Source: a virus. Taken from it: a DNA stretch of 64,000 nt. This document shows positions 1 to 64,000 of the stretch, in pieces (position 1 is the first letter of the stretch; each line of letters opens with the position of its first letter). The stretch spans positions 2,891-66,890 of IMG/VR virus record IMGVR_UViG_3300028920_002938; one strand, given 5' to 3'. A program made the translations under genes and the position numbers. The notes beneath the pieces were generated by a model. That model was not told where the DNA came from. It saw only the letters and a list, made by a program, of their open reading frames with translations, and made no database searches.

Positions 1-68
1 ATTGTATTCCAATTAGAGTAAGACACATTATTTCCGCTAGCCATTGTGTCATACCAATTTGTTGCCAT
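1..68 (-). CDS. 5' part of a virion-module gene running off the window (MATNWYDTMASGNNVSYSNWNT...)
   Basis: ATG at 68 preceded by GGAGGT and the late intergenic ATGT motif; open to the window edge. Confidence 0.65.
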   Translation of the reverse strand, partial: MATNWYDTMASGNNVSYSNWNT

Positions 69-102
69 TCTATTCTACCTCCATTATAAATAAAAACATA
101 CA

Positions 103-765
103 TTATAGTGGGCTTAATATCTTACCCTCTATTTTTACAGCAAAGAAATTCTTAGTGAGAAATGTGTCACTAATAGATTTGACTGCTACAATTCTCCTTT
201 CTCTTATACTAGATATATTATATCCCCCTTTTGGTGATATTATAATACTATTAGCAGAACAATATGTAGAGTCAATAAATGTAGGCTTACCTAATACCTT
301 ATATAACTCTCTTACAGCTCCAGGTCTTAGATTTCTGTAGAGAGTATCTCTAACACCAGATACCATATATGTCTCTATTGTTATATCGTAGTTGTTTTCA
401 TCCCACCTACCTATATTACACTCAAGATGATAGTTAGGATATTGGTTGCAGGAATAATAGATTAGAGCATTACCTGAATATCTATATGATGACTTTAGAT
501 TAAAGTTAAGACTCTTGCCTGGGTCTACAATATCAAATGTAAATGTTGTTGATAGTTTTTGTGAACCAACACTATTCTTTATTTTAGCCTTTGCGGTACA
601 TCCTGAATCTACAACATCTTGTATATTGATATAATACTTACCATCACTATCACTATATCCAGTGACAGAACCATCATATGTAATTGTTATTGTAGCATTA
701 GCAGTGGGATTACCACTCTTATCATAAACATATCCATATAAGGCATATGGAAATGAAAGTGCCAT
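103..765 (-). CDS. Virion-associated protein with N-terminal prealbumin/carboxypeptidase-regulatory-like Ig domain
   Basis: PYALYGYVYDKSGNP..ATITI..SDSDGKYYINIQ pattern; homologous to the N-terminus of 21678..24926. Confidence 0.6.
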   Translation of the reverse strand: MALSFPYALYGYVYDKSGNPTANATITITYDGSVTGYSDSDGKYYINIQDVVDSGCTAKAKIKNSVGSQKLSTTFTFDIVDPGKSLNFNLKSSYRYSGNALIYYSCNQYPNYHLECNIGRWDENNYDITIETYMVSGVRDTLYRNLRPGAVRELYKVLGKPTFIDSTYCSANSIIISPKGGYNISSIRERRIVAVKSISDTFLTKNFFAVKIEGKILSPL

Positions 766-3700
766 TACTTACCACCTATATTTAATGTTTCTGCATCACT
801 TACTGCAACCATTATAACATCATCCTCATATACATCAATACTTGGCTCGTAAAATCCTACAATATATATATTCCAAACATAATTAGTTTCGTTCCAGTAG
901 TATATGGCTTCTCCACTATCTAATGTTGTAGATATATGAGTATCAGCTATATCTTTAAGTGTTGTTGCTGCATTGTCAGTCCATCCAACATAATTCTTAC
1001 CAGCAGTAGATGTAGTTAAACTAACTGACCTAGAATTAGAGTAGGACATATCTGCATTACCAACCATATCTATCTGTGTATCACCACCAGATTCAGTTAG
1101 ATATATCTTAACTATGTCGTATGTATGTATGTCAAAGTTGTCTCCAGAGTCATTATATGGATGATATTCATACCACCATCCATTCACATACCAATCATTG
1201 TTGTAATTTCCACTCTTATTCCATATAGATATATACTCTCCACTATTAAATGTTATACCAGAAGAATTATCTATAATGTCAGCACAATCCACCGCAGTAG
1301 TATTATCACCCAACCACACAAAGTATTCTAGTCCGTTTGTCCTAATAGTAGTATTGTATGTTTCAGGAGGTGATGGGGGCTGGTACTCATGGATACCTAT
1401 ATCAGTTGTGCCGACTCTACTGTTACCCCAGAAATCTGTAGATGGTGCATTTACATCAGTACCGTTATTGATGCATGGAGAAGTGGCAGTAATGTTAAAG
1501 TTACCATTATCTGAATTAACAAATTGTGGGTTGCCGTATACAGCTTCTTCTCCAAAGTTCCAATCAGTAAGGTTAGTATAAGTAGTTTCATCCCAACGGT
1601 TTTTATATGTACCAGAGGCACGATAATAACAATTATTACCTATATTAAGGTCTGTTGGTAATAAAAAGTGTCCACCAATAAAATTACTACTACCGTCGTA
1701 TTTGGTTAAAAATATGTTATTGTAGATATAAAACTCATCAATTGTCGTACCATTTATCTGATCTTGGCTATAATGACCTATTTGAATGAGATTATAATTA
1801 TTATTACTCCCAAGATGAACAACGTTATTATAAATATAGATATGATGGAATAAATCACCAGAGAAACCAGTGTTAGATATTCCAAGTGGTTCTGGATATG
1901 TGAGACTTGTAACGTCGTCTGGTTTTGTAAGGTTAATTATGTTGTTATAAATATATATGTATTCATAATGACCAGTAGTTTCAGTATTCAAAGAAATTCC
2001 AGATGCATTACCATATATAATATTATTAAAAATACTAATATTATGAGATACGCCACGAGCGTCAAGCATTATTGCCGGTCCACCATAATAATCTCCACCT
2101 ACTTGCTTTTGTAAAATACCTGTACCTGTATTGTTAATTGTATTATAACAACAATAACCGCCATTACACCCACCTTTCATATCAATATTTTCAGCGCGGT
2201 TATTAATTAATGTATTATTATTGATACTAAAATCAGTAACATTCTCAAAGCTTACTGTCTCCTGAGTGCTTTTAACCGCGCCAGTCCAATTATTGAAATT
2301 ATCATAAAGATAATTCCATTCAAATGTGATATTGTTATTCCCGTTTTTACTTTTTATAGCATGTCCTGAACTATTTGAAATAGTGCAATTATCAACACGT
2401 ATATTATTTACAGGGTCTTCACCTGCTAATACGCCAAGTGATATTCCGCCACTAGCACTATGATTAATTGTAAGACCAGTAATTCGAATATAATTACTTT
2501 CGTGAATTTGAAATACAGCATTAATACCATTGCTATATTGTGTAGGACAATTAGTTCCATCAACTATTACGACATCGTTTAAGTAATTTTGTATTGTTAG
2601 CCAATCGGATGACGCATCTTTACTTGTAATATCTATATGTCCACTCCACGGTGTATATGTTCCAGCCATGATATGAATTGTATCTCCATTCGTACTCTCA
2701 TTTACGGCTTTCCAAATTGTTTTAAAGGGATATATTAAACTTCCGTTATAATTATTATCGTCGCCAGATGTTGTATTAACGTAATAATCTGGACCTGAAT
2801 ATGGTCCACATGATATATCGTATTCGTGTATTCCGATATCTGTGATACCGATTCTACTGTTCCCCCAGAAGTCTAATAACGGTGCGTCTACATTGCTACC
2901 ATTGTTGATGGCAGGTGAATTAACTGTTATGTTAAAATCGCCACCGTCTGGGTCAACAAACGCAGGGGAAGCATTGATTTCATCTGTTCCCCAATACCTA
3001 GAGTCCGACACGTTGAAAAGGTTATGGTCTACATTGTGGTATTGTAGCAATAATTTATCAGATTTATCTGGGATATAAATACCATATGAAGCACCAGCAG
3101 AGTTATTATCCATAATGTTGTTTCTTATAGTTAAATTTACAAAGCTACTATTTACGTCAGTAATAAAAATTCCTACGCTAATGTTATACATAACATTGTT
3201 CCAAAAACCACAATTTGTTTTAAGATGTGACCCTGGTTCACTTGTATGATTATTTACATGAAATGCGTCGCTATCTCCTGATCCGTTGTAAATATTATTA
3301 TAGAACGATATATTGTCTAATGTTCCGCCCTGTTCAGTCCCCATTGTATATCCTGTTGTATTGCCCCAAACAATATTATTGTATATCGAAATATTACTGG
3401 CATCATCGTCAAAGGCGTCAACGTATATACCGCCATTACCTAAGTTGCCACCTACAATTGTGACATTAACTCTATTATTATAGATAAAACCATCGCGAGC
3501 AGTGTTTTTAGCATCTATATTAAGTTTATAATTGTGATAAAGGTAATTATCCCTAACCCAAAACCGTGTTACATTTGATATGGTTATAACCTCATTTGGA
3601 GCTGGATTATGTGCAGGATTCCAACTGTTCTGACAATTGTATAGAGTGTTATTCTCAACTATAATGTCTTCTATATATCCATATGCTGGATTTCCCGGAT

Positions 3701-6700
3701 AAAAATATATTCCTGAATCACTACAATTATAGAATGTACAGTTATCAACAGTTATGTTATGTGTTCCTGGTCCTAATGAACCATCAGCTCTAAAACCATT
3801 ACAACTCGAATTAGCAAATGTCAATCCAGTAATGCGAATATATGATTCATTAATTAACCATATCAATCCATCTGTTGCATCATTATCGCCACTACCATCA
3901 ATGGTTACATCATCATTTTCATAATTAGTATAAGTAATCCAATTATCAGACGTTCCACTATTAGCAGTTACTCCCCATGCAGATACATATTCTTGATAAT
4001 TTCCTTTCATTATATATAAAGTATCTCCAGCGTCTATTAAGTCCATACCATGAGTGATTGTTAACCAAGGACTTATAAGACTTCCATTATTAGTATCTAA
4101 TCCTGATGTTGCGTTTACATAATAATTAGGTCCTGCATATGAATCATCTTGTGTTTCAAAATGATAAGTTTCGTTGCACCAATCTTCTTCATCTGTTAAA
4201 TTTACTGACCAATAATATGTTGTGCCGTAATCTGAAAAGTTACTGTTTGTTTGATATATAACACCACCGTCTGATAATGATGAATTCTCAGTACCAAATT
4301 GAACCCAAGTACCACTACTATTACTATACCATTTAGCACTCATAGTATCATCGTCTTCGTCATTAACTGTTACATTTAATGTAGGAGTTGTCGCTATATT
4401 AGCAGATGCGTTAGTTGGACTTTCACCCTGTATCGTTGGTGCATTGTTTATTGGCGATTCTTCAGTTGTAAAGTTATATTCTGTATTAAGCCAATTAACG
4501 TCGTCACTGCAATTAATCCACCAAGTGTATTCAGTATCATAAGACAATCCACTAACAGTACATGTTTTTGTTCCTTCAGTTTCTCCCCATCCTTCATCAC
4601 TACCGATATCTGGACTAGTCTCGATATACCAATAAACTAAATCATTATCTGGTTCATCTATATCAACGCTTAAAGTTGTAGTAGAAATAGAAACATCTTC
4701 TGTGTCGTCACTTGGTGATTCGCTACTTAATGAACACTTGCCACCTATCTTTGGAATATATACGCCTGTAGCTAACCTTCTTTCGCTATAATGACAAGTA
4801 TCTGTCCTAACAGGATAATCTATTGGTGCATATGCAAACGTATCGTAACATGAAAAATTACCTACTGTAGAACTCATTCCACAAACTTCATTAAGCCCGT
4901 CATTATCTACATCTTGGACGACAAAATATACACCATAGCCTTCAGTAATTTCTCCAACATTTGTATAATTGGCGTCGTATATATCATAAGCACCATCTTC
5001 CCATACAGACCCTGAAAGTATATCTAACGAACTATCATTTATTATGTTTACAAAATCTGGCGGTTCACTCATGCGTTCAAGAGTACCCTCACTTTGCCAA
5101 TCAGTCCAATCCCAGATTTCTCCATCTTCAGTAGCACCATAATATCCATCTGCAATTTCAACATGACCATCTTCGTCAACGTCGTAAACTGCGAGAGTAT
5201 GATGAACAGATAAACCAAGAGTTGAGTCGCATTTACCTGCTATTTGTGACCCATTAGCCCAAAAAGAATATATTCCACCATTGGTATTTGAATTAGAAGC
5301 TATCAATACTTCTAAATCTTCGTCGCCTGTTAAATTAATTAAAGCTGCACAGTGGGATTCGGAACCAAAACTTGCAGTCGTCCATAAGTTCTCTAAATCT
5401 TCATTATAACATATACTGTCACCACTGTCACTCATAACTATCTCAAATTCTCCGTCTCTATCCAAATCAGCTATTGACACACCACCATAGCATGTGTAGC
5501 TCGTGTTAGTACTAGTGGCAACTAGCGCACCTGTCGTACCATTAAGTTTACTTGTCGCTGCGCTACCGCCAAATGCAGTGTTGTCAGAAACCCAAACATA
5601 TGGATAATTATTGTCGTCAGTATCGGCAATAGCTACGTATCCCCAACCAGAATCGGTAGCGACATCCCAAAAGATAGAACCATCTTCTGCATTACGTGCT
5701 ACAGACCTATAACCTGCTGCATGAACAAGTTCATAATCGCCATCGTTATCTAAATCATCGCAAGCAAGTGGTATATGCCAATCAACTAAATAACTGGCAG
5801 ACATAAACTTTTGCCATATTATTTCACCTGTTGAACCATTAAGACAAAAGATAGTAGCATTATCAAAATCTGGGTCATCAGTCCCAGCGTGAAATATTTC
5901 ATATATTCCATCGTCGTCGATGTCTACTGCAATTGGTTCGGCTGTTGGAGCATAGTTACGCACTCCAGTCATAATACCTGATGTTCTCCATTTAAGTTTT
6001 CCCCACTTATCAGTCATTGTAAAATGATAAGTCTCATTCTTCCATGTTCCTGCACCGTCTGTAACGTTAGCACTCCACCAATACTTTGTATCTTTATCAG
6101 AAAAATTAGAATTAAATCCGCTTATGTTAGTATTATTAGCAACAGAACTTTCAGAATCAAATTGTACCCAAGAACCAGTAGAGTTAGACCACCATGTTAT
6201 GTCCATAGCATCTCCAGTAGAATGTTCTATATTAACGTATAATCTTGGAATCGGACCAATGTCACTAGAATCGTTTGTTGGTGCTTCATTAGATAATGTA
6301 ATTTCTGGCACACTTGTGTTAAAAGTATAAACAAAATTCTTCCAGTTTACATTATCAGAAACATTAACGTACCATGTATATTCAGTATCAATTGCTAAAT
6401 CACTTACAGAACACGAAATAGTTCCTTCTGCATCGCCCTCACCACTATCTGAACCTATATCAGGACTTGTCTCTATTGACCAATATATTGGGTCATCATC
6501 TGGTTCATCAACTGATACACTTAAAGTAGATGTTGCAGTAGATACGTCACTAGCTCCGTCACTTGGTGATTCACTTGACAATACACATTTTCCACCAATC
6601 TTTGGTATGTATATGCCAGCAGCTTGTCGTCTTTCACTATAGTATGTAGTATCTGTTCTAACTTGAGGACTATTAACTTCTGTTAAAAGGTCATAGCATG

Positions 6701-9700
6701 AAAAATTATGATAATTAGTAGCAGATTTTCCACCGCCAAAAATACAAAGCTCATTAAGTCCATCATCGTCAACATCTTGTACGATGAAATAAGGACCATA
6801 ACACCAATTAATTTCAGGATTAGAACCTATTTCATCCACATTATCATAGCTTGAATCATAAATATCCATATATGCATCAACCCAAGAACCACCTGAAAGT
6901 ATTTCAAGGTCGCTATCACCAATAACGTTCACAAAATCTGGAGGTTCACTACCCTTTTCAAGAATTGTATCATTATCCCAATCGTCTACGTCAAATACGT
7001 AAACTGTATCTGGATATGATGGTGGGTCTAATTTTCCAATTACGACTTCAATACTTCCATCTTTATCTATATCATAAGCAGCTGGTTGACAATGACATGT
7101 ATCAGCTGCCCATATGCTACTATCTCCTTTCCAAAGAGTTCCGTTGGCATAATAAATATACATACCATCAGGACCCACGTCAGCTCCATTTTGATTTAGC
7201 ATGATAACTTCAAGGTCGGCGTCACCAGTACAATTAATTAGTACAGCGCAATGACTTTCAGAACTAAACGATGCTGTAGTCCAAAGGTTTTCCAAATCTT
7301 CATTGTAGCAGATGCTATCGCCACTATCGCTCATTACTATTTCAAATTCACCATCTCTATCAAGGTCTGCGATAGATACACCGCCATAACAAGTATAAGA
7401 TGTATTTGTACTAATAGCAACTAATGCTCCTGTAGTGCCATTGAGTTTTCTAGTTGCGGCAGAACCCTCAAAACCAGTATTACTAGAAACATATACATAA
7501 GGCCATCCATTATCATCTGTATCTGCTATAGCGGGGGTTCCCCAGCCACTATCTTGCGCAACTTCCCATAAAATAGTGCCATTCATACCATGTCTAGCAG
7601 TTGTAGTAGTTCCCGAAGCATGAACAAGTTCCTTGACACCATCATTATTAATATCGCCTATAGCCATAGGAATATGATACCCAGTAAGAGTTGTAATGTT
7701 TTTTTGCCAGTTTAATTCGCCTGTTGAACCATTGAAACAAACTATACCACTCTTCCAACTTCCATCATAAGTCCGATGTCCATGAAAAATTTCGTATATA
7801 CCATCCCCATTTATATCATCAGCAACAGGATTAGTATAGCTCGATGGTGTACCTATATTAGGGTCATAATTAATATTTCTCCATTTAAGTTGCCAATCAT
7901 CTGTTTGACTAGTGAAATGATATGTCGTATTAGTCCAATTACCTATACCATCAGTTGCATTAACACTCCAATAGTAAGTTGTATCTTTACTAGAGAAATT
8001 TGAATTAAAAGTGGTTATATTTGTATTGTTAGATACACTAGAAGCAGAATCAAATTGTGCCCAAGAACCTGATGAATTGCTCCACCATTCAACATCCATC
8101 GACACATCATTATTATTTGAAACAATTACATAAAGATATGGAATTAGTCCTACATCTGTAGTTTCATTTACAGGAGACTCGCCAGACTGTGAAATAATTG
8201 TTTGTGAAGGTGTTTCAGTAGTAAAATGAAACGTCTCATTATTCCAATATTCGCCATCTGTAACATTCATTGACCAATAGTATGTTTCTGAAAAATCACT
8301 AAAATTAGAATTTAATTGACTTATATTAGTATTATTTACGACACTTGTATTTGTACCAAACAATGCCCATGAACCTTCACTATTGCTATACCATGTAACG
8401 GTCAAATAATCGCCATCTGGGTCAGAAACAATCCCAGCAACTAAGGAGTTAACAGCAATATCAGTAGAACTATTTGTTGGAGATTCGCCAGAAATTGCAT
8501 TTGGCGCACTATTTATCATTGGTTCTTCCATTCCAATTGTTAAGAAACCCTCCTCTTGATTTTGGTTGCTAAAAGTAGCATTAATCCATGCTGGGTCTAA
8601 AGTGCCATTCATTATTACAACTTCATCTACAGTTCCATTAAAATCATAATCACTAGTTGTATCTTTTGTCCATGTTGTTGAACAACCAATACCCCACGGA
8701 TACGCTGAAAAATTAAGATTATCATTCGACGCAGCACTTGTATCATCAACTAAATAAGTAGTGTCATTTCCAATAGTTATAATTTCGCCTCGATTTGCCA
8801 CCATAGCACAGAAATACCAAAAATGCGCTGTGGCGCCTGTGGTATGGCAAAAGTTGTCATAAACAACATCGTCTAGTTTTAATCTAGTTAGTAAAGACCC
8901 ATTATTAGCTGTACCACAGCGTATACCATCATTCGCATAATATCTAGAAATAATACCTCGATTTGTAAGAAATCCGTCATTAATATCTGGGTCCCCAATT
9001 TCCCAATATGCATCTGACCTAACCCAACAATATATCGTTATTGGTTGGTCTTCATTTATCGCATCTAAAACTAAAGCGTCATCTACGTTTGAGAAGTTAC
9101 AGGCATATCCTACTTTGCCTTCACTCCTATATGGGTCTCCTGCATAATTAGTTGTAGCAGATGCGTCATTATTATTAGAAGTAGAGTCTGTATAATGGTC
9201 GGCATCGGCACTATATTCTTCTTCTAAATGCTGTACCATGCGAAAATTACTATTCCATGTATTTTCAATATCCCACTGATTTCCTATAGAATCATTACCA
9301 TAGTACATATTAAAGTGGGTATCTGTATCATCAGAAATACTTGTAACATTTACCCATGCCCAAAGTGTGCCATTCGTACTATCATAATACTCTATTTCAT
9401 GATTGAATTTAGTAACATTATACGTATCAACAAATATTATATCCCCACCATCAGATTGTGCATGTGATTGTAAACCAGAATCATTATCCATATATACTAA
9501 TAATGGAAAGTTTGTCAATTCACTATCAATTTGACTACTATCAATCGTTATATCTCTTCTATAATCAAAATCACTACTATACCATCCAGCGTCGCTAACT
9601 TCGTATGTGCAATACATACAATATCTATAACCACTAGATGATTCACCAGTTAATGGGTCATCCCAGTCACCGTAATAATCATATTTGTAAAAACTCCATC

Positions 9701-10286
9701 CCGTATATTGTTCTCTATATAACGCTGAATAACCACTCGTTTCTTCTGCCCAACATACTAAATAATAATCAGTATTATTTGTGATTGTGGGTCCATCTCC
9801 AGTAAAATTAAATTCTATCCAATGGTTTCCAGTACCTATTGTAGAAAAATCAACTTCTTCAGTTTCAGCTAATAAATCCCCAGCATAAGAAGAAGTATTA
9901 TCAACATATTCATACAATGCACATTTAGCACTACCAGTCCATTCATTGTCTAAAATTCTAGCTGTGATTGATACTCCTACACCATCACCACTTGTAGGAG
10001 TAGCCCGAGAACCTATTTGAAAATCTTCAGCACCCAGAGAAGTTGTTCCTGTACTTTCAAATCCAAAATTAAATTCTGGACCAGCAGGAGGATTAATAGG
10101 TGGACCATCTTCACCATCATATAGAATTAACCCACCAGCAGATAAACTACCAGCTAGAATGAAACCAATAATCTTTTTCCAATTTTTCTTTATCCATTTC
10201 TTTATACTATCAATTCTTGGAATAACTATAATTGCAGTTAGTCCAACTAATAGTAGGAGGATAAGTATTGGTATTATTAAACTCAT
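765..10286 (-). CDS. Giant (3173 aa) membrane-anchored adhesin-like protein: DUF2341-like, LamG-like, Ig-like repeats, two FG-GAP propellers, two right-handed beta-helix domains
   Basis: Two N-terminal hydrophobic segments; WYSSDFDYRRDITID..NFPLLV..YYGN (DUF2341-like); DxDxDGxxE repeats; repeated ESPTN/ESPSD Ig-like units; YYVN..G.D.N.GS...P..TI beta-helix starts; very many N-x-S/T sequons. Confidence 0.8.
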   Translation of the reverse strand: MSLIIPILILLLLVGLTAIIVIPRIDSIKKWIKKNWKKIIGFILAGSLSAGGLILYDGEDGPPINPPAGPEFNFGFESTGTTSLGAEDFQIGSRATPTSGDGVGVSITARILDNEWTGSAKCALYEYVDNTSSYAGDLLAETEEVDFSTIGTGNHWIEFNFTGDGPTITNNTDYYLVCWAEETSGYSALYREQYTGWSFYKYDYYGDWDDPLTGESSSGYRYCMYCTYEVSDAGWYSSDFDYRRDITIDSSQIDSELTNFPLLVYMDNDSGLQSHAQSDGGDIIFVDTYNVTKFNHEIEYYDSTNGTLWAWVNVTSISDDTDTHFNMYYGNDSIGNQWDIENTWNSNFRMVQHLEEEYSADADHYTDSTSNNNDASATTNYAGDPYRSEGKVGYACNFSNVDDALVLDAINEDQPITIYCWVRSDAYWEIGDPDINDGFLTNRGIISRYYANDGIRCGTANNGSLLTRLKLDDVVYDNFCHTTGATAHFWYFCAMVANRGEIITIGNDTTYLVDDTSAASNDNLNFSAYPWGIGCSTTWTKDTTSDYDFNGTVDEVVIMNGTLDPAWINATFSNQNQEEGFLTIGMEEPMINSAPNAISGESPTNSSTDIAVNSLVAGIVSDPDGDYLTVTWYSNSEGSWALFGTNTSVVNNTNISQLNSNFSDFSETYYWSMNVTDGEYWNNETFHFTTETPSQTIISQSGESPVNETTDVGLIPYLYVIVSNNNDVSMDVEWWSNSSGSWAQFDSASSVSNNTNITTFNSNFSSKDTTYYWSVNATDGIGNWTNTTYHFTSQTDDWQLKWRNINYDPNIGTPSSYTNPVADDINGDGIYEIFHGHRTYDGSWKSGIVCFNGSTGELNWQKNITTLTGYHIPMAIGDINNDGVKELVHASGTTTTARHGMNGTILWEVAQDSGWGTPAIADTDDNGWPYVYVSSNTGFEGSAATRKLNGTTGALVAISTNTSYTCYGGVSIADLDRDGEFEIVMSDSGDSICYNEDLENLWTTASFSSESHCAVLINCTGDADLEVIMLNQNGADVGPDGMYIYYANGTLWKGDSSIWAADTCHCQPAAYDIDKDGSIEVVIGKLDPPSYPDTVYVFDVDDWDNDTILEKGSEPPDFVNVIGDSDLEILSGGSWVDAYMDIYDSSYDNVDEIGSNPEINWCYGPYFIVQDVDDDGLNELCIFGGGKSATNYHNFSCYDLLTEVNSPQVRTDTTYYSERRQAAGIYIPKIGGKCVLSSESPSDGASDVSTATSTLSVSVDEPDDDPIYWSIETSPDIGSDSGEGDAEGTISCSVSDLAIDTEYTWYVNVSDNVNWKNFVYTFNTSVPEITLSNEAPTNDSSDIGPIPRLYVNIEHSTGDAMDITWWSNSTGSWVQFDSESSVANNTNISGFNSNFSDKDTKYWWSANVTDGAGTWKNETYHFTMTDKWGKLKWRTSGIMTGVRNYAPTAEPIAVDIDDDGIYEIFHAGTDDPDFDNATIFCLNGSTGEIIWQKFMSASYLVDWHIPLACDDLDNDGDYELVHAAGYRSVARNAEDGSIFWDVATDSGWGYVAIADTDDNNYPYVWVSDNTAFGGSAATSKLNGTTGALVATSTNTSYTCYGGVSIADLDRDGEFEIVMSDSGDSICYNEDLENLWTTASFGSESHCAALINLTGDEDLEVLIASNSNTNGGIYSFWANGSQIAGKCDSTLGLSVHHTLAVYDVDEDGHVEIADGYYGATEDGEIWDWTDWQSEGTLERMSEPPDFVNIINDSSLDILSGSVWEDGAYDIYDANYTNVGEITEGYGVYFVVQDVDNDGLNEVCGMSSTVGNFSCYDTFAYAPIDYPVRTDTCHYSERRLATGVYIPKIGGKCSLSSESPSDDTEDVSISTTTLSVDIDEPDNDLVYWYIETSPDIGSDEGWGETEGTKTCTVSGLSYDTEYTWWINCSDDVNWLNTEYNFTTEESPINNAPTIQGESPTNASANIATTPTLNVTVNDEDDDTMSAKWYSNSSGTWVQFGTENSSLSDGGVIYQTNSNFSDYGTTYYWSVNLTDEEDWCNETYHFETQDDSYAGPNYYVNATSGLDTNNGSLISPWLTITHGMDLIDAGDTLYIMKGNYQEYVSAWGVTANSGTSDNWITYTNYENDDVTIDGSGDNDATDGLIWLINESYIRITGLTFANSSCNGFRADGSLGPGTHNITVDNCTFYNCSDSGIYFYPGNPAYGYIEDIIVENNTLYNCQNSWNPAHNPAPNEVITISNVTRFWVRDNYLYHNYKLNIDAKNTARDGFIYNNRVNVTIVGGNLGNGGIYVDAFDDDASNISIYNNIVWGNTTGYTMGTEQGGTLDNISFYNNIYNGSGDSDAFHVNNHTSEPGSHLKTNCGFWNNVMYNISVGIFITDVNSSFVNLTIRNNIMDNNSAGASYGIYIPDKSDKLLLQYHNVDHNLFNVSDSRYWGTDEINASPAFVDPDGGDFNITVNSPAINNGSNVDAPLLDFWGNSRIGITDIGIHEYDISCGPYSGPDYYVNTTSGDDNNYNGSLIYPFKTIWKAVNESTNGDTIHIMAGTYTPWSGHIDITSKDASSDWLTIQNYLNDVVIVDGTNCPTQYSNGINAVFQIHESNYIRITGLTINHSASGGISLGVLAGEDPVNNIRVDNCTISNSSGHAIKSKNGNNNITFEWNYLYDNFNNWTGAVKSTQETVSFENVTDFSINNNTLINNRAENIDMKGGCNGGYCCYNTINNTGTGILQKQVGGDYYGGPAIMLDARGVSHNISIFNNIIYGNASGISLNTETTGHYEYIYIYNNIINLTKPDDVTSLTYPEPLGISNTGFSGDLFHHIYIYNNVVHLGSNNNYNLIQIGHYSQDQINGTTIDEFYIYNNIFLTKYDGSSNFIGGHFLLPTDLNIGNNCYYRASGTYKNRWDETTYTNLTDWNFGEEAVYGNPQFVNSDNGNFNITATSPCINNGTDVNAPSTDFWGNSRVGTTDIGIHEYQPPSPPETYNTTIRTNGLEYFVWLGDNTTAVDCADIIDNSSGITFNSGEYISIWNKSGNYNNDWYVNGWWYEYHPYNDSGDNFDIHTYDIVKIYLTESGGDTQIDMVGNADMSYSNSRSVSLTTSTAGKNYVGWTDNAATTLKDIADTHISTTLDSGEAIYYWNETNYVWNIYIVGFYEPSIDVYEDDVIMVAVSDAETLNIGGK

Positions 10287-10317
10287 ATTTAACCTTTCTT
10301 ATATAAACATTTAAACA

Positions 10318-10674
10318 TTATTCTATCTCCTTTGATATAAAGGGAATGTAAACTTTTTTACCCTTAATTCGAATTGGTAAAGCTCCAAATACTTCTGTAT
10401 TGTTTCTTATCCAATCCCATGATACCCCAGAAGGTCTAACAAACCTGTCTGGTAATTCACTAAAGTCTATATTATTACTATCTAATTTGATGTTTCCGCC
10501 TACAATATTTACACTACCAGATTTATCCACTTCTATGAGAGAGTTCTTACCTTTTATTATAAATGTACCCTCTCCTGTACTAGCTATGTATGTTCCGTAG
10601 TCATCGAGATATATTCTCTTTGCTAATATATATTCTTGTCTATTCTTTTTTGCCATCTTTTCTCTATATCCCAT
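10318..10674 (-). CDS. Hypothetical tail-region protein
   Basis: 118 aa ORF in the operon directly after the tail hub gene. Confidence 0.6.
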   Translation of the reverse strand: MGYREKMAKKNRQEYILAKRIYLDDYGTYIASTGEGTFIIKGKNSLIEVDKSGSVNIVGGNIKLDSNNIDFSELPDRFVRPSGVSWDWIRNNTEVFGALPIRIKGKKVYIPFISKEIE

Positions 10675-10676
10675 TA

Positions 10677-13565
10677 TTATTCTGTCTCCTGTGCATGTTC
10701 TAATTCACTAACCTTCCTAACTATATCAAATGGTTGCTTACCATAATTAATAGTAGTAGTAAATCCAGACTTTTGGTCTATCTTTTGTGTATAAGACACA
10801 ACATTCCATAATTCATTAATATTAAAGTTTGCTAAATTAGATGAAAACCTATAGTTTGTTCCTATATTTATAGTTCCATCTATTGTAATAGTACCTTTCT
10901 TTGGTATAGCAGTCATACCAGATACTTCTTTTTCTGCTCTTTCCCTTGCCTGTTCTAGACTTGTATAGCTTGAGTCATATACTTTCTTAAAGTGTCTACC
11001 AAATGAATCTATACTAGCTTGATTTGAGGCTCTATATGATATTTCTCCCTGTTTCCAACCCAATTTAAATGACATATTTCCAGCAGGTACTTTATTTGGT
11101 GCTTCTGAATTTGAACTCCAATTAACTCCACCATCCCAAGAGTACGCAACATTAGCAGCATACTCAGAATTCGGATCATAGTAATAGTTCCAGTATTTAC
11201 TACTACCTGATGGATATTCAAATATCATCCAATATTTCTCATTATTTGTTAATGCTAATTTTGGACTAGTATAAGATTGCCAAGATGACCATGATGGAGG
11301 ATATATAACATCACCAGCGTTCCAAGATATATCATCTGACCATTCTACCTTTGAACCAGAACGTGGTGATCCCCCTCCTTGATTATAATATGCAGTTAAT
11401 TTAGCTCCACCAATCATAGGTCCCTTAACTATAGTTTTTGTACCAGATATATCCCATCCATTACCACTTCTAGTAAAGAAGTACTTAAGTAATACCTCAT
11501 TTCCTGCTACATCCATTAGTACCGTACTTCCAGGAGTTAGCTTTTTCCAATTAGCTCCTTTATCTAAGCTACCCGAATATGTAATATATTCAGTACTTCC
11601 TATTGCTCCATTATCTTCAGTTGTTTCTAGTTTAAGAGTAGTGAAGTCTTCATTTCCTAAAGATACAAGTTCTGATACAGCAGAACCACTCTTTTTATAG
11701 AGTGGAAAGTATCTAAGTCTCAAATCTCTAAACCATACCCACCAACAATTACAAGCACCTCCATTTAGTTGCATCGTCATTCTGGCTTTCTTCACCCGAG
11801 TATAGTACTTACCACCACCAAAGTCTCTTGTTTTTGATATATATTGGGTTCTGTCATCGGCATCAGTATATGAAGCATCGCATACATGAGTCCATCCATA
11901 CCCTTGTCCTGATAAATATAATTTGAATGTATATGAGTGAGAACCACAAGCACATCCTTGTTTGATAGTAAATCTTGCTCCATCAACAGCCCCACTAGCT
12001 ATAGAAGAATTACAAGAGAATTTTACATACTGATATATAGTACTATACGAACCACCATCATCTTTGTATAATATATAATCACTAGAAGTATTATTAATCA
12101 TGTTAATTGGTGATCCACTCCAATCATCACCATCATATTTTGTTCCTGACATCCAAGTAGCTGTACTAGGATACACCCATTCTCTATCATTAGTTATATA
12201 TTTACTAGGAGTTAAAGGCTCAAGAAACATCTTTCCACCAGTTATCTCTATAGAATTTAGACTAGTTGATGATATATATGTCTCGTCTGAAAAGTCATCA
12301 TCAAATATTTCTTGTTCAAACCCACCAGAATCATCTGCTATGGTTAGCGTAGCTTTATTTATTTTTGGTGTAAATGTTCCATCACTCTTCATATGGTATC
12401 TAACTTTCACACCATGTCTTTCTTCTCCAAATGCAACCCAAGTACTACTAGTCATCCCACTCCATTTAACTCCACTAACATTAGTACCAGATATGTGTAT
12501 TGAGTTTGATGATATCATTTCAGTTAAGTCTAATTTCATATATTTGCATGGATAGCCAACATCTTCATTTCCATATTTTCCATAGAACTCACTACTTTCA
12601 ATCATACCAGATGTGGCATAAACACCAGAAACCGCTTTTAGTTGTAGATAACCACCAGTAACTTCCATATTATATGAGTTACCAGTATTTAAGTATGTAT
12701 AGTTATCAAAGTTATCTTCAAATACTTCCCTTTGTGAGTTTCTCCATATTTCAAATGACAATGTACTTGGTTGATTATCACCTTTGCTTCTGTTAAGATA
12801 TAGTTTCACTGAATGTAATCTTGTATCTGAAGCAGTAAATTGTTGTCCAACCAAAACACCATCTGGAAATGTAGCTGTATTTGGATGTGTGGTAGAGACT
12901 TTATCTAAATCAGAATAATCAGTACCACCAATAACTAAACAATCGTTAACTAAATCTTCATCTGATTGTTCTACTGGATTCATACTAACTAAATCACTCT
13001 CTTTAATAGAGAACGCATATGTACCACTTTGTTTATAGTATTTTAGCTGACTATCAGTATCAACATAGAAACTATATCCATCTATTTCTGTAAGTCTAAC
13101 TATTGCATCTCCAACTTGCATATCAGTTAAATCTATGTCATTAACTAATCTAACACCTTTAGCTGGCTTTACTCCACCACCAGATATTCCTGGACAGTAT
13201 GTAGAAACTAGTGAGCTTGCTATGAAAGCTGTAGTACCAGAATATATTGCGTTTGCATCAGTTACATATCTCCACAAATCATATGTCTTTCCTACTAATT
13301 GGTATGTATATGTTCTAGTACCCTTATCTATACTCTGTTGAACTCTTGAGATATATCCATTAAATTGTAAGACTCCATCTATTAATACCTTTGTTTCTGC
13401 TCCTATATTTTGTGAGGACTTTTCACCATATACTTGAACCTTTCCTGATTGATAATATTGTTGATTTGAGTTAGTTATCTCAACTAAACTCACTTTGTTT
13501 CCAGGCTGGTAGTGTTTTGCACTAGCCTGCCCAGAGTTGAACCAAATATCATATTTGTTAGTCAT
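10677..13565 (-). CDS. Tail tip/baseplate hub-like protein with inserted beta-sandwich domains
   Basis: Directly follows the tape measure gene. N-terminal FNGYISRV..LVGKTYDL..DGYSFYVD and C-terminal SIDSFGRH..QARERA..GTITIDG..VVSYTQKI..FTTTINYG are typical of hub proteins. Confidence 0.65.
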   Translation of the reverse strand: MTNKYDIWFNSGQASAKHYQPGNKVSLVEITNSNQQYYQSGKVQVYGEKSSQNIGAETKVLIDGVLQFNGYISRVQQSIDKGTRTYTYQLVGKTYDLWRYVTDANAIYSGTTAFIASSLVSTYCPGISGGGVKPAKGVRLVNDIDLTDMQVGDAIVRLTEIDGYSFYVDTDSQLKYYKQSGTYAFSIKESDLVSMNPVEQSDEDLVNDCLVIGGTDYSDLDKVSTTHPNTATFPDGVLVGQQFTASDTRLHSVKLYLNRSKGDNQPSTLSFEIWRNSQREVFEDNFDNYTYLNTGNSYNMEVTGGYLQLKAVSGVYATSGMIESSEFYGKYGNEDVGYPCKYMKLDLTEMISSNSIHISGTNVSGVKWSGMTSSTWVAFGEERHGVKVRYHMKSDGTFTPKINKATLTIADDSGGFEQEIFDDDFSDETYISSTSLNSIEITGGKMFLEPLTPSKYITNDREWVYPSTATWMSGTKYDGDDWSGSPINMINNTSSDYILYKDDGGSYSTIYQYVKFSCNSSIASGAVDGARFTIKQGCACGSHSYTFKLYLSGQGYGWTHVCDASYTDADDRTQYISKTRDFGGGKYYTRVKKARMTMQLNGGACNCWWVWFRDLRLRYFPLYKKSGSAVSELVSLGNEDFTTLKLETTEDNGAIGSTEYITYSGSLDKGANWKKLTPGSTVLMDVAGNEVLLKYFFTRSGNGWDISGTKTIVKGPMIGGAKLTAYYNQGGGSPRSGSKVEWSDDISWNAGDVIYPPSWSSWQSYTSPKLALTNNEKYWMIFEYPSGSSKYWNYYYDPNSEYAANVAYSWDGGVNWSSNSEAPNKVPAGNMSFKLGWKQGEISYRASNQASIDSFGRHFKKVYDSSYTSLEQARERAEKEVSGMTAIPKKGTITIDGTINIGTNYRFSSNLANFNINELWNVVSYTQKIDQKSGFTTTINYGKQPFDIVRKVSELEHAQETE

Positions 13566-13567
13566 AT

Positions 13568-16500
13568 TTATCTAGTGTTCCTATACCTATACTTGAATTC
13601 TTCTACCATATCATCTACGTTTGCTATAGCATTTACAGTAACTGGACCCAATACATTAAACTCTTCTCTACTACTATTATCAATATTACTTATACCACCT
13701 TCCTGCCTAGTCATTTCTGGGAAGTATGTAGGTATGATATGTTGTAGAATATCTCTACCTCTATCTTTGAATGCACCAGCTAGAGGTACAACAGCTTCTG
13801 GTCCTCTCTCTCCTATCATAGCAAATTGTGGTCCTCTAGTAGTAGCTATTCCTTTTTGTAATCCAGCAATTACACCTTTTGCTCTTTTCATTGGTGGTAT
13901 AGGTATAAATATAGTAGTATGTGTATGTTCAACTTTTATTGGTGTTACATCTTCTACTGCCTTCTTGAATGCATCAACTACTCCAATCATACCTAAGACT
14001 AATACATCAGCAGCATCTCCTACCCTAGTATGGAATGCATCTGCTGAACTTTTTATTCCAGAAAGTGAATCCTCTATATTAGTCTTAAATCCAGTTCCTG
14101 CTTCCTCTATCTTAGGTATTATAGTCTCAATCATAGATGTATTGAATAGAGTAATTGCATCTGCTAATTCAGTAGCTTGTAGATAAATCTCCATATTTAT
14201 CTTCTTGCCACCCTGTCTTACTGTAACTAATGCATTGAATATACCACCATTAGCACTTGAACTAGCTCCTGCTCCACCACCTTCTCCTTGCTCTACTGTT
14301 TCAGTAGTTCCTCTTCTAAATGGTAATCCAGTGTCAGTTGCAGGTGTTTGAGTTACATTCTTTATTGGTAATCCGTCTGTTGGTATTATTATATTAATTC
14401 CTGTAGACAATATAGAATTTATACTTTCTAACAAATTATTTATAGATGATATGTCTTCTAGTAGAGTTTTAATACTTGCTATTTTAGTTAGTGCATTATT
14501 AACTGAAGCTACTCCACCAGTTTGCATTGGAGTCAAATCTGGGAAGTATTTTGGTATAATCTTCTCTAGTATTTGTTTTCCGTATTTTCTATTTGCTCCT
14601 TCTAATGGAACTACTGCTTCTGCACCATTTTCTCCTATCAATGCTTGTATTGGTTGTGTTGTTTCAGTAATACCAGTCTTTAGTTTTGGAATTATTCCAC
14701 TTTCTCCGTGTAATTCTTCCCATTTTTTCCTTGCATCCTCAATAGCATTTTTAGCTCTCTTACTAGGATTTAAGAAATCCCACATATTGCCTAGTGTGTC
14801 AAAGAATCCACCGTCGCCACCGTCATCATCCTTATCTTTTGTTCTTCTCTCTACTTCTTCAACAAGATGTATTATAAACTCTTCTTGTCCTAACTTTATT
14901 AATTCATCTCTTATATTTCCTATTCTGTCTATTGTAGTTTGTAGTTTTTTATTAACAGTGTCAGCATCAGATGATATTGATGACAATCCTGACTGTCCAT
15001 ACTTAGCTACTTGTTTAAAGTCACCACCTACTATTCTTAATATTTCGTCTTCATCTTCACCACGTTCTACCAATTCTTTCATTGTAATAGCTGCTATAGC
15101 AGTAGCACTTGAATATGCTTCTGTTTCAGGAACCCATTGTGATACATATTTTAAATATGCATCAAGAACTGTAGCTGAATCAGCAGACTTATCTGTAAAG
15201 TATCCAGTTTGTTTATTAATATTATATAATGCTTCTTCAAATGCCTCTGAACCTCTAGTAATTGTATCAAAGTCTATGAAGTCTCCACCCCTTAATTGTA
15301 AATCATCTATATCCTTTTGACTTAAACCTTGTTCCTTTAGCCAATCCTTTGTTATAAGTCCTTCTGGTATATCACTTGGTAACATACTAAATTCATTTAT
15401 CAGTATATCACGTATAGTATCTAAGCCTACTCCAAATTTTCCTCTTAGAAATTCTATTTGGTCTCCAGTAAATCCTTGTGAAGCTAGCCACTCATCATCT
15501 ATAATATTTGGTATTTCACCTTCTATTTCTATATTATCTGGCATAACCCATTTCGGATATCCTAATTGATTCCAAGCATCATCAAATCCACTTAATTCTT
15601 TTTTGAATGAATCAAATTTACTCTCATAGCCAGCTAAATCAAATTCTGGAAACTGCACTTTTGGAAATCCACTCAATGCTACCCACATCTCTGAAGCTGT
15701 CTGTGCTACACCTTTAAGAGCTAATTTTAGGAGTTCATGTTCTTCTCTAGTATCTTCTACAGACACATCAAGATCATGTAATGTTTCCATATAATCGTTA
15801 TATGCACTAATTACCTCGTATGAAGCTAGTTCATTATCTACCAAGTCTTCAGAGAAGTCACCTATAGTATCTCCTGCTTTATCAACAGCTTTCTCTGCTT
15901 CATATGTAGCATTAGCAAAATTCATTACAACTTCAAATGCACCAACATCTGCTCCTGTAAGCAATAACTCTACATTTCCAACATCTTGATTAGCCAATTT
16001 TAAAGCTTCTGCTTCTGTCTTCCCTTGCCCTAAATAATCAACATATGATTCAATCCAGTCTGTTAGTTCTTCATCTGTCTCTATTTGATCTAATACTTTA
16101 GCAAACTTAACACCAGTCTTTATAGCTTCTCCTTCAGCCTTTTCTTTATCTACGTAACTATCTATAACTTCTTTTGTGAGCATACCTTCTTTGGCTAATG
16201 CTTCAAACATCTCATCTATCTTACTAGATTTGTCTTTTTGTAATTTATATCTCTTTAGTTCTATCTCTAATAGTTTCCATTTCTCTTCTTTAAGTCTCTT
16301 TGTTCCTTCTTCTAATATTTTATTCCAATCAGCTTCAGTTCTCTGAAATATTATCTGTTCTCCTTCCAGTTTATTCATTCTTTCTATTTGGTTTATCAAA
16401 TCAACTCTTAAATCATAGAATAACTTACCTTGTTCTATTGCTTCTCTATATTCCTTGTTTGTCTTTTCAAGCACTTCATTATATTTAGCTTCATTCTCTG

Positions 16501-18997
16501 CAGCAGTATCAGATAAATCTGTTAATCTACTAAGCATACTGGTTCTGTCATCTTCTAATGAAAGTAATTCATTCTGTATTGATAGAAATTCTTCACTATC
16601 TGTTGTATATATTGACCTAACATCAGCTAATTCATGTTCTTTCTTAAGTATATCTTTATCAACCCGACTCAATTGATTATGAACATCTATTAATTGACTT
16701 TCAGCATCATAATATCTTTGGTAATAACTTATTCCATCAGAAACTACACTATTTGTATCCTTTAATGAATTTATTAGATATGTAGTGAATTTTATTACTT
16801 CCTCTTCAGACTCATATATATCTTTATTAACTCTAGATAATTGAACTAGAGTATCACTATATTTATCTGTATCTGTCTGTCCTGCCTGTTCTAGTCCTAA
16901 TAGTATACCTTTTAATCTAATTTGTTCCTTTATTGCTAAATTAAGACTCTTTATTGAATCCTTATATTTGGAAACAACAGAATCTTGTTCACTATATGCA
17001 ACCTTTAAATTTTTAAGAACACTTCTAACTTGTTTTAATTCTTCGCTTTGCTCTTCTGATTTACCTATAAATGAACTTACAATAGCTACTAATGCTCCTA
17101 CTCCAGCAATTATCCAACCTATTGGACCAAGCATTGCAGCAAATGCTGTTGATAACATTGGGAGTTGGGTTAATAGCTTAGACACAACAAATCCAACACC
17201 TATTAAAGCTATTGCTAATGTATCGATAGCCGTTCCACTACCACTTATTACTCTAAAAAGTGCCATTAGAAATCCAGAAAGTACCATAAACTTTGCTGCT
17301 GTAACTGCTAATGATGCATTTAAGTATTTTAAATCATTAGTCATTATTGCACACCAAATAGCAGCTATTTTAGCTTTCGCAGCAAATAATGCCTGCATTG
17401 CAGCAACTATTGCTGACCATTTAGCTGCCAATTTTGCATATATAACATAAGATATTAGAGTAACTACTAGAAATTCAAGTATTGGAGCTAATCCCATTAT
17501 TACACTTGCCATTGTTTTGAATGAATTTATTAATGGTCCCTTTATAAAGTCTGCTATTGACTTTAGTATTGGTTTTAAAGATTCTCCCATGTCTAGAGCT
17601 GCTTGATAAAACGCTTGTTGCATTTGTGCAAATGTTCCCCATTGTGTATTCTGCATTTCTTCTGCAATATCAGATGTTATTCCTTGTGAAGCCTTTAGTA
17701 ATTTAATATATGTAGAAATCTCATCTGTAGACTCAACTAGTGCAACTGCTGAAGCTGCAGTTCTTGCTCTAAACATAGCCGAAGCTTCTGCTGCTCCAAA
17801 CTGAACTGCTCTTAATTTCTCTAATACAGTAACTAATGAATAAAATCTTGGATTTAAATCTGTTAGAGATAATCCCATACCTTCTAACATCTCTTTAGCC
17901 TCATCAGTAGGTTTAAGTAGTTTAGTAAATACCATATTTAACCTTTGACCAATTTGACCTCCTTCCATACCAGTATTTGATAGAGTTGCAATTGCTGCAG
18001 TAGTGTCTTGTATTCTCTGTCCTAGAATACCTGCAATAACACCAACATACTTCATAGCATTTGCTAGTTTTTGTTGAGTTAAGAAAGAGTTTGTAATAGC
18101 AGCAGTAAATGTGTCTGTAACCATTTCTGTATCATCTAGTGTTAGATTGAATTGTTTTATAGCTACAGTAACTGAATACACTGCTTCTCTTAATTCTGTT
18201 GCTGTTGCTGTGGCATAATCCATCATTTGCCTGAAATTTTCCATACCAGATTCACCTTCTTCAGCCATAGCAACTACATCATAACCTGCTGAAGCTAAAT
18301 CGTATAATGCTTTACTAGCATCTCCAGCAGTAAATACTGTTCCTTGTACTGACTCAGTAGCAAAATTAGATAAAACAGTTGTAGCTCTTCCAAATGATTG
18401 ACTTAAATACCCAGATACAGAAGCCGCTTGATAAATAGCCTTCTCAAATTCTGTAAATTGTTCAATTGCAGAACTTATGGCTTGTCTAATACCCATAACC
18501 AATTGAACACCAATACTAAATGTGATATAGTGTATAATCTTCATAGCAAATGTCTTAAAGTTAAGCATTGCCTTAAGCATATGTCCGAATGATTCTTGTG
18601 TAGAAGTAGTAATCTTTCTATTTGTTTCAACCCATTGCTTACCATTCCATTCCATTGTTTGTACTACTTGTCCATATACACCATTTAATTTATCATAATA
18701 TTTATTAATTCTTTTTGTAGAGTCACCTGTTGATTGCTCTACTCTTTTTACTCCAGTCTCCATTCTATGCATCCAGTCACCAAATGCCTGTGCATTTCTT
18801 GTCAAGTTCTTATTCATTGAAACTGAATTTCTTGATATAGTATTAGTTATAGCAGAGAATGCAGCTCTCATTTCTTTAGGAACTTTCCTACATGCTATAG
18901 CAAAGTTTTCCATTGCTTTCGTAGCAATGCCTACATTTTTACTAAAGCCTTGTACATTGGCTGTGAATGTTGCAGATATATTACCTATGCTAGGCAT
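13568..18997 (-). CDS. Tail tape measure protein (TP901-like core)
   Basis: 1809 aa, helical and Ala-rich. FTAGDASKALYDLASAG, LANAMKYVG and TAAIATLSNTGMEGGQIG motifs; central hydrophobic segments; GExGxEAVVPL motifs near the C-terminus. Confidence 0.93.
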   Translation of the reverse strand: MPSIGNISATFTANVQGFSKNVGIATKAMENFAIACRKVPKEMRAAFSAITNTISRNSVSMNKNLTRNAQAFGDWMHRMETGVKRVEQSTGDSTKRINKYYDKLNGVYGQVVQTMEWNGKQWVETNRKITTSTQESFGHMLKAMLNFKTFAMKIIHYITFSIGVQLVMGIRQAISSAIEQFTEFEKAIYQAASVSGYLSQSFGRATTVLSNFATESVQGTVFTAGDASKALYDLASAGYDVVAMAEEGESGMENFRQMMDYATATATELREAVYSVTVAIKQFNLTLDDTEMVTDTFTAAITNSFLTQQKLANAMKYVGVIAGILGQRIQDTTAAIATLSNTGMEGGQIGQRLNMVFTKLLKPTDEAKEMLEGMGLSLTDLNPRFYSLVTVLEKLRAVQFGAAEASAMFRARTAASAVALVESTDEISTYIKLLKASQGITSDIAEEMQNTQWGTFAQMQQAFYQAALDMGESLKPILKSIADFIKGPLINSFKTMASVIMGLAPILEFLVVTLISYVIYAKLAAKWSAIVAAMQALFAAKAKIAAIWCAIMTNDLKYLNASLAVTAAKFMVLSGFLMALFRVISGSGTAIDTLAIALIGVGFVVSKLLTQLPMLSTAFAAMLGPIGWIIAGVGALVAIVSSFIGKSEEQSEELKQVRSVLKNLKVAYSEQDSVVSKYKDSIKSLNLAIKEQIRLKGILLGLEQAGQTDTDKYSDTLVQLSRVNKDIYESEEEVIKFTTYLINSLKDTNSVVSDGISYYQRYYDAESQLIDVHNQLSRVDKDILKKEHELADVRSIYTTDSEEFLSIQNELLSLEDDRTSMLSRLTDLSDTAAENEAKYNEVLEKTNKEYREAIEQGKLFYDLRVDLINQIERMNKLEGEQIIFQRTEADWNKILEEGTKRLKEEKWKLLEIELKRYKLQKDKSSKIDEMFEALAKEGMLTKEVIDSYVDKEKAEGEAIKTGVKFAKVLDQIETDEELTDWIESYVDYLGQGKTEAEALKLANQDVGNVELLLTGADVGAFEVVMNFANATYEAEKAVDKAGDTIGDFSEDLVDNELASYEVISAYNDYMETLHDLDVSVEDTREEHELLKLALKGVAQTASEMWVALSGFPKVQFPEFDLAGYESKFDSFKKELSGFDDAWNQLGYPKWVMPDNIEIEGEIPNIIDDEWLASQGFTGDQIEFLRGKFGVGLDTIRDILINEFSMLPSDIPEGLITKDWLKEQGLSQKDIDDLQLRGGDFIDFDTITRGSEAFEEALYNINKQTGYFTDKSADSATVLDAYLKYVSQWVPETEAYSSATAIAAITMKELVERGEDEDEILRIVGGDFKQVAKYGQSGLSSISSDADTVNKKLQTTIDRIGNIRDELIKLGQEEFIIHLVEEVERRTKDKDDDGGDGGFFDTLGNMWDFLNPSKRAKNAIEDARKKWEELHGESGIIPKLKTGITETTQPIQALIGENGAEAVVPLEGANRKYGKQILEKIIPKYFPDLTPMQTGGVASVNNALTKIASIKTLLEDISSINNLLESINSILSTGINIIIPTDGLPIKNVTQTPATDTGLPFRRGTTETVEQGEGGGAGASSSANGGIFNALVTVRQGGKKINMEIYLQATELADAITLFNTSMIETIIPKIEEAGTGFKTNIEDSLSGIKSSADAFHTRVGDAADVLVLGMIGVVDAFKKAVEDVTPIKVEHTHTTIFIPIPPMKRAKGVIAGLQKGIATTRGPQFAMIGERGPEAVVPLAGAFKDRGRDILQHIIPTYFPEMTRQEGGISNIDNSSREEFNVLGPVTVNAIANVDDMVEEFKYRYRNTR

Positions 18998-19065
18998 GGT
19001 ATCACTTGGCTGTTATAGCCATTATTTATAATGTTTTTCTTCATTTTCATCAAAATATTGATTTT

Positions 19066-19200
19066 GCTCGAGGATCGTCATAGAGCGATTCTGAGACGTT
19101 TTGGGGGGGTCACTGGTATCCTACCATTAGTGGCGGAGGGTTTTTGCGTTAGCGTGGCTCTTTACCCCCTTCTCGTGCATGATTTTGAGGGGTCCTCGAC
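19066..19200 (+). ncRNA. GC-rich intergenic island, candidate structured RNA or cis DNA element
   Basis: GC-rich stretch in an AT-rich genome. Nested pairings 19068-19076/19191-19199, 19077-19081/19179-19183, 19103-19110/19164-19171 and 19111-19117/19126-19132. Confidence 0.4.
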
Positions 19201-19214
19201 CCAAATTAACATAT

Positions 19215-19535
19215 TCAATCTTGTGTATCCACAATCTGAATTAAATCTCTCTGTATTATCGGTTTATATCCATATGATCCACCTAATGAATGATATCCAC
19301 TCCATTGGATTACATATATACCCAATGGATCAGTTGAAGATGTATTAAAGTAATAATGATATTCTCCAGTTCCATCTCTTGTAGCTCCACTTGCATTTAC
19401 TAATGTTGTACCATCTGGTTTTATTACTGTTACAAATGCTTTGTTTCCTGATGGATCTGTGAGTACTCCACTAGATTTAAAATCTATGTCTGTCTTAACA
19501 GTATTGCCTCTTTCAAAACGGTCCGTTCTAATCAC
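19215..19535 (-). CDS. Small Ig-like virion protein (BppU N-terminal-like)
   Basis: F..G.LTDP...FVTVIKPDGT..TRDGTGEYHYYF...LGIYVIQWSG pattern. Confidence 0.55.
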   Translation of the reverse strand: MIRTDRFERGNTVKTDIDFKSSGVLTDPSGNKAFVTVIKPDGTTLVNASGATRDGTGEYHYYFNTSSTDPLGIYVIQWSGYHSLGGSYGYKPIIQRDLIQIVDTQD

Positions 19536-21694
19536 CCCGCTGCCAAATAATTATTAGTACATTCAAACATACTACTATTTGTAGGTTTTGCATAATTAAT
19601 CCATATAAGATTAAATATATTAGCATCGATAAGATAATTAACATCAAGTGTATCTCTTCCAGACTTAAAGTCTATGTTATATGGTTGTGATAATATAGAT
19701 TTTGTTGTATAGTTGATTTCCATATTTCTATTATAAACTCTATTTATTATAATATCTATTATATTATTTTTATTTGCATTTGATAGTTCTATTAGAGTAT
19801 TTATAATAAAAGATTTATATAAATTATGTTTCTTCAGTATCATATCTATATCAATGTTTCTTTCTTTTATTAAACCAACAACAATATCTATTATAATTGA
19901 TTTGTCTATGCCAAAATTACTAAACATAGAATCTATTAAGTTTGATTTTGTTTTATTTATATCACGCAAATAAGTATCAAATAGTACATTAGCCTCATTA
20001 TTAGTCTCTTTTGATAATAGGTCAAATAATATTTGGCGATTACCTGTCTCTTTTATTAAAACATCTATATCAATATTATTTTCTATGAACTTACTTAGTA
20101 ATAAGTCTATATCAACATTTAAATCCTTCTGTTCTAAAATTGATTGTATTAATAAATCGATTCTAATACCAATGTCCTTACCAGAACCAATAACTAAGTC
20201 TATTAATAAATCCATATCATATTCTCCTTTTATATTAGCATCTATATATTCTTTTTTAGTATTAAATAAAGATAATAATGTATCCATCTTAATATCTCTT
20301 TCTAATAATCCATTCATTATCAGTTGATCTATTAGATAATTAATATTGCCTTGTTTTGATATTAGTATATCTACAAGTTCATTAGCAGTATAGTTTTTAT
20401 ATTTAGTTAGTATATCAATGTTATATTTTTTAGATAACTCTTCTTTTATTATTACATCTATTAAACTATCTTTGTCTAATGATTCACTCTTAATCATCAA
20501 GTCTATAATATTGTTTATATTTAATCCTGCTTCTGTACTTATTAAATCTATGCTGGGTTTTAAAGTGTTAGACTTCTGGACTAATATATTAATCAACTCA
20601 CTTCTTGTCTTGTTTGAATTTAATACTATTAAGTCCACTAAGTTACTAATATCTAAATCGGAAGATTCAATTAATATGTCTATAATCTCACTTTGTGTTA
20701 TATTTAGATCACTGACTATGTAGTCAATTAATTCAGTTATATTATATCTTCTGAATGAAATTAAATCTTGTATCATTGATATTTCTAGGTTTGTATTAGA
20801 TTGTAGAATATCTTGACTGTATGAAATTGCATTATTTATTTCAGATAAGAGAACATCTGTTTTATACAAAATACTATATCCAACCTCAGTGTGATATGTA
20901 TAATAATCCTCATGCCAATCATCACCACCACCATCTGGTGAAGAATTGTCTTTATCTGGATTATCACAAGTAAAATTGGCAATTAGTATTCCAGAGCCAT
21001 TAATTTTAGCTTCAGCACCCCAGTTTCCGCCTTCATATGGAGAAGGGTCAAGACATGATGCTGCAAGTGGATGGTCAGCATTTGAATCACCTAATTGTGG
21101 ATTACCAGAACCATATGAAAGTTGAGTTGTTCTTGTACCTGAACGTACCTTTACTCCATTTACCCATAAACCCATATCTCCCTGTGCACCACCTTCTGAG
21201 CAATATTGAAAACTAACAACAAACCAACCAGGTAAGTCCGCATCAGGTATTTCATAGATAACATTATCTTGAGGTGTACCACCAGCATTATGAGTACAGC
21301 ATATCTCAACACCCGTTTCTGTAGCCCTTAAAAAACCAGCTTGTGCATGGGTTCCACCACCATTGTGAAATAGTCCATAAACTTGACTATGTGTTAACCC
21401 AGCTGGAATATATAATAACATCGCTGCATCAGTAATGATGTAGATATCCATCCATCCACTAGCAGGTGGATTGTTGTTACTATTCATTCCCTCATAATCT
21501 TCCTGAGTGGATATATCACCAGAGCCTACATTTGTATTATTGTCATTACCTGATTCATCCCTACCGAAATTGGTACCGAGATTGGTACTGTTTAATTCCC
21601 AATAAGTATGAGGGTTTTGTGCTGCAATAAAGTCTTCTCTTCCATTTTTAGGTGTTATAGAAGTCATTTCACCACCATTAGTCTGCAGCCTCAA
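19532..21694 (-). CDS. LamG/concanavalin-like head domain plus 14-15 aa repeat fibre
   Basis: N-terminal YWELN..GRDESGNDN..LWVNGVKV; C-terminal tandem xIDxLI repeats. Confidence 0.6.
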   Translation of the reverse strand: MRLQTNGGEMTSITPKNGREDFIAAQNPHTYWELNSTNLGTNFGRDESGNDNNTNVGSGDISTQEDYEGMNSNNNPPASGWMDIYIITDAAMLLYIPAGLTHSQVYGLFHNGGGTHAQAGFLRATETGVEICCTHNAGGTPQDNVIYEIPDADLPGWFVVSFQYCSEGGAQGDMGLWVNGVKVRSGTRTTQLSYGSGNPQLGDSNADHPLAASCLDPSPYEGGNWGAEAKINGSGILIANFTCDNPDKDNSSPDGGGDDWHEDYYTYHTEVGYSILYKTDVLLSEINNAISYSQDILQSNTNLEISMIQDLISFRRYNITELIDYIVSDLNITQSEIIDILIESSDLDISNLVDLIVLNSNKTRSELINILVQKSNTLKPSIDLISTEAGLNINNIIDLMIKSESLDKDSLIDVIIKEELSKKYNIDILTKYKNYTANELVDILISKQGNINYLIDQLIMNGLLERDIKMDTLLSLFNTKKEYIDANIKGEYDMDLLIDLVIGSGKDIGIRIDLLIQSILEQKDLNVDIDLLLSKFIENNIDIDVLIKETGNRQILFDLLSKETNNEANVLFDTYLRDINKTKSNLIDSMFSNFGIDKSIIIDIVVGLIKERNIDIDMILKKHNLYKSFIINTLIELSNANKNNIIDIIINRVYNRNMEINYTTKSILSQPYNIDFKSGRDTLDVNYLIDANIFNLIWINYAKPTNSSMFECTNNYLAAG

Positions 21695-24600
21695 CTGTAT
21701 TAGTTAAAGTAAACAAATCACTGTTAGTAGTTGTAGATGTAAACAAATCAGAATTTGTAGGTGTCATAGTAAATAGACTTGTATTACTTAATGGAAATGA
21801 TAACATAGATGACTCTGTAGCTTTAGCATAATCTATAAATGTAATTGTTAATGGAATTATTCCAATACTATATATAATTGACAAATTAGTACCAAATGTA
21901 GAATAATCAGCTAAATAACTCACTAAATTAACTCCTTCAGTTGTATAATCTATATTATATGCTTTAGATAAAGCTAATGAAAGTAATGTACTAATTGTAC
22001 TACTTATTGTAGTATTAGTATTTTTTAGTAATAAATCAAATAAACTATTCAAAGTCTCTTCTGATTTATTAAGAATATCTATCCTTTCTGATATTGTATT
22101 TTCTCCAGTTAGTTCTTGAGTTATATCATAATTAACTGACTTATTAGGTGTTTTAATTAATGTATCTATTATGTAGTTAGAAGTGTTGTTTGAAACGAGC
22201 ACAAAGAATGTTATTAAATAGTCTAGTGATAAGTTATTTGCCTTAACTATGTAGTCAATTAATGAGCTTATAGAATATACTTCTCCAGATATGAAATCTA
22301 TTAGATTTCTTGTAGTTACTCCTAAATCTTCTAAAAGATTATCGATAGTATAATTCTCAGACTTACTTTCTATTGTAATTAAGTCAGATAATAAATTCAT
22401 ATCTAGCCCAGCACTCTGAGCATATAGATTAATTATATATGACTTATCTAGTCCTAGATTCTGTAAGAGAGTATCTACAGTTATGTTTTTTGACGTGATT
22501 ATAGACATTAGAATATCAATCTTTTCTTTCTCTGTTAAATCTACTGTTTTAGTTAAATAATCAATATTATAGTCTATACTCAATCCTGCTGTTCCAAATA
22601 TAGCATCTATTAATACATTATTAGAGAATGAATCTTTGAGTAGTGTATCTATATCATAATTCAATTCTGATATTCTACCAACAACTAAATCTATTATTGT
22701 ATTTAATGTATGAGTATCTTTAATCACAACATCTATGTCATAGTCTAGAGTTATCCCAAGTTCTTCTAGTAGTATATCTATGTCTTGTTTCTTTTCAGTT
22801 GCTGACTGTATTATAATTTCAATTAGTTGATTTATAGTTATACCTGAATTTTGTAGTATCATATCTATATTGTTTAGCTTGAGTATTGTTAGCTTCATAA
22901 GAATAGATATTATATTTTGTATTGATTTGTCTTTACTACTTATGATTAAAGTTATTAGTTCATTCCTATCTATACCAATGTTTTTTATTAGAGAGTCTAT
23001 GTCATATTTCTTTGATGATGTATATTTTCTCAAGAAATCTATTACTTGATTCAGTGTAATGTATTCTCCCATTGTAATGCTAATATCATGATTCCTTATT
23101 TGTGTATAGAATGTAGAATAATCTATGTTATGTCCTCTTATATTACTTATATATGTAATAATATCAATTATCTCATTAATGTTATGTGTTTGTTTTATTA
23201 GTAGAGCTATTAACTCATTTATATCTAGTGACTCATTTTTGATTAGCATATCTTCTAGATTGTTTTGTGTGGATTGATACTCTGTCATATAGTCAATTAA
23301 ATTGTGTTTAGTCTTTATTCCACCACATATAAACTCTAATTTATTATGGAGTGTTTCTGTCTTGAATGTGGCATAGTCTATATCATAATTAAGTATGTGT
23401 ACCTTTTCAGCAAATAAATCAATTAAATTAACAATATCTAAATCCTTATTCTTTATTAATGTATTTATATCCACTTTCAACATATTACTTATATTGGATA
23501 TTAGCATATCAATATCTATTTTTAATTCCTTTGATGACTCTATTAATAGATTAATCTTTTCCTTTAGTGTAATATCCTTTGCTTTTACTAATAAATCAAT
23601 TTTGATTGATTCGGAAATTAATATATATATTAATAAATCTATTGTTTCTTTTCTATATATATTTTTATTGGAAGTTAGTATATCAATAATTTCATTCATA
23701 GATAGTTGTTCTTTTATCTCTTGTATCAACATATCTATTTTCATACTAACATCTAAGTTTTCTACTTTAGCAAATAAATCAGTTAGATTATTCTTATCTA
23801 TTCCTGATTGTTCTATTAATATATCAATTACTTCTGATATGTCTAAATTCTTGTTCTTTATTAATTGAGTGATTATGTTTCTTATTGTTAAACCTTCAGA
23901 TTGAATTAAGTCTATTAAATTACTAATTTCACTATTTTTTGAATAAATTAGTGAGTCAATCTCACTTTTTCTTTGATTTGAAGCCATTTGCAATATATCA
24001 ATTATGTTATTTGTTATGTCTTCCTTTGATATTAAAGTGCTTATATCTATACCTACTGAATTATCTACTTTTTTTATTAGCAAGTCAATATCCATTTTTA
24101 TTAGATTGTCTGATGAGGAAGCAATTAAGTCAGTTATATACGATTCACTTTTCTGTGACTGAAATAGGGTATCTATTAGAAAATTTATATCATTGTTTTT
24201 TTGTACTATTAACAAATCAACTAATTGGTTAATATCTTTATCATCCGATTTTAGTATTTCATCAATCTTTGGTGTTATATCCATTGATTGTTTGATTAGC
24301 AAATCAATATCGTAATCCTCACTACTCTCTAATTTAGTAAGAACATCTACTGTAATATATCTTTTTATATCACTTAGTATTTGTATTAAGTCCTGTTTGT
24401 TTGATTGTGATAACTCTTGTTTTATTATTATATCAATTATCTTATGTATTTGGATATTAGAGCCAGCTATTAGAGTATCTATCTTTTCTTTTAGTGTTAA
24501 ATCCTCTATAGAAACTAATAAATCACTTAAATTATTAATTGTCTTACTCTCATCCATTGTCAATAAATCAGTTTTTGAGTACCTTGGAATGTCTATATGT

Positions 24601-24926
24601 TGTAGTAAGGTATCTGTTTTGTATAAGCCTGTCTTATCTGGATATATATCAAAATTTATTTCTTCTGCTGGTCCACTTATATCTAATGTAAATGATTGTG
24701 ACCAAGTAGTATCTGATTCTGTAAAATGAACTCTTTCTGTATTGCCATTATCAGCAGAATTTTGTATGTCTATTGCATAATATCCACTAGCATTAGTCTG
24801 ACCAGAGGCAGATAGAGCATTTTCTATATCCTCTATATATATCCAATGAGTAGTAAGTGGACTACCTTCTTTCTCTACTAAACCATAAACTACGTAGGGG
24901 TGAGCTAAACTCATGACTGATCCCAA
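21678..24926 (-). CDS. Long 14-15 aa tandem-repeat fibre protein with N-terminal prealbumin-like domain
   Basis: Dozens of (K/L/D)IDLLI-type repeats at a 14-15 residue period; C-terminal TNSDLFT repeats; likely start at MSLAHPY (24914). Confidence 0.65.
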   Translation of the reverse strand: MGSVMSLAHPYVVYGLVEKEGSPLTTHWIYIEDIENALSASGQTNASGYYAIDIQNSADNGNTERVHFTESDTTWSQSFTLDISGPAEEINFDIYPDKTGLYKTDTLLQHIDIPRYSKTDLLTMDESKTINNLSDLLVSIEDLTLKEKIDTLIAGSNIQIHKIIDIIIKQELSQSNKQDLIQILSDIKRYITVDVLTKLESSEDYDIDLLIKQSMDITPKIDEILKSDDKDINQLVDLLIVQKNNDINFLIDTLFQSQKSESYITDLIASSSDNLIKMDIDLLIKKVDNSVGIDISTLISKEDITNNIIDILQMASNQRKSEIDSLIYSKNSEISNLIDLIQSEGLTIRNIITQLIKNKNLDISEVIDILIEQSGIDKNNLTDLFAKVENLDVSMKIDMLIQEIKEQLSMNEIIDILTSNKNIYRKETIDLLIYILISESIKIDLLVKAKDITLKEKINLLIESSKELKIDIDMLISNISNMLKVDINTLIKNKDLDIVNLIDLFAEKVHILNYDIDYATFKTETLHNKLEFICGGIKTKHNLIDYMTEYQSTQNNLEDMLIKNESLDINELIALLIKQTHNINEIIDIITYISNIRGHNIDYSTFYTQIRNHDISITMGEYITLNQVIDFLRKYTSSKKYDIDSLIKNIGIDRNELITLIISSKDKSIQNIISILMKLTILKLNNIDMILQNSGITINQLIEIIIQSATEKKQDIDILLEELGITLDYDIDVVIKDTHTLNTIIDLVVGRISELNYDIDTLLKDSFSNNVLIDAIFGTAGLSIDYNIDYLTKTVDLTEKEKIDILMSIITSKNITVDTLLQNLGLDKSYIINLYAQSAGLDMNLLSDLITIESKSENYTIDNLLEDLGVTTRNLIDFISGEVYSISSLIDYIVKANNLSLDYLITFFVLVSNNTSNYIIDTLIKTPNKSVNYDITQELTGENTISERIDILNKSEETLNSLFDLLLKNTNTTISSTISTLLSLALSKAYNIDYTTEGVNLVSYLADYSTFGTNLSIIYSIGIIPLTITFIDYAKATESSMLSFPLSNTSLFTMTPTNSDLFTSTTTNSDLFTLTNTVEAAD

Positions 24927-27900
24927 GTTCTATCTGTACTTATTTTTGTAATACATACATCCCACAAATCAACTGCTTGATTTGTATTTATTGGGGTTCC
25001 TTGTATGTGGAATATCCACTCATAAGTTGAATTATCCCAAACACCTATAAAATATCCATTAGACATACTCATAGCATCAGCCTCTGTACCTAAATCACTA
25101 CTAACCCCACTACTAAATCCAGTATAATTATATCCATTGCCAACATTAGTTAATACAAATGTACGGTTTTCATAATTATCAGTATAATCAGAGTTCTCAG
25201 TCATATTAAAAGATAGGTCTCCTGTATCATCAGATAAATTAGTTTTTATTACATCAAAAGTATAAATATCTATATCGTCAACTCCACCACTATCACTAGA
25301 AGTATAGTTAACAAAATGACCTGTATCATCTAGATGACATATTTCATCAATTCCATCAAAAGTATAACCTGTCATATTTTCAACAACCCCACTCATAGAT
25401 GTATTACCACCTAACCACACAAAATAGTCTATTCCATTAGTACGGATAGTTGTACTATACGCTGTTGCAGCCCAACTCACATTCCAACTACTAAAATTAA
25501 CAGCACCATCAAAACTTCCAAAGATTTTGATTTCTTGGTCGTTTACACTGCTTATATCTGAACCATCGGAAAGACCTGTGAGTATGTCTGCACCTGTTGT
25601 TGCATTAATTATTTTAAACGTACTATTTGCTGTATTATTTACCTGTGCATAAAATTTATCCCAAGTACCAGTATCACTCCTGTTTTTTGATATACTTGTA
25701 ATGTTTCCCTCATAAAAACCAAGTTTAAGTGCTGATATACTACCGTGGTCTACTGTTATACTTCCACTGTTACCATACTGTTTTACTTCCATACTAATGT
25801 CGTCACCATTTGTAAGGTCAAATAACGCACCTATACAATATCCTACTTCATCTGCACCACTATCACGGTTATATCTTCCACCTATACACCACGGTGCTAC
25901 TACATCATTAATGGAAAACTGTCCTGCTGGTTTTGCTCTTGCTACCCCACCTGCATCTGCTTGAACACTAGCCATTACAAGATATGTTGCATCACTGTCA
26001 ACCTCGAAATAACTGTTACTTGCTGAAAAAGTAAATGTATCCTCTGAAATGAATTCCTCTGTTGATAAAGCTAGTTCTGTTAGACTTGCAGGGTTCATAT
26101 CAACATTGCTTGTTGTTGCACGAAAGGTTTCTGCTGTATCAGGTAGTTTTACTATTTCAATACTTGTACCTGTATCAATCATTAATGTACCATCTGTTTC
26201 ATAGGCTTGAAAGTTTAATACATCATCTGTGCTTACGTTTATTATTCCTACCCAACTTGTTGCACCATCGTTATCATTCTCGAAGTCACGGTTATACATA
26301 GATACGTGACTTCCTTCTACTTCTGTATCATCAAGAGTTAGACGAAATACACCCTCTGTTCTACCATTTGCATCATAGGTTTTTACTGTATAAGCTACTA
26401 AGTATTTACCTGCGTCACTAATGGTTATATCACTACCACTAAGACTGAAACCAGTATCTTCCTCTACAACCTGAAGATTAATTATATCCTCCCAAGTATT
26501 AAGAGTACAAGCATTATCCTGTGCTGATGTATTGTATCTTCCATAGTTCCAAGTATCATCAAGTTTCAATATTGATATACCTGCATAATTAGCAATACGG
26601 TTAAGACTACCACTTGTTGTTGCATCAAGTCGCCAGTAACCAATTTTCATATCAGTAGATGTTGTTATATCAATTATACTTGCACCAGTTGGGAAACATT
26701 CTTGGTCACCATTGGCTTTACGAATATAATAACCACTATGCCCAGTGTCAAGAAGCTTGTATCCACCTCCTTCATCTATGAATATTCCACCAAGTCCTTG
26801 TACACGTTCATTAGCTGTTGTATCTGCTGTATAGAAATAATCATTGTACATTACCAAGTATTTACCAGTTGCAAGTGTAAACTCACCTGCATTATATGTT
26901 ATATCGCTTCCTTCTGATTTTACCTCGTTATCATAGTTTACATAAGTGATACTGCCACCTTCAGCAATCTCAGTGGTATCAGCACTATTATTCCGTATCA
27001 GATAACTAAGAACACCACCACCACCTGATTCATCAACTGTATACCAACCTTTAGAGTTATATGTCAAATTAGTTGTACTACTAATGTTTTCCTCGTTGAG
27101 AAATGTATCATTGTTATAGTTTACCCAGAAAAAATTTGAATCACTTGTATTGCTATTTCCAAAGCTATCATTAACAATTACATACCAATTATGATAACCA
27201 CCATTAATTGTCCAATCATAATAATATGTACCATTTGCTTTGTTTGAATGTGTAAATAGATGACTACTGTCACCATAGAAACTGATATTCATCGTATCTC
27301 CTTCAGGGTCAGCTACTGTTGCTGAAAGATTTACAGGACTTATCTGTCCACTGTTATCAAGTGGTGAATTAATTGTAATCTCTGAAGTGCTATTAGACCA
27401 ACCAATAGTTGTAAATGTAAATGTTTTATTTTTCCATCCACCTTCTCCATCAGATACATTCATAGACCACCAATATTGTGTATTACCATCGGAAAAATTT
27501 GAAGTCACTTGTGTAACATTTGTATTACCAGAAACACTGGTATTTGTGTCACCAAATTGTATCCATGCTCCACTAGAATTGCTGTACCATGTTACATTAA
27601 GTGTGTCACCATCTAAATCATCAACGATTCCAGCTACTGTAGGATTAGTTTGAACATCAATAGTACCATTCGTGGGTGACTCTCCTAAAATAGCCAATGG
27701 ATGTCTATTTATTAACGAGCTTGTTTTTTGATGATTATATCCTTGTTCAGTCCAATCGTTATCAGCGCTATTTGCGCCATGTGTGCCAAAAATATATAAT
27801 TCATTGCCATTAGGGTCTCCGCAATTTGCAACTACAACTTCGGTTATTCCATCATCGTCAATATCTGCTACAACCGGTGTTGTGATAGCAGAGAAAAATA

Positions 27901-30775
27901 TTGGACATGCCGATACTAGCGATATGTCAGAACCGTCGTGCGTAAAAATTTGTAGTTGTTGATTTGCACATACTAAAAATTCTAACGTACCATCATTGTT
28001 TAAATCTGATATTGAAACAGGTCCAGATACAGTACCACAATTATAATTATCTTCTTCTGTAATTGTAGACCCATCATGACTTAATACATATACATATCCA
28101 CCACCACCAACAACTATTTCTATAGTGCCATCATCATCAATGTCTGCTATAGCTGCGGCTTTTGCATTTCCATCAGTTGTAAAATTATCTTCTTCTACTA
28201 AACTTGAACCTGTACTATGAAGAATATATACATTATCGTCTTCACTTGGCGCAATTATTTCATTTACTCCATCTTTATCAATATCTGCTACTGAAACTTG
28301 ATATGCGTCATGTGATAAATCGCTAAAATTTGATTCTTCAATTAAATCAATTCCATTATGTTCAAAAACATATACAAGAGGCGCCTCATTAGGACCGATA
28401 ATTTCTATTTCTGCATCATCATCTAAATTTGCTACTGTAGATGTATATAAAAAACCATCTTCACATACAAATATAGATTCGTTACTTATGTCGCCATCAC
28501 TATAATTAAATACGTACATTACATCGTTACCAAAATTTCCAATAGCTATTTCATAATTTCCATCTCTATCAATGTCTGCTACAGCTGGTGAACAATCTTT
28601 AAACTCATTTCCTAATAGTTCTGTAGCTTCATAGTAATCTTCTAAACTAATCGTAGTACCAGAATGATTAAATATATAAAATCGAGTACCAGCATTAGCA
28701 ATAAGTATTTCTATCTCATCGTCTCCATCTATATCAATTAATGTTGGATGCGCATCTACATTACCATTAGTGTTATAATCATCTTCCTTTGTAATTGTTG
28801 AACCATCGTGATACAATACACTTACATCCTCATCTATATCACCAATTACAATTTCCATGTCATCGTCATCATCTATATCGCCAAGCGCGGGCGTTGTCCA
28901 CATAGTGTTGCCTGTTGCATACTTGGCTTCAAATGATAATGTTATACCTGACGGTCTATCAGTATTATTATTTGCTTCCGTATTAGCATAATATTCTGCA
29001 TAATCAGTATAGCCGTCATTATCTGTATCAGCAACAAATGGATTTGTGTATGAACCCCATGTTGTATTCAATTCTACATAATCAGATAATCCATCTCCAT
29101 CTGTATCGGTAGAATTATCGCTACCAGATTTAATATCACTTGGAACATCCCATATTATAAACGACTGAACGCTTTGATTGCAAATGACTGATGGGTAACC
29201 CTGCGCTGCTGATTTACAGACATGAAAATAAGCTTCATACACGTCATTATCTTGAAACGAAAAATCTGTTATATCAACGTAACCTGCAAATAAATTAAAT
29301 TCTTTATTATCTCTAAAACATCCATCCCAAAGCATATCTTCGAGACTATCAGCGACTTTTGTAATAGTCCAACCAGTATTATCTAATGTTGCTGCTCCTC
29401 GTTTTTTGCCAAATGTTATTTGAAGGTTTACCGATTCAAAGTGTAACCAAGTGTGCACGTATGGTTCTGTTACAGTCATGTTTTGAGCACATACATCATC
29501 TGCAAACCAATGACCAACAAAGGCACTACACCATATCTGGTTCATATCATCAGTTAATGTGTCATTAGCCAAATAACCTGTGTCATTCCAACTACCGTCA
29601 GGACCTTGGTCGTTTAACAATCTATCTGCTTTATTTTCATCTCCAGAACCATATGTAAGAAACGGACCAGTCCGATACGTAGAATTTAACATATAATATG
29701 GTTCGTAACTAATATTTTGTGCAGTACAATTTAATTGCACCCATCGCCTAGTGTTAGAACCACCTACACCAGTTTTATTCCAGAATACTATATTTGTATT
29801 AGAGTTATCACTTGAATCCGTTGCGAATATGTCAAAACTATAATTGCTTCCCGCTACTGTTGCGTTAGCTACTGGAAATGATGTTACAATAGCCCATACA
29901 TCATCACCCTGGTCAGATAATGTAGAACTATTATACCATGTAGTGACGCCGTTTGTTTCATTAACCCAATGCAAATATACGGAATCCAATCCAGAATCGT
30001 CTGTTATAGTCGCAACAATATTTATATATCCTTCATGCTGATAACTGCTATTAGTATAATAACCATCATCGGCAGTTGTAGTCGCCTCTAATGGCGGTTG
30101 ATATAATGGTCCACCATCATCGGATGAATTACCTGCGAACGTTATTGTTATTGACGGTGGTGTTGTATCTTCTGTAGCAACTTCCCACATTTGTACTTCT
30201 GCAAGTCTAGCAGTTTTAGACATAAGTGAATTACTATTATGAAATCGTACACGACATCTATCTCTAGTAGATTCGGTAAATGATTTCTCTATATCTGAAC
30301 CTGTAGTAAATGCACCTTCGTAAACGTTAGTCCATACAGCTCCGCCATTAGATACATCTATGTCTATCTCGTCTATGCCACTTGCAGTTTGCGTCAATGT
30401 TCCAATATAATATTGAACTTTGCTACTAGTTATAGCAGAATCTAATATAAAACTACAAAAACCACCCCAATTACCACCAGGGCCTCCACTAACCGTATTA
30501 ACAGCATCAGTTCCATTATTTCCATCATACGCATTTGTTTCAGTAGTCCATTGACTATCGTGGTCTGTATAACTAGTGGGACTTATCCATTCATCACCTG
30601 CAGGTGGTTCTGGTATTGGTGAAGTGTATATCAATCCACCAGTTATTGTAACTCCACCTAATATTAAAGCCAAAAATGCTTTTTTATGTTTTTTAATCCA
30701 AGGAATGATGTCCTTTCCAAAAATAATCGTACCCGTAATGAGTAATAATAATCCTAATATCAACCAAATAATCAT
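24911..30775 (-). CDS. Giant (1954 aa) membrane-anchored adhesin-like protein: TSP3-like Ca repeats, FG-GAP propeller, Ig-like units, three C1q/TNF-like domains
   Basis: Same two-hydrophobic-segment N-terminus and C-terminal domain as 765..10286. DTDGDGLSDYVE..TNPFVADTDNDG; multiple DIDDDGxxE repeats; three GKYLV/ATYLV units; many sequons. Confidence 0.78.
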   Translation of the reverse strand: MIIWLILGLLLLITGTIIFGKDIIPWIKKHKKAFLALILGGVTITGGLIYTSPIPEPPAGDEWISPTSYTDHDSQWTTETNAYDGNNGTDAVNTVSGGPGGNWGGFCSFILDSAITSSKVQYYIGTLTQTASGIDEIDIDVSNGGAVWTNVYEGAFTTGSDIEKSFTESTRDRCRVRFHNSNSLMSKTARLAEVQMWEVATEDTTPPSITITFAGNSSDDGGPLYQPPLEATTTADDGYYTNSSYQHEGYINIVATITDDSGLDSVYLHWVNETNGVTTWYNSSTLSDQGDDVWAIVTSFPVANATVAGSNYSFDIFATDSSDNSNTNIVFWNKTGVGGSNTRRWVQLNCTAQNISYEPYYMLNSTYRTGPFLTYGSGDENKADRLLNDQGPDGSWNDTGYLANDTLTDDMNQIWCSAFVGHWFADDVCAQNMTVTEPYVHTWLHFESVNLQITFGKKRGAATLDNTGWTITKVADSLEDMLWDGCFRDNKEFNLFAGYVDITDFSFQDNDVYEAYFHVCKSAAQGYPSVICNQSVQSFIIWDVPSDIKSGSDNSTDTDGDGLSDYVELNTTWGSYTNPFVADTDNDGYTDYAEYYANTEANNNTDRPSGITLSFEAKYATGNTMWTTPALGDIDDDDDMEIVIGDIDEDVSVLYHDGSTITKEDDYNTNGNVDAHPTLIDIDGDDEIEILIANAGTRFYIFNHSGTTISLEDYYEATELLGNEFKDCSPAVADIDRDGNYEIAIGNFGNDVMYVFNYSDGDISNESIFVCEDGFLYTSTVANLDDDAEIEIIGPNEAPLVYVFEHNGIDLIEESNFSDLSHDAYQVSVADIDKDGVNEIIAPSEDDNVYILHSTGSSLVEEDNFTTDGNAKAAAIADIDDDGTIEIVVGGGGYVYVLSHDGSTITEEDNYNCGTVSGPVSISDLNNDGTLEFLVCANQQLQIFTHDGSDISLVSACPIFFSAITTPVVADIDDDGITEVVVANCGDPNGNELYIFGTHGANSADNDWTEQGYNHQKTSSLINRHPLAILGESPTNGTIDVQTNPTVAGIVDDLDGDTLNVTWYSNSSGAWIQFGDTNTSVSGNTNVTQVTSNFSDGNTQYWWSMNVSDGEGGWKNKTFTFTTIGWSNSTSEITINSPLDNSGQISPVNLSATVADPEGDTMNISFYGDSSHLFTHSNKANGTYYYDWTINGGYHNWYVIVNDSFGNSNTSDSNFFWVNYNNDTFLNEENISSTTNLTYNSKGWYTVDESGGGGVLSYLIRNNSADTTEIAEGGSITYVNYDNEVKSEGSDITYNAGEFTLATGKYLVMYNDYFYTADTTANERVQGLGGIFIDEGGGYKLLDTGHSGYYIRKANGDQECFPTGASIIDITTSTDMKIGYWRLDATTSGSLNRIANYAGISILKLDDTWNYGRYNTSAQDNACTLNTWEDIINLQVVEEDTGFSLSGSDITISDAGKYLVAYTVKTYDANGRTEGVFRLTLDDTEVEGSHVSMYNRDFENDNDGATSWVGIINVSTDDVLNFQAYETDGTLMIDTGTSIEIVKLPDTAETFRATTSNVDMNPASLTELALSTEEFISEDTFTFSASNSYFEVDSDATYLVMASVQADAGGVARAKPAGQFSINDVVAPWCIGGRYNRDSGADEVGYCIGALFDLTNGDDISMEVKQYGNSGSITVDHGSISALKLGFYEGNITSISKNRSDTGTWDKFYAQVNNTANSTFKIINATTGADILTGLSDGSDISSVNDQEIKIFGSFDGAVNFSSWNVSWAATAYSTTIRTNGIDYFVWLGGNTSMSGVVENMTGYTFDGIDEICHLDDTGHFVNYTSSDSGGVDDIDIYTFDVIKTNLSDDTGDLSFNMTENSDYTDNYENRTFVLTNVGNGYNYTGFSSGVSSDLGTEADAMSMSNGYFIGVWDNSTYEWIFHIQGTPINTNQAVDLWDVCITKISTDRTWDQS

Positions 30776-30900
30776 AATATTCTTGTGTTAACTAACATCA
30801 ATAAGTACATAAAAACATTGAAATAAGATTAAAAGAGGTCTAAGCGACATTGTTATAAAATGATGCTATTGGCATTAGACTTATTAATTACTTACTCCAC

Positions 30901-31581
30901 CTAACTATAAGTTACTTCCACATCGCCATTCTCTTGTATGTTCATAATGGTTTTGTGGTTAACTCCCTTAACTGTTTTTTGGTATCCCAATTTATAGATT
31001 CTCCACCTTTCAACTACTGAGTCTTCAGTAAATTGTAATCTCCTTCCACCAACTCTTGTACCGCACTCTACACATTTCCAATCGTTGGTTTCCTTTATAT
31101 GATTATAAGACTTTCCACAATTCTTGCATACCCAAGTAGATTGTGCTTTACAGTTTGGACATATATATGTCTTTATTCTCCCACCAATGTCTTTTAATCT
31201 AAATTCGGAAATTAAAAATCTACCCCTACAGTTAGGACATATTAAGTATGTAGTTGTTCTAACAAAGTTAGTAGTTAAGGCTCCTATAACTCTCCTTCCT
31301 CCACTTATATTAACCTCATATTTAGGAAGAAATATATTAGACCTTACATTTATTCCTTTTTCTTTAACTAATCTATTGGCTAATGTAGGAGGAAATGGAT
31401 ATAATCCAAATTTAATAAGTTTATCCTGTTTTACCTCATCAAACAGGTGTGTATTTAAATTATATGGATCGTATTGTGGTAGTGAAGTTCCATCATTATA
31501 ATGAGCAACCCACATAAATACCCACGCACCATCCCTTTTTTGGTGAGACACCTGAGGTTTGTATACCATTTTATCTTGCAT
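30901..31581 (-). CDS. Zinc-ribbon protein (four CxxC pairs)
   Basis: CPNC, CPNC, CKNC, CVEC; GAGGAG RBS. Confidence 0.7.
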   Translation of the reverse strand: MQDKMVYKPQVSHQKRDGAWVFMWVAHYNDGTSLPQYDPYNLNTHLFDEVKQDKLIKFGLYPFPPTLANRLVKEKGINVRSNIFLPKYEVNISGGRRVIGALTTNFVRTTTYLICPNCRGRFLISEFRLKDIGGRIKTYICPNCKAQSTWVCKNCGKSYNHIKETNDWKCVECGTRVGGRRLQFTEDSVVERWRIYKLGYQKTVKGVNHKTIMNIQENGDVEVTYS

Positions 31582-31628
31582 TTTATTGCACGACTCCTCG
31601 ATTTATCAAATAAAACATTATAACATAT

Positions 31629-32255
31629 TTAACTAACTTCATCCCAAACCCAAGTGAATGTTTCTGTTCCTGGATTTCCTGAAGCTGCATTTGCTCCTAT
31701 CCAAGCCTGATGAACTAATGCTTTTGAATAGACAAATCCTGCTGAATCATTTGGCGTAATCTTTCTATTGTCAACTGCAAACGCACTACCTAATGCATTT
31801 GCTGTTTCTGCATTTGAAGAAGCTGAATTCCAAGCAGAGTGTTCACCTAATTTAGCACCAGATGTTCCTACTGCACCATATGCTTGGTCATAATTTCCAC
31901 TAGCTAAACCATATTCACTTCCATCACCAGATACATCCATCACTATTACCTGACCTGAAGCAATATCACTTCCCCAGTTAAACAGATCACCATCACAATA
32001 CCATCTTATTGACGATATATACGTGAAGTCATATGTTCCACCATTCTGTCCACTAATGTATAGGAAATGGGTTTTCCAATAACTTGGATTATAACCAGAA
32101 TCTGGAATTGGTATAGGATTTGAATCTCCTGGAGTTGCACTATCCATTGTACAATATCTAGCTGTAACTGAAACACCTTGACCACTGAGTAAAGTCATAT
32201 TAGCAAAACTCCAAGCCGAACCATTCATTTCGGCTACAAATACTCCTGCTGGCAT
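31629..32255 (-). CDS. Conserved-looking tail-region virion protein
   Basis: Gly/Ser-rich beta protein with NPIPIP..SYWK and terminal ETFTWVWDE; position in the tail operon. Confidence 0.6.
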   Translation of the reverse strand: MPAGVFVAEMNGSAWSFANMTLLSGQGVSVTARYCTMDSATPGDSNPIPIPDSGYNPSYWKTHFLYISGQNGGTYDFTYISSIRWYCDGDLFNWGSDIASGQVIVMDVSGDGSEYGLASGNYDQAYGAVGTSGAKLGEHSAWNSASSNAETANALGSAFAVDNRKITPNDSAGFVYSKALVHQAWIGANAASGNPGTETFTWVWDEVS

Positions 32256-32290
32256 ATTTATTTCCTTATTCTAAACATAATATAAATACA

Positions 32291-32482
32291 TTATCTACGT
32301 TTCCTCGCACTACGTGCCTTCTTACTAGCTTCTATTTCTTTTTGCCTAGTATCTAAGATGTAATACTCAAGAAAAGCAATTCCGTCTGGGTTTTTTTCTC
32401 TAAGTTCTGATATTTCTATTGGGGATTTACATAGTAACTTGCAAACCTCAAACTCAATAAAGCCATACCCACTATTTACGAA
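32291..32482 (-). CDS. +1 frameshift extension of the tail assembly chaperone (gpGT-like)
   Basis: Open +1 frame FVNSGYGFIEFEVCKLLCKSPIEISELREKNPDGIAFLEYYILDTRQKEIEASKKARSARKRR* begins at TTT CGT (32478-32483) and has no ATG of its own. Confidence 0.75.
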   Translation of the reverse strand, partial: FVNSGYGFIEFEVCKLLCKSPIEISELREKNPDGIAFLEYYILDTRQKEIEASKKARSARKRR

Positions 32483-32945
32483 ATTTCTTTAATTCTGACT
32501 CAGTGACTCCAGTGCCCTTTTGGGATTCTGTGATTAATTCAGTAATGAAGTTTTGTAGAGTAGAGAACGAAACTTTCTCATTCCAGAATTCTTCGTCTAA
32601 TGTTTCGTCTACTGAAAGTTTTGAAGCTATACCACTTAATCTCTCGTATATCTCAACCATTTTGATTAAAGCTTCTGGGTCTGCACTCCCTTCATACTTT
32701 GCAGCTTCTGCTGATAGCTTCATTATAGTAATCATTTCTTTATTAGTCGGTCGTCTTGCAAGAATAGTTCTATGAGTTTCTGATGAAGTATCAAATGATA
32801 CCTTAAGCAAGTCTGCATCATAGTCTCCTTCTATTTTAGACCTAGTAGAGATGAGTCTTGTTGCATCTTCCATTCTTTTCTCTTGTGTTGCTTTTCTCTT
32901 TTCTTGGAGTTGTTCCATCTTATTCTTTTTAGTTTCTTCAGACAT
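32472..32945 (-). CDS. Tail assembly chaperone (gpG-like)
   Basis: Follows the tail tube genes; acidic and helical; ends AAA TTT CGT AAA TAG; GGAGG RBS. Confidence 0.75.
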   Translation of the reverse strand: MSEETKKNKMEQLQEKRKATQEKRMEDATRLISTRSKIEGDYDADLLKVSFDTSSETHRTILARRPTNKEMITIMKLSAEAAKYEGSADPEALIKMVEIYERLSGIASKLSVDETLDEEFWNEKVSFSTLQNFITELITESQKGTGVTESELKKFRK

Positions 32946-32986
32946 AACGAACCTCCATTATAAAATAAAAAAATACATTAAAACAT

Positions 32987-33433
32987 TTAGTCTGATATTC
33001 TTACACCAGAACCTGCTACAGGTCTTTTTGTTATATTGTATGGATCCAGAACTGTAAAGTCTACTGAACCTTCTGTCACTGTACTAGCATCTCCTAGTGC
33101 TAAGTCGAATCCTGTAATTTGGCAAGATTTGAATACAAACCTTAAACTATGTGGTCCTGCACAACCAGAAATCTTAACTTTTGTACCGTTAATTAAAGCA
33201 CCAACTGTAGTTTCTGCTACTTCGTCAGCCCATTCTGCGTTTGTGAATGACCCTTCAATGGACATTGATCCTTGACTAAACGAATTACCAGCTTCACCTA
33301 ATAGTTCTTGTTCTACGGTACCTCTTGTTATACTAAGTGTAAAATTACCTAGTCCACAAGTTGTATGACTTTGACCACTAATCCAAATTTTTGCATTTTC
33401 ACCAGTATACGTTTTTGGGGTTACAGCTGCCAT
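32987..33433 (-). CDS. Tail tube protein paralogue 2
   Basis: TGENAKIWI..RGTVEQELLG..QGSMSIEGS..SCQITG.D..GDASTVTE.S.DFTVLDP; clearly paralogous to 33436..33870. Confidence 0.7.
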   Translation of the reverse strand: MAAVTPKTYTGENAKIWISGQSHTTCGLGNFTLSITRGTVEQELLGEAGNSFSQGSMSIEGSFTNAEWADEVAETTVGALINGTKVKISGCAGPHSLRFVFKSCQITGFDLALGDASTVTEGSVDFTVLDPYNITKRPVAGSGVRISD

Positions 33434-33435
33434 AT

Positions 33436-33870
33436 TTAATCACTCACCAATTCACTAGAATAAGTGACATTCTTCGGGTCCATAACTGTGAAATCGATTG
33501 AGGCTTCTGTAATTGTTGAAGCATCACCTATGTTGACATCGTAGCCAGTAACTTGGCATGATGCGAAACAAAACTTTAATGCACCAGTTCCGATACTACC
33601 TGATATCTTGATAACAGAACCATCTACGATACTGTCTAAGAATTCTGAGTTACCTGAAGCAGCAAATCTACAATTAGTTATGGAACCTTCAATACTTAAA
33701 GATCCTTGCGTAAAGTAGTTTCCAGCCTTACCAACTAACTCTTGTTCTACTGTCCCTCTTGTAAATGAGAAACTAATATCAGATACCCCGTATACAATAA
33801 TATCTTGTGACGCAGCACCAATGTATATGGTTGCATCTTCTCCTGTTAATAATGCCATATTATCTATCAC
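33436..33870 (-). CDS. Tail tube protein paralogue 1
   Basis: Directly after the tail terminator; TGEDATIYI..RGTVEQELVG..QGSLSIEGS; likely start MALLTG at 33858 after GGTGA. Confidence 0.7.
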   Translation of the reverse strand: MIDNMALLTGEDATIYIGAASQDIIVYGVSDISFSFTRGTVEQELVGKAGNYFTQGSLSIEGSITNCRFAASGNSEFLDSIVDGSVIKISGSIGTGALKFCFASCQVTGYDVNIGDASTITEASIDFTVMDPKNVTYSSELVSD

Positions 33871-33893
33871 CTATTTTTAAATTAAAACATACA

Positions 33894-34283
33894 TCATTTA
33901 TTATAAATATCATATTTGTTCCATCTTGTCATTTTTCTATTAGCAGATAATTTATCATCCCAGATATCTGTATCTGTAAGTTTTTGGTATCCAGATGATA
34001 TCATAGTCTTAGTTAATTGTGTTAATATATCATAATTCTGTTTTAGACTTTGTCTCGAGTATATATCAATTTGTACACCAAAATCTTCTGCTATTTGTCC
34101 TGAAGCAACTAAGTATCCTAATCTACCTACTGCATTACCACCTATTTGTATAATAGTTATACAAGGATATCCCTGTATTTCATTTTGCCATCCTAACTTT
34201 ACATTACTAGCTGATACATGAGCAGTTATATTAGGAGTAGTAGTTATTGTATCGTATAGACTCTTAAGATGTTGATATGACAT
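33894..34283 (-). CDS. Tail terminator/completion protein
   Basis: YPCITI and VQIDIYS motifs; size and position fit. Confidence 0.7.
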   Translation of the reverse strand: MSYQHLKSLYDTITTTPNITAHVSASNVKLGWQNEIQGYPCITIIQIGGNAVGRLGYLVASGQIAEDFGVQIDIYSRQSLKQNYDILTQLTKTMISSGYQKLTDTDIWDDKLSANRKMTRWNKYDIYNK

Positions 34284-34284
34284 A

Positions 34285-34764
34285 TTATCTAATTAATCCA
34301 TTTACACGTGTTCCAACATATCTTTTTAAGTTTCTTGCCCATCTATCTCTTTGATAATATAATGCATCACCAAGAAAATGTTTTGGCTCTTGTCCTCTAA
34401 CTTCCTCTACTAATACATCCTTACCAAGATATAGATAGTTTCCTTTCTTTGGTTTTATTGGAGTTCTAGAACCACACTCTACTGGAGCTGCGTGTTCTGA
34501 CCTATTCCATAGCTTCCACTGTACATAGCCTTCACTAACTCCAATCTTCTCATAGTCCCACAAGTCTAAATTATCTGTTAATTTATCTTGTGGTTGTCCG
34601 TGTGATGTAGTTTCTCCTATTAAATTATTTCTTAAATTTTCCATTGCTGTATCTACAACATCACTCATAAGTTCTTGTATTGAATCACTAACCATATACT
34701 TAAACCCAACTCTAAGCTTTTTAAATCTATATAAAGACGGGTCTAATCCAGTTATCTTTATCAT
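34285..34764 (-). CDS. HK97 gp10-like neck protein
   Basis: HAAPVECGS..IKPK..YL..V.EVRGQEPKHFL motif. Confidence 0.75.
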   Translation of the reverse strand: MIKITGLDPSLYRFKKLRVGFKYMVSDSIQELMSDVVDTAMENLRNNLIGETTSHGQPQDKLTDNLDLWDYEKIGVSEGYVQWKLWNRSEHAAPVECGSRTPIKPKKGNYLYLGKDVLVEEVRGQEPKHFLGDALYYQRDRWARNLKRYVGTRVNGLIR

Positions 34765-35087
34765 TTTATACCTAGTAAAGTTTTTCTAACATATCCACTT
34801 GAATCGTCATATACTTCTCTAACTCTATATGTATTTCCACCGTAATGTATTTCATCATCAGTAGTTATCGCTTGGCTACTAAGAAAATAACCATTGAATT
34901 TGACATCCTCAAACTCACCAGGTAGTTCTCTTAATTGTTCTGCACTTACTGGAACCAATCTACATTTTATTCCAGATGTATCAAATGTCATAGTTACTAC
35001 ATCCTCACCTAATGCATTCGAAGATATAGTCTGCGTATACCGTGCTACAGTCTTGTTTAGCAAAGACTCATAATAACTTTCTGTCAT
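34761..35087 (-). CDS. Head closure (SPP1 gp16-like) protein
   Basis: NALGEDV..IKCRL..ITTDDEI.YGGNTYRVREV pattern; position. Confidence 0.7.
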   Translation of the reverse strand: MTESYYESLLNKTVARYTQTISSNALGEDVVTMTFDTSGIKCRLVPVSAEQLRELPGEFEDVKFNGYFLSSQAITTDDEIHYGGNTYRVREVYDDSSGYVRKTLLGIK

Positions 35088-35338
35088 TTTTTCTCTAAAT
35101 ATTCTTTATGAACTAATCTATGACATCTCTTACATAGTGTTTGTAAGTTATTCCAAGTATGTTTACCACCATACTTAACTGGAACAATATGATGACAGTG
35201 TGGTGCCCTATTTCCACCACCTATCCTACATTTAACTCCACACATTTGACATATGTAGTTATCTCTATTAAATATAGCAAACCTTAATTTATTCCAGTTC
35301 TGTGGATATAATTTACTAGGTCTCTTATATCTACTCAT
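35084..35338 (-). CDS. HNH endonuclease
   Basis: RDNYICQMCG..HCHHIVPVKYGG.HTWNNLQTLCKRCH. Confidence 0.92.
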   Translation of the reverse strand: MSRYKRPSKLYPQNWNKLRFAIFNRDNYICQMCGVKCRIGGGNRAPHCHHIVPVKYGGKHTWNNLQTLCKRCHRLVHKEYLEKK

Positions 35339-35744
35339 TAGCTAGTACAATACGCCACCTATTCTTTCCCCTAGAATATAACATATCTTCAGCCATTTGC
35401 TCCCATGATTTAGCTGATTCTGTAGCTGAAACGTGTTGTCCTCTTCCAGAATGAGCATATGTTACTTTATAGTCGCCTAGAGATAAAGACTCAACTATTC
35501 CATATTTCTTAATGAGACTGGGATTACCCTTAATTATCTTTGACATTACTATTAGTAATGCAGGTATTCTACCTTCAGCAACGGGAACACTAGTATCATT
35601 ATAATATGTTGCTTTGATATAATCTTCGACAGCTTCTATCTTAAGTAGTAACTCTGCTTTTGTCACATCATTGTAACTTAATGGAGGTGTAAAAGCATTT
35701 CTTACCTCATACTCCCTAACTAGGCTTGGATTATAATCAACCAT
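35331..35744 (-). CDS. Head-tail adaptor protein
   Basis: Position after the capsid gene; VESLSLGDYKVTY motif. Confidence 0.65.
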   Translation of the reverse strand: MVDYNPSLVREYEVRNAFTPPLSYNDVTKAELLLKIEAVEDYIKATYYNDTSVPVAEGRIPALLIVMSKIIKGNPSLIKKYGIVESLSLGDYKVTYAHSGRGQHVSATESAKSWEQMAEDMLYSRGKNRWRIVLANE

Positions 35745-36007
35745 TATTCTTCCTCTCCTTCTCCTAATCCATATTGAGGTATTTTTCTTCTATCTACCTT
35801 TCTAGAGCTTCTATCTGCTGGTATTGGTATATTATCAAAGATATATATTTTATCTTCATCAGTTCTACCACCACCCTGATCATCTTCAGTTATGTCAGCT
35901 TTTATTCTATCTGCAGCAGATAACTTGTTTCTATCCAATAATCCTTTTTCTCTGAGTTTTTGGTAGGTTTTAGTTAGTTTAAATTGATTTCCTCTACCAT
36001 GTAACAT
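35744..36007 (-). CDS. Hypothetical protein
   Basis: 87 aa ORF coupled to the adaptor gene. Confidence 0.6.
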   Translation of the reverse strand: MLHGRGNQFKLTKTYQKLREKGLLDRNKLSAADRIKADITEDDQGGGRTDEDKIYIFDNIPIPADRSSRKVDRRKIPQYGLGEGEEE

Positions 36008-36050
36008 ATCTTTATCTCTCTAATTTTATGTTAACATAAGGACATACATT

Positions 36051-36087
36051 AAAAAATAAAGATGTGATATTTTGGAAATATCCCATC
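36051..36087 (-). terminator. Hairpin plus T-tract downstream of the capsid gene
   Basis: Minus strand GATG-G-GATATTT-CCA-AAATATC-A-CATC followed by TTTATTTTTT. Confidence 0.55.
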
Positions 36088-36092
36088 ATCAT

Positions 36093-37073
36093 TTAGTGTT
36101 CAATTATGCATGCTTTCTCTGGCTGAACTGTTTTCACACCATATCTCATAGTAGCTGCTAAGCCAATCAAGTCGTGAATTGGATCGTCATACTGTTCTAC
36201 TGTGATATCACGTCTCATTCCTATGAAACAGAATGATGGGTCGCAAATCAATGCATGTACATCGTGTTGTGTATCATTTCCACTATTCCACTTGTATGTT
36301 CCAGTTGTCCAACCATCTACAGTTAGTCTGTGTAGTTTTAGTCCGAATATCTTACCAACATCATAATTCCTCAATGCAGCATCACTACCAGCCATATGAG
36401 CTTGTAGTAAATTATTTGAAGAAATTAATAGGTTTTCTGCAAATGGAGTCATTATCATATCAGTTGGAATCCAATCTCTGTTAAGTATCTCTTTTATACC
36501 TGTAAGCATATTTGCTAGTGTGAATCCTGCTCCTGCATCTACAGTAGCGATTTGACTATATGTAGACTTGTCTGTTGCCTCATTGATTACATCATAGTTT
36601 AGTTTGTGTTCAATCTTTTGTCCTGCTCTCATTAACTCAAATTCTACCATATCCCATAGACCATCTTCAATCATCTCATTTGTAATGAGAGGTCGTGTAC
36701 CGACTTTCTTGATTTTCAAGTCACAGGTATGGAAAGTCTCTGTGTCAATTGGTATAGCTGCTCCTTCTGCTACATCAACTGCTTTTCCTAGATTACCACT
36801 CTCTTTGGTAATTCTGATTTGGTATGTGTTAGTCTTAACAATTGGAAACACTTGCCTTACGCATTGTAATGGCTTTGAACCTTCTAGAATTGTATTGTAT
36901 ACTTCCTCTTGAAGTAAGGTATCAGATTCTAATCCCTCACTCATCAAAAGTTCTTTTCGTTCTTTTGGTAGAGTATCTAATACAACTGTTTTGAAGCTCT
37001 CGGTGTTTGCGAGTTTCTTCCTTTCTACGTTGCCAGCATAAGCATACTCAAGCATTTTTGTTAGTTTAGACAT
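36093..37073 (-). CDS. Major capsid protein (HK97 fold), copy A
   Basis: VAEGAAIP..KKVGTRPLITNEMIEDG.WD..GMRRDITVE..MRYGVK; follows protease-scaffold and decoration genes; GGTGA RBS. Confidence 0.9.
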   Translation of the reverse strand: MSKLTKMLEYAYAGNVERKKLANTESFKTVVLDTLPKERKELLMSEGLESDTLLQEEVYNTILEGSKPLQCVRQVFPIVKTNTYQIRITKESGNLGKAVDVAEGAAIPIDTETFHTCDLKIKKVGTRPLITNEMIEDGLWDMVEFELMRAGQKIEHKLNYDVINEATDKSTYSQIATVDAGAGFTLANMLTGIKEILNRDWIPTDMIMTPFAENLLISSNNLLQAHMAGSDAALRNYDVGKIFGLKLHRLTVDGWTTGTYKWNSGNDTQHDVHALICDPSFCFIGMRRDITVEQYDDPIHDLIGLAATMRYGVKTVQPEKACIIEH

Positions 37074-37135
37074 ATTGTCACCTAAATTATTTTCAACATA
37101 ATAAGAACATACATAGTATCATTATAATAATGAAT

Positions 37136-37558
37136 TTAAATTAATAGTGCTTTACCATAGGCACCGTCTGTAATATCCTGTAATGCAATAGCTTGTATAT
37201 TTGCACCAGAACTTCTAGCGAGTAAAGCTCGTCTGAAGAAACCTTTTGGATATGCACAAAGTGCCATTCCAGCTTTTACCGCACCAGAAACTCTAACCCT
37301 AACTTTGTTTCCTGGTCCAGCAACTGCAACCATGTCATTATGAGCTGCAGGATATAAAGCAACACCAACATAACCTGCGTCCCAAGTGTATTGGCATTTC
37401 TTAGCGCAAACTCTTACCGCTTCTGTAGCACCAGAACAACAAACAGCCTCTCCACCCTTAATAGCACCAGAAGCCTTGTAATTCATAGTAAATGTGCCTT
37501 CTTCAACTAATACTGGGTCGTTAGCAATTGCTGTAAATGTCATTGCCATATATATCAC
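37136..37558 (-). CDS. Capsid decoration/cement protein (DUF2190-like)
   Basis: ASGAIKGGEAV..VGVAL..V.V..SGAVKAG..AIALQ pattern; immediately upstream of the capsid gene. Confidence 0.7.
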   Translation of the reverse strand: MIYMAMTFTAIANDPVLVEEGTFTMNYKASGAIKGGEAVCCSGATEAVRVCAKKCQYTWDAGYVGVALYPAAHNDMVAVAGPGNKVRVRVSGAVKAGMALCAYPKGFFRRALLARSSGANIQAIALQDITDGAYGKALLI

Positions 37559-37607
37559 TCCAATTATTTATAACTTCTTGAAATAAATAAAAACATTGTT
37601 AGATGGA

Positions 37608-39104
37608 TTAACTTCTATATACTCGTCCATGTCTTTTGTCTACAATAATACCAGTGTCTTTTTGATAAGTAACTTCTTCTTCTTTCTTAGTCTTTGGTTT
37701 TTCTTCCGTTTCTTCTAGTTTCTTGACTTGTTCTTTGAGTTTTTTGATTTCATCCTTGAAACCATCAATTGCTTCGTCTCTTGCTTTTAAAGCCATCTCA
37801 ACTTCTTTGTCAGATTCTTCCACAGTTTCTTCCTCTTTAGGTTCTTCTGTTTCTGGTTCCTTTTCCTCTAGTTCTTTTTCGTGTAGTGACTTTAGTGTTT
37901 CTGTAATGGTTTCTTTTATTGTTTCTATGATATCTGACTTTGTAAGAATATCTTCTGTTGGAATATCCTCTGGCTCTGATTTTTCTTCAGTCTCTGGTTC
38001 TTCTTCTTCTTCTTCGTCATCTTCGTCTTCAGCCTCAACTTTTGGCTCTTCTTCGTCTGATTTCTTAATCTCTTCTGGATTGCAATCTTTGCACTCTTCA
38101 TCTTCTGATTTCTTAACGACTGGTTTATTTTCTTTCTTTTTCATGTCTTTCATATAATTTTCTAACATTTCTACTTCACATTTGTTTATTATTTTAAAGC
38201 CCGAATCCTTATTTACAGGATTTGAACAAACAGAAATCTCAAATAGATTTATCTTATCAATAACTTTGATACATTTATCATCGTCACATTCTTCATGATC
38301 TTCTATAATTTCTCCACCTATTGAGAATCCTCTAATCTCACCATCTTCAATTTTCTTCCATACTTCCTTTGCAATCTCTAAGTCATATCTTATTTCTGCT
38401 ACTATGAATAATCCATTGTCGTCAACGTGTGTTTCTAACCCACCATATTTGTTTATGATTTTACCTATTTGAATATTTTTGTGAACAAGCATTATGTTTG
38501 CATATGATTCGTCAGTTATTAATGTCTCTAGTCCATCTTTTAATACTGCTGGAGGTATATATTCATTTTCTGTATCTACAACTGCTAGAGAAGCATACCC
38601 AGCAATTATCTTTCTATCATCTGTCTTACTTAATAAATTAATATTTCCAAATAAGTCAATATGTATATGTTTTTTATTTATATTTAGTTCTTCACCAGTT
38701 TTACTTGATGTCATTGTTCTTATTCCACGAATGAAATTTTCTATTGGTATGAATGAATTATTGATTGTGAAACTTAATAATGAATTTTCTTTATTCTCAC
38801 CAACAAGAGAAGATCCACATTCTGGACAAGTCTTTTCATTACAAGGAACTCCCTTTTCGTGTTCGGTTTTATATCCACACTCTGGACAAACGCAATAGTC
38901 GGCTCCACCATCACCTTGTCTGTCTCCATCTTGTCCTTGCCCGTCACCTCTTGCCTTCTCTTTAGCTCCTGGGTGTTTCTTTCTCCACATACTATAACAC
39001 ATAGCCACAGCCTGATCTTTTGGATAACCCTCACTTACGTAAACAGGGACACACCTCTTTATAAAATCAGACTTACTCTCATCTTCTTTTGGCGGACTTG
39101 GCAT
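37608..39104 (-). CDS. HK97-type prohead protease fused to an acidic coiled-coil scaffold, with N-terminal extra domains including a Zn ribbon
   Basis: [47 protein letters not shown]; Glu-rich C-terminal half. Confidence 0.88.
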
Positions 39105-39331
39105 TACTTAATCCCTCCTACAATTGCAATTATTAAACCTAATATAGTTACCATAATTCCAACGAAATATTTCCAGCTCTTAAGATTGGTTTCTAGTATT
39201 GTTAGTCTTTCTTGTGTATGCATTGTGTGGTTTGTTAGTAATAACTCAATTTTCTCATATCTTTCATTGAGTGATTTGAGTTCTGCTAGAACATACTTAC
39301 TCCATTCAGTCCAACTATTACTCGCATCCAT
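39104..39331 (-). CDS. Small coiled-coil protein with C-terminal TM helix (holin/XhlA-like)
   Basis: ERLTILET coiled coil followed by [19 protein letters not shown]. Confidence 0.55.
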
Positions 39332-39752
39332 TCTTACTACTCCATATCTCTATAATTGCACATACTCCATTTACCCTTAGTGGTAATATAACGACATCAA
39401 ATATTTCTCCAGACCAAGGACTTTTAATATCATTAAATATATTAATCTTGGATTTATCTGACCATATATTGTCACAATGATTTTGTAATGGACATTTATT
39501 ATTTATCCCAGAACATTTCTTGAATATTAAATCACTTGTATCTATATTGGTGCATTTTTTTAATCTTTCAATTAATCTGTTATTTAGGAATATTACTGTC
39601 TTATCTTCTCTAACAATTGCTACACAAACATTAAGTGTATCAAAGAAGTTACACATACATCGAAATACTTGATGTGGGTGTGTTGGATTATCTATACTAT
39701 TAGATAGCTCTTCTGTAAGAACCTCTAATCTCTTGAGTCTTTCATTCATCAT
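39318..39752 (-). CDS. Stand-alone PAS-like domain protein
   Basis: FFDTLNVCVAIVREDKTVIFLN..DLIFKKC...CPL..GEIFDVVILPL..GVCAIIEIW matches the PAS strand/helix pattern. Confidence 0.6.
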   Translation of the reverse strand: MMNERLKRLEVLTEELSNSIDNPTHPHQVFRCMCNFFDTLNVCVAIVREDKTVIFLNNRLIERLKKCTNIDTSDLIFKKCSGINNKCPLQNHCDNIWSDKSKINIFNDIKSPWSGEIFDVVILPLRVNGVCAIIEIWSSKNGCE

Positions 39753-39774
39753 ATCAATAAATAGACATACATCA

Positions 39775-40737
39775 CTACTTACTTAATATCCTAACAGCGG
39801 CTTGACTATTAATAACTTTAACTCCAAATCTCATTGAAGCCACTAATTTGGTTAAATCAAATGCAGGGTCTTTTATATTACTCTCAATTTTTATGTCTTG
39901 TCTCATACCTATAACAGCATAATTATCTGAATCAATAACCATTCCATAATAGTGATTTGCTGAGTCAGTTGCATCCCAATAACTTGTAGCACCAACCTCT
40001 AATGGAGTCATTAATTCATACACTTCAACTCCACAAATATCATCTCCAGTATTTGGTGTTATTCCTAATTCTGTAGAACCACTAACACTAGATTTAGATA
40101 ATAGATATCTAATAGCTGTTGGGTAACCTATGAATGACATTCTACTATTACCCCAATATAGTTTCTTTAGATATTCACGAGCTAAAGCTATGTCATATGT
40201 AGTTATGTGTGATTCTGCTGGATCTATATCTGCTGGTTTAGTAGCATGATGACCATCTAGTAACTGAGTCATACCAACCTTATTAAGAGTGTTTTCTAGT
40301 AGTGCTCCTGCTCTCTGAACTAATATTTCAATTATATCCCATTGTCCATCTTCTATTAGCTCGTGGGTAATTGGAATTGACGTAGCATATTTGTTTATTT
40401 CCACAGTTCCAGAAGCGAATGTAGCTTTCATAGTTGGAAATGCTGCACCTTCAGAAACCTTATCTACACACCCACTAGGGGATATCATAGACGGAACAAC
40501 CGCTCTGTACTCATTTACATCTATTGTTGGAATTAATTTCCTTATGACTGATCTCTTTTCTGCTCCTACATGTAATGCATTTTCTAACTCAATATTGAGT
40601 AGATTATCACTACCTGTTCCTTCTTCAGATAATAGGAGTTGCTTAATGTCTTTAGGGAAATTTGATTGATTCAATATCTCTTTTCTCTCATTATCTCCTG
40701 CATAGGTATATTCTAGTACTTTTGCTAATTTTCCCAT
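39775..40737 (-). CDS. Major-capsid-like protein (HK97 fold), copy B
   Basis: Co-linear with 36093..37073: KLAKVLEYTYAG, VSEGAAFP, ITHELIEDGQWD, IGMRQDIKIE, MRFGVK. Confidence 0.87.
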   Translation of the reverse strand: MGKLAKVLEYTYAGDNERKEILNQSNFPKDIKQLLLSEEGTGSDNLLNIELENALHVGAEKRSVIRKLIPTIDVNEYRAVVPSMISPSGCVDKVSEGAAFPTMKATFASGTVEINKYATSIPITHELIEDGQWDIIEILVQRAGALLENTLNKVGMTQLLDGHHATKPADIDPAESHITTYDIALAREYLKKLYWGNSRMSFIGYPTAIRYLLSKSSVSGSTELGITPNTGDDICGVEVYELMTPLEVGATSYWDATDSANHYYGMVIDSDNYAVIGMRQDIKIESNIKDPAFDLTKLVASMRFGVKVINSQAAVRILSK

Positions 40738-40766
40738 ATTTTCTCATTATATTAAACATTATAACA

Positions 40767-41114
40767 TTACTTTCTTAAATCTTTTATATTTCTTGTGTTT
40801 TTTGATATATCAGTTATATGAGCATGCCAATGATCTGTTATTTTTCTTCTATTTGTTCTTAACTTTATTCCATTTCCAAATAAAGTTCGACTTCTATATA
40901 GTATTCTCCCCCATTGCTCACGACCGATTTCTGTAACATGATCTGCAACCACAACCATTGGTGTTTTACAAGTAAGACAATCTACTATTACAAAATCATC
41001 TTCATTTAATATTTCATCCTTTTCAGGATAATATAATTTAGTTTTTATATTTAATTTAGTGAAGATATCACAAAGAGGACATCCATCAACTCTAAATGTT
41101 TTGACTCCCTTCAT
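40767..41114 (-). CDS. HIT-family (histidine triad) protein
   Basis: N-terminal CPLC and C-terminal HWHAHI (HxHxHx); ATG at 41114 after GGTGA. Confidence 0.65.
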   Translation of the reverse strand: MKGVKTFRVDGCPLCDIFTKLNIKTKLYYPEKDEILNEDDFVIVDCLTCKTPMVVVADHVTEIGREQWGRILYRSRTLFGNGIKLRTNRRKITDHWHAHITDISKNTRNIKDLRK

Positions 41115-41262
41115 TTGAATCACCCAAGTACTTTACTGTCTTATCCCCTTTCTTCATAACTAAATAGTTCTTTAGTCTTATTCCCTTATTAAAGGTACAC
41201 TTTTCACAATATATACCATAGTTTTGGCATACGTTTGCAAATTCACAAATAACTTCACTCAT
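41092..41262 (-). CDS. Small Cys-rich protein (56 aa, not in ORF track)
   Basis: MSEVICEFANVCQNYGIYCEKCTFNKG...; fills the gap and overlaps both neighbours. Confidence 0.55.
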   Translation of the reverse strand: MSEVICEFANVCQNYGIYCEKCTFNKGIRLKNYLVMKKGDKTVKYLGDSNEGSQNI

Positions 41263-41785
41263 ATAAAAACTCTGGTGGTTTAGGTCCTTCCTCTGATATT
41301 AATGCATCCTTACACGCTGGTGCAGTAACCACAGCAAGTCCAATATATTCCATATCTTTAACATACCTATTATCTCCTTTATCCCAAGCATCTTCTGTCA
41401 TAATCTCAACAGATAGCCAATTTATTAAACCCTTATCTATTAGACGTATTGTATCTCTTGCATTTTCAGTAATGGGATGGATATATAAATCTCCTTTTAC
41501 CTTACCATCATCGTAGTAGACATTTTCTACTGTACCTATCCTATCTAATACTCCGTGAGAGTGATCTATATTAAGATAATTAGATTGCCATACATTTGCT
41601 GTTCTTTCTAACACATCTCTATTATAGGCAACTCCTTCTCTAGTGAGTGAGTCAGAGAAAACTCCTTCACTAAGTAATGTGACATCCCGATATATTCTAA
41701 CATCAGTAGTTTTACCTATAAGTCTTTTATTATATTTAAACTCTACATATGGTGTATGGAGAGTTTTTATTTGTTTCTTACTCAT
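41255..41785 (-). CDS. Second prohead protease-like protein (Mu gpI/DUF2213-like)
   Basis: LLSEGVF..LNIDH..IGTV..GDL..WLSVE..GLAVVTAPAC; directly after the portal gene. Confidence 0.7.
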   Translation of the reverse strand: MSKKQIKTLHTPYVEFKYNKRLIGKTTDVRIYRDVTLLSEGVFSDSLTREGVAYNRDVLERTANVWQSNYLNIDHSHGVLDRIGTVENVYYDDGKVKGDLYIHPITENARDTIRLIDKGLINWLSVEIMTEDAWDKGDNRYVKDMEYIGLAVVTAPACKDALISEEGPKPPEFLYE

Positions 41786-43119
41786 TCTTCCTCCTCTTTT
41801 TTTGGTTCTGGTTCTTCTTCTGGTTCCTCTTCTTCTTCCTCTTCTTCTTCTTCCTCATCAACATCTTCCTGTTCTTCATTAGGTTCATTTGTTGAGTATC
41901 CTTCATATATGATTGTGTTAGCCTCATCTTCATCTATTGGCTTCATACCAAATTTCTTTCTTATCTCGTTAATTGTGAATGGTTTATATTTAGAAGACCT
42001 AAATCCTCTTATTAGATTACCCATCCATTTAGCTTTTTCTGATTCATCTGCTGAACTAACACTTCTAAACTCAATTGATACAATATCTGGATCAAATCTA
42101 TTCTCTTCTAACACTCTATTAAATAATTGTTTTTCTATAATTCTAGATAGTCTTAACTGGAATGATTGAATCATTCTCTCATACATAATTGCCTTAATCT
42201 TTGCAGTTGCTTCTGTTGAACCCCTACCTAATCCAAGAGCCTCTTCTGGACATAGTAATCCAATAATCACTTGTGTCTGGAAGTAATTGAAATATTCTTC
42301 TATTCCAGCTATTCCTTTCTCGTCTATTGTATCTATAGAAACATTCCAAGGAACTATAAATTCATTTTTCTCGTCTATATCTTCTACTTCGTCTCTTATC
42401 TCTTTTAATACACTCTCTGGGGGTAGTTGTCTATCTTTCTCATTTCCAACTGTAAATACAGTCTTAGTAGTACCGTGTCTTATGATTGCATTAGCAATTG
42501 CATTATCTGTCTTTATTTTCTTATCTATAGTATCTCTTGATGCTTGTAGTAATGATATTCCATATGGAGTCTCTGGATTTGAAAAGAACTTAATGTGACA
42601 TATAGTTTCTTTATCAAGTTTTGGTATTCCAGACTTATCTCTAACACCAAGACTTTGCTGATACGACTGAACTATGCCATGTTCATCATATACTATTTCC
42701 ATAGACTTTGGATCAACATCAAGTAATGAAGAAGGTTCTTTCTTTCTATTTAGAACAATTTCCATAAATGCATCTCCTAGAACTAAAGCATATCTAGTAT
42801 TATCTACTAGATGTGAGTCTAAATCTACTTTCTTGCACCATTGAATTATTAAATCTCTAGCTTTGGGATTCTCTGATTCTATATCATATCCAACCATAAC
42901 TGTATTGAATGCTATTGAATTAACAGCTGCCCATACAGTATCTTCGTTTGAATAGTAATCCCAATATTTTTGGAGTTGAGATTTTGTTCTAACTCCCTTC
43001 TGCATACCAAATGACTTTTTCTTTCCAGTTTGTATTACCGACTTTGGTCTACCTTCATCATCCAGATATTTAATAGTTTGAAATGGATTTAATCTTTTAA
43101 TTGAATCAATTATTGACAT
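41782..43119 (-). CDS. Portal protein
   Basis: After terL; VWAAVNSIA, LVLGDAFMEIV, ICHIK..PYGISLL motifs; acidic tail. Confidence 0.9.
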   Translation of the reverse strand: MSIIDSIKRLNPFQTIKYLDDEGRPKSVIQTGKKKSFGMQKGVRTKSQLQKYWDYYSNEDTVWAAVNSIAFNTVMVGYDIESENPKARDLIIQWCKKVDLDSHLVDNTRYALVLGDAFMEIVLNRKKEPSSLLDVDPKSMEIVYDEHGIVQSYQQSLGVRDKSGIPKLDKETICHIKFFSNPETPYGISLLQASRDTIDKKIKTDNAIANAIIRHGTTKTVFTVGNEKDRQLPPESVLKEIRDEVEDIDEKNEFIVPWNVSIDTIDEKGIAGIEEYFNYFQTQVIIGLLCPEEALGLGRGSTEATAKIKAIMYERMIQSFQLRLSRIIEKQLFNRVLEENRFDPDIVSIEFRSVSSADESEKAKWMGNLIRGFRSSKYKPFTINEIRKKFGMKPIDEDEANTIIYEGYSTNEPNEEQEDVDEEEEEEEEEEEPEEEPEPKKEEEE

Positions 43120-43129
43120 TATATCTATC

Positions 43130-43411
43130 TCATTCCTTTTCTTCTACTTTCTTTTTCTTACCCTCAAGAATTATAGTTATAGTTGAGACTTTTCTATCTT
43201 CGTAGTCTTCACTATCTATTTCTATATTTACTTTTGGGTTTATCATCTGTCGCTTTAATATTTCAGCAGTATCAACTGTTGTTTTGATATTGCCACCACG
43301 ACCTAATAATCTAACTGGTTTTTTAGCCTTATTACCTAAAGCCCAAACACCAGCATTTATGTAGCTAATAACAGGCTTATCGCCTATATATACATCCTCA
43401 TATTCCGACAT
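43130..43411 (-). CDS. albA: DNA/RNA-binding protein Alba
   Basis: VYIGDKPVISYI..GRGGNIKTTVDTAEILK..RKVSTITIIL aligns with the Alba consensus IGKKPVMNYV..ARGRAISKAVDVAE..VSTIEI; likely start MSEYED at 43411. Confidence 0.88.
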   Translation of the reverse strand: MSEYEDVYIGDKPVISYINAGVWALGNKAKKPVRLLGRGGNIKTTVDTAEILKRQMINPKVNIEIDSEDYEDRKVSTITIILEGKKKKVEEKE

Positions 43412-43448
43412 ACTGACACCGACTATTTTAACATTGGTTGAAACCACA

Positions 43449-44843
43449 TTATGCCTTTATAACAAAAGGAAGTTTTCTTTTTCTTGCAGTAAATACACTA
43501 GTTACCTTATCCCAATCAACTGGATCTAAATCGTCTTCTGAAGCCTGTATAGCAAAAGCAAGACTGTCTATAGCATCATCGTGCATCCCTCTTGGATAAC
43601 TTATTAGCTCATCAGCTAAAAAGTCTAAACTTGGGTTTATTGTTATTCTATTTGTCTCAAGTAATACACTCAATCTCTGTAATCTAGACCACTTGTCATT
43701 AACCCAAGAAGATTTTAGTTGTTTAATTGGAAGATTGGTAGTATCCTTCCATTCATCAGTTATTATTCTCTGAGCAGCATTAGACTCTATTCCAATCATT
43801 CTTGGTGCCCATTTTTCACTTAATGATTTTATTATTCGTAGTTGTTGACTCATAGATACTTTATCCCTTATACTCTCAACCACGTAGTAGTTATTTGACT
43901 TTGTTTTAGCTACTACGGTAGCTACAAAATAGTCACCTTCAATACTCTTTGAAGCTAAATCTACGCCAATAAATCTCTCGGTATCAGATGGAAATCGTGT
44001 CTCATCCCATCTAGATATTGCGTTATCAACCCATTCTTTCTTTACTGGGGAATCTTCAGTTTGTATTATGTTATTTTGGTACTGCATTTCAAATGCTACT
44101 TTACCAATATGATCGTCACGTAGACGAATCAAATCATCATAGCTAAATCTATCTGGCCAAAGAACCTTCTTTTCCTTGTCATCTAATATAGCTTTAAATC
44201 TTTTTGCTTCGTATAAGTCTTTTGTAGAGAGATAGTTGTGTAAGTCGTCTTCATGCCATCTAGTAGCTATATTTATTATCTTACCCTCAGGTTCAAGCAT
44301 CTCTAGTAATTCAGTTTCATACCATTCTTTTAGTTGTCTTCTTCTGTGAGCTGTTTGGGTATTCTTCCTGTCACACACATCATCTAATATTATTATATCA
44401 TAGTGAGATGATATCTGTGAAGATGTCACTCCTAGAACCTGTAGTGTAGGTTCTTTGTGGATTATTCCACCACCCTTGTTCTTAACTCGTAGTTTTGAAC
44501 GAGACCATAAATTGGATTTCTGTTCCCCAAATAACTCAACTAGCTTTTCATTGTACTCGAGATGGTGACTTATGAAAGTCATCATTTCTTCAGCTTTATT
44601 TTGGTTTACTGTAGTAATTAATATTCTAATTGACGGATCTATTATGATACGCCAAATGATGTACCCCTCAACAATGGTACTCTTACCATGTCCTCTCGGG
44701 GCAAGTAAACAGACAAATTCATTGTCTTCGAATAAATCTAACCATTCTTCGTGGAAGTCCTTTACTGTTAAATTTAGTACTTCTTCCATGAAGGATTTAC
44801 AATTAGTAGTATACTCCAATATCTTCAGATAGTTGTCAGCCAT
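43449..44843 (-). CDS. terL: Terminase large subunit
   Basis: Walker A APRGHGKST, Walker B IILDD, ATRWHEDD, nuclease GVDLA and HDDAIDSL. Confidence 0.96.
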   Translation of the reverse strand: MADNYLKILEYTTNCKSFMEEVLNLTVKDFHEEWLDLFEDNEFVCLLAPRGHGKSTIVEGYIIWRIIIDPSIRILITTVNQNKAEEMMTFISHHLEYNEKLVELFGEQKSNLWSRSKLRVKNKGGGIIHKEPTLQVLGVTSSQISSHYDIIILDDVCDRKNTQTAHRRRQLKEWYETELLEMLEPEGKIINIATRWHEDDLHNYLSTKDLYEAKRFKAILDDKEKKVLWPDRFSYDDLIRLRDDHIGKVAFEMQYQNNIIQTEDSPVKKEWVDNAISRWDETRFPSDTERFIGVDLASKSIEGDYFVATVVAKTKSNNYYVVESIRDKVSMSQQLRIIKSLSEKWAPRMIGIESNAAQRIITDEWKDTTNLPIKQLKSSWVNDKWSRLQRLSVLLETNRITINPSLDFLADELISYPRGMHDDAIDSLAFAIQASEDDLDPVDWDKVTSVFTARKRKLPFVIKA

Positions 44844-44905
44844 TTCAATTATATAAATAAATAAACATTATAACATGTATTGGTTGTATTTGATACTCAA
44901 TGTGT

Positions 44906-45112
44906 TTATTCTTCGGTAGGGTCAGAGTCAGAGAATCCCATAAGGATACCGACTATACCACCTAAGAATGTTACGAATTCTTGCCAAGGTAATACGTCTG
45001 TATATATTCCCATGCCTTCGAATACTCCACCAGCCATATAGCCGAATGCAATACCAATCAAACCTAGGAATATAGACTTCAGTAACTTTGCCAACAGTAA
45101 CTTACTTAGCAT
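44906..45112 (-). CDS. Small two-TM membrane protein (holin-like)
   Basis: Two hydrophobic helices in 68 aa. Confidence 0.55.
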   Translation of the reverse strand: MLSKLLLAKLLKSIFLGLIGIAFGYMAGGVFEGMGIYTDVLPWQEFVTFLGGIVGILMGFSDSDPTEE

Positions 45113-45168
45113 ATTTCTTCCTTTCCCTTATTTATTACAGTTTAATATACATATCGTTGTATAGTTGT

Positions 45169-45417
45169 CTATTCTGTGAGACCATCTTTGTAGTGCATCA
45201 CGATATTATATATTGTTTGTAATATTGCTAGTGTCAAACCAGAATATGCAAGGAACTCTTGTGGTATTAACGGACTACCACTCTCGATTATTGCGATTAC
45301 TGCATTTAATCCACCAGCCATGAATGTTAGAAATAACATTAAAATGAATTTCTTCATAGCTATAGTTAGCTTAAATGCTGGACCTGGTTGATACCAAGCT
45401 ACTTGATCTTTTTTCAT
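45169..45417 (-). CDS. Small two-TM membrane protein (holin-like)
   Basis: Two hydrophobic helices in 82 aa. Confidence 0.55.
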   Translation of the reverse strand: MKKDQVAWYQPGPAFKLTIAMKKFILMLFLTFMAGGLNAVIAIIESGSPLIPQEFLAYSGLTLAILQTIYNIVMHYKDGLTE

Positions 45418-45980
45418 TCACTATCCTCCTTTAATTTTTCTTTTATTTTGTTTCTACACTCTTTACAGAGATCTCGTGAAATATCAAGGAGTAAATTTTT
45501 AATATTTATTTCCTTCTTGTAGATTATGTTTTGTGTTGGCTTGATTATTCTATTGTCAGCAAACTCCCTTAACGAGACCAAATTCTTTCGATATTGATCA
45601 TTCACCTTTTGCCAAGAACTTATAATCTTCTGTACATCTGTAGACTTTAAGTCCTCATTCTTAAGTTTAGACATATAACTTTCTATAGTTCGTCTAGCAT
45701 TTTCTGAGTCTAGAATAGATTCTCTCATCTTTATATTGAATTCTTTTTCCATCAGTTCTGTTGGATCTTTGCTTTCATCTAGTTTAATCTCAAGTCTATC
45801 CTCGTCTTTTTTCTTTAAGAATCTATGTATAGACATAGGACTGATTTCATTTAGTTCTGGTATGTCTGTGTATTTGGTTGATATAGCTTCTGCTATGGCA
45901 TGAGTACTCTTGCCTTCGCTATCCAAGCGAATAACTTCATCTTCCAAATTCCATTTTATTATTTTATTTTTCTTTGTCAT
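45414..45980 (-). CDS. Putative terminase small subunit
   Basis: First gene of the operon; N-terminal HTH-like (GKSTHAIAEAI..ISPMSIHRFL); helical; C-terminal CKEC. Confidence 0.6.
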   Translation of the reverse strand: MTKKNKIIKWNLEDEVIRLDSEGKSTHAIAEAISTKYTDIPELNEISPMSIHRFLKKKDEDRLEIKLDESKDPTELMEKEFNIKMRESILDSENARRTIESYMSKLKNEDLKSTDVQKIISSWQKVNDQYRKNLVSLREFADNRIIKPTQNIIYKKEINIKNLLLDISRDLCKECRNKIKEKLKEDSE

Positions 45981-46137
45981 ATATAGTTTCTCCTATATAT
46001 AATTTAGAATCGAAATATCCCACCATCTACCCGACTTTTCTTGTCACTCCTGTTCGATTATCTATTGTGAGGCAGTGGAATATATAGCTATATACCCTCT
46101 CTCATATATATATATGCAGTCGTAAACCTAGTCATAG

Positions 46138-46152
46138 TATATAAAGGTTTCC
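46138..46152 (-). promoter_or_regulatory. Archaeal BRE/TATA promoter for the morphogenesis operon
   Basis: Minus strand GGAAACC-TTTATATA. Confidence 0.55.
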
Positions 46153-46792
46153 CCTCTATGTATACACCTATATATACACTTTTCGTTATCCTAGTAGAAT
46201 TTTGGCTGGAAGAGGAGAATGCCTTTTTTCTCTTTTCGTTACCCTATGTTGTGGTGACTTAGCGATTAGAAGATACTCCTGTTGCTTAAGGCGTGTTAAT
46301 GTTTCTCACAATATCATTTTTATTAACCATTTTTATATTTAAACTAACAATTGTTAAATTTTAACATTGATTATTGTAATATCATATCTAATATGATATA
46401 TATATTTAGATATTTTTATAATATGAGAAATGGCACATTTTTTTGTTTCGACAATTTTTTATTGTTTTAAGTCTTATTTACACCATTATTCCTTCTTACA
46501 CTATTTTATTAACGATTGTTAATTTGGATAGTCTATTCTCAAACCAAAAACCATATAACAATTTATGCTTAAGTTTTTTGTATTATCATAATATCTAATA
46601 TTATAATATCTAATATTGATATATTGTTATTCTACATTATTTTGATATTACTATTTTACATATTTTTTAATGGTATAATTCCTTATTTTATTTGGTATTT
46701 TTATATAAATATCATAATGTTCAATTTTGTGCATTCTCTCCTGTTGGCACAAATCGACAACTATATAAGTAAACATTGCTTACAGTAATTCC

Positions 46793-47377
46793 ATGAAACA
46801 AAATAAATCAACCGGAATATTTGAGGCAAACGAATTTGCAGAAATACGGGATTTATTGCTTGACGTGGCAAACAATCCCATTAAATACATTGACTATGAA
46901 TATAAGGAACAAAATAATTTATTAGATGATTTTAAAGAATTAATAAAATCATCTGTAAAATATGGTATTCAATTTAGATATACAAATCCAGAGTCAAAAA
47001 AACAAATGATTTACATTGATAAAAAAGACAACAGAATAAAACTATTAGGGGTTAATGGCAATGTAACAAAATCAAATACAATCTTCCACTACAGCAGATT
47101 AAAATACATTATCGCAAAAGGTCAAAACACATTAAGCATAAAGGCAATAACAAAAATTATTGCTGATAGAAAAACAGTTAAAACCATTGATATAGACCAC
47201 TTTGATAATAATAAACAAAACAATCAATTGTCAAACTTAAAACCAGTTCCTCATTCAATCAACGTAAACAATAATTATGATAAACTCAAAAAACTCATTG
47301 CAGAAGGCAAAATCCACCAAGCAAAACAAACAGCAAAAAAATTAGATGTAAGTTACCTTCTAACTTACATCCTCTAA
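46793..47377 (+). CDS. HNH (HNH_3-like) endonuclease
   Basis: DIDHFDNNKQNNQLSNLKPVPHSIN; TATATAAG at 46762-46769 about 24 nt upstream suggests a leaderless mRNA. Confidence 0.8.
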   Translation: MKQNKSTGIFEANEFAEIRDLLLDVANNPIKYIDYEYKEQNNLLDDFKELIKSSVKYGIQFRYTNPESKKQMIYIDKKDNRIKLLGVNGNVTKSNTIFHYSRLKYIIAKGQNTLSIKAITKIIADRKTVKTIDIDHFDNNKQNNQLSNLKPVPHSINVNNNYDKLKKLIAEGKIHQAKQTAKKLDVSYLLTYIL

Positions 47378-47401
47378 TCTTTTTTCTTTTAAGGTGATGA
47401 A

Positions 47402-47578
47402 ATGAAAAAAATATGGAAAACAAAAACCTTCCCAACAAGGAGAGGTGCAATAAATTTTGCAAAAGCGAAAAGTATATCAAAACCCCCATACTGGGATAAA
47501 GCAATTATACCAGATAAGAAAGGTAGACTAATTCAAACTAAAGTTTTTAAGGTTGATTACTTAGGTATTCAATCTTAA
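47402..47578 (+). CDS. Small basic hypothetical protein (58 aa, not in track)
   Basis: GGTGA RBS, MKKIWKTKTFPTRRGA..., followed by a T-tract. Confidence 0.65.
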   Translation: MKKIWKTKTFPTRRGAINFAKAKSISKPPYWDKAIIPDKKGRLIQTKVFKVDYLGIQS

Positions 47579-47742
47579 TCTTTTCTTTTTATTTTTGCCA
47601 TTCCTCTTTATATCTGCAATCCAATATATTAATCGCCATTCCTCTTATTATTCCACTTTCAGAATATTAATCATTTTACATTCCCAGAACATTAACAATT
47701 GTTTAATCTTATTAAAATGAAAGAAAGAAAAAAAAGATGACC

Positions 47743-47874
47743 TTATTGCCATCTTTCATATTTTGGGCTGAGCGTATGACCGCAATCACATACGAACTCT
47801 TCATTTTGGTATTTCTTTATTAGTTCTCTTATGTAATATGCTGTCTTACATTTCTTACATATTATTTTTATCAT
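47743..47874 (-). CDS. 43 aa zinc-finger protein, leaderless (not in track)
   Basis: MIKIICKKCK..FVCDCGHTL; TATA at 47897-47904; T-tract downstream. Confidence 0.7.
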   Translation of the reverse strand: MIKIICKKCKTAYYIRELIKKYQNEEFVCDCGHTLSPKYERWQ

Positions 47875-48002
47875 AATATCATATATAAGATATTAGTATA
47901 TAAACTTATGTATTGCAGTTCCTCTTATTATTTCAGATCTTATATATTAATACCCATATTCTTATATCCTGCATATGTGAAAAAAATAAAGAAAAAAAAG
48001 AA

Positions 48003-48218
48003 TTAATGAGATAAAAGCGTATCAATTTTATCAATGAAACCACTAATGATTAATGAATGGTAGCGTAACTCATCACTTGTTGTTAATAGTTTACAGTTAT
48101 TTGCATCATGCCTTATCATACTGCGTAATTCATATAAGTATTCCTGTAGTATTTTGAAATTTCTCTGTGTTCCAGATAAAGATACATTTGTTATATCTGC
48201 TAATGCTATTCCGTCTAT
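48003..48218 (-). CDS. 71 aa ORF with ATA start (non-canonical start or decayed gene)
   Basis: GGAGGTGA RBS then ATA GAC GGA..., open for 71 codons; own TATA (48263-48270) and T-tract. Confidence 0.5.
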   Translation of the reverse strand: MDGIALADITNVSLSGTQRNFKILQEYLYELRSMIRHDANNCKLLTTSDELRYHSLIISGFIDKIDTLLSH

Positions 48219-48400
48219 TTTATCACCTCCTTTAATTTCATATATCTAATATAGATTATTAGTATATAAACCTTGTGTTTGGCATTCCTCATTATATTTT
48301 CATTCCAGAATATTAATATCCGTCATTCCTCTTTATATCCTAAGATCCAAATATTAATAACTAAATAAAAAAAATATAAAGAAAAAAAAGATAAAGATGT

Positions 48401-48664
48401 TTACTGAAAACCAACATCTGAATTTGGAACATTTTGTTTGCTGTTTATCATATCTGCAAAGTTCTTGATTTTTGTTATTAATTCCTTATTGACAATTACT
48501 ACTAATTCATCTTTTGTAAATTCGCTCTGTAACTTATTGACAATATCTTTCCCAGATATTCCGTCATCTGTATTCATTTTGCTGAATATTTCATCTGTGA
48601 GTTTGATTAATTTGTCGTTTGTTGTTCTCATTACTGCTTGGAATTCTTCAAAGGTTTTTATCAT
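48401..48664 (-). CDS. Small helical hypothetical protein in a cassette
   Basis: GGAGGTGA RBS, TATA at 48711-48718, downstream T-tract. Confidence 0.75.
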   Translation of the reverse strand: MIKTFEEFQAVMRTTNDKLIKLTDEIFSKMNTDDGISGKDIVNKLQSEFTKDELVVIVNKELITKIKNFADMINSKQNVPNSDVGFQ

Positions 48665-48982
48665 TCTTTATCACCTCCTTTTGTTTCTATTATTAAGAAT
48701 GTGTTACAAGTATATAAGTGTTTTGGTTGTCATTCCTCTTATTATTTGTCATATGGAATATTAATCCAGCCTTCCCCATTCCTCTTATTATTTTCCAATC
48801 CAGATATTAATGGTCATTCTGGGCATTCCTCTTATTATCTGAAAAAAAATATAAAAAAGATCTAATCATATATGATTGTCTAAAATTAAACAAAAGAAAA
48901 AAAAGAGATTAAAAAACTTATTTGTGTTTTTCAATCCAAGTTTTAATTTCTATCCAAGTTTTTGGTAGTGCATACTGCATAT

Positions 48983-49297
48983 TTATTTTTCCTTTTTAAT
49001 TTTGTTTATCTGTTTCTGTAATTGTTTTATGTGTTCTAATAGTGTTTGCTCATTGTTTGATTGTTCTGTTTCTGTGTTATTCCATTGTAGTTTTTGCATT
49101 TGTTCAAAGACTTTTGGGAAAATATCCCTTGAGATATTAACGCTATTTCTACCACATCTGTAATTAATGAATTCACTTCCACCATTAACCATACTTCTTA
49201 TAGTATGTGTTCTTGTTTTTGTATTTCCATTATAGGTGTATTTTTCGCTTACCTCTTTTGTATCTAATACTTTACTTTCCATGTTTTTTATCACCAT
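48983..49297 (-). CDS. Small hypothetical protein in a cassette
   Basis: TATA at 49317-49324; GGTGA before the internal ATG at 49282; C-terminal coiled coil. Confidence 0.7.
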   Translation of the reverse strand: MVIKNMESKVLDTKEVSEKYTYNGNTKTRTHTIRSMVNGGSEFINYRCGRNSVNISRDIFPKVFEQMQKLQWNNTETEQSNNEQTLLEHIKQLQKQINKIKKEK

Positions 49298-49847
49298 ATA
49301 GTAATAGACTTATGTATATATAAAGTTTATGGTTGCTATTCCTCTTTTTATTTTGTATGCAGAATATTAATAGTTCTCAATCACTATTCCTCTTATTATA
49401 TTAATCCAAGAATATATATGCTGTTCCTCTTTTTATCTACCTACTCATATTTAATTAGTTCCTCTTTTTATTCAACCTATCTTATAAAACTATCTATATA
49501 TATAGTCTATGGTTAGTCTAAATACTAGTCTAGGTATGCGTGAAACAAAAGGCAATCTAAAATACGGGCTTAAAATTATGTATATAGTAGTGCTTATGGA
49601 AATGAAAAGATGTATATATAAGTAACTAAGTCTAAACACAACATACAACTAATACACACTTAATTTATTACTCTATACAACACTATGTTGTTTTCTCCTT
49701 ATAGACTATCTTATATTCTCTCCTTATACTACCCAAAAATAGGTAGAATTAATCACCTATCTACTACCCAAAATTGAGTAAGTATCGTTACATGTTCCGT
49801 TATAAGTTTATGCTCACTATTCTATACTATACTCTATACTAAGATCA

Positions 49848-49864
49848 CCGAAAAGTATTTAAAT
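49848..49864 (+). promoter_or_regulatory. BRE/TATA promoter for rightward early genes
   Basis: CCGAAAAG-TATTTAAAT about 35 nt before the ATG at 49897. Confidence 0.6.
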
Positions 49865-49896
49865 CACCTGCACTCTAATAGGAATGGTGAAACAAA

Positions 49897-50091
49897 ATGA
49901 CTAACAATAAGAAAATAGAACATAAGGCAACCGACAACACTATCTATGATAGTAGTGATAATGAAAGAATAGGATATAGGATAGGTATGAGTGATAAGGA
50001 ATTTAATGATTACCTAAACTATAAATTAACTGAAGGTATGAGTAAGAAGAATAGATTACTTATACTAAAATATGAAAAGGAGATAGATTAA
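49897..50091 (+). CDS. Hypothetical protein
   Basis: GGTGA RBS; 64 aa. Confidence 0.65.
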   Translation: MTNNKKIEHKATDNTIYDSSDNERIGYRIGMSDKEFNDYLNYKLTEGMSKKNRLLILKYEKEID

Positions 50092-50093
50092 AA

Positions 50094-50981
50094 ATGAAAA
50101 CAAATAGAGTGCATATAATAGAAAATAGTAAAGTCTTTACTAATGAAGTAAAGAAACTAAATAAGAAGGAAATAGAATATGAAAGAGTAGATGGTGAAAA
50201 CTATATATGTTTAATTACTAATCACCACAGTTATCTATTCTATTCAAGTAAGCAGAATGTAAACCATATATTCTTTGTTAGAGTATTTGGCAAAGATAAT
50301 ATACAACAAAGACTAATATCTAAAACAAGTAAGAATGTAACAGAAAAGACTTGGCATGATAAGGATATAGTAGTCTATAAAGATGAGAAAATATCTACAT
50401 ATAGGAATACAGATGTAGGTAATACTACTAATGTGCATAGAGTAGAAAATACAAATGAAACATTAGGTTATCCTTTTAAAAGGAAAATATCATTTGCCTT
50501 TATTAAGGATAGTAAGGATAGATTACAGTATAGGAGAGAATGTATAGAATTATCTAAATACAATAGACAAGGTAAAAGAAAAAAGATGTTAGATGATGTA
50601 TTCTGCACAAGAGTATTAAGACTATTCCTTAATCTAAAAGGGCATACAAATACAGAGATATATAATATACTAAGGGCAGAAGAAACTATATCTGGATATG
50701 CAGTAGTAGAAATAATGGAATACTTATATCAGGTAATAAGCAGTTATCACCCATATTTCTATCATAAGAATGGAACATGTAAGTATAACAAATATATTCT
50801 AAAGGAACAGATAAGACAGATAAAACAAATAGGATTATTAGATTGTGATTATACTTTATGTAAGGTAAATAGAAATGTTCATAAGGATAGTAATCAAATA
50901 AAACAAGAAGATGTTCAGGATTGGCTTAAACAAAGACAAGCACTATTAGATAAGGGTGAATTGTGGGAAGATATAGATTAA
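50094..50981 (+). CDS. Hypothetical basic protein (295 aa)
   Basis: GGAG RBS; followed by a long T-tract terminator at 50985-51012. Confidence 0.75.
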   Translation: MKTNRVHIIENSKVFTNEVKKLNKKEIEYERVDGENYICLITNHHSYLFYSSKQNVNHIFFVRVFGKDNIQQRLISKTSKNVTEKTWHDKDIVVYKDEKISTYRNTDVGNTTNVHRVENTNETLGYPFKRKISFAFIKDSKDRLQYRRECIELSKYNRQGKRKKMLDDVFCTRVLRLFLNLKGHTNTEIYNILRAEETISGYAVVEIMEYLYQVISSYHPYFYHKNGTCKYNKYILKEQIRQIKQIGLLDCDYTLCKVNRNVHKDSNQIKQEDVQDWLKQRQALLDKGELWEDID

Positions 50982-51304
50982 TATCTTTCCTTTTCTTTTT
51001 TTTTTATCTTTTTATATATAGTATTACTTACTTTATCTGGGATTTTTGATTGAAAAAACTTAATTCTTATTATTACTTAGTGATTACCTACTAATGTATT
51101 TGGCTTATTATTAATTATCTATCCTACTATACTATATACTTAATATGGATACAATTATTATATTAATAATTCTATCCTACTTATACTTAAATCAATATAC
51201 TATATATTATAATATTATTAATACATATATTATTAGATATAATAGGTTACCTGATTGTTATTAATATAATTATATATAGTAATAGATATAGATATAAGGC
51301 GTTT

Positions 51305-51367
51305 GGCGAAACATTTAAATATTTTGTCATCATCATATTTAAATCTTTCCGAAAACTTTAAATACGA
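51305..51367 (+). promoter_or_regulatory. Tandem BRE/TATA promoters
   Basis: GGCGAAACATTTAAATA and CCGAAAACTTTAAATA. Confidence 0.55.
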
Positions 51368-51479
51368 TTGAGTTTTTTTGCAGTATTAATGGAATGAAAA
51401 ATTTCAATTATTATTAATTATATATATATTATTAAATCCCATTAATATTTATATCTATTTAATAATTGTAATTATAATT

Positions 51480-51857
51480 CATTCCCAACCTATTATTTAA
51501 TTTGGGAGATTATCTAATAGGTTTAAAATAAATCTTATTTTCACACTTAAATCTTAGATAGGTTTTAAAGGTTTAACTATCCAGAATAGTTGCGATATAT
51601 CAGTATATACAAGTTATTACTGATGACAACAGGTGTTCGATAGAATAGGTATCTTAGATTTTTTAGGTTATGTTGATAGTATTATCATATTCTGTAACCC
51701 AACCTATTCTATCTAAAATCTCAAATACATTATGCTTATACTTTAGTTTCAATACTAAGTATAGGATTTAAACAATAGGTTTCTTGTTCTTTAGCAGGTT
51801 TCTTTATCCTATATTTTCTTTATCACCAAAATAAAAAAGAAAACCTGCTTTTTTTCT
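51480..51857 (+). ncRNA. Candidate structured non-coding RNA or long leader
   Basis: ORF-free; several inverted repeats; ends in a stem plus T-tract. Confidence 0.4.
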
Positions 51858-51937
51858 CCTATTATTTAGACTTACTATATGTAAGAGTGGCTTATAGTTC
51901 CCACTTTAAATAGAATAACTTAAAAGGAGTAAATATT

Positions 51938-52126
51938 ATGGCAAATATTGTAAAGTTAGGGCAATCTAAAAATGGTAACCCTAAGGTTGCTGTTGAAGTA
52001 GGCACTATTACAGGCACAGTAGGAAAGTCATCTAAGGGTAATAAAACCATTAGACTATTTGGTAGTCATGTAATAGACGGAAAAATTTACTACCTAACTG
52101 GTAATCTTACACAAGGTAGTAAATAA
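51938..52126 (+). CDS. Small Gly/Lys-rich beta protein, possibly nucleic-acid binding
   Basis: AGGAG RBS; internal repeat GQSKNGNPKV/GKSSKGNKTI. Confidence 0.7.
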   Translation: MANIVKLGQSKNGNPKVAVEVGTITGTVGKSSKGNKTIRLFGSHVIDGKIYYLTGNLTQGSK

Positions 52127-52235
52127 TCTTGCTGATTACTTCTATTAAGTTAGTGCTATCCCTAAAGCACAATTAAATTAGTGCTTTAAATGACATGACG
52201 GGATAGGCGTAATCCTATCATTTTATTTTAAGGAG

Positions 52236-52664
52236 ATGATATACTTGGCTACTATACCAAAGTATGTATATGAAGATCTTAAGAGTAAAGCAAATCAAAA
52301 AGTGAATAGAATAGTTGATGAAATAATAGAACCATTAAGAGAAAGAATAGAAAAAGAAAAAAAGGATATGGAAAATGAATTAGTAAGTAATATTACTAAT
52401 AATATTAAAAAGTTTAAAACAAGTGTGCAAAAAAACTATAGGTCATCATACATTGAGATAGATATTCCAAAAGAATATCATAATAAAATGTATAAAAAAT
52501 TCAGAGATTTAGATAATAAACTAAATGCAATTAAGACACAAATACATGAAGATTTACATGAACAAGTAGATACATGGCTATTAAGTATATACTCAAAAGC
52601 AAGTGATAATCAGGTAATAAAATTACCAGAGTTTAAAATAGACAAAGGAAAATATAAACTATGA
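52236..52664 (+). CDS. Hypothetical coiled-coil protein
   Basis: 142 aa ORF with AGGAG RBS. Confidence 0.7.
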   Translation: MIYLATIPKYVYEDLKSKANQKVNRIVDEIIEPLRERIEKEKKDMENELVSNITNNIKKFKTSVQKNYRSSYIEIDIPKEYHNKMYKKFRDLDNKLNAIKTQIHEDLHEQVDTWLLSIYSKASDNQVIKLPEFKIDKGKYKL

Positions 52665-53210
52665 TTGTATATTGTGAATGTGTATCCTGCAAATACAATA
52701 ATAATAAGCGATGTTTAGTAGATGATATACTTGTAATTGAAGAAAAAGGTCATTGTAAAAATAGAGTGATAAACTATGAGTGAATTAGGCAATTGTTCAT
52801 TATGTAAAAAACCATTACGCAAATACTATTGTTGCTGTGGGGGTAAAAAGTATTTAGGATGTAGTGATTTATCTGGTTGTGGATATAAAAAGGAGATAGA
52901 TTAAATGGATTACTTACTATTAGGAACAGTTATCTTCATCGGAACATTTATTGCAAGATTAGTATATGATTTAATTAAAAAGAAAATGTATCGGGTATTA
53001 AAATGAGAAAACATAAGTGCATATATATATGGGATTCGAATGAAGAAGGATATTACTGTAGAATATGTGGTAGATTTTATAGACCTAAAAAAAGACTATC
53101 TTCAGGGGTTGATTATGGAGAAAAAAATATGTCAAGATTGTAAAATGATGAATGATATTAAGAATAAAGAATGCTGGGTATGTGGATATAGATTTAAATC
53201 AGATGATTAA
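52661..53210 (+). other. Cluster of tiny coupled ORFs (Cys-rich 52661..52783 and 52776..52904, then a small TM ORF and further CxxC ORFs)
   Basis: MIVYCECVSCKYNNNKRC..; MSELGNCSLC..GCSDLSGCGY; overlapping start/stop codons. Confidence 0.55.
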
Positions 53211-53212
53211 AA

Positions 53213-53542
53213 ATGGCATGGATTAGTGAAGAAAAGAAAAGAGAAAAGAGAAATGCAAGAAGAAGAATGATATACAGGGTAGCAAAAGACTATGTTAAAA
53301 ATATAAATAGACAATTCTATAATGAAGAAGTAGTAGAAAGATTAGGAACATTTGACACATCACCATATAGGGGTGAAGTTAGTAAAATAATAAGAGATAA
53401 AAATGGTAATCCAGATTGGGAAAAAGAAAAGAAATTTGTAAAGAAACTAAAGAAAAGAACATTAAACAAAAGATATAGATATGATTATAAACCTACAGAA
53501 GGAGATAAAAAAAGAAATAGAAAATTAAAATATGAGGAATAA
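53213..53542 (+). CDS. Basic hypothetical protein
   Basis: 109 aa Lys/Arg-rich ORF. Confidence 0.65.
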   Translation: MAWISEEKKREKRNARRRMIYRVAKDYVKNINRQFYNEEVVERLGTFDTSPYRGEVSKIIRDKNGNPDWEKEKKFVKKLKKRTLNKRYRYDYKPTEGDKKRNRKLKYEE

Positions 53543-53789
53543 AATGATAATAACATTTCTATATTTAGTGGTATGCTTTATATCGGATACTATATCAGTT
53601 AATACAGATATCTTTATACCACTTATTGTAATAGAAGGAATAGTAAATATAGCATACTATATATTTAGAACAGATTAAAGGAGATAGAATGAGTAGAGAT
53701 AGTGAAGATTGTATATGTTTAGGAATAGGATTTGCAATAGGTATCTTTGTAACTTCAATGTTTTGTATATTTTAAAAGGAGAAAAGAAT

Positions 53790-54059
53790 ATGGGAACAAA
53801 TTATTATATAGTATGTAATTGTTGTAATACTGCATTAAAACATATAGGAAAACAAAGTGCAGGTTGGGATTTTCTATCTAACATATCAAAGAATGACTTG
53901 ATTGATTATATTAAGAATATGGATAAACAATGGCATATACAAGATGAATATGGAAAGGATTATACATTAGAACAATTTCTTAAAAAAGTTACAGATAAGT
54001 GGAGATTACATGAATCCTGTAGACAATGGTTTAATGCAGGTGAAAGTGGTTGGTGTTAA
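53790..54059 (+). CDS. Conserved phage hypothetical protein (MGTNYY..HIGK.S.GW.F type)
   Basis: Start reassigned to the ATG at 53790 after AGGAG. Confidence 0.7.
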   Translation: MGTNYYIVCNCCNTALKHIGKQSAGWDFLSNISKNDLIDYIKNMDKQWHIQDEYGKDYTLEQFLKKVTDKWRLHESCRQWFNAGESGWC

Positions 54060-54225
54060 ATTGTTTTGTGAAGATTGCACAGAAAGATTAACTGAAAAGG
54101 AAAAAGAAAAGTGTGATTTAAAATACAAAGGTAGACATTACTATTGTAGTATATGCAGAAAGATTGATTGAAATGTTTAGAAAAAAGAAAAGAAGATACA
54201 CATTAGAATTAAAGCAAACTCAAAT

Positions 54226-54471
54226 ATGGGCTTTAAAATAGAAGGTGATATTATAACAACACAAAAAGTATATGGATACTGCACAAAGTGTAGGCAAAGA
54301 ATAATAAGTGTCACTAAGTCAGATCAAGTAGATAATAAGAATGATTTATACTACTGTTCTCATTGTGATGCTTATAGAACATTTGACTTTAGTATATCTA
54401 CTAAAGTTAAAAAGGCAAGTGATAAACTAAAAAATGTTATATTAGAAAATGAAGATAAGAAGGTGAAATAA
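54226..54471 (+). CDS. Zinc-ribbon protein
   Basis: CTKC..CSHC. Confidence 0.6.
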   Translation: MGFKIEGDIITTQKVYGYCTKCRQRIISVTKSDQVDNKNDLYYCSHCDAYRTFDFSISTKVKKASDKLKNVILENEDKKVK

Positions 54472-54767
54472 TGAGTGAACCAAAAATAAAATTGAAAGTA
54501 TTAGAAATACCTTATGAAGATTTTTGTTCTTGGTATTTTGACAAAAACACTATTGAAACAACAATAGAAAATTTGATAGCTTCTGGTTATGAAGATGTAG
54601 AAGAAATTGCCAATAATGTTGGATATATGCCTTTGAGCTTAATTATTAATCAGGAGATTATTGATAAACATGATGTATTTGAAGGTGTTGAATTGAATGG
54701 GGAACTTATAGGAATAAAATATAAAGTAAAATTATTAAACAATCCAAAAGAAACTAAGGAGGACTAA
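54471..54767 (+). CDS. Acidic hypothetical protein
   Basis: GGTGA RBS, coupled ORF. Confidence 0.65.
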   Translation: MSEPKIKLKVLEIPYEDFCSWYFDKNTIETTIENLIASGYEDVEEIANNVGYMPLSLIINQEIIDKHDVFEGVELNGELIGIKYKVKLLNNPKETKED

Positions 54768-54768
54768 A

Positions 54769-55038
54769 ATGAAAAAAATTGAAAAAGAAACAATAGAAGT
54801 AGATGTATATTATAGTGATTTCTCAAACAAAAAAATTGAGGAATATGATCGGCATTTTCATCAATGTGTAAAATGTGGAAAACATATGGCAGATGATGAA
54901 ATTGGAGATACTGAAGAAGATGGTAGTCTTTGTAAAAAATGCTGGGAAGCAGGTTATTCATTTGACTACAATTCAGAACCAGGTGCAGTAGGAATAATTG
55001 ACAAAGATGGAAATTCTGTAAAAGCACAATGGCTATAA
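54769..55038 (+). CDS. Zinc-finger hypothetical protein
   Basis: CVKCG..LCKKCW; GGAGG RBS. Confidence 0.65.
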   Translation: MKKIEKETIEVDVYYSDFSNKKIEEYDRHFHQCVKCGKHMADDEIGDTEEDGSLCKKCWEAGYSFDYNSEPGAVGIIDKDGNSVKAQWL

Positions 55039-55053
55039 AATAAATAAAAGGAG

Positions 55054-55272
55054 ATGATAAAAATGGTAGAAGTAGAAGTATATTTAGATGATGAATTCGA
55101 AACAGATGTAGAGATAAATCCAAATGAAATGACACATGATGAAAAGGAAGAATTAATATCTGCTTTAAAACAGGGAAAGAAATATATACTAAAAGGGATA
55201 ACTGTTCATATAGTAGGAACAACATATTCAGAATATGAACCTGAACCAATGTATAATGAGGGATACTATTAA
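55054..55272 (+). CDS. Acidic hypothetical protein
   Basis: 72 aa; GGAG RBS. Confidence 0.6.
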   Translation: MIKMVEVEVYLDDEFETDVEINPNEMTHDEKEELISALKQGKKYILKGITVHIVGTTYSEYEPEPMYNEGYY

Positions 55273-55511
55273 TGAAAGATAAAGAAATAATGAAATTAAG
55301 TAAGAAATGCACTACAATAAGAGATAAGATAATAAAACAAAAACTAAAAACAGAAGATGAAATACTTACACACATAAAAAAGAAAATGTCACAAGAAGAA
55401 ATAGAAGAACTTGCAAAACAATTTCTTCTTAAGGAAGCAATAAACCTTATGCTATCTGAAATGACAGAAGAATATAAAGACAATCAAGATAATGAAATGA
55501 TGTATGTGTGA
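55272..55511 (+). CDS. Hypothetical helical protein
   Basis: Coupled ORF, 79 aa. Confidence 0.6.
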   Translation: MKDKEIMKLSKKCTTIRDKIIKQKLKTEDEILTHIKKKMSQEEIEELAKQFLLKEAINLMLSEMTEEYKDNQDNEMMYV

Positions 55512-55652
55512 TAGATATGATGCCTAAAGACTTAGATGAATTAATAGCAACATTAATAAACAATGATTGGGAATATTCAGGCACACAATCATATGCAAAT
55601 GGTGTATTCTATACAAATCTCAAAAAAGGTAATGAAAAAGTGCATATAGAAT

Positions 55653-55904
55653 ATGATTGCTTTAGTGATGAATATGAATAAATGGAAAGGCAGATATATA
55701 AAAGTAATACATGGTCCACATTGTGGCACAATATTACATGTCTTAAAGTATGTCGGTAGAAACGAAGAAAATGAAGTAGAAATTATGGCAAATGAATATT
55801 GTAATAAAAGAAAAAAGAAAGAACAGATATGGATTATTGATATGCCAGAACATGAATATTGGGAATACATACCACAGGAACAGTTCGTAGCAGAACTATT
55901 GTAG
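55653..55904 (+). CDS. Small hypothetical protein (SH3/KOW-like pattern) ending FVAELL
   Basis: KGRYIKVIHGPHCG pattern; carries the shared C-terminal motif. Confidence 0.6.
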   Translation: MIALVMNMNKWKGRYIKVIHGPHCGTILHVLKYVGRNEENEVEIMANEYCNKRKKKEQIWIIDMPEHEYWEYIPQEQFVAELL

Positions 55905-56009
55905 GAATGATAGAATGAAAAAAGAAAATAAAGAATTAGAAAAAATATGGGAAGCATTGATAGAACTTCAAAATGATATTAATAGATTAAAAAATAAAAG
56001 GAGATAATT

Positions 56010-57149
56010 ATGGGTGAAGTAAAATTAAATCACACTCAATTAGAAAGTGTGATAAGAGAATATATTAAGGCTGGTGTTTCATTATATCTATGGGGAACGA
56101 CAGGTATAGGTAAAAGCCAAACTGTCGAAAAGATAGCAAGAGAGAAGGCAGAAGAATTAAAAAGGAAATTAATGATTTGGCATAAGTTAAGTAAACAGGA
56201 AAAGAATGAAGTGATTGCTAACCCTGAACACTACTACATACTTATTGACAAAAGACTTTCACAAATGGATCCATCTGACTTAAGAGGATTACCTGCACTA
56301 AATGGTAAAGATACAGTTGAATGGAAACCACCTATGTGGTTGATGGCTATATCTAATCCAAAAGCAAAAGGAATACTGTTCTTAGATGAGATTAACTTAT
56401 CACCACCAAGTTTACAATCATCTGCATATCAAATAATAAATGACCATGCATTAGATGAGTTAAGTATTTCAGATGATGTTGCTATCATAGCAGCAGGAAA
56501 TAGAAAATCAGATAGAGCAAATACATTTGAAATCCCAAAACCATTACAGAATAGATTTGGTCATGTTATACTAAAGGTTCCACATATAGATGATTGGATT
56601 AATTGGGCAATCAAACACGATATAGATTCTAGAATTATAACATTCCTAAAATTTAAGAATACTGCACTATTTAGATTTGACCCAGATAGTAAGGAACATG
56701 CGTTTCCTACACCAAGAAGTTGGGGTGAATTTTGTAATAGACTTATAAAAGGAAAACCAGATAAGACAGAAGAACAGAGAGATATAATCAAAATGCTTTC
56801 ATCATCTGCAATAGGTAGTGGAACTTCAATTGAGTTTGTTGCATTCCTTAAATTAAAGGAAAGTATAGACTTGAATAAAATACTAAGGAATCCACAAGAA
56901 GTAGAAAGCATAAAACAACTTGACTTAAAGTATTCACTTATATCATTGATATCTGAATGGTATGAAAAGAATTTCAAAAGGGAAGATTTGGAAAAGGTAT
57001 TACAAATTGCATCACATATGGAAGATGAATTTGCTATCCTTCTATTAGGTATGGCAAGAGAAAAACATAAATCTTCATTTATGAATCAAGTAGTTAAAAT
57101 AGATATATGGAAAAAAATTAATGAAAAATATGGTATCTATCTAATATAG
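56010..57149 (+). CDS. MoxR-type AAA+ ATPase
   Basis: Walker A GTTGIGKS, DLRGLP, Walker B LFLDEIN, AAGNR, LQNRF, PTPRSW. Confidence 0.92.
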   Translation: MGEVKLNHTQLESVIREYIKAGVSLYLWGTTGIGKSQTVEKIAREKAEELKRKLMIWHKLSKQEKNEVIANPEHYYILIDKRLSQMDPSDLRGLPALNGKDTVEWKPPMWLMAISNPKAKGILFLDEINLSPPSLQSSAYQIINDHALDELSISDDVAIIAAGNRKSDRANTFEIPKPLQNRFGHVILKVPHIDDWINWAIKHDIDSRIITFLKFKNTALFRFDPDSKEHAFPTPRSWGEFCNRLIKGKPDKTEEQRDIIKMLSSSAIGSGTSIEFVAFLKLKESIDLNKILRNPQEVESIKQLDLKYSLISLISEWYEKNFKREDLEKVLQIASHMEDEFAILLLGMAREKHKSSFMNQVVKIDIWKKINEKYGIYLI

Positions 57150-57160
57150 AGTTGAATTAA

Positions 57161-58366
57161 ATGTGGAAACTAACTACAGAAAAAAAGATTACAAAAGCAA
57201 GAGTAAAACTTAATGACAGAAATCCATTCTTTGGGTATCTAACAATGAGATTAGAATTCGAAAGAAAAGATGATGAAGTTGATAGGATATCCGTTAATAA
57301 GTTTGGTCATTGCAAATACAATGGAACATTTATAGATTCACTACCACAAGAACAAATAATAGGTGCAATAGCACATGAAGTAATGCATTGTGCATTAAAT
57401 CACTTTGATAGAATGCAGGGAAAAGATAAACAATTATGGAACATATCAACAGATATAGTTATAAATGCACTACTTGCAGTAGATGGATTAGTGCCACCAA
57501 AAAATGGTTATAATCCTAATGGAGGTGGATATATAAATATTTGGGGCATTGAATTATATGAGTGCCATAAAAAGAGTGCAAATGAAGTATATGACAAACT
57601 ATATAATGCATATAAAAAACAAGAAAAATCAGGATTAGAAGAAGGATTTGACATACATATATACGATGATGATAATCAAGGTAAAGAAGGTAAGAAGAAA
57701 AATAAATCTGGTAATACTAATGATATTCCTACTGATTGGGAAAAAGAAATAGTAGAAGCAGCAACCTTTGCTAAAATGCAAGGTAAACTACCAGCAGGAA
57801 TAAAAAGACTTGTTAATGAATTGCTTGGAAATGTGATTGATTGGCGTGGATTGTTATACAAATACATACAATCAACATTACCATTTGATTATACTTGGAT
57901 TAAACCAAATAAAAAATCATATGCAACTGGAATATATATGCCAGATGTAGTAAGAGAACAAATTGATATCATATGTAGCATAGATACATCAGGTAGTATA
58001 TCTGAAGAAGAACTTACAGAATTTTCAAGTGAGTTACTTGGAATTATAAACTCATTTGAGAATATAAACCTAACAATTATATATAATGATACAGAAGTAT
58101 ATGGTCCACATAGATTACAAAATCCTACACCAAGTGATATAATTAAACTAAAACCAGAAGGTGGTGGTGGAACAAATCACATACCTGTATTTGAATGGGT
58201 AAATAAAAATAATGAGAATGCTTCATTATTAATTTGCTTTACAGATGGGTATACCTCTTATCCAAATAATTCAAGTATAGATACCATTTGGGTATTAGCA
58301 GGTCATCATTGTGATAAAGACACAATACCATTCGGTAGGGTAATAGAATTACCAAGAACACACTAG
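57161..58366 (+). CDS. DUF2201-like HExxH metallopeptidase-like domain plus VWA domain
   Basis: AHEVMHCALNH, WNISTDIVIN, MIDAS DTSGSIS, GGGGT, FTDGY. Confidence 0.9.
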   Translation: MWKLTTEKKITKARVKLNDRNPFFGYLTMRLEFERKDDEVDRISVNKFGHCKYNGTFIDSLPQEQIIGAIAHEVMHCALNHFDRMQGKDKQLWNISTDIVINALLAVDGLVPPKNGYNPNGGGYINIWGIELYECHKKSANEVYDKLYNAYKKQEKSGLEEGFDIHIYDDDNQGKEGKKKNKSGNTNDIPTDWEKEIVEAATFAKMQGKLPAGIKRLVNELLGNVIDWRGLLYKYIQSTLPFDYTWIKPNKKSYATGIYMPDVVREQIDIICSIDTSGSISEEELTEFSSELLGIINSFENINLTIIYNDTEVYGPHRLQNPTPSDIIKLKPEGGGGTNHIPVFEWVNKNNENASLLICFTDGYTSYPNNSSIDTIWVLAGHHCDKDTIPFGRVIELPRTH

Positions 58367-58376
58367 AGGTATTATT

Positions 58377-59240
58377 ATGAAATATGAAGAAATAATAGCA
58401 GAAATAGAAGAACTACAAGAAGAAGAATGTAGATATAGAAAGAAGTTAGATTATTTTGAAAAAAACAAAGACAAAATAACTGAAAAATATTTCAAAGCAA
58501 AGTGTGGAAATAAGTATAATGAGATATATGAGTTATTGTCAGAAATTAAATCATACATATATGAAGGAGGTGAAACATCTTTAACTAAACAACGTAAAAG
58601 AATGAGTTCTATGGTTATTAAATCTATACATAAATTAATTTCTAGAAAAACATTAATAGTAGAAGATGGTAACAGAGGAATATATGCAGGTCCATATGGA
58701 ATAGGTGAACAAATAAAATATTACGACAGAGCAAATCCAGTAACAAATATGTATCAATTAATACAAATATTCAAAAGGTATCCTACTGCTGATTTTGGAA
58801 AAAAGATAAAGAACTATCCAAAAAAAACACTTATTAGAGAATATCAAAAAACATTAGTCAACTATAAATTCTTAGACGATATTAGTAAGAAAATAAATGT
58901 AAATAATGCTAATATACATTTAAGAGATCCAGATAGTTCATTATCAATGAAATCAAAGATAGTATCCGAGATATCCATTTCTGTTGGTCGTTGGAGTAAT
59001 TACATAACTCTTGGTAGTAATAATTATTCTTATTATTCAGACAAGAATAATAAAATATTATTTAATACAGAAACTATAACTCCATACGAATGCTATTTAG
59101 CATCACAAGTATGGGAATATTTAAAACCAAAGTTAATTGAAATACTAGATATATTAAAACAAATATATGACAACAATGAGAAATTAAAAGAAACTATACT
59201 AGATAAACTAGGATATATATTAGTTGCACAACAATTATAG
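58377..59240 (+). CDS. Hypothetical protein ending ILVAQQL
   Basis: 287 aa; GAGGT RBS. Confidence 0.75.
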   Translation: MKYEEIIAEIEELQEEECRYRKKLDYFEKNKDKITEKYFKAKCGNKYNEIYELLSEIKSYIYEGGETSLTKQRKRMSSMVIKSIHKLISRKTLIVEDGNRGIYAGPYGIGEQIKYYDRANPVTNMYQLIQIFKRYPTADFGKKIKNYPKKTLIREYQKTLVNYKFLDDISKKINVNNANIHLRDPDSSLSMKSKIVSEISISVGRWSNYITLGSNNYSYYSDKNNKILFNTETITPYECYLASQVWEYLKPKLIEILDILKQIYDNNEKLKETILDKLGYILVAQQL

Positions 59241-59248
59241 GTGAATAA

Positions 59249-59581
59249 ATGACAATAGGTATACAAGTTCCAGATAAAATAAATATAAAAGGCTCAATAC
59301 AAAGAGGTAATCTAATTATGCTTAAGAAACACAAAGATTTATTTACTACCTATACTTGGCATAAGAATAATCCAAATGTTAATTTTATTGCTATGGTAGT
59401 AGATGTAATAAGTGGTTGGAGTTATTGCATGTTAGAACTACAAATAGTATATCCTTGTTTAGATATGGAAATGTGGATAGATGAAACATTATCATATGGT
59501 AAAGAGGATATAGAAAAGAGAATAGAATTAGAAGATTTAAATGAAGAACAATATAGTATTATAGTGGCGATGTTATTATGA
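59249..59581 (+). CDS. Hypothetical protein ending IIVAMLL
   Basis: 110 aa; GGTGA RBS. Confidence 0.7.
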   Translation: MTIGIQVPDKINIKGSIQRGNLIMLKKHKDLFTTYTWHKNNPNVNFIAMVVDVISGWSYCMLELQIVYPCLDMEMWIDETLSYGKEDIEKRIELEDLNEEQYSIIVAMLL

Positions 59582-59928
59582 AAAAAAGAATAGGATATGC
59601 ATTACTTGAAGGAATGAAAAAGAAACCCATATGGGGAACTGTTTATTCTTGGGAAACAGATATTTATATGTCGATATACTTTAATATACCAGATAATCCA
59701 GTTAATTGTAATTGGTATATGGATTTAAAAGCAAGATATAATTTTAAGACTATAGAGAAAGGAGGCTATAGGTATGGCTTTTATTATAAAATAATCTGTT
59801 CAAGAAAAATAGATGACATGAGACACTTACTTAAAGAATTAAAGAAATGGGAATATTCAGATAATAAATTTAATATTAAACTTGATGTTGATGAAGTATT
59901 AAGTTGTGCAGTATTAAATAAACTATAG
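59578..59928 (+). CDS. Hypothetical protein ending AVLNKL
   Basis: 116 aa; ATGA overlap with the upstream gene. Confidence 0.7.
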   Translation: MKKRIGYALLEGMKKKPIWGTVYSWETDIYMSIYFNIPDNPVNCNWYMDLKARYNFKTIEKGGYRYGFYYKIICSRKIDDMRHLLKELKKWEYSDNKFNIKLDVDEVLSCAVLNKL

Positions 59929-59939
59929 GAGAATATTGT

Positions 59940-60215
59940 ATGAATGATTTATTATGTAAGGAAGCAAAGAAAATAATTATTGATGTAGCCAGTGATATAA
60001 TTCAAGTAGAGGATTATAGTTACTATCTATGGCTCTTTAATAATGACAATGAAATGATTGGTGTAGTCCATGGTGGTGAAGGTAAACCATTTGAACTAAA
60101 GGTGATTAATATAGGTGATTATAAAATTGTAGACTTTCAGTTTCATAACTGGTGTGACTTTAAAGACTTTCTTAAAAATAAAATGAGAAATTATATAGTG
60201 GCGATGGCTCTATGA
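59940..60215 (+). CDS. Hypothetical protein ending YIVAMAL
   Basis: 91 aa; GGAG RBS. Confidence 0.7.
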   Translation: MNDLLCKEAKKIIIDVASDIIQVEDYSYYLWLFNNDNEMIGVVHGGEGKPFELKVINIGDYKIVDFQFHNWCDFKDFLKNKMRNYIVAMAL

Positions 60216-60334
60216 AAGAAAAATATAGATGGTATTGCTTAAAGTGTAATGAATTCTTTAGTAGTTTAGGAAATGAATTTGATTGTCCATTATGTGGAAG
60301 TCATAATATACTATTTATTAAAATATTAAAGTGA
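60212..60334 (+). CDS. 40 aa zinc-ribbon protein (not in track)
   Basis: MKEKYRWYCLKCNEFF..FDCPLCGS; overlaps both neighbours. Confidence 0.6.
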   Translation: MKEKYRWYCLKCNEFFSSLGNEFDCPLCGSHNILFIKILK

Positions 60335-61548
60335 GTGAAACTATGAAATATTTTAGTATGTTTTCAGGTATAGGTGGATTTGATTTAGCACTCAATAGTT
60401 TAGGTCATAAATGTATAGGCTATTGTGAGATAGATAAATATGCTATATCTGTATATAAATATAATTTTGGAAAAGAGGTGAAAAATTATGGAAATGCAAA
60501 AGAATTTAAACCAAATGAATTACAAGATTTTGATTTACTTGTTGCAGGATTTCCTTGCCAAGCATTCAGTATTGCTGGAAAACGGGAAGGTTTCAGAGAT
60601 ACCAGAGGAACATTGTTTTTCGATATTGCAAGAGTTATTCAAACTAAAAAACCTAAGATTATACTCCTTGAAAACGTCAAAGGCTTACTCAATCACAAGA
60701 AAGGGAAAACTTTCTCAATCATCATTCAAACGCTGGATGAATTGGGGTATGCAGTTGAATGGATGGTACTTAACAGCAAATTTTTCGGAGTACCCCAGAA
60801 TAGAGAAAGAGTCTTCATTATCGGATATCTTAGAGGAACAAGTAGACAGCAAGTATTACCTATCAGAGAATATGCAAAAAAGGTTTCAGGAATATCTAAA
60901 GAAAAAACATACAAATACCACAGAGCAAAAGAAATAAGAGAACATGATGGTAGTCCTACACTAACACAAAATATGGGAACAGGTGGGCATAATGTTCCTA
61001 TAGTAATGAGTCTACAAAAGAGAGATATAAATAGACCATCTATAAAAAAGAGAATAGATGCAGGATTAAAACCTAATGCAGGTAGTGGTACTATAGGTAA
61101 AGAAGATGAAGCATACTGTTTAGATTCAGCAGTTACTCAAGGAGTAGCAAGGTGTCTTGATTCTAATATGCATAAAGGAGTAACACCAAAGTATTACTTT
61201 GAAAAGAAAAAAAGAAATATAGTTGCTAGTCGTGGTAGAAATCCAGATAATCCGTCAGATAGAACAAGTGGAATATATACAGAACAAAGACTAGAAGAAA
61301 ATCCAGAAGGAATAACAAATACACTAACAAACATTCAAAAAGATAATTGGCTAATGGATTATGATAAGTTACGAAGATTAACTCCTATCGAATGCGAAAG
61401 ACTACAAGGCTTTCCTGATAATTGGACAGCAAAAGGTTTAAATAAAAAGAACCATATAATAGATATATCGGATACACAAAGATATAGGCAATTAGGAAAT
61501 GCAGTAACAGTTAATGTAGTTTATATGATATGCAAGGGATTTAAATGA
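60331..61548 (+). CDS. dcm: DNA (cytosine-5)-methyltransferase
   Basis: FSGIGG, GFPCQAFS, ENVKG, PQNRERVF, RRLTPIECERLQGFPD, LGNAV. Confidence 0.96.
   Translation: MSETMKYFSMFSGIGGFDLALNSLGHKCIGYCEIDKYAISVYKYNFGKEVKNYGNAKEFKPNELQDFDLLVAGFPCQAFSIAGKREGFRDTRGTLFFDIARVIQTKKPKIILLENVKGLLNHKKGKTFSIIIQTLDELGYAVEWMVLNSKFFGVPQNRERVFIIGYLRGTSRQQVLPIREYAKKVSGISKEKTYKYHRAKEIREHDGSPTLTQNMGTGGHNVPIVMSLQKRDINRPSIKKRIDAGLKPNAGSGTIGKEDEAYCLDSAVTQGVARCLDSNMHKGVTPKYYFEKKKRNIVASRGRNPDNPSDRTSGIYTEQRLEENPEGITNTLTNIQKDNWLMDYDKLRRLTPIECERLQGFPDNWTAKGLNKKNHIIDISDTQRYRQLGNAVTVNVVYMICKGFK
60488..60937 (+). CDS. Alternative-frame ORF nested in dcm (M.EcoHK31I beta-like)
   Basis: 149 stop-free codons in the +1 frame containing WMNWG..NGWYLTANFSEYP..ESSLSDILEEQVDSKYYLSE. 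Confidence 0.55.
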   Translation: MEMQKNLNQMNYKILIYLLQDFLAKHSVLLENGKVSEIPEEHCFSILQELFKLKNLRLYSLKTSKAYSITRKGKLSQSSFKRWMNWGMQLNGWYLTANFSEYPRIEKESSLSDILEEQVDSKYYLSENMQKRFQEYLKKKHTNTTEQKK

Positions 61549-61811
61549 AAAAGAGATTAGGAATAAAGGCAATAGATATTTTAAAGAAAGCAGAGGAAAT
61601 AGAAAATAACTGGATAATTGTTGAAGAAGAAACAACTTCTAATTATGGAGTAGCAATTAAATTGACAGGTGATCCAGAAATAAAAATAGCATACTTCACT
61701 AAAAGAAGTGGTAAAATTACAATACCAAATGATAAATATATGTGTATCGATATAAAATGTGTAGATAAACTAATCAAGGCTATTAAAGAATTAGTGGAGA
61801 TGGAAGTATAA
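61545..61811 (+). CDS. Hypothetical protein (weak PC4-like pattern)
   Basis: 88 aa coupled ORF; beta strands followed by a C-terminal helix. Confidence 0.6.
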   Translation: MKKRLGIKAIDILKKAEEIENNWIIVEEETTSNYGVAIKLTGDPEIKIAYFTKRSGKITIPNDKYMCIDIKCVDKLIKAIKELVEMEV

Positions 61812-62398
61812 TGGAAGTATATATAAGCAAAGGAAATTTAAGAATGGATATACCAACCTTTAGCCTACCTTCTAATATAACTTGTCCAAATGCAACAGAT
61901 TTATGTAAGAAATACTGTTATGCAAGAAAGGCAGAAGTATCATATCCAAATGTATTACCTAGTAGAATAAGGAACTGTTTGGAATCAGAAAATGATGACT
62001 TTGCAAGAGTTATGATTAAATGGATTTTAAAACACAAACCAAAATATTTTAGAATACATGAATCTGGTGACTTTTATTCACAAGGTTATTTAGATAAATG
62101 GTGTATGATTGCTGTGTTCTGTAAAGATACAAAGTTTCTAGCATATACACAAATGTATGATTATGATTACACACTCAAACCCGATAACCTAATCATATAC
62201 TTTTCTATATGGCCAGATAGTAAAGACATACCGAAAGAAGGTTTAAAGGCATATGTAATTGATGATGGAAAAAACAAAATACCATATTATGATACAGATG
62301 GCTTTGTATGTAAGAAAGGAAAAGGAACAGATATAACATGTGATAAGTGTTTATATTGTTTTGAAGGTAAAGGTAATGTTCAGTTCAAACTTCATTAG
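61811..62398 (+). CDS. GP88-like Cys-rich protein
   Basis: SKGN..FSLP..TCP....C...CYA, FRIHESGDFYS, AYT, C..CDKCLYC. Confidence 0.8.
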   Translation: MEVYISKGNLRMDIPTFSLPSNITCPNATDLCKKYCYARKAEVSYPNVLPSRIRNCLESENDDFARVMIKWILKHKPKYFRIHESGDFYSQGYLDKWCMIAVFCKDTKFLAYTQMYDYDYTLKPDNLIIYFSIWPDSKDIPKEGLKAYVIDDGKNKIPYYDTDGFVCKKGKGTDITCDKCLYCFEGKGNVQFKLH

Positions 62399-62482
62399 AA
62401 AAATATGGATATTAATTTGCCTAGCGATATCATATATAGTCATTTGTTTTGGAATCTGGGGATATATAATAGGTAGTAAGAA

Positions 62483-63649
62483 ATGATAATAGGAGATAAA
62501 AATATGAAGTGTCCATTTGATTTAAAAAATAAAAAGCAAGTAATAAAGTTTGAGGAGATAGATCCATATAACCCACAGAATATAGTTAAAGGATATATAA
62601 ATAGAAGGCAAGGTAGTTTATATGGTAGTCTATACATTACAGATGTTAATGGTAAAAAATGCTATCAACATATATACTCAGCACCCAAACAACACTATCC
62701 GTTTGATAAAAGTATAAAGGATGAAAAAGTATATAAATTCCCTAAATATAAAAGAATAGAATTATATGAAAAATTAGATGGTACATGTATAATATCATAT
62801 AACTATAAAGATAAAGAAGGTAATATATATACTACATATAAAACTAGACTTAGACCATTTCTAGGAAGTGGACAATTTGGTAACTTCTTTGAATTATGGA
62901 ATGAGATGAGAGAAAAATATCCTAAGATAGATAAGTTATGTAGACAAGGGTATTCATATAATTTTGTATTTGAATTGTATGGTAAAAGAAATAAAATACT
63001 AATTGACTATGATATCCCACTTGATACTAAACTAATTTTTGTTAGATCTAATTATGGTGGTTATATAATACCACCTGAATCTGTCTCATTTACATATGAT
63101 ACCTCAGTACCTATAGTATTAGCTGATGCTGTATTATCTGGTATAAATGAAGCAGGTTATATAAATACACAAAATGCTTTAGAAAGTAATCTAGAGATAG
63201 ATGAAGAAAACCAAATAATGAAAGGCAAAGAAGGATATGTTATGTACTTCTTAAATGAAGAAGGATATGCAACACAAATAAAATGTAAACCACCAAGTGT
63301 TCTTAAGTTCCATTGGTCTGGAGATGCAATCCCATATGAAAGTATATATACTACAGTAATAAATGCATTCGAAAACTTTGATGAACCTAAATATGATGAT
63401 GTGGTATCTCTATTACTAGAAGAATTTGAAGAAGGAAAAATAAGTAAGTCAATAGTGAGAATAAAAAAGGTATTAGGTAAGGTGCTATTTAATAAAAAAT
63501 ATCAATACCTAATTGCAAAAGATTATAGAAAGCATAAATTTGATATAAATAAAGATAAAGTTACTTGTATGAGATGGTTTGGTAAAAACTATCCTAAGTC
63601 AGAAGCAAAAAGGATTTATAATTTATTAAAACAATATGAGGAGAAATAA
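62483..63649 (+). CDS. ATP-dependent RNA ligase-like nucleotidyltransferase
   Basis: Motif I YEKLDGT, FVFELYG, motif IV KEGYV, motif V IKCK. Confidence 0.8.
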   Translation: MIIGDKNMKCPFDLKNKKQVIKFEEIDPYNPQNIVKGYINRRQGSLYGSLYITDVNGKKCYQHIYSAPKQHYPFDKSIKDEKVYKFPKYKRIELYEKLDGTCIISYNYKDKEGNIYTTYKTRLRPFLGSGQFGNFFELWNEMREKYPKIDKLCRQGYSYNFVFELYGKRNKILIDYDIPLDTKLIFVRSNYGGYIIPPESVSFTYDTSVPIVLADAVLSGINEAGYINTQNALESNLEIDEENQIMKGKEGYVMYFLNEEGYATQIKCKPPSVLKFHWSGDAIPYESIYTTVINAFENFDEPKYDDVVSLLLEEFEEGKISKSIVRIKKVLGKVLFNKKYQYLIAKDYRKHKFDINKDKVTCMRWFGKNYPKSEAKRIYNLLKQYEEK

Positions 63650-64000
63650 TGAAAACATATTCTTTTGCAGATAAGCACAGTAATTGTGTGTTAATATTAT
63701 CTGCTGAAAATGATAAAGAAGCAAAAGAGTTACTTGAAGAAAAGATTCAAAATCCAGAATATTGGAGAATGGAAATTATAGATAGTGATATGTAGCTAAA
63801 TCTTATAGTATATAAACTTTACCTACATATAAGAATGAATGTTTGTATTGGAATATGATAGAATGAGAAGAATAATGTTTAAGTGTCCTGAATGTGGAAA
63901 TGTCTACCTACCTAAAAGAATACAGATATGGGTAGATATAACTACGCACCTAATTGTGAGTGTAGCCAGTTTCTTTGCTGGTGTAGTTTATTGGAGTTGA

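Follow-up and report, generated by a model that had tools for sequence, protein, structure and literature searches.

Tail fibres normally attach via a conserved N-terminus, not the C-terminus. The SAR domains of phage endolysins are single N-terminal helices whose richness in small residues allows them to exit the bilayer as the membrane is de-energised during lysis.

Several described viral proteins resemble those considered here. Sediment viruses encode nosD-like, beta-helix adhesion proteins that combine a right-handed beta-helix with lectin-like domains, often lie near structural genes, and have been proposed to act in host attachment, lysis, or host-cell adhesion (Narayanan et al., ISME J 2026, PMC13452462). 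In the sections of that paper on which we draw, one such protein has a signal peptide and adjoins a dockerin domain (PMC13452462). Among the tail-fibre adhesins of archaeal tailed viruses, the gp38-like adhesins of hafunaviruses (PMC8651126) and ORF24 of HRTV-DL1 (PMC10384203) serve host recognition and are encoded where the tail module is variable. ORF24 contains nine sequons, and faint glycostained bands above 72 kDa were reported from virions; HRTV-DL1 was unaffected by aglB deletion (PMC10384203). Here we compare with these systems two giant open reading frames in a 64,000-nucleotide stretch of viral DNA, hereafter the window, whose source record is classed as a provirus of 56% estimated completeness.

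Results

Two giant ORFs share their termini and part of their interiors

Both giant ORFs are intact, with frames that remain open without interruption, and together they take up about a quarter of the genome (15.4 kb of the 66.9-kb record). Their features, in window coordinates, are as follows.

765..10286, minus strand: giant adhesin 1, 3173 aa (ORF, translation, Pfam)
10116..10286, minus strand: predicted N-terminal hairpin of giant 1, comprising helix 1, a K-rich loop, a Gly/Ala/Ser-rich helix 2 and a Pro/acidic linker
8199-8513, 7893-8207, 6000-6314 and 4137-4451: four copies of the Ig-like repeat in giant 1 (alignment)
768..1358, minus strand: predicted C-terminal docking domain of giant 1, 197 aa (alignment, family, AlphaFold, complex model)
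24911..30775, minus strand: giant adhesin 2, 1954 aa (ORF, Pfam)
30620..30775, minus strand: predicted N-terminal hairpin of giant 2 (sequence, hydropathy)
27395..27709, minus strand: Ig-like repeat of giant 2 (alignment)
24914..25459, minus strand: predicted C-terminal docking domain of giant 2, 182 aa (BLASTP, alignment)

Giant 1 consists, in order, of a predicted membrane hairpin, a DUF2341/lectin-like region, Ig-like repeats, two FG-GAP propellers, two beta-helix regions and the C-terminal docking domain. In giant 2, the hairpin is followed by TSP3 repeats, an FG-GAP propeller, an Ig-like repeat, a weak BclA_C-like region and the docking domain. A preliminary description had proposed that the two proteins share their termini and have swapped interiors. 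The termini are indeed shared: both proteins begin with a hydrophobic helix, a K-rich loop (WIKKN-WKK in giant 1, WIKKHKK in giant 2), a second hydrophobic helix and PPAGxE, and by BLASTP their N-terminal modules (43% identity, 44 columns, E 8e-5) and C-terminal domains (33% identity, 172 columns, E 3e-17) are homologous. The interiors differ only in part. Of the two, giant 1 alone has DUF2341 and two beta-helix regions, and giant 2 alone has TSP3 repeats and a match resembling BclA_C that, at 23.6 bits, is weak and short of the 38-bit cut-off, but FG-GAP beta-propellers (25% identity, 477 columns) and an Ig-like repeat of about 100 aa (46–47% identity, E 1e-29; four copies in giant 1, one in giant 2) are common to both. 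Pfam FG-GAP_3 matches giant 2 at 46.0 bits, above its 26.9-bit cut-off, and giant 1 at 26.3 bits, just below it; the propeller regions of giant 1 align with those of giant 2.

The giants are sequon-rich and predicted to be exported

Kyte-Doolittle windows above 1.6 cover residues 1–29 and 38–57 of giant 1 and residues 1–27 and 32–52 of giant 2. K/R make up 44% of the intervening loop, and the 20 residues past helix 2 contain 19% D/E and 1% K/R; this charge bias, together with the hydropathy, fits a predicted topology in which the body points outward. Helix 2 is richer than helix 1 in Gly, Ala, Ser and Thr (fractions of 0.46 and 0.21), and a Pro-rich acidic linker follows it in 48 of 71 hairpins. 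We sought a cleavage signal in the hairpin and found none, and the linker matches no known processing site. The motif of a class III (type IV pilin-like) signal, which calls for a basic residue, G/A/S at −1 and then a hydrophobic stretch at the extreme N-terminus, occurs in 7 of the 71 hairpins, with the first helix ahead of it; the hairpin was therefore not assigned to this class. Some members of the C-domain family bear an ordinary (classical) signal peptide in place of the hairpin. The hairpin should keep the giant in the membrane, which counts against a virion-fibre reading.

The high density of N-x-S/T sequons that had been remarked on in the giants, and its absence from the capsid and tape measure proteins, withstood comparison with global shuffling. 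Giant 1 contains 113 sequons against 56.6 expected (z 8.2, ~2.0x) and giant 2 contains 58 against 30.6 (z 5.7, ~1.9x), while the capsid protein has 1 (1.9 expected) and the tape measure 8 (10.4 expected). The excess is confined to the two giants, the remaining 29 ORFs of the operon having z values of −1.4 to 1.7. It persists under 30- and 60-aa window shuffles and when internal duplication is removed (ratios 1.7–2.1, and 1.7–2.0 for the local shuffles), with none of 400 such shuffles reaching the observed count, and the control motifs (reversed [ST]-x-N, N-[ST], N-x-x-[ST], D-x-[ST], Q-x-[ST] and N-x-[AG]) are not enriched in the giants. Pooled over the C-domain family, sequons number 1168 against 556 expected (2.10x), and in the C-domain taken alone 313 against 138 (2.27x); one of them (W-N-x-S/T) is kept even in distant cellular homologues. 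STT3/AglB was present in all five candidate host-lineage genomes checked. These giant-specific sequons, the hairpin charge, the signal peptides of family members and of cellular homologues, and the host STT3/AglB lend support to the earlier proposal of export and N-glycosylation. The giants are best read as host-like adhesins, predicted to be exported and N-glycosylated.

Each giant is followed by a gene encoding a predicted binding partner

A search for the ~190-aa C-domain across viruses and hosts had been suggested, and it returned a family of 176 clusters, in which the domain is nearly always at the extreme C-terminus, and distant homologues in Thermoplasmatota cells. Strong members came here almost only from viral-type loci; among 401 sampled Thermoplasmatota genomes they occur in one, where the gene adjoins a tape-measure-like gene. 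The AlphaFold model of the giant 1 domain (pLDDT 92.2) revealed no clear structural relative. Pfam, searched to E 0.01, yielded no family that spans the domain, Peptidase_S74 included, and NCBIfam gave no match; identity with the Peptidase_S74 C-terminal intramolecular chaperone of tail spikes was rejected on these grounds.

Behind each giant lies a partner gene that opens with what we term the dock domain, a beta-sandwich of about 100 aa without a signal peptide.

103..765, minus strand: partner 1, 220 aa; start codon overlapping the giant 1 stop (TAATG); dock domain at 466-765
21678..24926, minus strand: partner 2, 1082 aa; ATG at 24914 overlapping the giant 2 stop (ATGA); dock domain at 24615-24914

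The arrangement occurs twice in the window, in loci L001–L004 and L096, and in 32 of the 36 metagenome loci having downstream room. Giant and dock are separated by at most 17 nt in 31 of 36 unique pairs, and four of five junctions read are ATGA or TAATG. The open frame ahead of the dock domain is at most 12 aa long in 39 of 41 cases, leaving no room for a signal peptide. Past the dock domain, partner 2 continues with ~950 aa of helical 'IDxLI' repeats, and its gene lies in the lowest-GC stretch of the window (0.245 over 22001–24000). In L001 and G320 the dock protein stands alone at 129–132 aa, without an evident virion-binding part, a point against the virion-fibre reading. CarboxypepD_reg (PF13620) matches five proteins at 22.6–30.6 bits, all below the 32.3-bit cut-off, the match to partner 1 being weak at 25.7 bits; Atlas feature matches to this family score 0.84–0.88 and serve as leads only. 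The pooled dock domain contains 45 sequons against 52 expected. Partner proteins, when pooled, modestly exceed expectation, with 220 sequons against 169 (z 4.1), which is unexpected for purely cytoplasmic proteins; the two window partners show none (z −0.4 and −0.1).

A modelled complex of C-domain and dock scored 0.87 (0.87, 0.88 and 0.84 in three runs) against 0.02 for the best of three controls, with partner pLDDT of at least 89 and contacts agreeing across runs in at least 96%. This score is the model's own confidence, obtained from alignments of only 5 and 8 rows. Among solved complexes, 58 of 80 attained the mark used, as did 2 of 110 mismatched pairs; these counts apply here only roughly because our own shallow alignments were used. 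C-domain and dock identities co-vary across pairs (Mantel r 0.67, reached by none of 2000 permutations), a correlation confounded by shared ancestry. In each of the two window pairs, both halves share their nearest relatives, and between the pairs the C-domains are 30% and the docks 29% identical. The modelling supports a predicted binding of C-domain to dock. It had been suggested that the giants attach to virions through the C-terminal domain; the partner gene behind that domain and the complex model that passes its controls favour such a role, but the attachment would go by way of a separate, previously unnoticed partner protein.

Both gene pairs lie within the tail module

Genes neighbouring the giants are these.

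13568..18997, minus strand: tape measure protein, 1809 aa (PF10145, E 1.3e-26)
10677..13565, minus strand: 962-aa protein immediately following the tape measure; its only match, GpP-like, is weak (E 0.013)
10318-10674: 118-aa ORF behind the 962-aa protein, both in distal-tail position, directly upstream of giant 1
19532..21694, minus strand: 720-aa protein, with a conserved N-terminal ~260 aa followed by helical repeats as in partner 2

The tape measure, 962-aa and 118-aa genes are spaced by 2 nt, with 31 nt then separating the last from giant 1, and giant 2 is placed between tail-tube-like genes and the tape measure. The position of the tape measure places both giant cassettes inside the tail module. 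A gene order of giant, dock, helical repeats and tape measure recurs, and the 720-aa protein belongs to it. By BLASTP, 15 of 20 related loci of at least 4 kb have structural-gene neighbours. A related 40.4-kb genome, which is classed as carrying direct terminal repeats and estimated to be 56% complete, encodes a giant of 1073 aa, unsurpassed in length among its ORFs of at least 120 aa, which lies with its partner between capsid and tail-tube genes. An integrase is also encoded in this genome, which marks these viruses as temperate and leaves scope for a role in lysogenic conversion.

Cellular homologues point to Thermoplasmatota

The window is best explained as a tailed (pro)virus of uncultured Thermoplasmatota archaea. 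Of 79 loci with the Ig-like repeat, 73 are labelled Thermoplasmata, Thermoplasmatales or Thermoplasmatota, and host-lineage giants bearing it are sequon-rich as well (median z 6.4, taken over the first 30 loci). Aligned by hhalign, the viral C-domain matches a cellular C-terminus with a probability of 97.4% (E 1.5e-11); the homology to cellular genomes is distant, ranging from E 1.5e-11 to 7.2e-4 per genome. In the cellular pair, the C-domain homologue is followed by a protein with the same dock domain, fn3, PKD and Dockerin_1, and both proteins have signal peptides. One cellular operon (L097–L099) encodes a pilin-like giant, an adhesin, a CarboxypepD_reg/dockerin protein and a membrane-anchored cadherin/PKD protein.

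Discussion

Newly recognised here are the C-domain family, its coupled dock partner, the predicted binding between them, a distant cellular gene pair, the near-restriction of the Ig-like repeat to Thermoplasmatota giants and the placement of the cassettes within tail-gene modules. Computation alone supports the shared termini, the sequon excess, the conserved gene pair, its position in the tail module, the cellular homologue and the predicted interface. Tentatively, and at somewhat under an even chance, we take the exported, N-glycosylated giants to dock by their C-termini to a cytoplasmically made stalk or adaptor, giving virion fibres completed at lysis. What we infer in this scheme is the topology, the glycosylation, that giant and partner meet at lysis, that the giant leaves the membrane and that it is carried on virions. 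The window appears to carry two copies of a conserved viral two-gene cassette within its tail-gene module. The K-rich loop of the first product would stay cytoplasmic, with helix 2 as signal anchor, and the whole body, built from domain types of the host's own giant surface glycoproteins, would cross the membrane and have its sequons glycosylated by the host oligosaccharyltransferase (AglB). Gene 2, probably translationally coupled to gene 1, yields a product without a signal peptide whose dock beta-sandwich, in the model, adds a strand to the sheet of the C-domain. The dock, which in most cases is joined with a long helical-repeat protein or has one encoded behind it, would belong to the cytoplasmically made, virion-side half. 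When the cell opens, the exported giant would be captured via its membrane-distal C-domain, and virions would thereby gain long, host-like, glycosylated adhesion fibres. That the fibres pass through host secretion and N-glycosylation, are parked by the hairpin and are joined to particles at lysis via a plug-and-socket pair acquired from the surface-display system of the host is possible, though we hold this full account with more doubt than confidence. If true, it would describe a tailed virus whose fibres are glycosylated by the host and mimic it, and for which one step of assembly takes place outside the cell.

The main rival, which we consider rather unlikely, keeps the giants membrane-anchored on the infected or lysogenic cell, where they alter its surface: they might adhere to particles or neighbours, bring new hosts near by aggregation, or mask receptors against superinfection, while the partner caps or stabilises the C-domain only after lysis, or acts elsewhere. 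A two-helix hairpin left uncleaved serves to anchor a protein, not to secrete it; in domain set and sequon density the giants copy those on the host's surface; and the cellular homologue belongs to an operon for surface display that includes a dockerin and a membrane-anchored protein. The integrase of related viruses and the provirus class of the record point the same way, and a hypothesis published for the beta-helix adhesion proteins of sediment viruses includes such a role, as worded in the cited section (PMC13452462). Typical conversion genes, however, lie at operon ends; the giants are embedded in late structural operons, where junctions overlap or are very short and the helical-repeat and tape-measure neighbours are conserved, and they claim 15.4 kb of the record. 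Their coupled partner, moreover, would be unable to join them on an intact cell, since it has no signal peptide.

That same lack would make a meeting in the cytoplasm the simplest route, as for ordinary tail fibres that fold and join the tail there. Their sequon excess would then be inherited with captured host surface domains, and the hairpin would sit at the far fibre tip, for example to enter the target membrane. The tail-module positions of the genes suit this account, as does a hairpin at the distal end if the partner is virion-side, a geometry suggested by the complex model. Yet the sequon excess extends to the C-domain, whose strong family members here came almost only from viral-type loci, and this excess and the retention of W-N-x-S/T in distant cellular homologues suggest that selection continues. 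With a loop of seven charges flanked by hydrophobic helices of 20 residues, the hairpin would, besides, insert into the producer's own membrane, and plain signal peptides replace the hairpin in some family members; we judge cytoplasmic assembly improbable. Very improbable is an origin outside the virus, as host surface-protein genes at a provirus border or in a misassembly. The provirus class, the incomplete record and the host-like domains would fit it, but both genes lie between capsid/tail genes and tape measure/distal-tail genes, on one strand and tightly spaced; independent viral contigs, one of them assigned to the class with terminal repeats, show this arrangement again; and of 401 sampled Thermoplasmatota genomes only one has strong C-domain members, beside a tape-measure-like gene.

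Like tail fibres, the giants are encoded within a tail morphogenesis module; unlike them, they have a membrane hairpin at the N-terminus and the conserved protein-binding module at the C-terminus, a difference that weighs against the virion-fibre reading. The gp38-like and HRTV-DL1 proteins are small or ordinary-sized, whereas the window giants sustain a roughly twofold sequon excess over 1954–3173 aa, and a hairpin and docking partner are not mentioned for gp38-like adhesins or ORF24 in the cited sections of those papers (PMC8651126, PMC10384203). The hairpin, sequon excess, conserved C-domain, coupled dock partner and cellular pair likewise distinguish the giants from nosD-like proteins as described in the cited section (PMC13452462).

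Helix 2 resembles a SAR domain in its richness in Gly, Ala, Ser and Thr; unlike a SAR domain, it is preceded by a strongly hydrophobic helix 1. The pairing recalls cohesin-dockerin (cellulosome-type) display, in which a small conserved end module of variable extracellular proteins plugs into a scaffold module and diverged cognate pairs coexist in one genome, as the two window pairs do. Membership of that system was rejected, as no Pfam Cohesin or Dockerin match occurs in the giants or viral partners; Dockerin_1 ends only the cellular homologue's partner, as in cohesin-dockerin display, and the viral socket protein, unlike that system, has no signal peptide. The cell-surface giants of Thermoplasmatota share with the viral giants the Ig-like repeat (35–61% identity), FG-GAP, PKD and beta-helix domains, a similar sequon excess, a homologous C-terminal domain and the same dock domain in the next gene. 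Both cellular proteins have cleavable-type signal peptides, whereas the viral giant has a two-helix hairpin and its partner no signal.

Two giant proteins within a single structural operon

The window spans bases 2891–66890 of a 66,890-base record that its source lists as a provirus, with completeness put at 56%, and no terminal repeats of 10–300 bases were detected at the ends of its 66.9 kb. Two giant genes and the structural genes share a single long minus-strand operon.

Features of the minus-strand operon, in gene order
43449–44843 (-), large terminase (phrog_38, E 2.5e-80)
41782–43119 (-), portal
37608–39104 (-), head protease
36093–37073 (-), capsid protein
32987–34764 (-), tail completion, tail terminator and tail-protein candidates (weak matches, E 2e-4 to 1.5e-3)
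24911–30775 (-), giant 2 (1954 aa)
between giant 2 and the tape measure (-), 1082-aa protein (partner 2), 720-aa protein and 106-aa protein
13568–18997 (-), tape measure, 1809 aa (PF10145, E 1.3e-26)
between the tape measure and giant 1 (-), 962-aa and 118-aa proteins
765–10286 (-), giant 1 (3173 aa), then the 220-aa partner 1

The terminase matched 462 records among deposited phage genomes, all below 60% identity and at 27.9% for the best among the matches listed. The capsid-like gene at 36093–37073 has a paralogue at 39775–40737 (-), each matching major-head-protein PHROGs; one ORF of a related contig (L136) is 87% identical to the former and 31% to the latter. Tails usually measure approximately 0.15 nm per tape-measure residue, which would give roughly 270 nm for the 1809-aa protein; tape measures of related contigs range from 664 to >2100 aa. 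On the plus strand, the regions 56010–58366, 60331–61548 and 61811–62398 hold a MoxR-like AAA ATPase adjoining a DUF2201 metallopeptidase/VWA protein (E 8.8e-36), a C-5 cytosine DNA methylase (E 6.6e-86) and a GP88-family protein (E 1.5e-29). Left of the window (G000:C1:380-2958), four ORFs lie behind partner 1: one of 369 aa, a 116-aa staphylococcal-nuclease homologue (E 1e-15), a 166-aa paralogue of the C-terminal half of partner 1 (34% identity, E 3e-23) and a 160-aa protein with an Agglutinin_C lectin domain (E 1.6e-7).

The termini that the preliminary description had reported as shared are indeed so. Both giants are intact. At the start of each, a strongly hydrophobic helix leads into a lysine-rich loop that includes WIKK, and a second helix and a PPAGxE linker come next; this arrangement we call the hairpin. 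Both end in a homologous domain, the C-domain (33% identity over 172 columns, E 3e-17). The interiors, described as swapped, are only partly so: DUF2341 and beta-helices are private to the 3173-aa giant and TSP3 and a weak BclA_C-like match to the 1954-aa giant, but FG-GAP propellers and one Ig-like repeat are common to both. A shuffle count bore out the reported density of N-x-S/T sequons, with 113 against 56.6 expected in the 3173-aa protein and 58 against 30.6 in the 1954-aa protein. This excess is specific to the giants, as the remaining 29 operon ORFs give z of -1.4 to 1.7; it persists after local shuffling and after deletion of duplicated segments, and six control motifs are not enriched in the giants.

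A recurrent C-terminal domain, mostly accompanied by an N-terminal hairpin

A wider search for the C-domain, as had been proposed, recovered by profile 176 representatives at E ≤0.001 among 1.84 billion (153 at 1e-10 and 93 at 1e-30), nearly always at the extreme C-terminus of proteins of 67 to 3796 aa. Most full-length members begin with the same hairpin. A strict detector found it in 71 of the 116 family proteins of at least 300 aa; several of those missed have a hairpin by eye, and in about nine an ordinary signal peptide takes its place. Over the 71 hairpins, K/R account for 44% of the loop, the 20 residues behind helix 2 are 19% D/E, 1% K/R and 14% Pro, and the Gly/Ala/Ser/Thr fraction is 0.46 in helix 2 compared with 0.21 in helix 1. 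Because positively charged loops stay cytoplasmic (the positive-inside rule), the hairpin loop is predicted to be cytoplasmic and the giant body to lie outside. We rejected a class III signal peptide as an identity for the hairpin, since its motif fits in 7 of the 71. Sequons pooled over 44 family segments number 1168 against 556 expected (2.10-fold), and within the C-domain alone they reach 2.27-fold over expectation.

An AlphaFold model of the C-domain built from 45 sequences (pLDDT 92.2, pTM 0.88; an earlier model from 5 sequences, at pLDDT 56, was unusable) has two similar halves, each of strands and one helix. As modeled, the domain is without a clear structural relative: Foldseek against the PDB returned nothing at E ≤0.001, the one match in BFVD, to an uncharacterized marine phage protein, was middling (TM 0.56, E 1e-2), and the best Z of a wide structural search, 5.0, was within noise. 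NCBIfam gave zero matches for the viral proteins, and a C-domain pattern scan of species-representative genomes yielded none that were confirmed. In one 3796-aa protein (P0065), half of the C-domain (profile positions 96–143) is matched in 31 separate stretches, and the half-domain can therefore form a long tandem array. Two C-domain proteins per viral contig, as in the window, are also found at L108 and, on one 83-kb contig, at L135 and L138; the double cassette, meaning two pairs of giant and partner genes, is thus recurrent.

The family is associated with structural genes elsewhere as well. By BLASTP, 15 of 20 related loci of at least 4 kb encode relatives of structural-operon proteins, for example of the tape measure, tail tube or capsid. 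In a genome of 40.4 kb, assigned to the class with direct terminal repeats and estimated at 56% completeness, the capsid gene lies on one side of the genes for a 1073-aa giant and its partner and the tail-tube gene on the other; this giant is the longest among its ORFs of at least 120 aa, and the genome also carries an integrase. On another contig (L002), a 691-aa beta-helix protein at 3773–5848 (+) lies immediately upstream of the giant. It has an ordinary signal peptide, a mild sequon excess (z 2.5) and no C-domain, and is apparently a second exported protein in a viral structural module.

A dedicated partner gene encodes a predicted docking domain

In the window, the start of each partner gene overlaps the stop of its giant (TAATG, ATGA), and the partner opens directly with a beta-sandwich of ~100 aa, the dock domain, which is the sole part common to the 220-aa and 1082-aa partners. 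The order of giant then dock domain also holds in 4/4 IMG/VR loci, in a contig binned with a Thermoplasmatota genome and in 32 of 36 metagenome loci, the last obtained with a 5-row C-domain alignment as query and counted only where at least 250 nt lie behind the giant's stop. The gap between the two genes is ≤17 nt in 31 of 36 unique pairs. In 39 of 41 cases the open frame before the dock domain is ≤12 aa, which leaves the partner no room for a signal peptide. Dock domains show no sequon excess (45 against 52 expected), nor do the window's two partners; over whole partner segments there is a modest excess (220 against 169, z 4.1). The stop/start overlap is read, from sequence, as translational coupling. 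A programmed frameshift joining giant and partner was considered and rejected: at 4 of 5 junctions there is a simple ATGA or TAATG overlap, the partner frame is always -1 relative to the giant, and no slippery heptamer was noticed on reading the junctions.

Similarity of the dock domain to CarboxypepD_reg is weak and always under the Pfam cut-off; an Atlas search with the 220-aa partner gave CarboxypepD_reg leads only, with scores below 0.9, and among PHROGs the partners matched just one family, of unknown function. Often a helical-repeat protein of the 1082-aa/720-aa kind is fused to the dock domain or encoded downstream of it, with the tape measure next. Among its 40 database matches, the 720-aa protein keeps its first ~260 aa at roughly 45–70% identity, with varied C-terminal parts. 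The 1082-aa partner (21678–24926 (-)) lies in the lowest-GC stretch of the window (0.245 over 22001–24000); behind its dock domain are dozens of helical repeats of ~20–25 aa (IDxLI / DTLL) and a terminal EAAD. The same repeat type makes up the C-terminal two thirds of the 720-aa protein and occurs in a 659-aa protein of the Thermoplasmatota-binned contig, and no family library names the helical-repeat protein.

Modeling of the C-domain with the dock domain, from our own alignments of 5 and 8 rows, respectively, gave a complex score of 0.87 (runs 0.87, 0.88, 0.84) against 0.02 for the best of three controls, with partner pLDDT ≥89 and ≥96% contact agreement between runs. Of 80 solved complexes, 58 scored this high, as did 2 of 110 mismatched pairs; these counts are only rough with own alignments. 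Partner residues 6, 8 and 10 contact giant residues 162, 164 and 166 in the model, which we read as the dock adding a parallel strand to the giant's sheet. Between pairs, C-domain identity tracks dock identity (Mantel r 0.67, 0/2000 permutations), although shared ancestry alone could give much of this; for each of the window's two diverged pairs, the nearest relatives are identical for both halves.

A cellular counterpart in Thermoplasmatota

Relatives of the Ig-like repeat number 91 in one-genome-per-species contigs, and of the 79 loci kept, 73 have record titles naming Thermoplasmata, Thermoplasmatales or Thermoplasmatota; the others comprise three 'Methanobacteriota archaeon' and one each of 'Euryarchaeota archaeon', 'Kazan bacterium' and 'uncultured bacterium'. 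These host-lineage proteins are giant and sequon-rich (median z 6.4 over the first 30 of 79 loci), the median GC around them is 0.37, near that of the virus, and STT3/AglB is present in 5/5 candidate host-lineage genomes checked. The C-domain was found in 0/5 genomes carrying the Ig-like repeat and in 21 of 401 sampled Thermoplasmatota genomes. The single strong match (E 2.9e-53) is on a contig that also has a neighboring tape-measure-like gene; the others are weak.

In three of the weak matches (L097–L099), a signal-peptide protein of 1265–1349 aa with sequon z of 8–11 carries the match at its C-terminus, and the one such protein that was Pfam-scanned has PKD, cadherin and NosD-like domains. 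Profile comparison of viral and cellular C-domains confirmed homology (97.4%, E 1.5e-11, 167 columns). The next gene in all three encodes a signal-peptide protein opening with the same dock domain, followed in L099 by fn3, PKD and Dockerin_1. The viral genes are thus a version of a host surface-display pair. Judged from the sequences, the viral version has two apparent changes: the hairpin replaces the giant's signal peptide, and the partner's signal peptide is lost.

The three loci, in G263, G361 and G077, form a conserved cell-surface operon (Pfam domains scanned in L099). It begins with an archaeal type IV pilin-N giant with NosD/beta-helix/PKD, followed by the C-domain-homologue adhesin, a CarboxypepD_reg-fn3-PKD-Dockerin_1 protein, a cadherin/PKD protein with an apparent C-terminal membrane anchor and a DUF7289 protein; a gene resembling AAA+ ATPases in sequence adjoins it.

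A model for giant and partner

We consider the giant to be, most likely, an exported and N-glycosylated protein whose C-domain is predicted to serve as a plug for the partner's dock domain. The viral partner lacks an export signal, so contact with the giant has to await a breach of the membrane; they would join at lysis, and fibers would be completed then. We tentatively favor such lysis-completed fibers over two rivals, on the grounds that the meeting needs a membrane breach and that the cassette lies in the tail module alongside long helical-repeat proteins. Against it, nothing evident would release the hairpin, a fiber of this polarity would be unusual, the dock protein at two loci consists of that domain by itself, the pooled partners have a modest sequon excess, and the viruses are temperate. 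Pure cell-surface display of the giants, the role of the homologous host pair, is the main rival, somewhat less likely beside a tail-module position and an unexported partner. Ordinary cytoplasmic fibers, which would suit that position, appear improbable given a giant with marks of export and N-glycosylation.

On the usual view, the assembly of tailed viruses is entirely cytoplasmic, and their fibers would not be expected to meet the host glycosylation machinery. The C-domain family is recurrent (176 clusters), linked to structural modules and bears marks of export and N-glycosylation, each member with a dedicated partner. If lysis-completed fibers or surface display is the right reading, it would represent a different way to arm a virion or a large-scale remodeling of the infected cell's surface. 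The predicted docking pair is new, testable and common to viruses and uncultured archaeal hosts, and offers a way into host assignment and into the surface biology of Thermoplasmatota in sediments.

In the article full texts searched, no description of the family, the hairpin or the gene pair was found. Haloarchaeal tail adhesins are of a different kind from the window's giants (PMC8651126). For HRTV-DL1, sequons and faint glycostained virion bands are reported, yet aglB loss is without effect (PMC10384203). The closest report found concerns nosD-like beta-helix adhesion proteins of sediment viruses, one of which has a signal peptide and adjoins a dockerin; of the three hypotheses offered there, two agree with lysis-completed fibers and with cell-surface display (PMC13452462).

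Follow-up and report, generated by a model that had tools for sequence, protein, structure and literature searches.

The MoxR clade of AAA+ ATPases has been defined by a helix-2 insert (PMC7159879), and the MIDAS motif as DxSxS...T...D (PMC9976466). In MoxR/VWA systems, as described for NorQD, an acidic group on the target is held at the MIDAS while the ATPase ring is plugged by the VWA domain (PMC9976466). The binding of extended peptides by the MIDAS is mentioned in a section of PMC7159879, where a MoxR-vWA pair is also cited for archaeal-virus tail assembly (citing Scheele et al. 2011). The same source presents, among other conflict systems, the vWA-MoxR ternary systems (Kaur, Burroughs, Iyer, Aravind 2020; PMC7159879), including a zincin-like metallopeptidase and small fast-diverging proteins with a conserved C-terminal peptide. 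For ClpX, PMC9963277 describes a short terminal segment of SspB that binds the N domain, whereas ssrA is bound in the channel by its C-terminal ALAA.

Here, a MoxR/VWA gene pair is described in a 64,000-nt stretch of viral DNA (IMG/VR record IMGVR_UViG_3300028920_002938, positions 2,891 to 66,890; hereafter the window), where unrelated neighboring proteins end in a common tail. No description of such a tag was found in the literature; the source-data tables of Kaur et al. 2020 might list phage DUF2201 systems. The virus belongs to an uncultured lineage of tailed viruses. An archaeal host is plausible, the sole indication being how the metagenome bins that contain the nearest MoxR genes are labelled.

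The gene pair and its tagged neighbors

The ATPase gene (56010–57149, + strand; 379 aa) matched PF07728 AAA_5 (24.9 bits; cut-off, 22) and phrog_1297 (2.9e-82), and 4,776 homologues were retrieved at E <= 1e-20. The features of the MoxR class that were tested, i.e., the Walker A and Walker B core and the AAA_5/MoxR-type profiles above cut-off, were all found in its product, with G-x-x-G-x-G-K-S (G29, G32, G34, K35, S36) and D-E-x-N (D126, E127, N129) invariant in 41 sequences. The following gene (57161–58366, + strand; 401 aa; hereafter the VWA protein) encodes a fusion with the DUF2201 layout: an N-terminal zincin-like metallopeptidase domain with HExxH precedes a C-terminal VWA-like domain (PF13203 DUF2201_N, 8.8e-36, 124.3 bits, cut-off 23.2; PF09967 DUF2201, 7e-21, 75.1 bits, cut-off 26.4; phrog_1314, 1.1e-87). 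Both the zincin motif (H72-E73-x-x-H76) and the intact MIDAS (D275, T276, S277, G278, S279, T338, D362) are invariant in 14 orthologues.

The window genes around the pair are packed into a single array, the distance from one gene to the next being −4 to 11 nt. The preliminary description had listed five related C-termini here, and all of them are present in the translated ORFs on the + strand, four in the strict window form h-V-A-x-x-L-COOH. Upstream lies A83 (55653–55904; 83 aa), with the tail EQFVAELL at 55878–55901, and between A83 and the ATPase gene a 30-aa ORF (55915–56007, + strand) without the tail, which gave no Pfam family above cut-off and no PHROG match. Downstream of the pair follow B287 (58377–59240; 287 aa), ending in ..YILVAQQL (59214–59237) and likewise matching neither Pfam nor PHROG; C110 (59249–59581; 110 aa), ending in SIIVAMLL (59555–59578); D116 (59578–59928; 116 aa), with the weaker tail ..SCAVLNKL (59902–59925); and E91 (59940–60215; 91 aa), ending in NYIVAMAL (60189–60212). 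The stop codons of C110 and E91 overlap the next start as ATGA. The ORF coordinates given earlier hold for all five, save that the ORF start at 55653 overlaps the upstream ORF, and A83 probably starts at 55674 (MNKWKGRY.., 76 aa), a start with which its orthologue aligns.

In the window gene call (68 genes, 19,149 aa), the regular expression [FILMVWYC]VA..L matches four times among all residues, each time at the extreme C-terminus. As had been claimed, no other of the 68 genes ends in this way under the strict expression; a borderline sixth member (61545–61811, + strand; 88 aa) ends in KELVEMEV and scores 6.4 bits with the position-specific scoring matrix (PSSM), and its orthologue (L083:2164-2430) terminates in IVELVEMEL. 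Scored with a PSSM trained solely on other loci, A83 reached 13.5 bits, E91 11.4, C110 10.0, D116 3.8, and B287 −3.7; therefore, the first three of these tails are strong, that of D116 is weak, and B287 counts as tagged solely on the strength of the regular expression and its orthologues. The ends of the pair's own products stay under the 6-bit line used (MoxR, 5.0 bits; VWA protein, −28.9 bits), and the MoxR proteins of relatives have ragged ends. The dissimilarity of the five bodies also stood: BLASTP gave no pair at E < 1, and the hhalign probability was below 14% for each pair. The stretch of DNA said to be common to two tails, ATAGTGGCGATG (12 nt), has exactly two occurrences in the window, namely 59561–59572 (C110) and 60195–60206 (E91), and any match of it was seen in 0/100 shuffles.

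The tail across the virus lineage

The comparison set comprised 26 loci, each centered on a MoxR relative with 42% identity or more, and held 358 same-strand ORFs, of which 116 terminate in [DE]-E-h-h-[AVM]-E-L-[LI]-COOH. At 8 bits, the PSSM picked out 89/358 termini versus 43/42,627 internal 8-mers. The anchoring at the very end is also seen in family alignments, where flush ends were found for 45/45 members of 15 tagged families versus 35/80 members of 18 untagged ones. An acidic residue stands at −3 in only ~54% of all tails and in 1/5 of those in the window. The number of BLAST clusters with at least one tagged member is 89, and the carriers span 52 to 388 aa, including a 282–305-aa family with 14 members and Cys-x-x-Cys proteins (L003_6272, L003_6502, L086_923). 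With dozens of families tagged lineage-wide, the scale of five proteins, as first perceived, turned out to be too small.

Conservation of the terminus in orthologues, proposed earlier as a check, was found for all five window proteins. The orthologue of A83 (L083:3787-4020) ends in KEMAIAELL, those of C110 (L084:66-350, L099:1203-1487) in YDKILAELL, those of D116 in YNKFVLAKL (L083) and YTRMVMEKL (L085), and those of E91 in DYIIAMAL, SIVLAMAL, and DEMMMYEI. The 14 members of the B287 family (17–36% identity) all stop at one alignment column, in L or I, with the terminal consensus hLLVAExL. The tail comes in flavors characteristic of sub-lineages (..AELL/AMAL, ..TALLI, ..MVELL, ..IMExL, ..VDEL, ..AEKV).

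Enrichment near the pair, the other check proposed, was observed in two genomes. In the window, a looser regular expression marked 5 of the 28 genes lying no more than 7 kb from the pair versus 0/34 elsewhere (Fisher p = 0.015). In a 144.5-kb relative (G001), 22/45 ORFs within 7 kb were tagged versus 4/185 elsewhere (p = 1.4e-14), and 20/44 versus 3/185 when the PSSM was retrained without that locus; four to eight tagged ORFs of this genome lie 10–40 kb away from the pair. Up to about 26 tagged genes were found per genome. All comparison loci were collected via MoxR, and the co-occurrence of tag and pair is that of MoxR-selected loci; a scan of viral contigs by the tag itself matched only one record, already in the locus set. 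Such clustering may reflect merely a common early-gene region, a point against the pair as the reader of the tag. Three relatives with the same pair (L006, L117, L119) and nearly all distant MoxR loci (1/1,543 tagged at 8 bits) are without tags, so the pair does not need them.

Many different codons are used at every tail position of the 116 tagged ORFs, and all three stop codons follow (TGA 56, TAA 43, TAG 17). Within genomes, the same codon was found at same-residue tail positions in 675 of 1,285 comparisons (14 loci), the expectation from codon usage being 675.5. The free variation of codons and stops and codon sharing equal to expectation therefore place the constraint on the protein, not on a ribosome-binding site or a recombination joint: the tail is under selection at the protein level. 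The tag is real, i.e., anchored at the exact C-terminus, borne by unrelated bodies, and clustered around the pair.

Candidate readers of the tail

We infer that the tail is a docking element. Under the reading we prefer, to which we assign a probability of roughly 50%, it would be a portable tag plugging unrelated small proteins into a common reader, most likely the co-transcribed MoxR AAA+ ATPase/VWA-zincin pair. The tail would form a two-turn amphipathic helix ending in a free carboxylate, and numerous small early proteins of the virus lineage, fast-evolving and unrelated to one another, would use it. The VWA-metallopeptidase subunit might bind the tail in its peptidase groove or else at the intact MIDAS, with the terminal carboxylate or an acidic −3 residue contacting the metal; then, the MoxR ring might remodel, or the peptidase process, the tagged protein or whatever the tagged protein holds. 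Tagged proteins may be clients, adaptors, or substrates of the pair. The invariant HExxH and MIDAS residues of the VWA protein and the tails beside other pairs (see below) speak for this reading. Against it speak the distant tagged ORFs of G001, the relatives that carry the pair untagged, the incomplete presence of an acid at −3, the low scores of B287 and D116, and the modest conservation of the tail within the B287 family.

The terminal helix guessed in the preliminary description appears in both AlphaFold2 models built. The A83 model (pLDDT 80.1, confident in only 2/5 models) is predicted as a small beta-barrel of five strands with a helix at 68–75, giving weak Sm/LSm-like matches in Foldseek (best E = 0.036). 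The E91 model (pLDDT 89.6) has an alpha/beta fold without a PDB match at E <= 0.001, and its tail is helix 82–90. In both, the tail helix (pLDDT about 77–87) directly follows the last structural element; since it is continuous with the fold, the tail may be packed rather than exposed. Complex prediction for the VWA protein and E91, run together with Mg and Zn, yielded an ipSAE of 0.52 (runs 0.52, 0.54, 0.46) versus 0.00 as the best of three controls, with at least 60% of contacts agreeing between the runs and a partner pLDDT no lower than 82. When the method was calibrated, 58/80 solved complexes and 2/110 mismatched pairs attained the mark, and scores of 0.60 or below comprised only 7 of the 80 solved complexes but both mismatches. 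The earlier suggestion of the tag being read by the MoxR-VWA machine gains weak computational support, as far as the VWA protein is concerned; the prediction came without contacts and does not identify the tail as the interface.

A tail beside such a pair is not peculiar to this lineage. In other phage lineages (L009, L037, L126), different common tails were found beside the respective MoxR/VWA pairs; the tail ..F-x-L-R-W-[AS] was seen in L009, L037, and G004, and in a 338.5-kb phage of an unrelated lineage, 8/8 LRW-type tails are located 3–6 kb from MoxR. A broader, tentative generalization is that, in tailed viruses of archaea and bacteria alike, MoxR/VWA-zincin pairs may serve as programmable hubs with a short terminal address tag of their own in each lineage, where dozens of tagged, fast-evolving, and unrelated takeover or counter-defence proteins, or host proteins captured by them, would be remodelled or cut by a single machine. 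If true, this would represent a viral plug-in adaptor system, with the clade studied here as its clearest example.

Of the alternatives, a reader encoded by the host should be weighed most seriously. Such a hub could be, e.g., an unfoldase or protease of the AAA+ type, a replisome or transcription factor, or some further conserved protein of the host; viral proteins would be delivered to it or would mimic its partners, with MoxR/VWA merely sitting in the early region. A protein-level, terminus-anchored tag on unrelated bodies would fit such a reader equally well, a separate flavor in each sub-lineage is what one would expect if the reader differs between hosts, some of the tagged ORFs are distant from the pair, and close relatives carry the pair untagged. 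Nevertheless, the packing of tagged genes around the pair in two genomes, repeated with a different tail in a third, unrelated lineage, argues against a host hub, as does, weakly, the prediction of the VWA–E91 complex, which passed its controls; taken together, a host reader seems rather unlikely. The PIP box (Q-x-x-[LIM]-x-x-[FYW]-[FYW]) and HbYX (C-terminal hydrophobic-Tyr-X) are known examples of peptides of this kind. By eye, the tail fits neither, lacking both Q-x-x-h-x-x-aromatic-aromatic and a Tyr at −2; in its PSSM, position −2 is L/K/E and position −1 is L/I, without an aromatic pair, and 0/5 window tails fit.

Alternatively, there might be no portable tag at all, and the tail would simply be the terminal helix of small viral proteins that all belong to a single, vastly expanded and rapidly diverging family, whose kinship lies beyond detection. 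Many tagged ORFs of the clade are indeed 63–100 aa long, begin with M-K-F-K-K-G-D-[YFI], resemble one another, and occur as tandem arrays; the modelled beta-barrel plus helix of A83 could fit most of them. D116 and a 153-aa family may be distant relatives as well (hhalign 31.7%, the maximum between families, all other pairs being below 14%). This single origin is hard to reconcile with carriers as diverse in length and make-up as those listed above, including the alpha/beta E91. Moreover, with the tails trimmed, no pair of families exceeds 17.4% hhalign probability; between-family profile alignments cover the tail alone or nothing, e.g., A83 and a small-barrel family align over the last 14 residues only. 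We consider common descent of all carriers improbable.

Even less likely, the tail would have no partner, being a generic intramolecular element, such as a capping helix that lends stability to small domains or a shield from host exoproteolysis or C-degron pathways, either convergent or inherited. Its sequence is that of an ordinary amphipathic helix, placed in the models right behind the last structural element, and other segments of the B287 family are better conserved (among 272 alignment windows, the one made up of the final 8 columns comes 49th). A generic stabilizer, however, would not be expected to be confined around one gene pair, to be missing from 181/185 other G001 ORFs, or to switch flavor in concert across dozens of unrelated genes per genome. 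Finally, that the tail is a DNA or RNA signal (a ribosome-binding site or translational-coupling element serving the gene that follows, or a joint of microhomology at which gene cassettes are exchanged) is scarcely credible: C110 and E91 do share their 12-nt string and ATGA ends, GTG GCG are rare codons in the AT-rich DNA of the window, ATGA overlaps are commoner after tagged ORFs (41/116 versus 25/242 other ORFs), and GAG exceeds GAA at −3, but 65% of tagged ORFs have no such overlap, the four strict window tails use GTA GCA, GTT GCA, and GTG GCG (twice), and the codon and stop usage given above is that of a protein-level constraint.

Comparison with known systems

The peptide-processing modules of the conflict systems resemble the locus in gene content only, a zincin being linked to vWA-MoxR and to small proteins conserved at the C-terminus. 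As portrayed in the pertinent part of the source, those modules are cellular (actinobacterial, FtsH-type), have one precursor, and often include a radical-SAM enzyme, whereas the viral system described here counts as many as about 26 tagged genes in a genome and has no known cleavage. The motif types named there (FxSxx, RxD, acidic, FtsH-associated) were compared with [DE]E-h-h-[AVM]-E-L-L, and none is the same.

The effector-associated domains (EADs) of conflict systems are alike in that a constant core is combined with variable modules through a small common element, with adjacent genes and lineage-specific versions (PMC7159879, in the part concerned with them). Unlike the tail, EADs are presented there as whole small domains, coupled homotypically, one copy always being fused to a core component. 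Identification of the tail as an EAD was rejected, the element being only 8–9 residues long and absent from the ends of MoxR and the VWA protein.

The SspB/ssrA–ClpX systems offer a likeness of principle: a short peptide at the extreme C-terminus docks an unrelated protein on an AAA+ machine, and the free non-polar terminus matters. Here, the putative docking would be on a machine of the MoxR type with a VWA/zincin partner in place of ClpX, and the tail is a predicted acidic-hydrophobic helix borne by dozens of viral families rather than by one adaptor or a co-translational tag.

The pairs NorQ/NorD, CbbQ/CbbO, RavA/ViaA, and ATV p618/p892 share with the locus a MoxR gene adjoining a VWA gene with an intact MIDAS. 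The VWA protein of the window differs from theirs by its N-terminal zincin peptidase domain (DUF2201_N), and while each of the known pairs serves one dedicated client complex, the pair described here is proposed to serve a whole repertoire of small proteins via one tag.

The tagged gene array and its setting

The window represents 64 kb of a 66.9-kb IMG/VR record labelled "provirus"; a search for host flank in the 2.9 kb of the record outside the window and a tRNA search of the window itself each returned none. The genome is that of a tailed virus, with HK97-type capsid genes, portal, prohead protease, and terminase encoded on the minus strand at 1–46 kb. Two separate genes of ~320 aa (36093–37073 and 39775–40737, both minus strand) flank the prohead protease gene (37608–39104); both match HK97-type capsid profiles and possibly represent a duplicated major capsid protein. 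The structural module also harbors giant minus-strand ORFs of 3,173, 1,809, and 1,954 aa (765–10286, 13568–18997, and 24911–30775), along with two further large ORFs (720 and 962 aa) lacking a Pfam match. The stretch at 46000–51900, GC-poor (25–28% GC) and with few long ORFs, is located where gene orientation and GC skew change and is possibly a regulatory or origin region.

The plus-strand module starting at ~49.9 kb comprises ~34 mostly small genes, including the tagged array. Around the pair, the array is packed tightly (intergenic gaps of −4 to 11 nt). Its first four genes encode A83 (55653–55904), a 30-aa ORF, the MoxR-type AAA+ ATPase (56010–57149), and the zincin-metallopeptidase/VWA protein of the DUF2201 type (57161–58366); the tagged ORFs B287 (58377–59240), C110 (59249–59581), D116 (59578–59928), and E91 (59940–60215) follow consecutively on the same plus strand. 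Beyond the tagged array, also on the plus strand, lie a 40-aa zinc-ribbon ORF, a C5 cytosine DNA methylase (60331–61548; PF00145, 6.6e-86), and a GP88-family protein (61811–62398; PF17338, 1.5e-29).

The five related C-termini reported in the preliminary description were all found exactly as written. The strict pattern [FILMVWYC]VA..L occurs four times in the 68 called genes (19,149 aa), each time at the extreme C-terminus (A83, B287, C110, and E91), in line with the claim that no other ORF ends in this way. The 12-mer said to be shared by two ORFs is present at 59561–59572 and 60195–60206 only (matches in 0/100 shuffles). In C110 and E91, this 12-mer uses GTG GCG, codons rare here, and its distance to an ATGA stop/start overlap is identical; one possibility is that it also acts as the ribosome-binding site (RBS) of the following gene, another that it marks a recent local tail duplication.

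Other conserved ends were recorded upstream of the pair. An untagged family of 79–89 aa just upstream of MoxR (window 55272–55511, plus strand; orthologs in comparison loci at L083:3167-3430, L084:1351-1599, L085:2612-2863, L086:6369-6638, and L099:2488-2736) terminates in ..EMMYV, ..LISYG, ..GSMYG, ..SIMYG, or ..SCMYG (twice). The ends of this family resemble HbYX (hydrophobic-Tyr-X) tails, which dock on proteasome rings. A second non-tag motif, ..EPMYNEGY[YCD], marks a small family (window 55054–55272, plus strand; L085:2117-2323 and L083:2405-2569).

Candidate readers of the tail

The only untagged proteins conserved throughout the neighborhoods are the MoxR ATPase and the VWA-zincin protein. 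In the latter, the HExxH motif (H72, E73, H76) and the MIDAS residues (D275, S277, S279, T338, D362) are invariant in 14 orthologs. In characterized MoxR/VWA pairs, the sixth ligand of the MIDAS metal is an acidic group provided by the target, and the ATPase ring is plugged by the VWA domain (PMC9976466). MIDAS sites are also described as binding extended peptides, and zincin peptidases linked to vWA-MoxR systems as processing small diverging proteins in which a C-terminal peptide is conserved (PMC7159879). A free carboxylate following an amphipathic, often acidic helix could plausibly serve as the ligand for the MIDAS or the zincin site.

Complex prediction for the VWA protein with E91, Mg, and Zn yielded an ipSAE of 0.52 (runs 0.52, 0.54, and 0.46; best of three controls 0.00), with at least 60% of contacts agreeing between runs and a partner pLDDT of at least 82. 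The calibration mark was reached by 58/80 solved complexes and 2/110 mismatched pairs, and scores of up to 0.60 comprised only 7 of those 80 plus both mismatches; the prediction itself yields a score without contacts, and its alignments and riding ligands differ from those of the calibration. The modeled complex thus weakly supports the VWA protein as a putative partner of E91. The probability that the MoxR/VWA pair reads the tail is put at about 0.5.

The strongest rival reading places the reader in the host, with the tail docking on a host hub; this appears rather unlikely, and the remaining readings are less likely than either. All comparison loci were found via MoxR, so the tag was sampled only where MoxR is present; in three of them (L006, L117, and L119) the pair occurs without the tag.

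Carriers and conservation of the tail

A reading of the carriers as a single paralogous family was considered as well. The claim that their bodies lack similarity is borne out for the window's five, which are unrelated by BLASTP and by profile–profile comparison; with the differing models of E91 and A83, this led to one family being rejected for them. In hhalign comparisons of seven families, D116 scored 31.7% against a 153-aa family and all other pairs remained below 14%; the alignment of A83 with the small "MKFKKGD" family covers the last 14 residues only. E91 is predicted to form a helix, five strands, and two helices (pLDDT 89.6), the tail being helix 82–90, and A83 is modeled as a small five-stranded barrel with a helix at 68–75 (pLDDT 80.1, only 2/5 models confident). 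A83 has weak PDB matches of the Sm-like type (best E = 0.036); Foldseek against the PDB gave none at E <= 0.001 for either protein. Pfam and PHROGs returned nothing above the cut-off for the five window proteins, and Pfam assigned 0 families to 10 larger tagged proteins; Cys-x-x-Cys pairs occur in some other carriers. With the last 12 residues trimmed, 388 proteins fell into 269 BLAST clusters, 89 of them holding a tagged member. At the same time, many 63–100-aa carriers in relatives probably form one expanded barrel family, so the paralog reading is partly right for the clade, though not for the window's five.

Orthologs of all five window proteins retain the terminus, as had been anticipated. 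Across 15 tagged ortholog clusters, all 45 members reach the last alignment column, and so do 35/80 members of 18 untagged clusters from the same loci; MAFFT tends to align similar tails, which favors flush ends, but ragged ends are plain to see in the MoxR and VWA families, which are untagged. For B287, a homolog at 33% identity ends in ..LLVAEEL, and an HMM search of 1.84 billion cluster representatives gave a family of 14 members in all. The alignment combined 12 matches (the near-identical P0001 left out) with the window protein and P0002; all 14 sequences, 17–36% identical to the window protein, end at one column in L or I. In the ESM Atlas, the best B287 score was 0.87, under the 0.9 line. 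Single proteins and the B287 alignment, used as queries for related loci in viral and genome contigs, produced nothing useful, and the back-translated tail, scanned against viral contigs, matched solely the already known record.

Conservation at the DNA level, i.e., an RBS, translational coupling, or a recombination joint, is unsupported. The four strict window tails differ in their Val and Ala codons, many codons occur at every tail position of 116 tagged ORFs, and the stops of the latter are mixed (TGA 56, TAA 43, TAG 17), with an ATGA overlap with the next start in 41/116 only. Where tails of one genome have an identical residue at a given position, they share its codon in 675/1,285 cases vs. 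675.5 expected from codon usage. Hence, these readings were removed; ATGA overlaps and, at −3, GAG are in excess, which suggests an RBS sometimes superimposed on the tail, no more.

Many relatives of the MoxR ATPase exist at 45–80% identity, and through them 80 comparison loci were retrieved from viral contigs, 80 from metagenomes, and 61 from genomes. In the close set (26 loci, MoxR identity of at least 42%), Leu is the last residue of 36% of same-strand ORFs vs. 8% in distant loci. An EM fit to the last eight residues gave [DEKN]-E-[LIAV]-[ILVM]-[AVMI]-[ED]-[LKE]-[LI]-COOH; at least 6 bits were scored by 116/358 ORFs, and 8 bits by 89/358 termini vs. 43/42,627 internal 8-mers, the matrix being trained on the same ORFs that it scores in these loci. 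Intermediate loci gave 8/200, and loci with MoxR ~30% identical gave 1/1,543. The window's own tails, absent from the training set, scored 13.5 (A83), 11.4 (E91), 10.0 (C110), 3.8 (D116), and −3.7 bits (B287), D116 and B287 thus being weak by this measure, although their orthologs are not. The conserved MoxR end ..YGKYLI was dropped as a copy of the tag, as it scores 5.0 bits and is ragged among relatives (..YFEV, ..YLIH, ..YLIED).

The expectation that the motif is commoner near the pair held: in the window, a looser regex hit 5/28 ORFs near it vs. 0/34 elsewhere. In the complete 144.5-kb record behind locus L003 (232 ORFs), 22/45 ORFs within 7 kb of the pair are tagged vs. 4/185 elsewhere (Fisher p = 1.4e-14); a matrix retrained without that locus gave 20/44 vs. 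3/185, and a plain regex 22/44 vs. 8/185, the eight far ones looking genuine.

Because the matrix was trained on its own ORFs, a motif-free test was added, in which ORF pairs with last six residues scoring at least 12 in BLOSUM62 were counted against random internal hexamers (200 nulls). The observed count was reached by 0/200 nulls in 24/126 loci (e.g., 124 pairs vs. 3.6 expected in L003, 28 vs. 1.8 in L086). The strict pattern in the window, the terminal vs. internal counts, and this test led to the rejection of chance as the origin of the shared tails.

The nearest MoxR genes lie in genome bins labelled Woesearchaeota, Nanoarchaeia, Iainarchaeum, Saccharibacteria, Natrialbaceae, and Methanobacteriaceae, at most a hint at DPANN archaea as hosts; the unpublished bin G005 (holding locus L164) supplies only its label and one row of the motif-free test.

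Other tails and known systems

In three loci with MoxR just 31–36% identical, the tails shared next to the pair are of other types: L009 and L037 have ..F-x-L-R-W-[AS], and L126 has ..F-K-L-x-[YW]-x. LRW-type arrays of 53–107-aa ORFs adjoin the pair (L009 10400–13688; L037 14–2240 and 8005–8361; G004:C1:263578-266526). G004 is the phage record from which L009 derives (338.5 kb, 454 ORFs); its 8/8 LRW-type termini fall at 263.6–266.5 kb, 3–6 kb from MoxR (269.3–270.0 kb). Locus L167 (6573–9157) carries ..ESL/ESI/KEL tails near the pair and, farther downstream, six ORFs ending in ..M-[SD]-F-[DG]-Y or ..M-[DE]-Y, which may point to a pair of tag systems within a single genome. The recurrence of such tails, with other sequences, in unrelated virus lineages suggests a general principle.

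To our knowledge, neither a function nor a family is known for the majority of small early genes in phages and archaeal viruses. A shared, selectable eight-residue tag would hand dozens of them one common handle: it predicts that the carriers act through one partner, gives a route to that partner, and offers a sequence rule for finding further such genes. The phage MoxR/DUF2201 gene pair (phrog_1297 and phrog_1314; 797 phage records match the ATPase) is widespread and, as far as we know, unexplained; reading the tail would be its first testable function. If the tag works when transplanted, it would represent a ready-made targeting peptide.

Literature searches on DUF2201/MoxR, small phage proteins, DPANN viruses, ATV p618, and phage vWA metallopeptidases turned up no account of such a tag, and a term search of a preprint on nanohaloarchaeal viruses gave neither MoxR nor vWA. 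Logic of this kind is most closely matched by SspB/ssrA tails on ClpX (PMC9963277), by MoxR/VWA adaptor pairs, and by two elements of vWA-MoxR conflict systems, namely peptide-processing modules and EADs. The viral tail lacks the defining features of EADs and falls outside the listed C-terminal peptide classes of the peptide-processing modules. As a shared docking tail for a hub, it would represent a variant of known logic.
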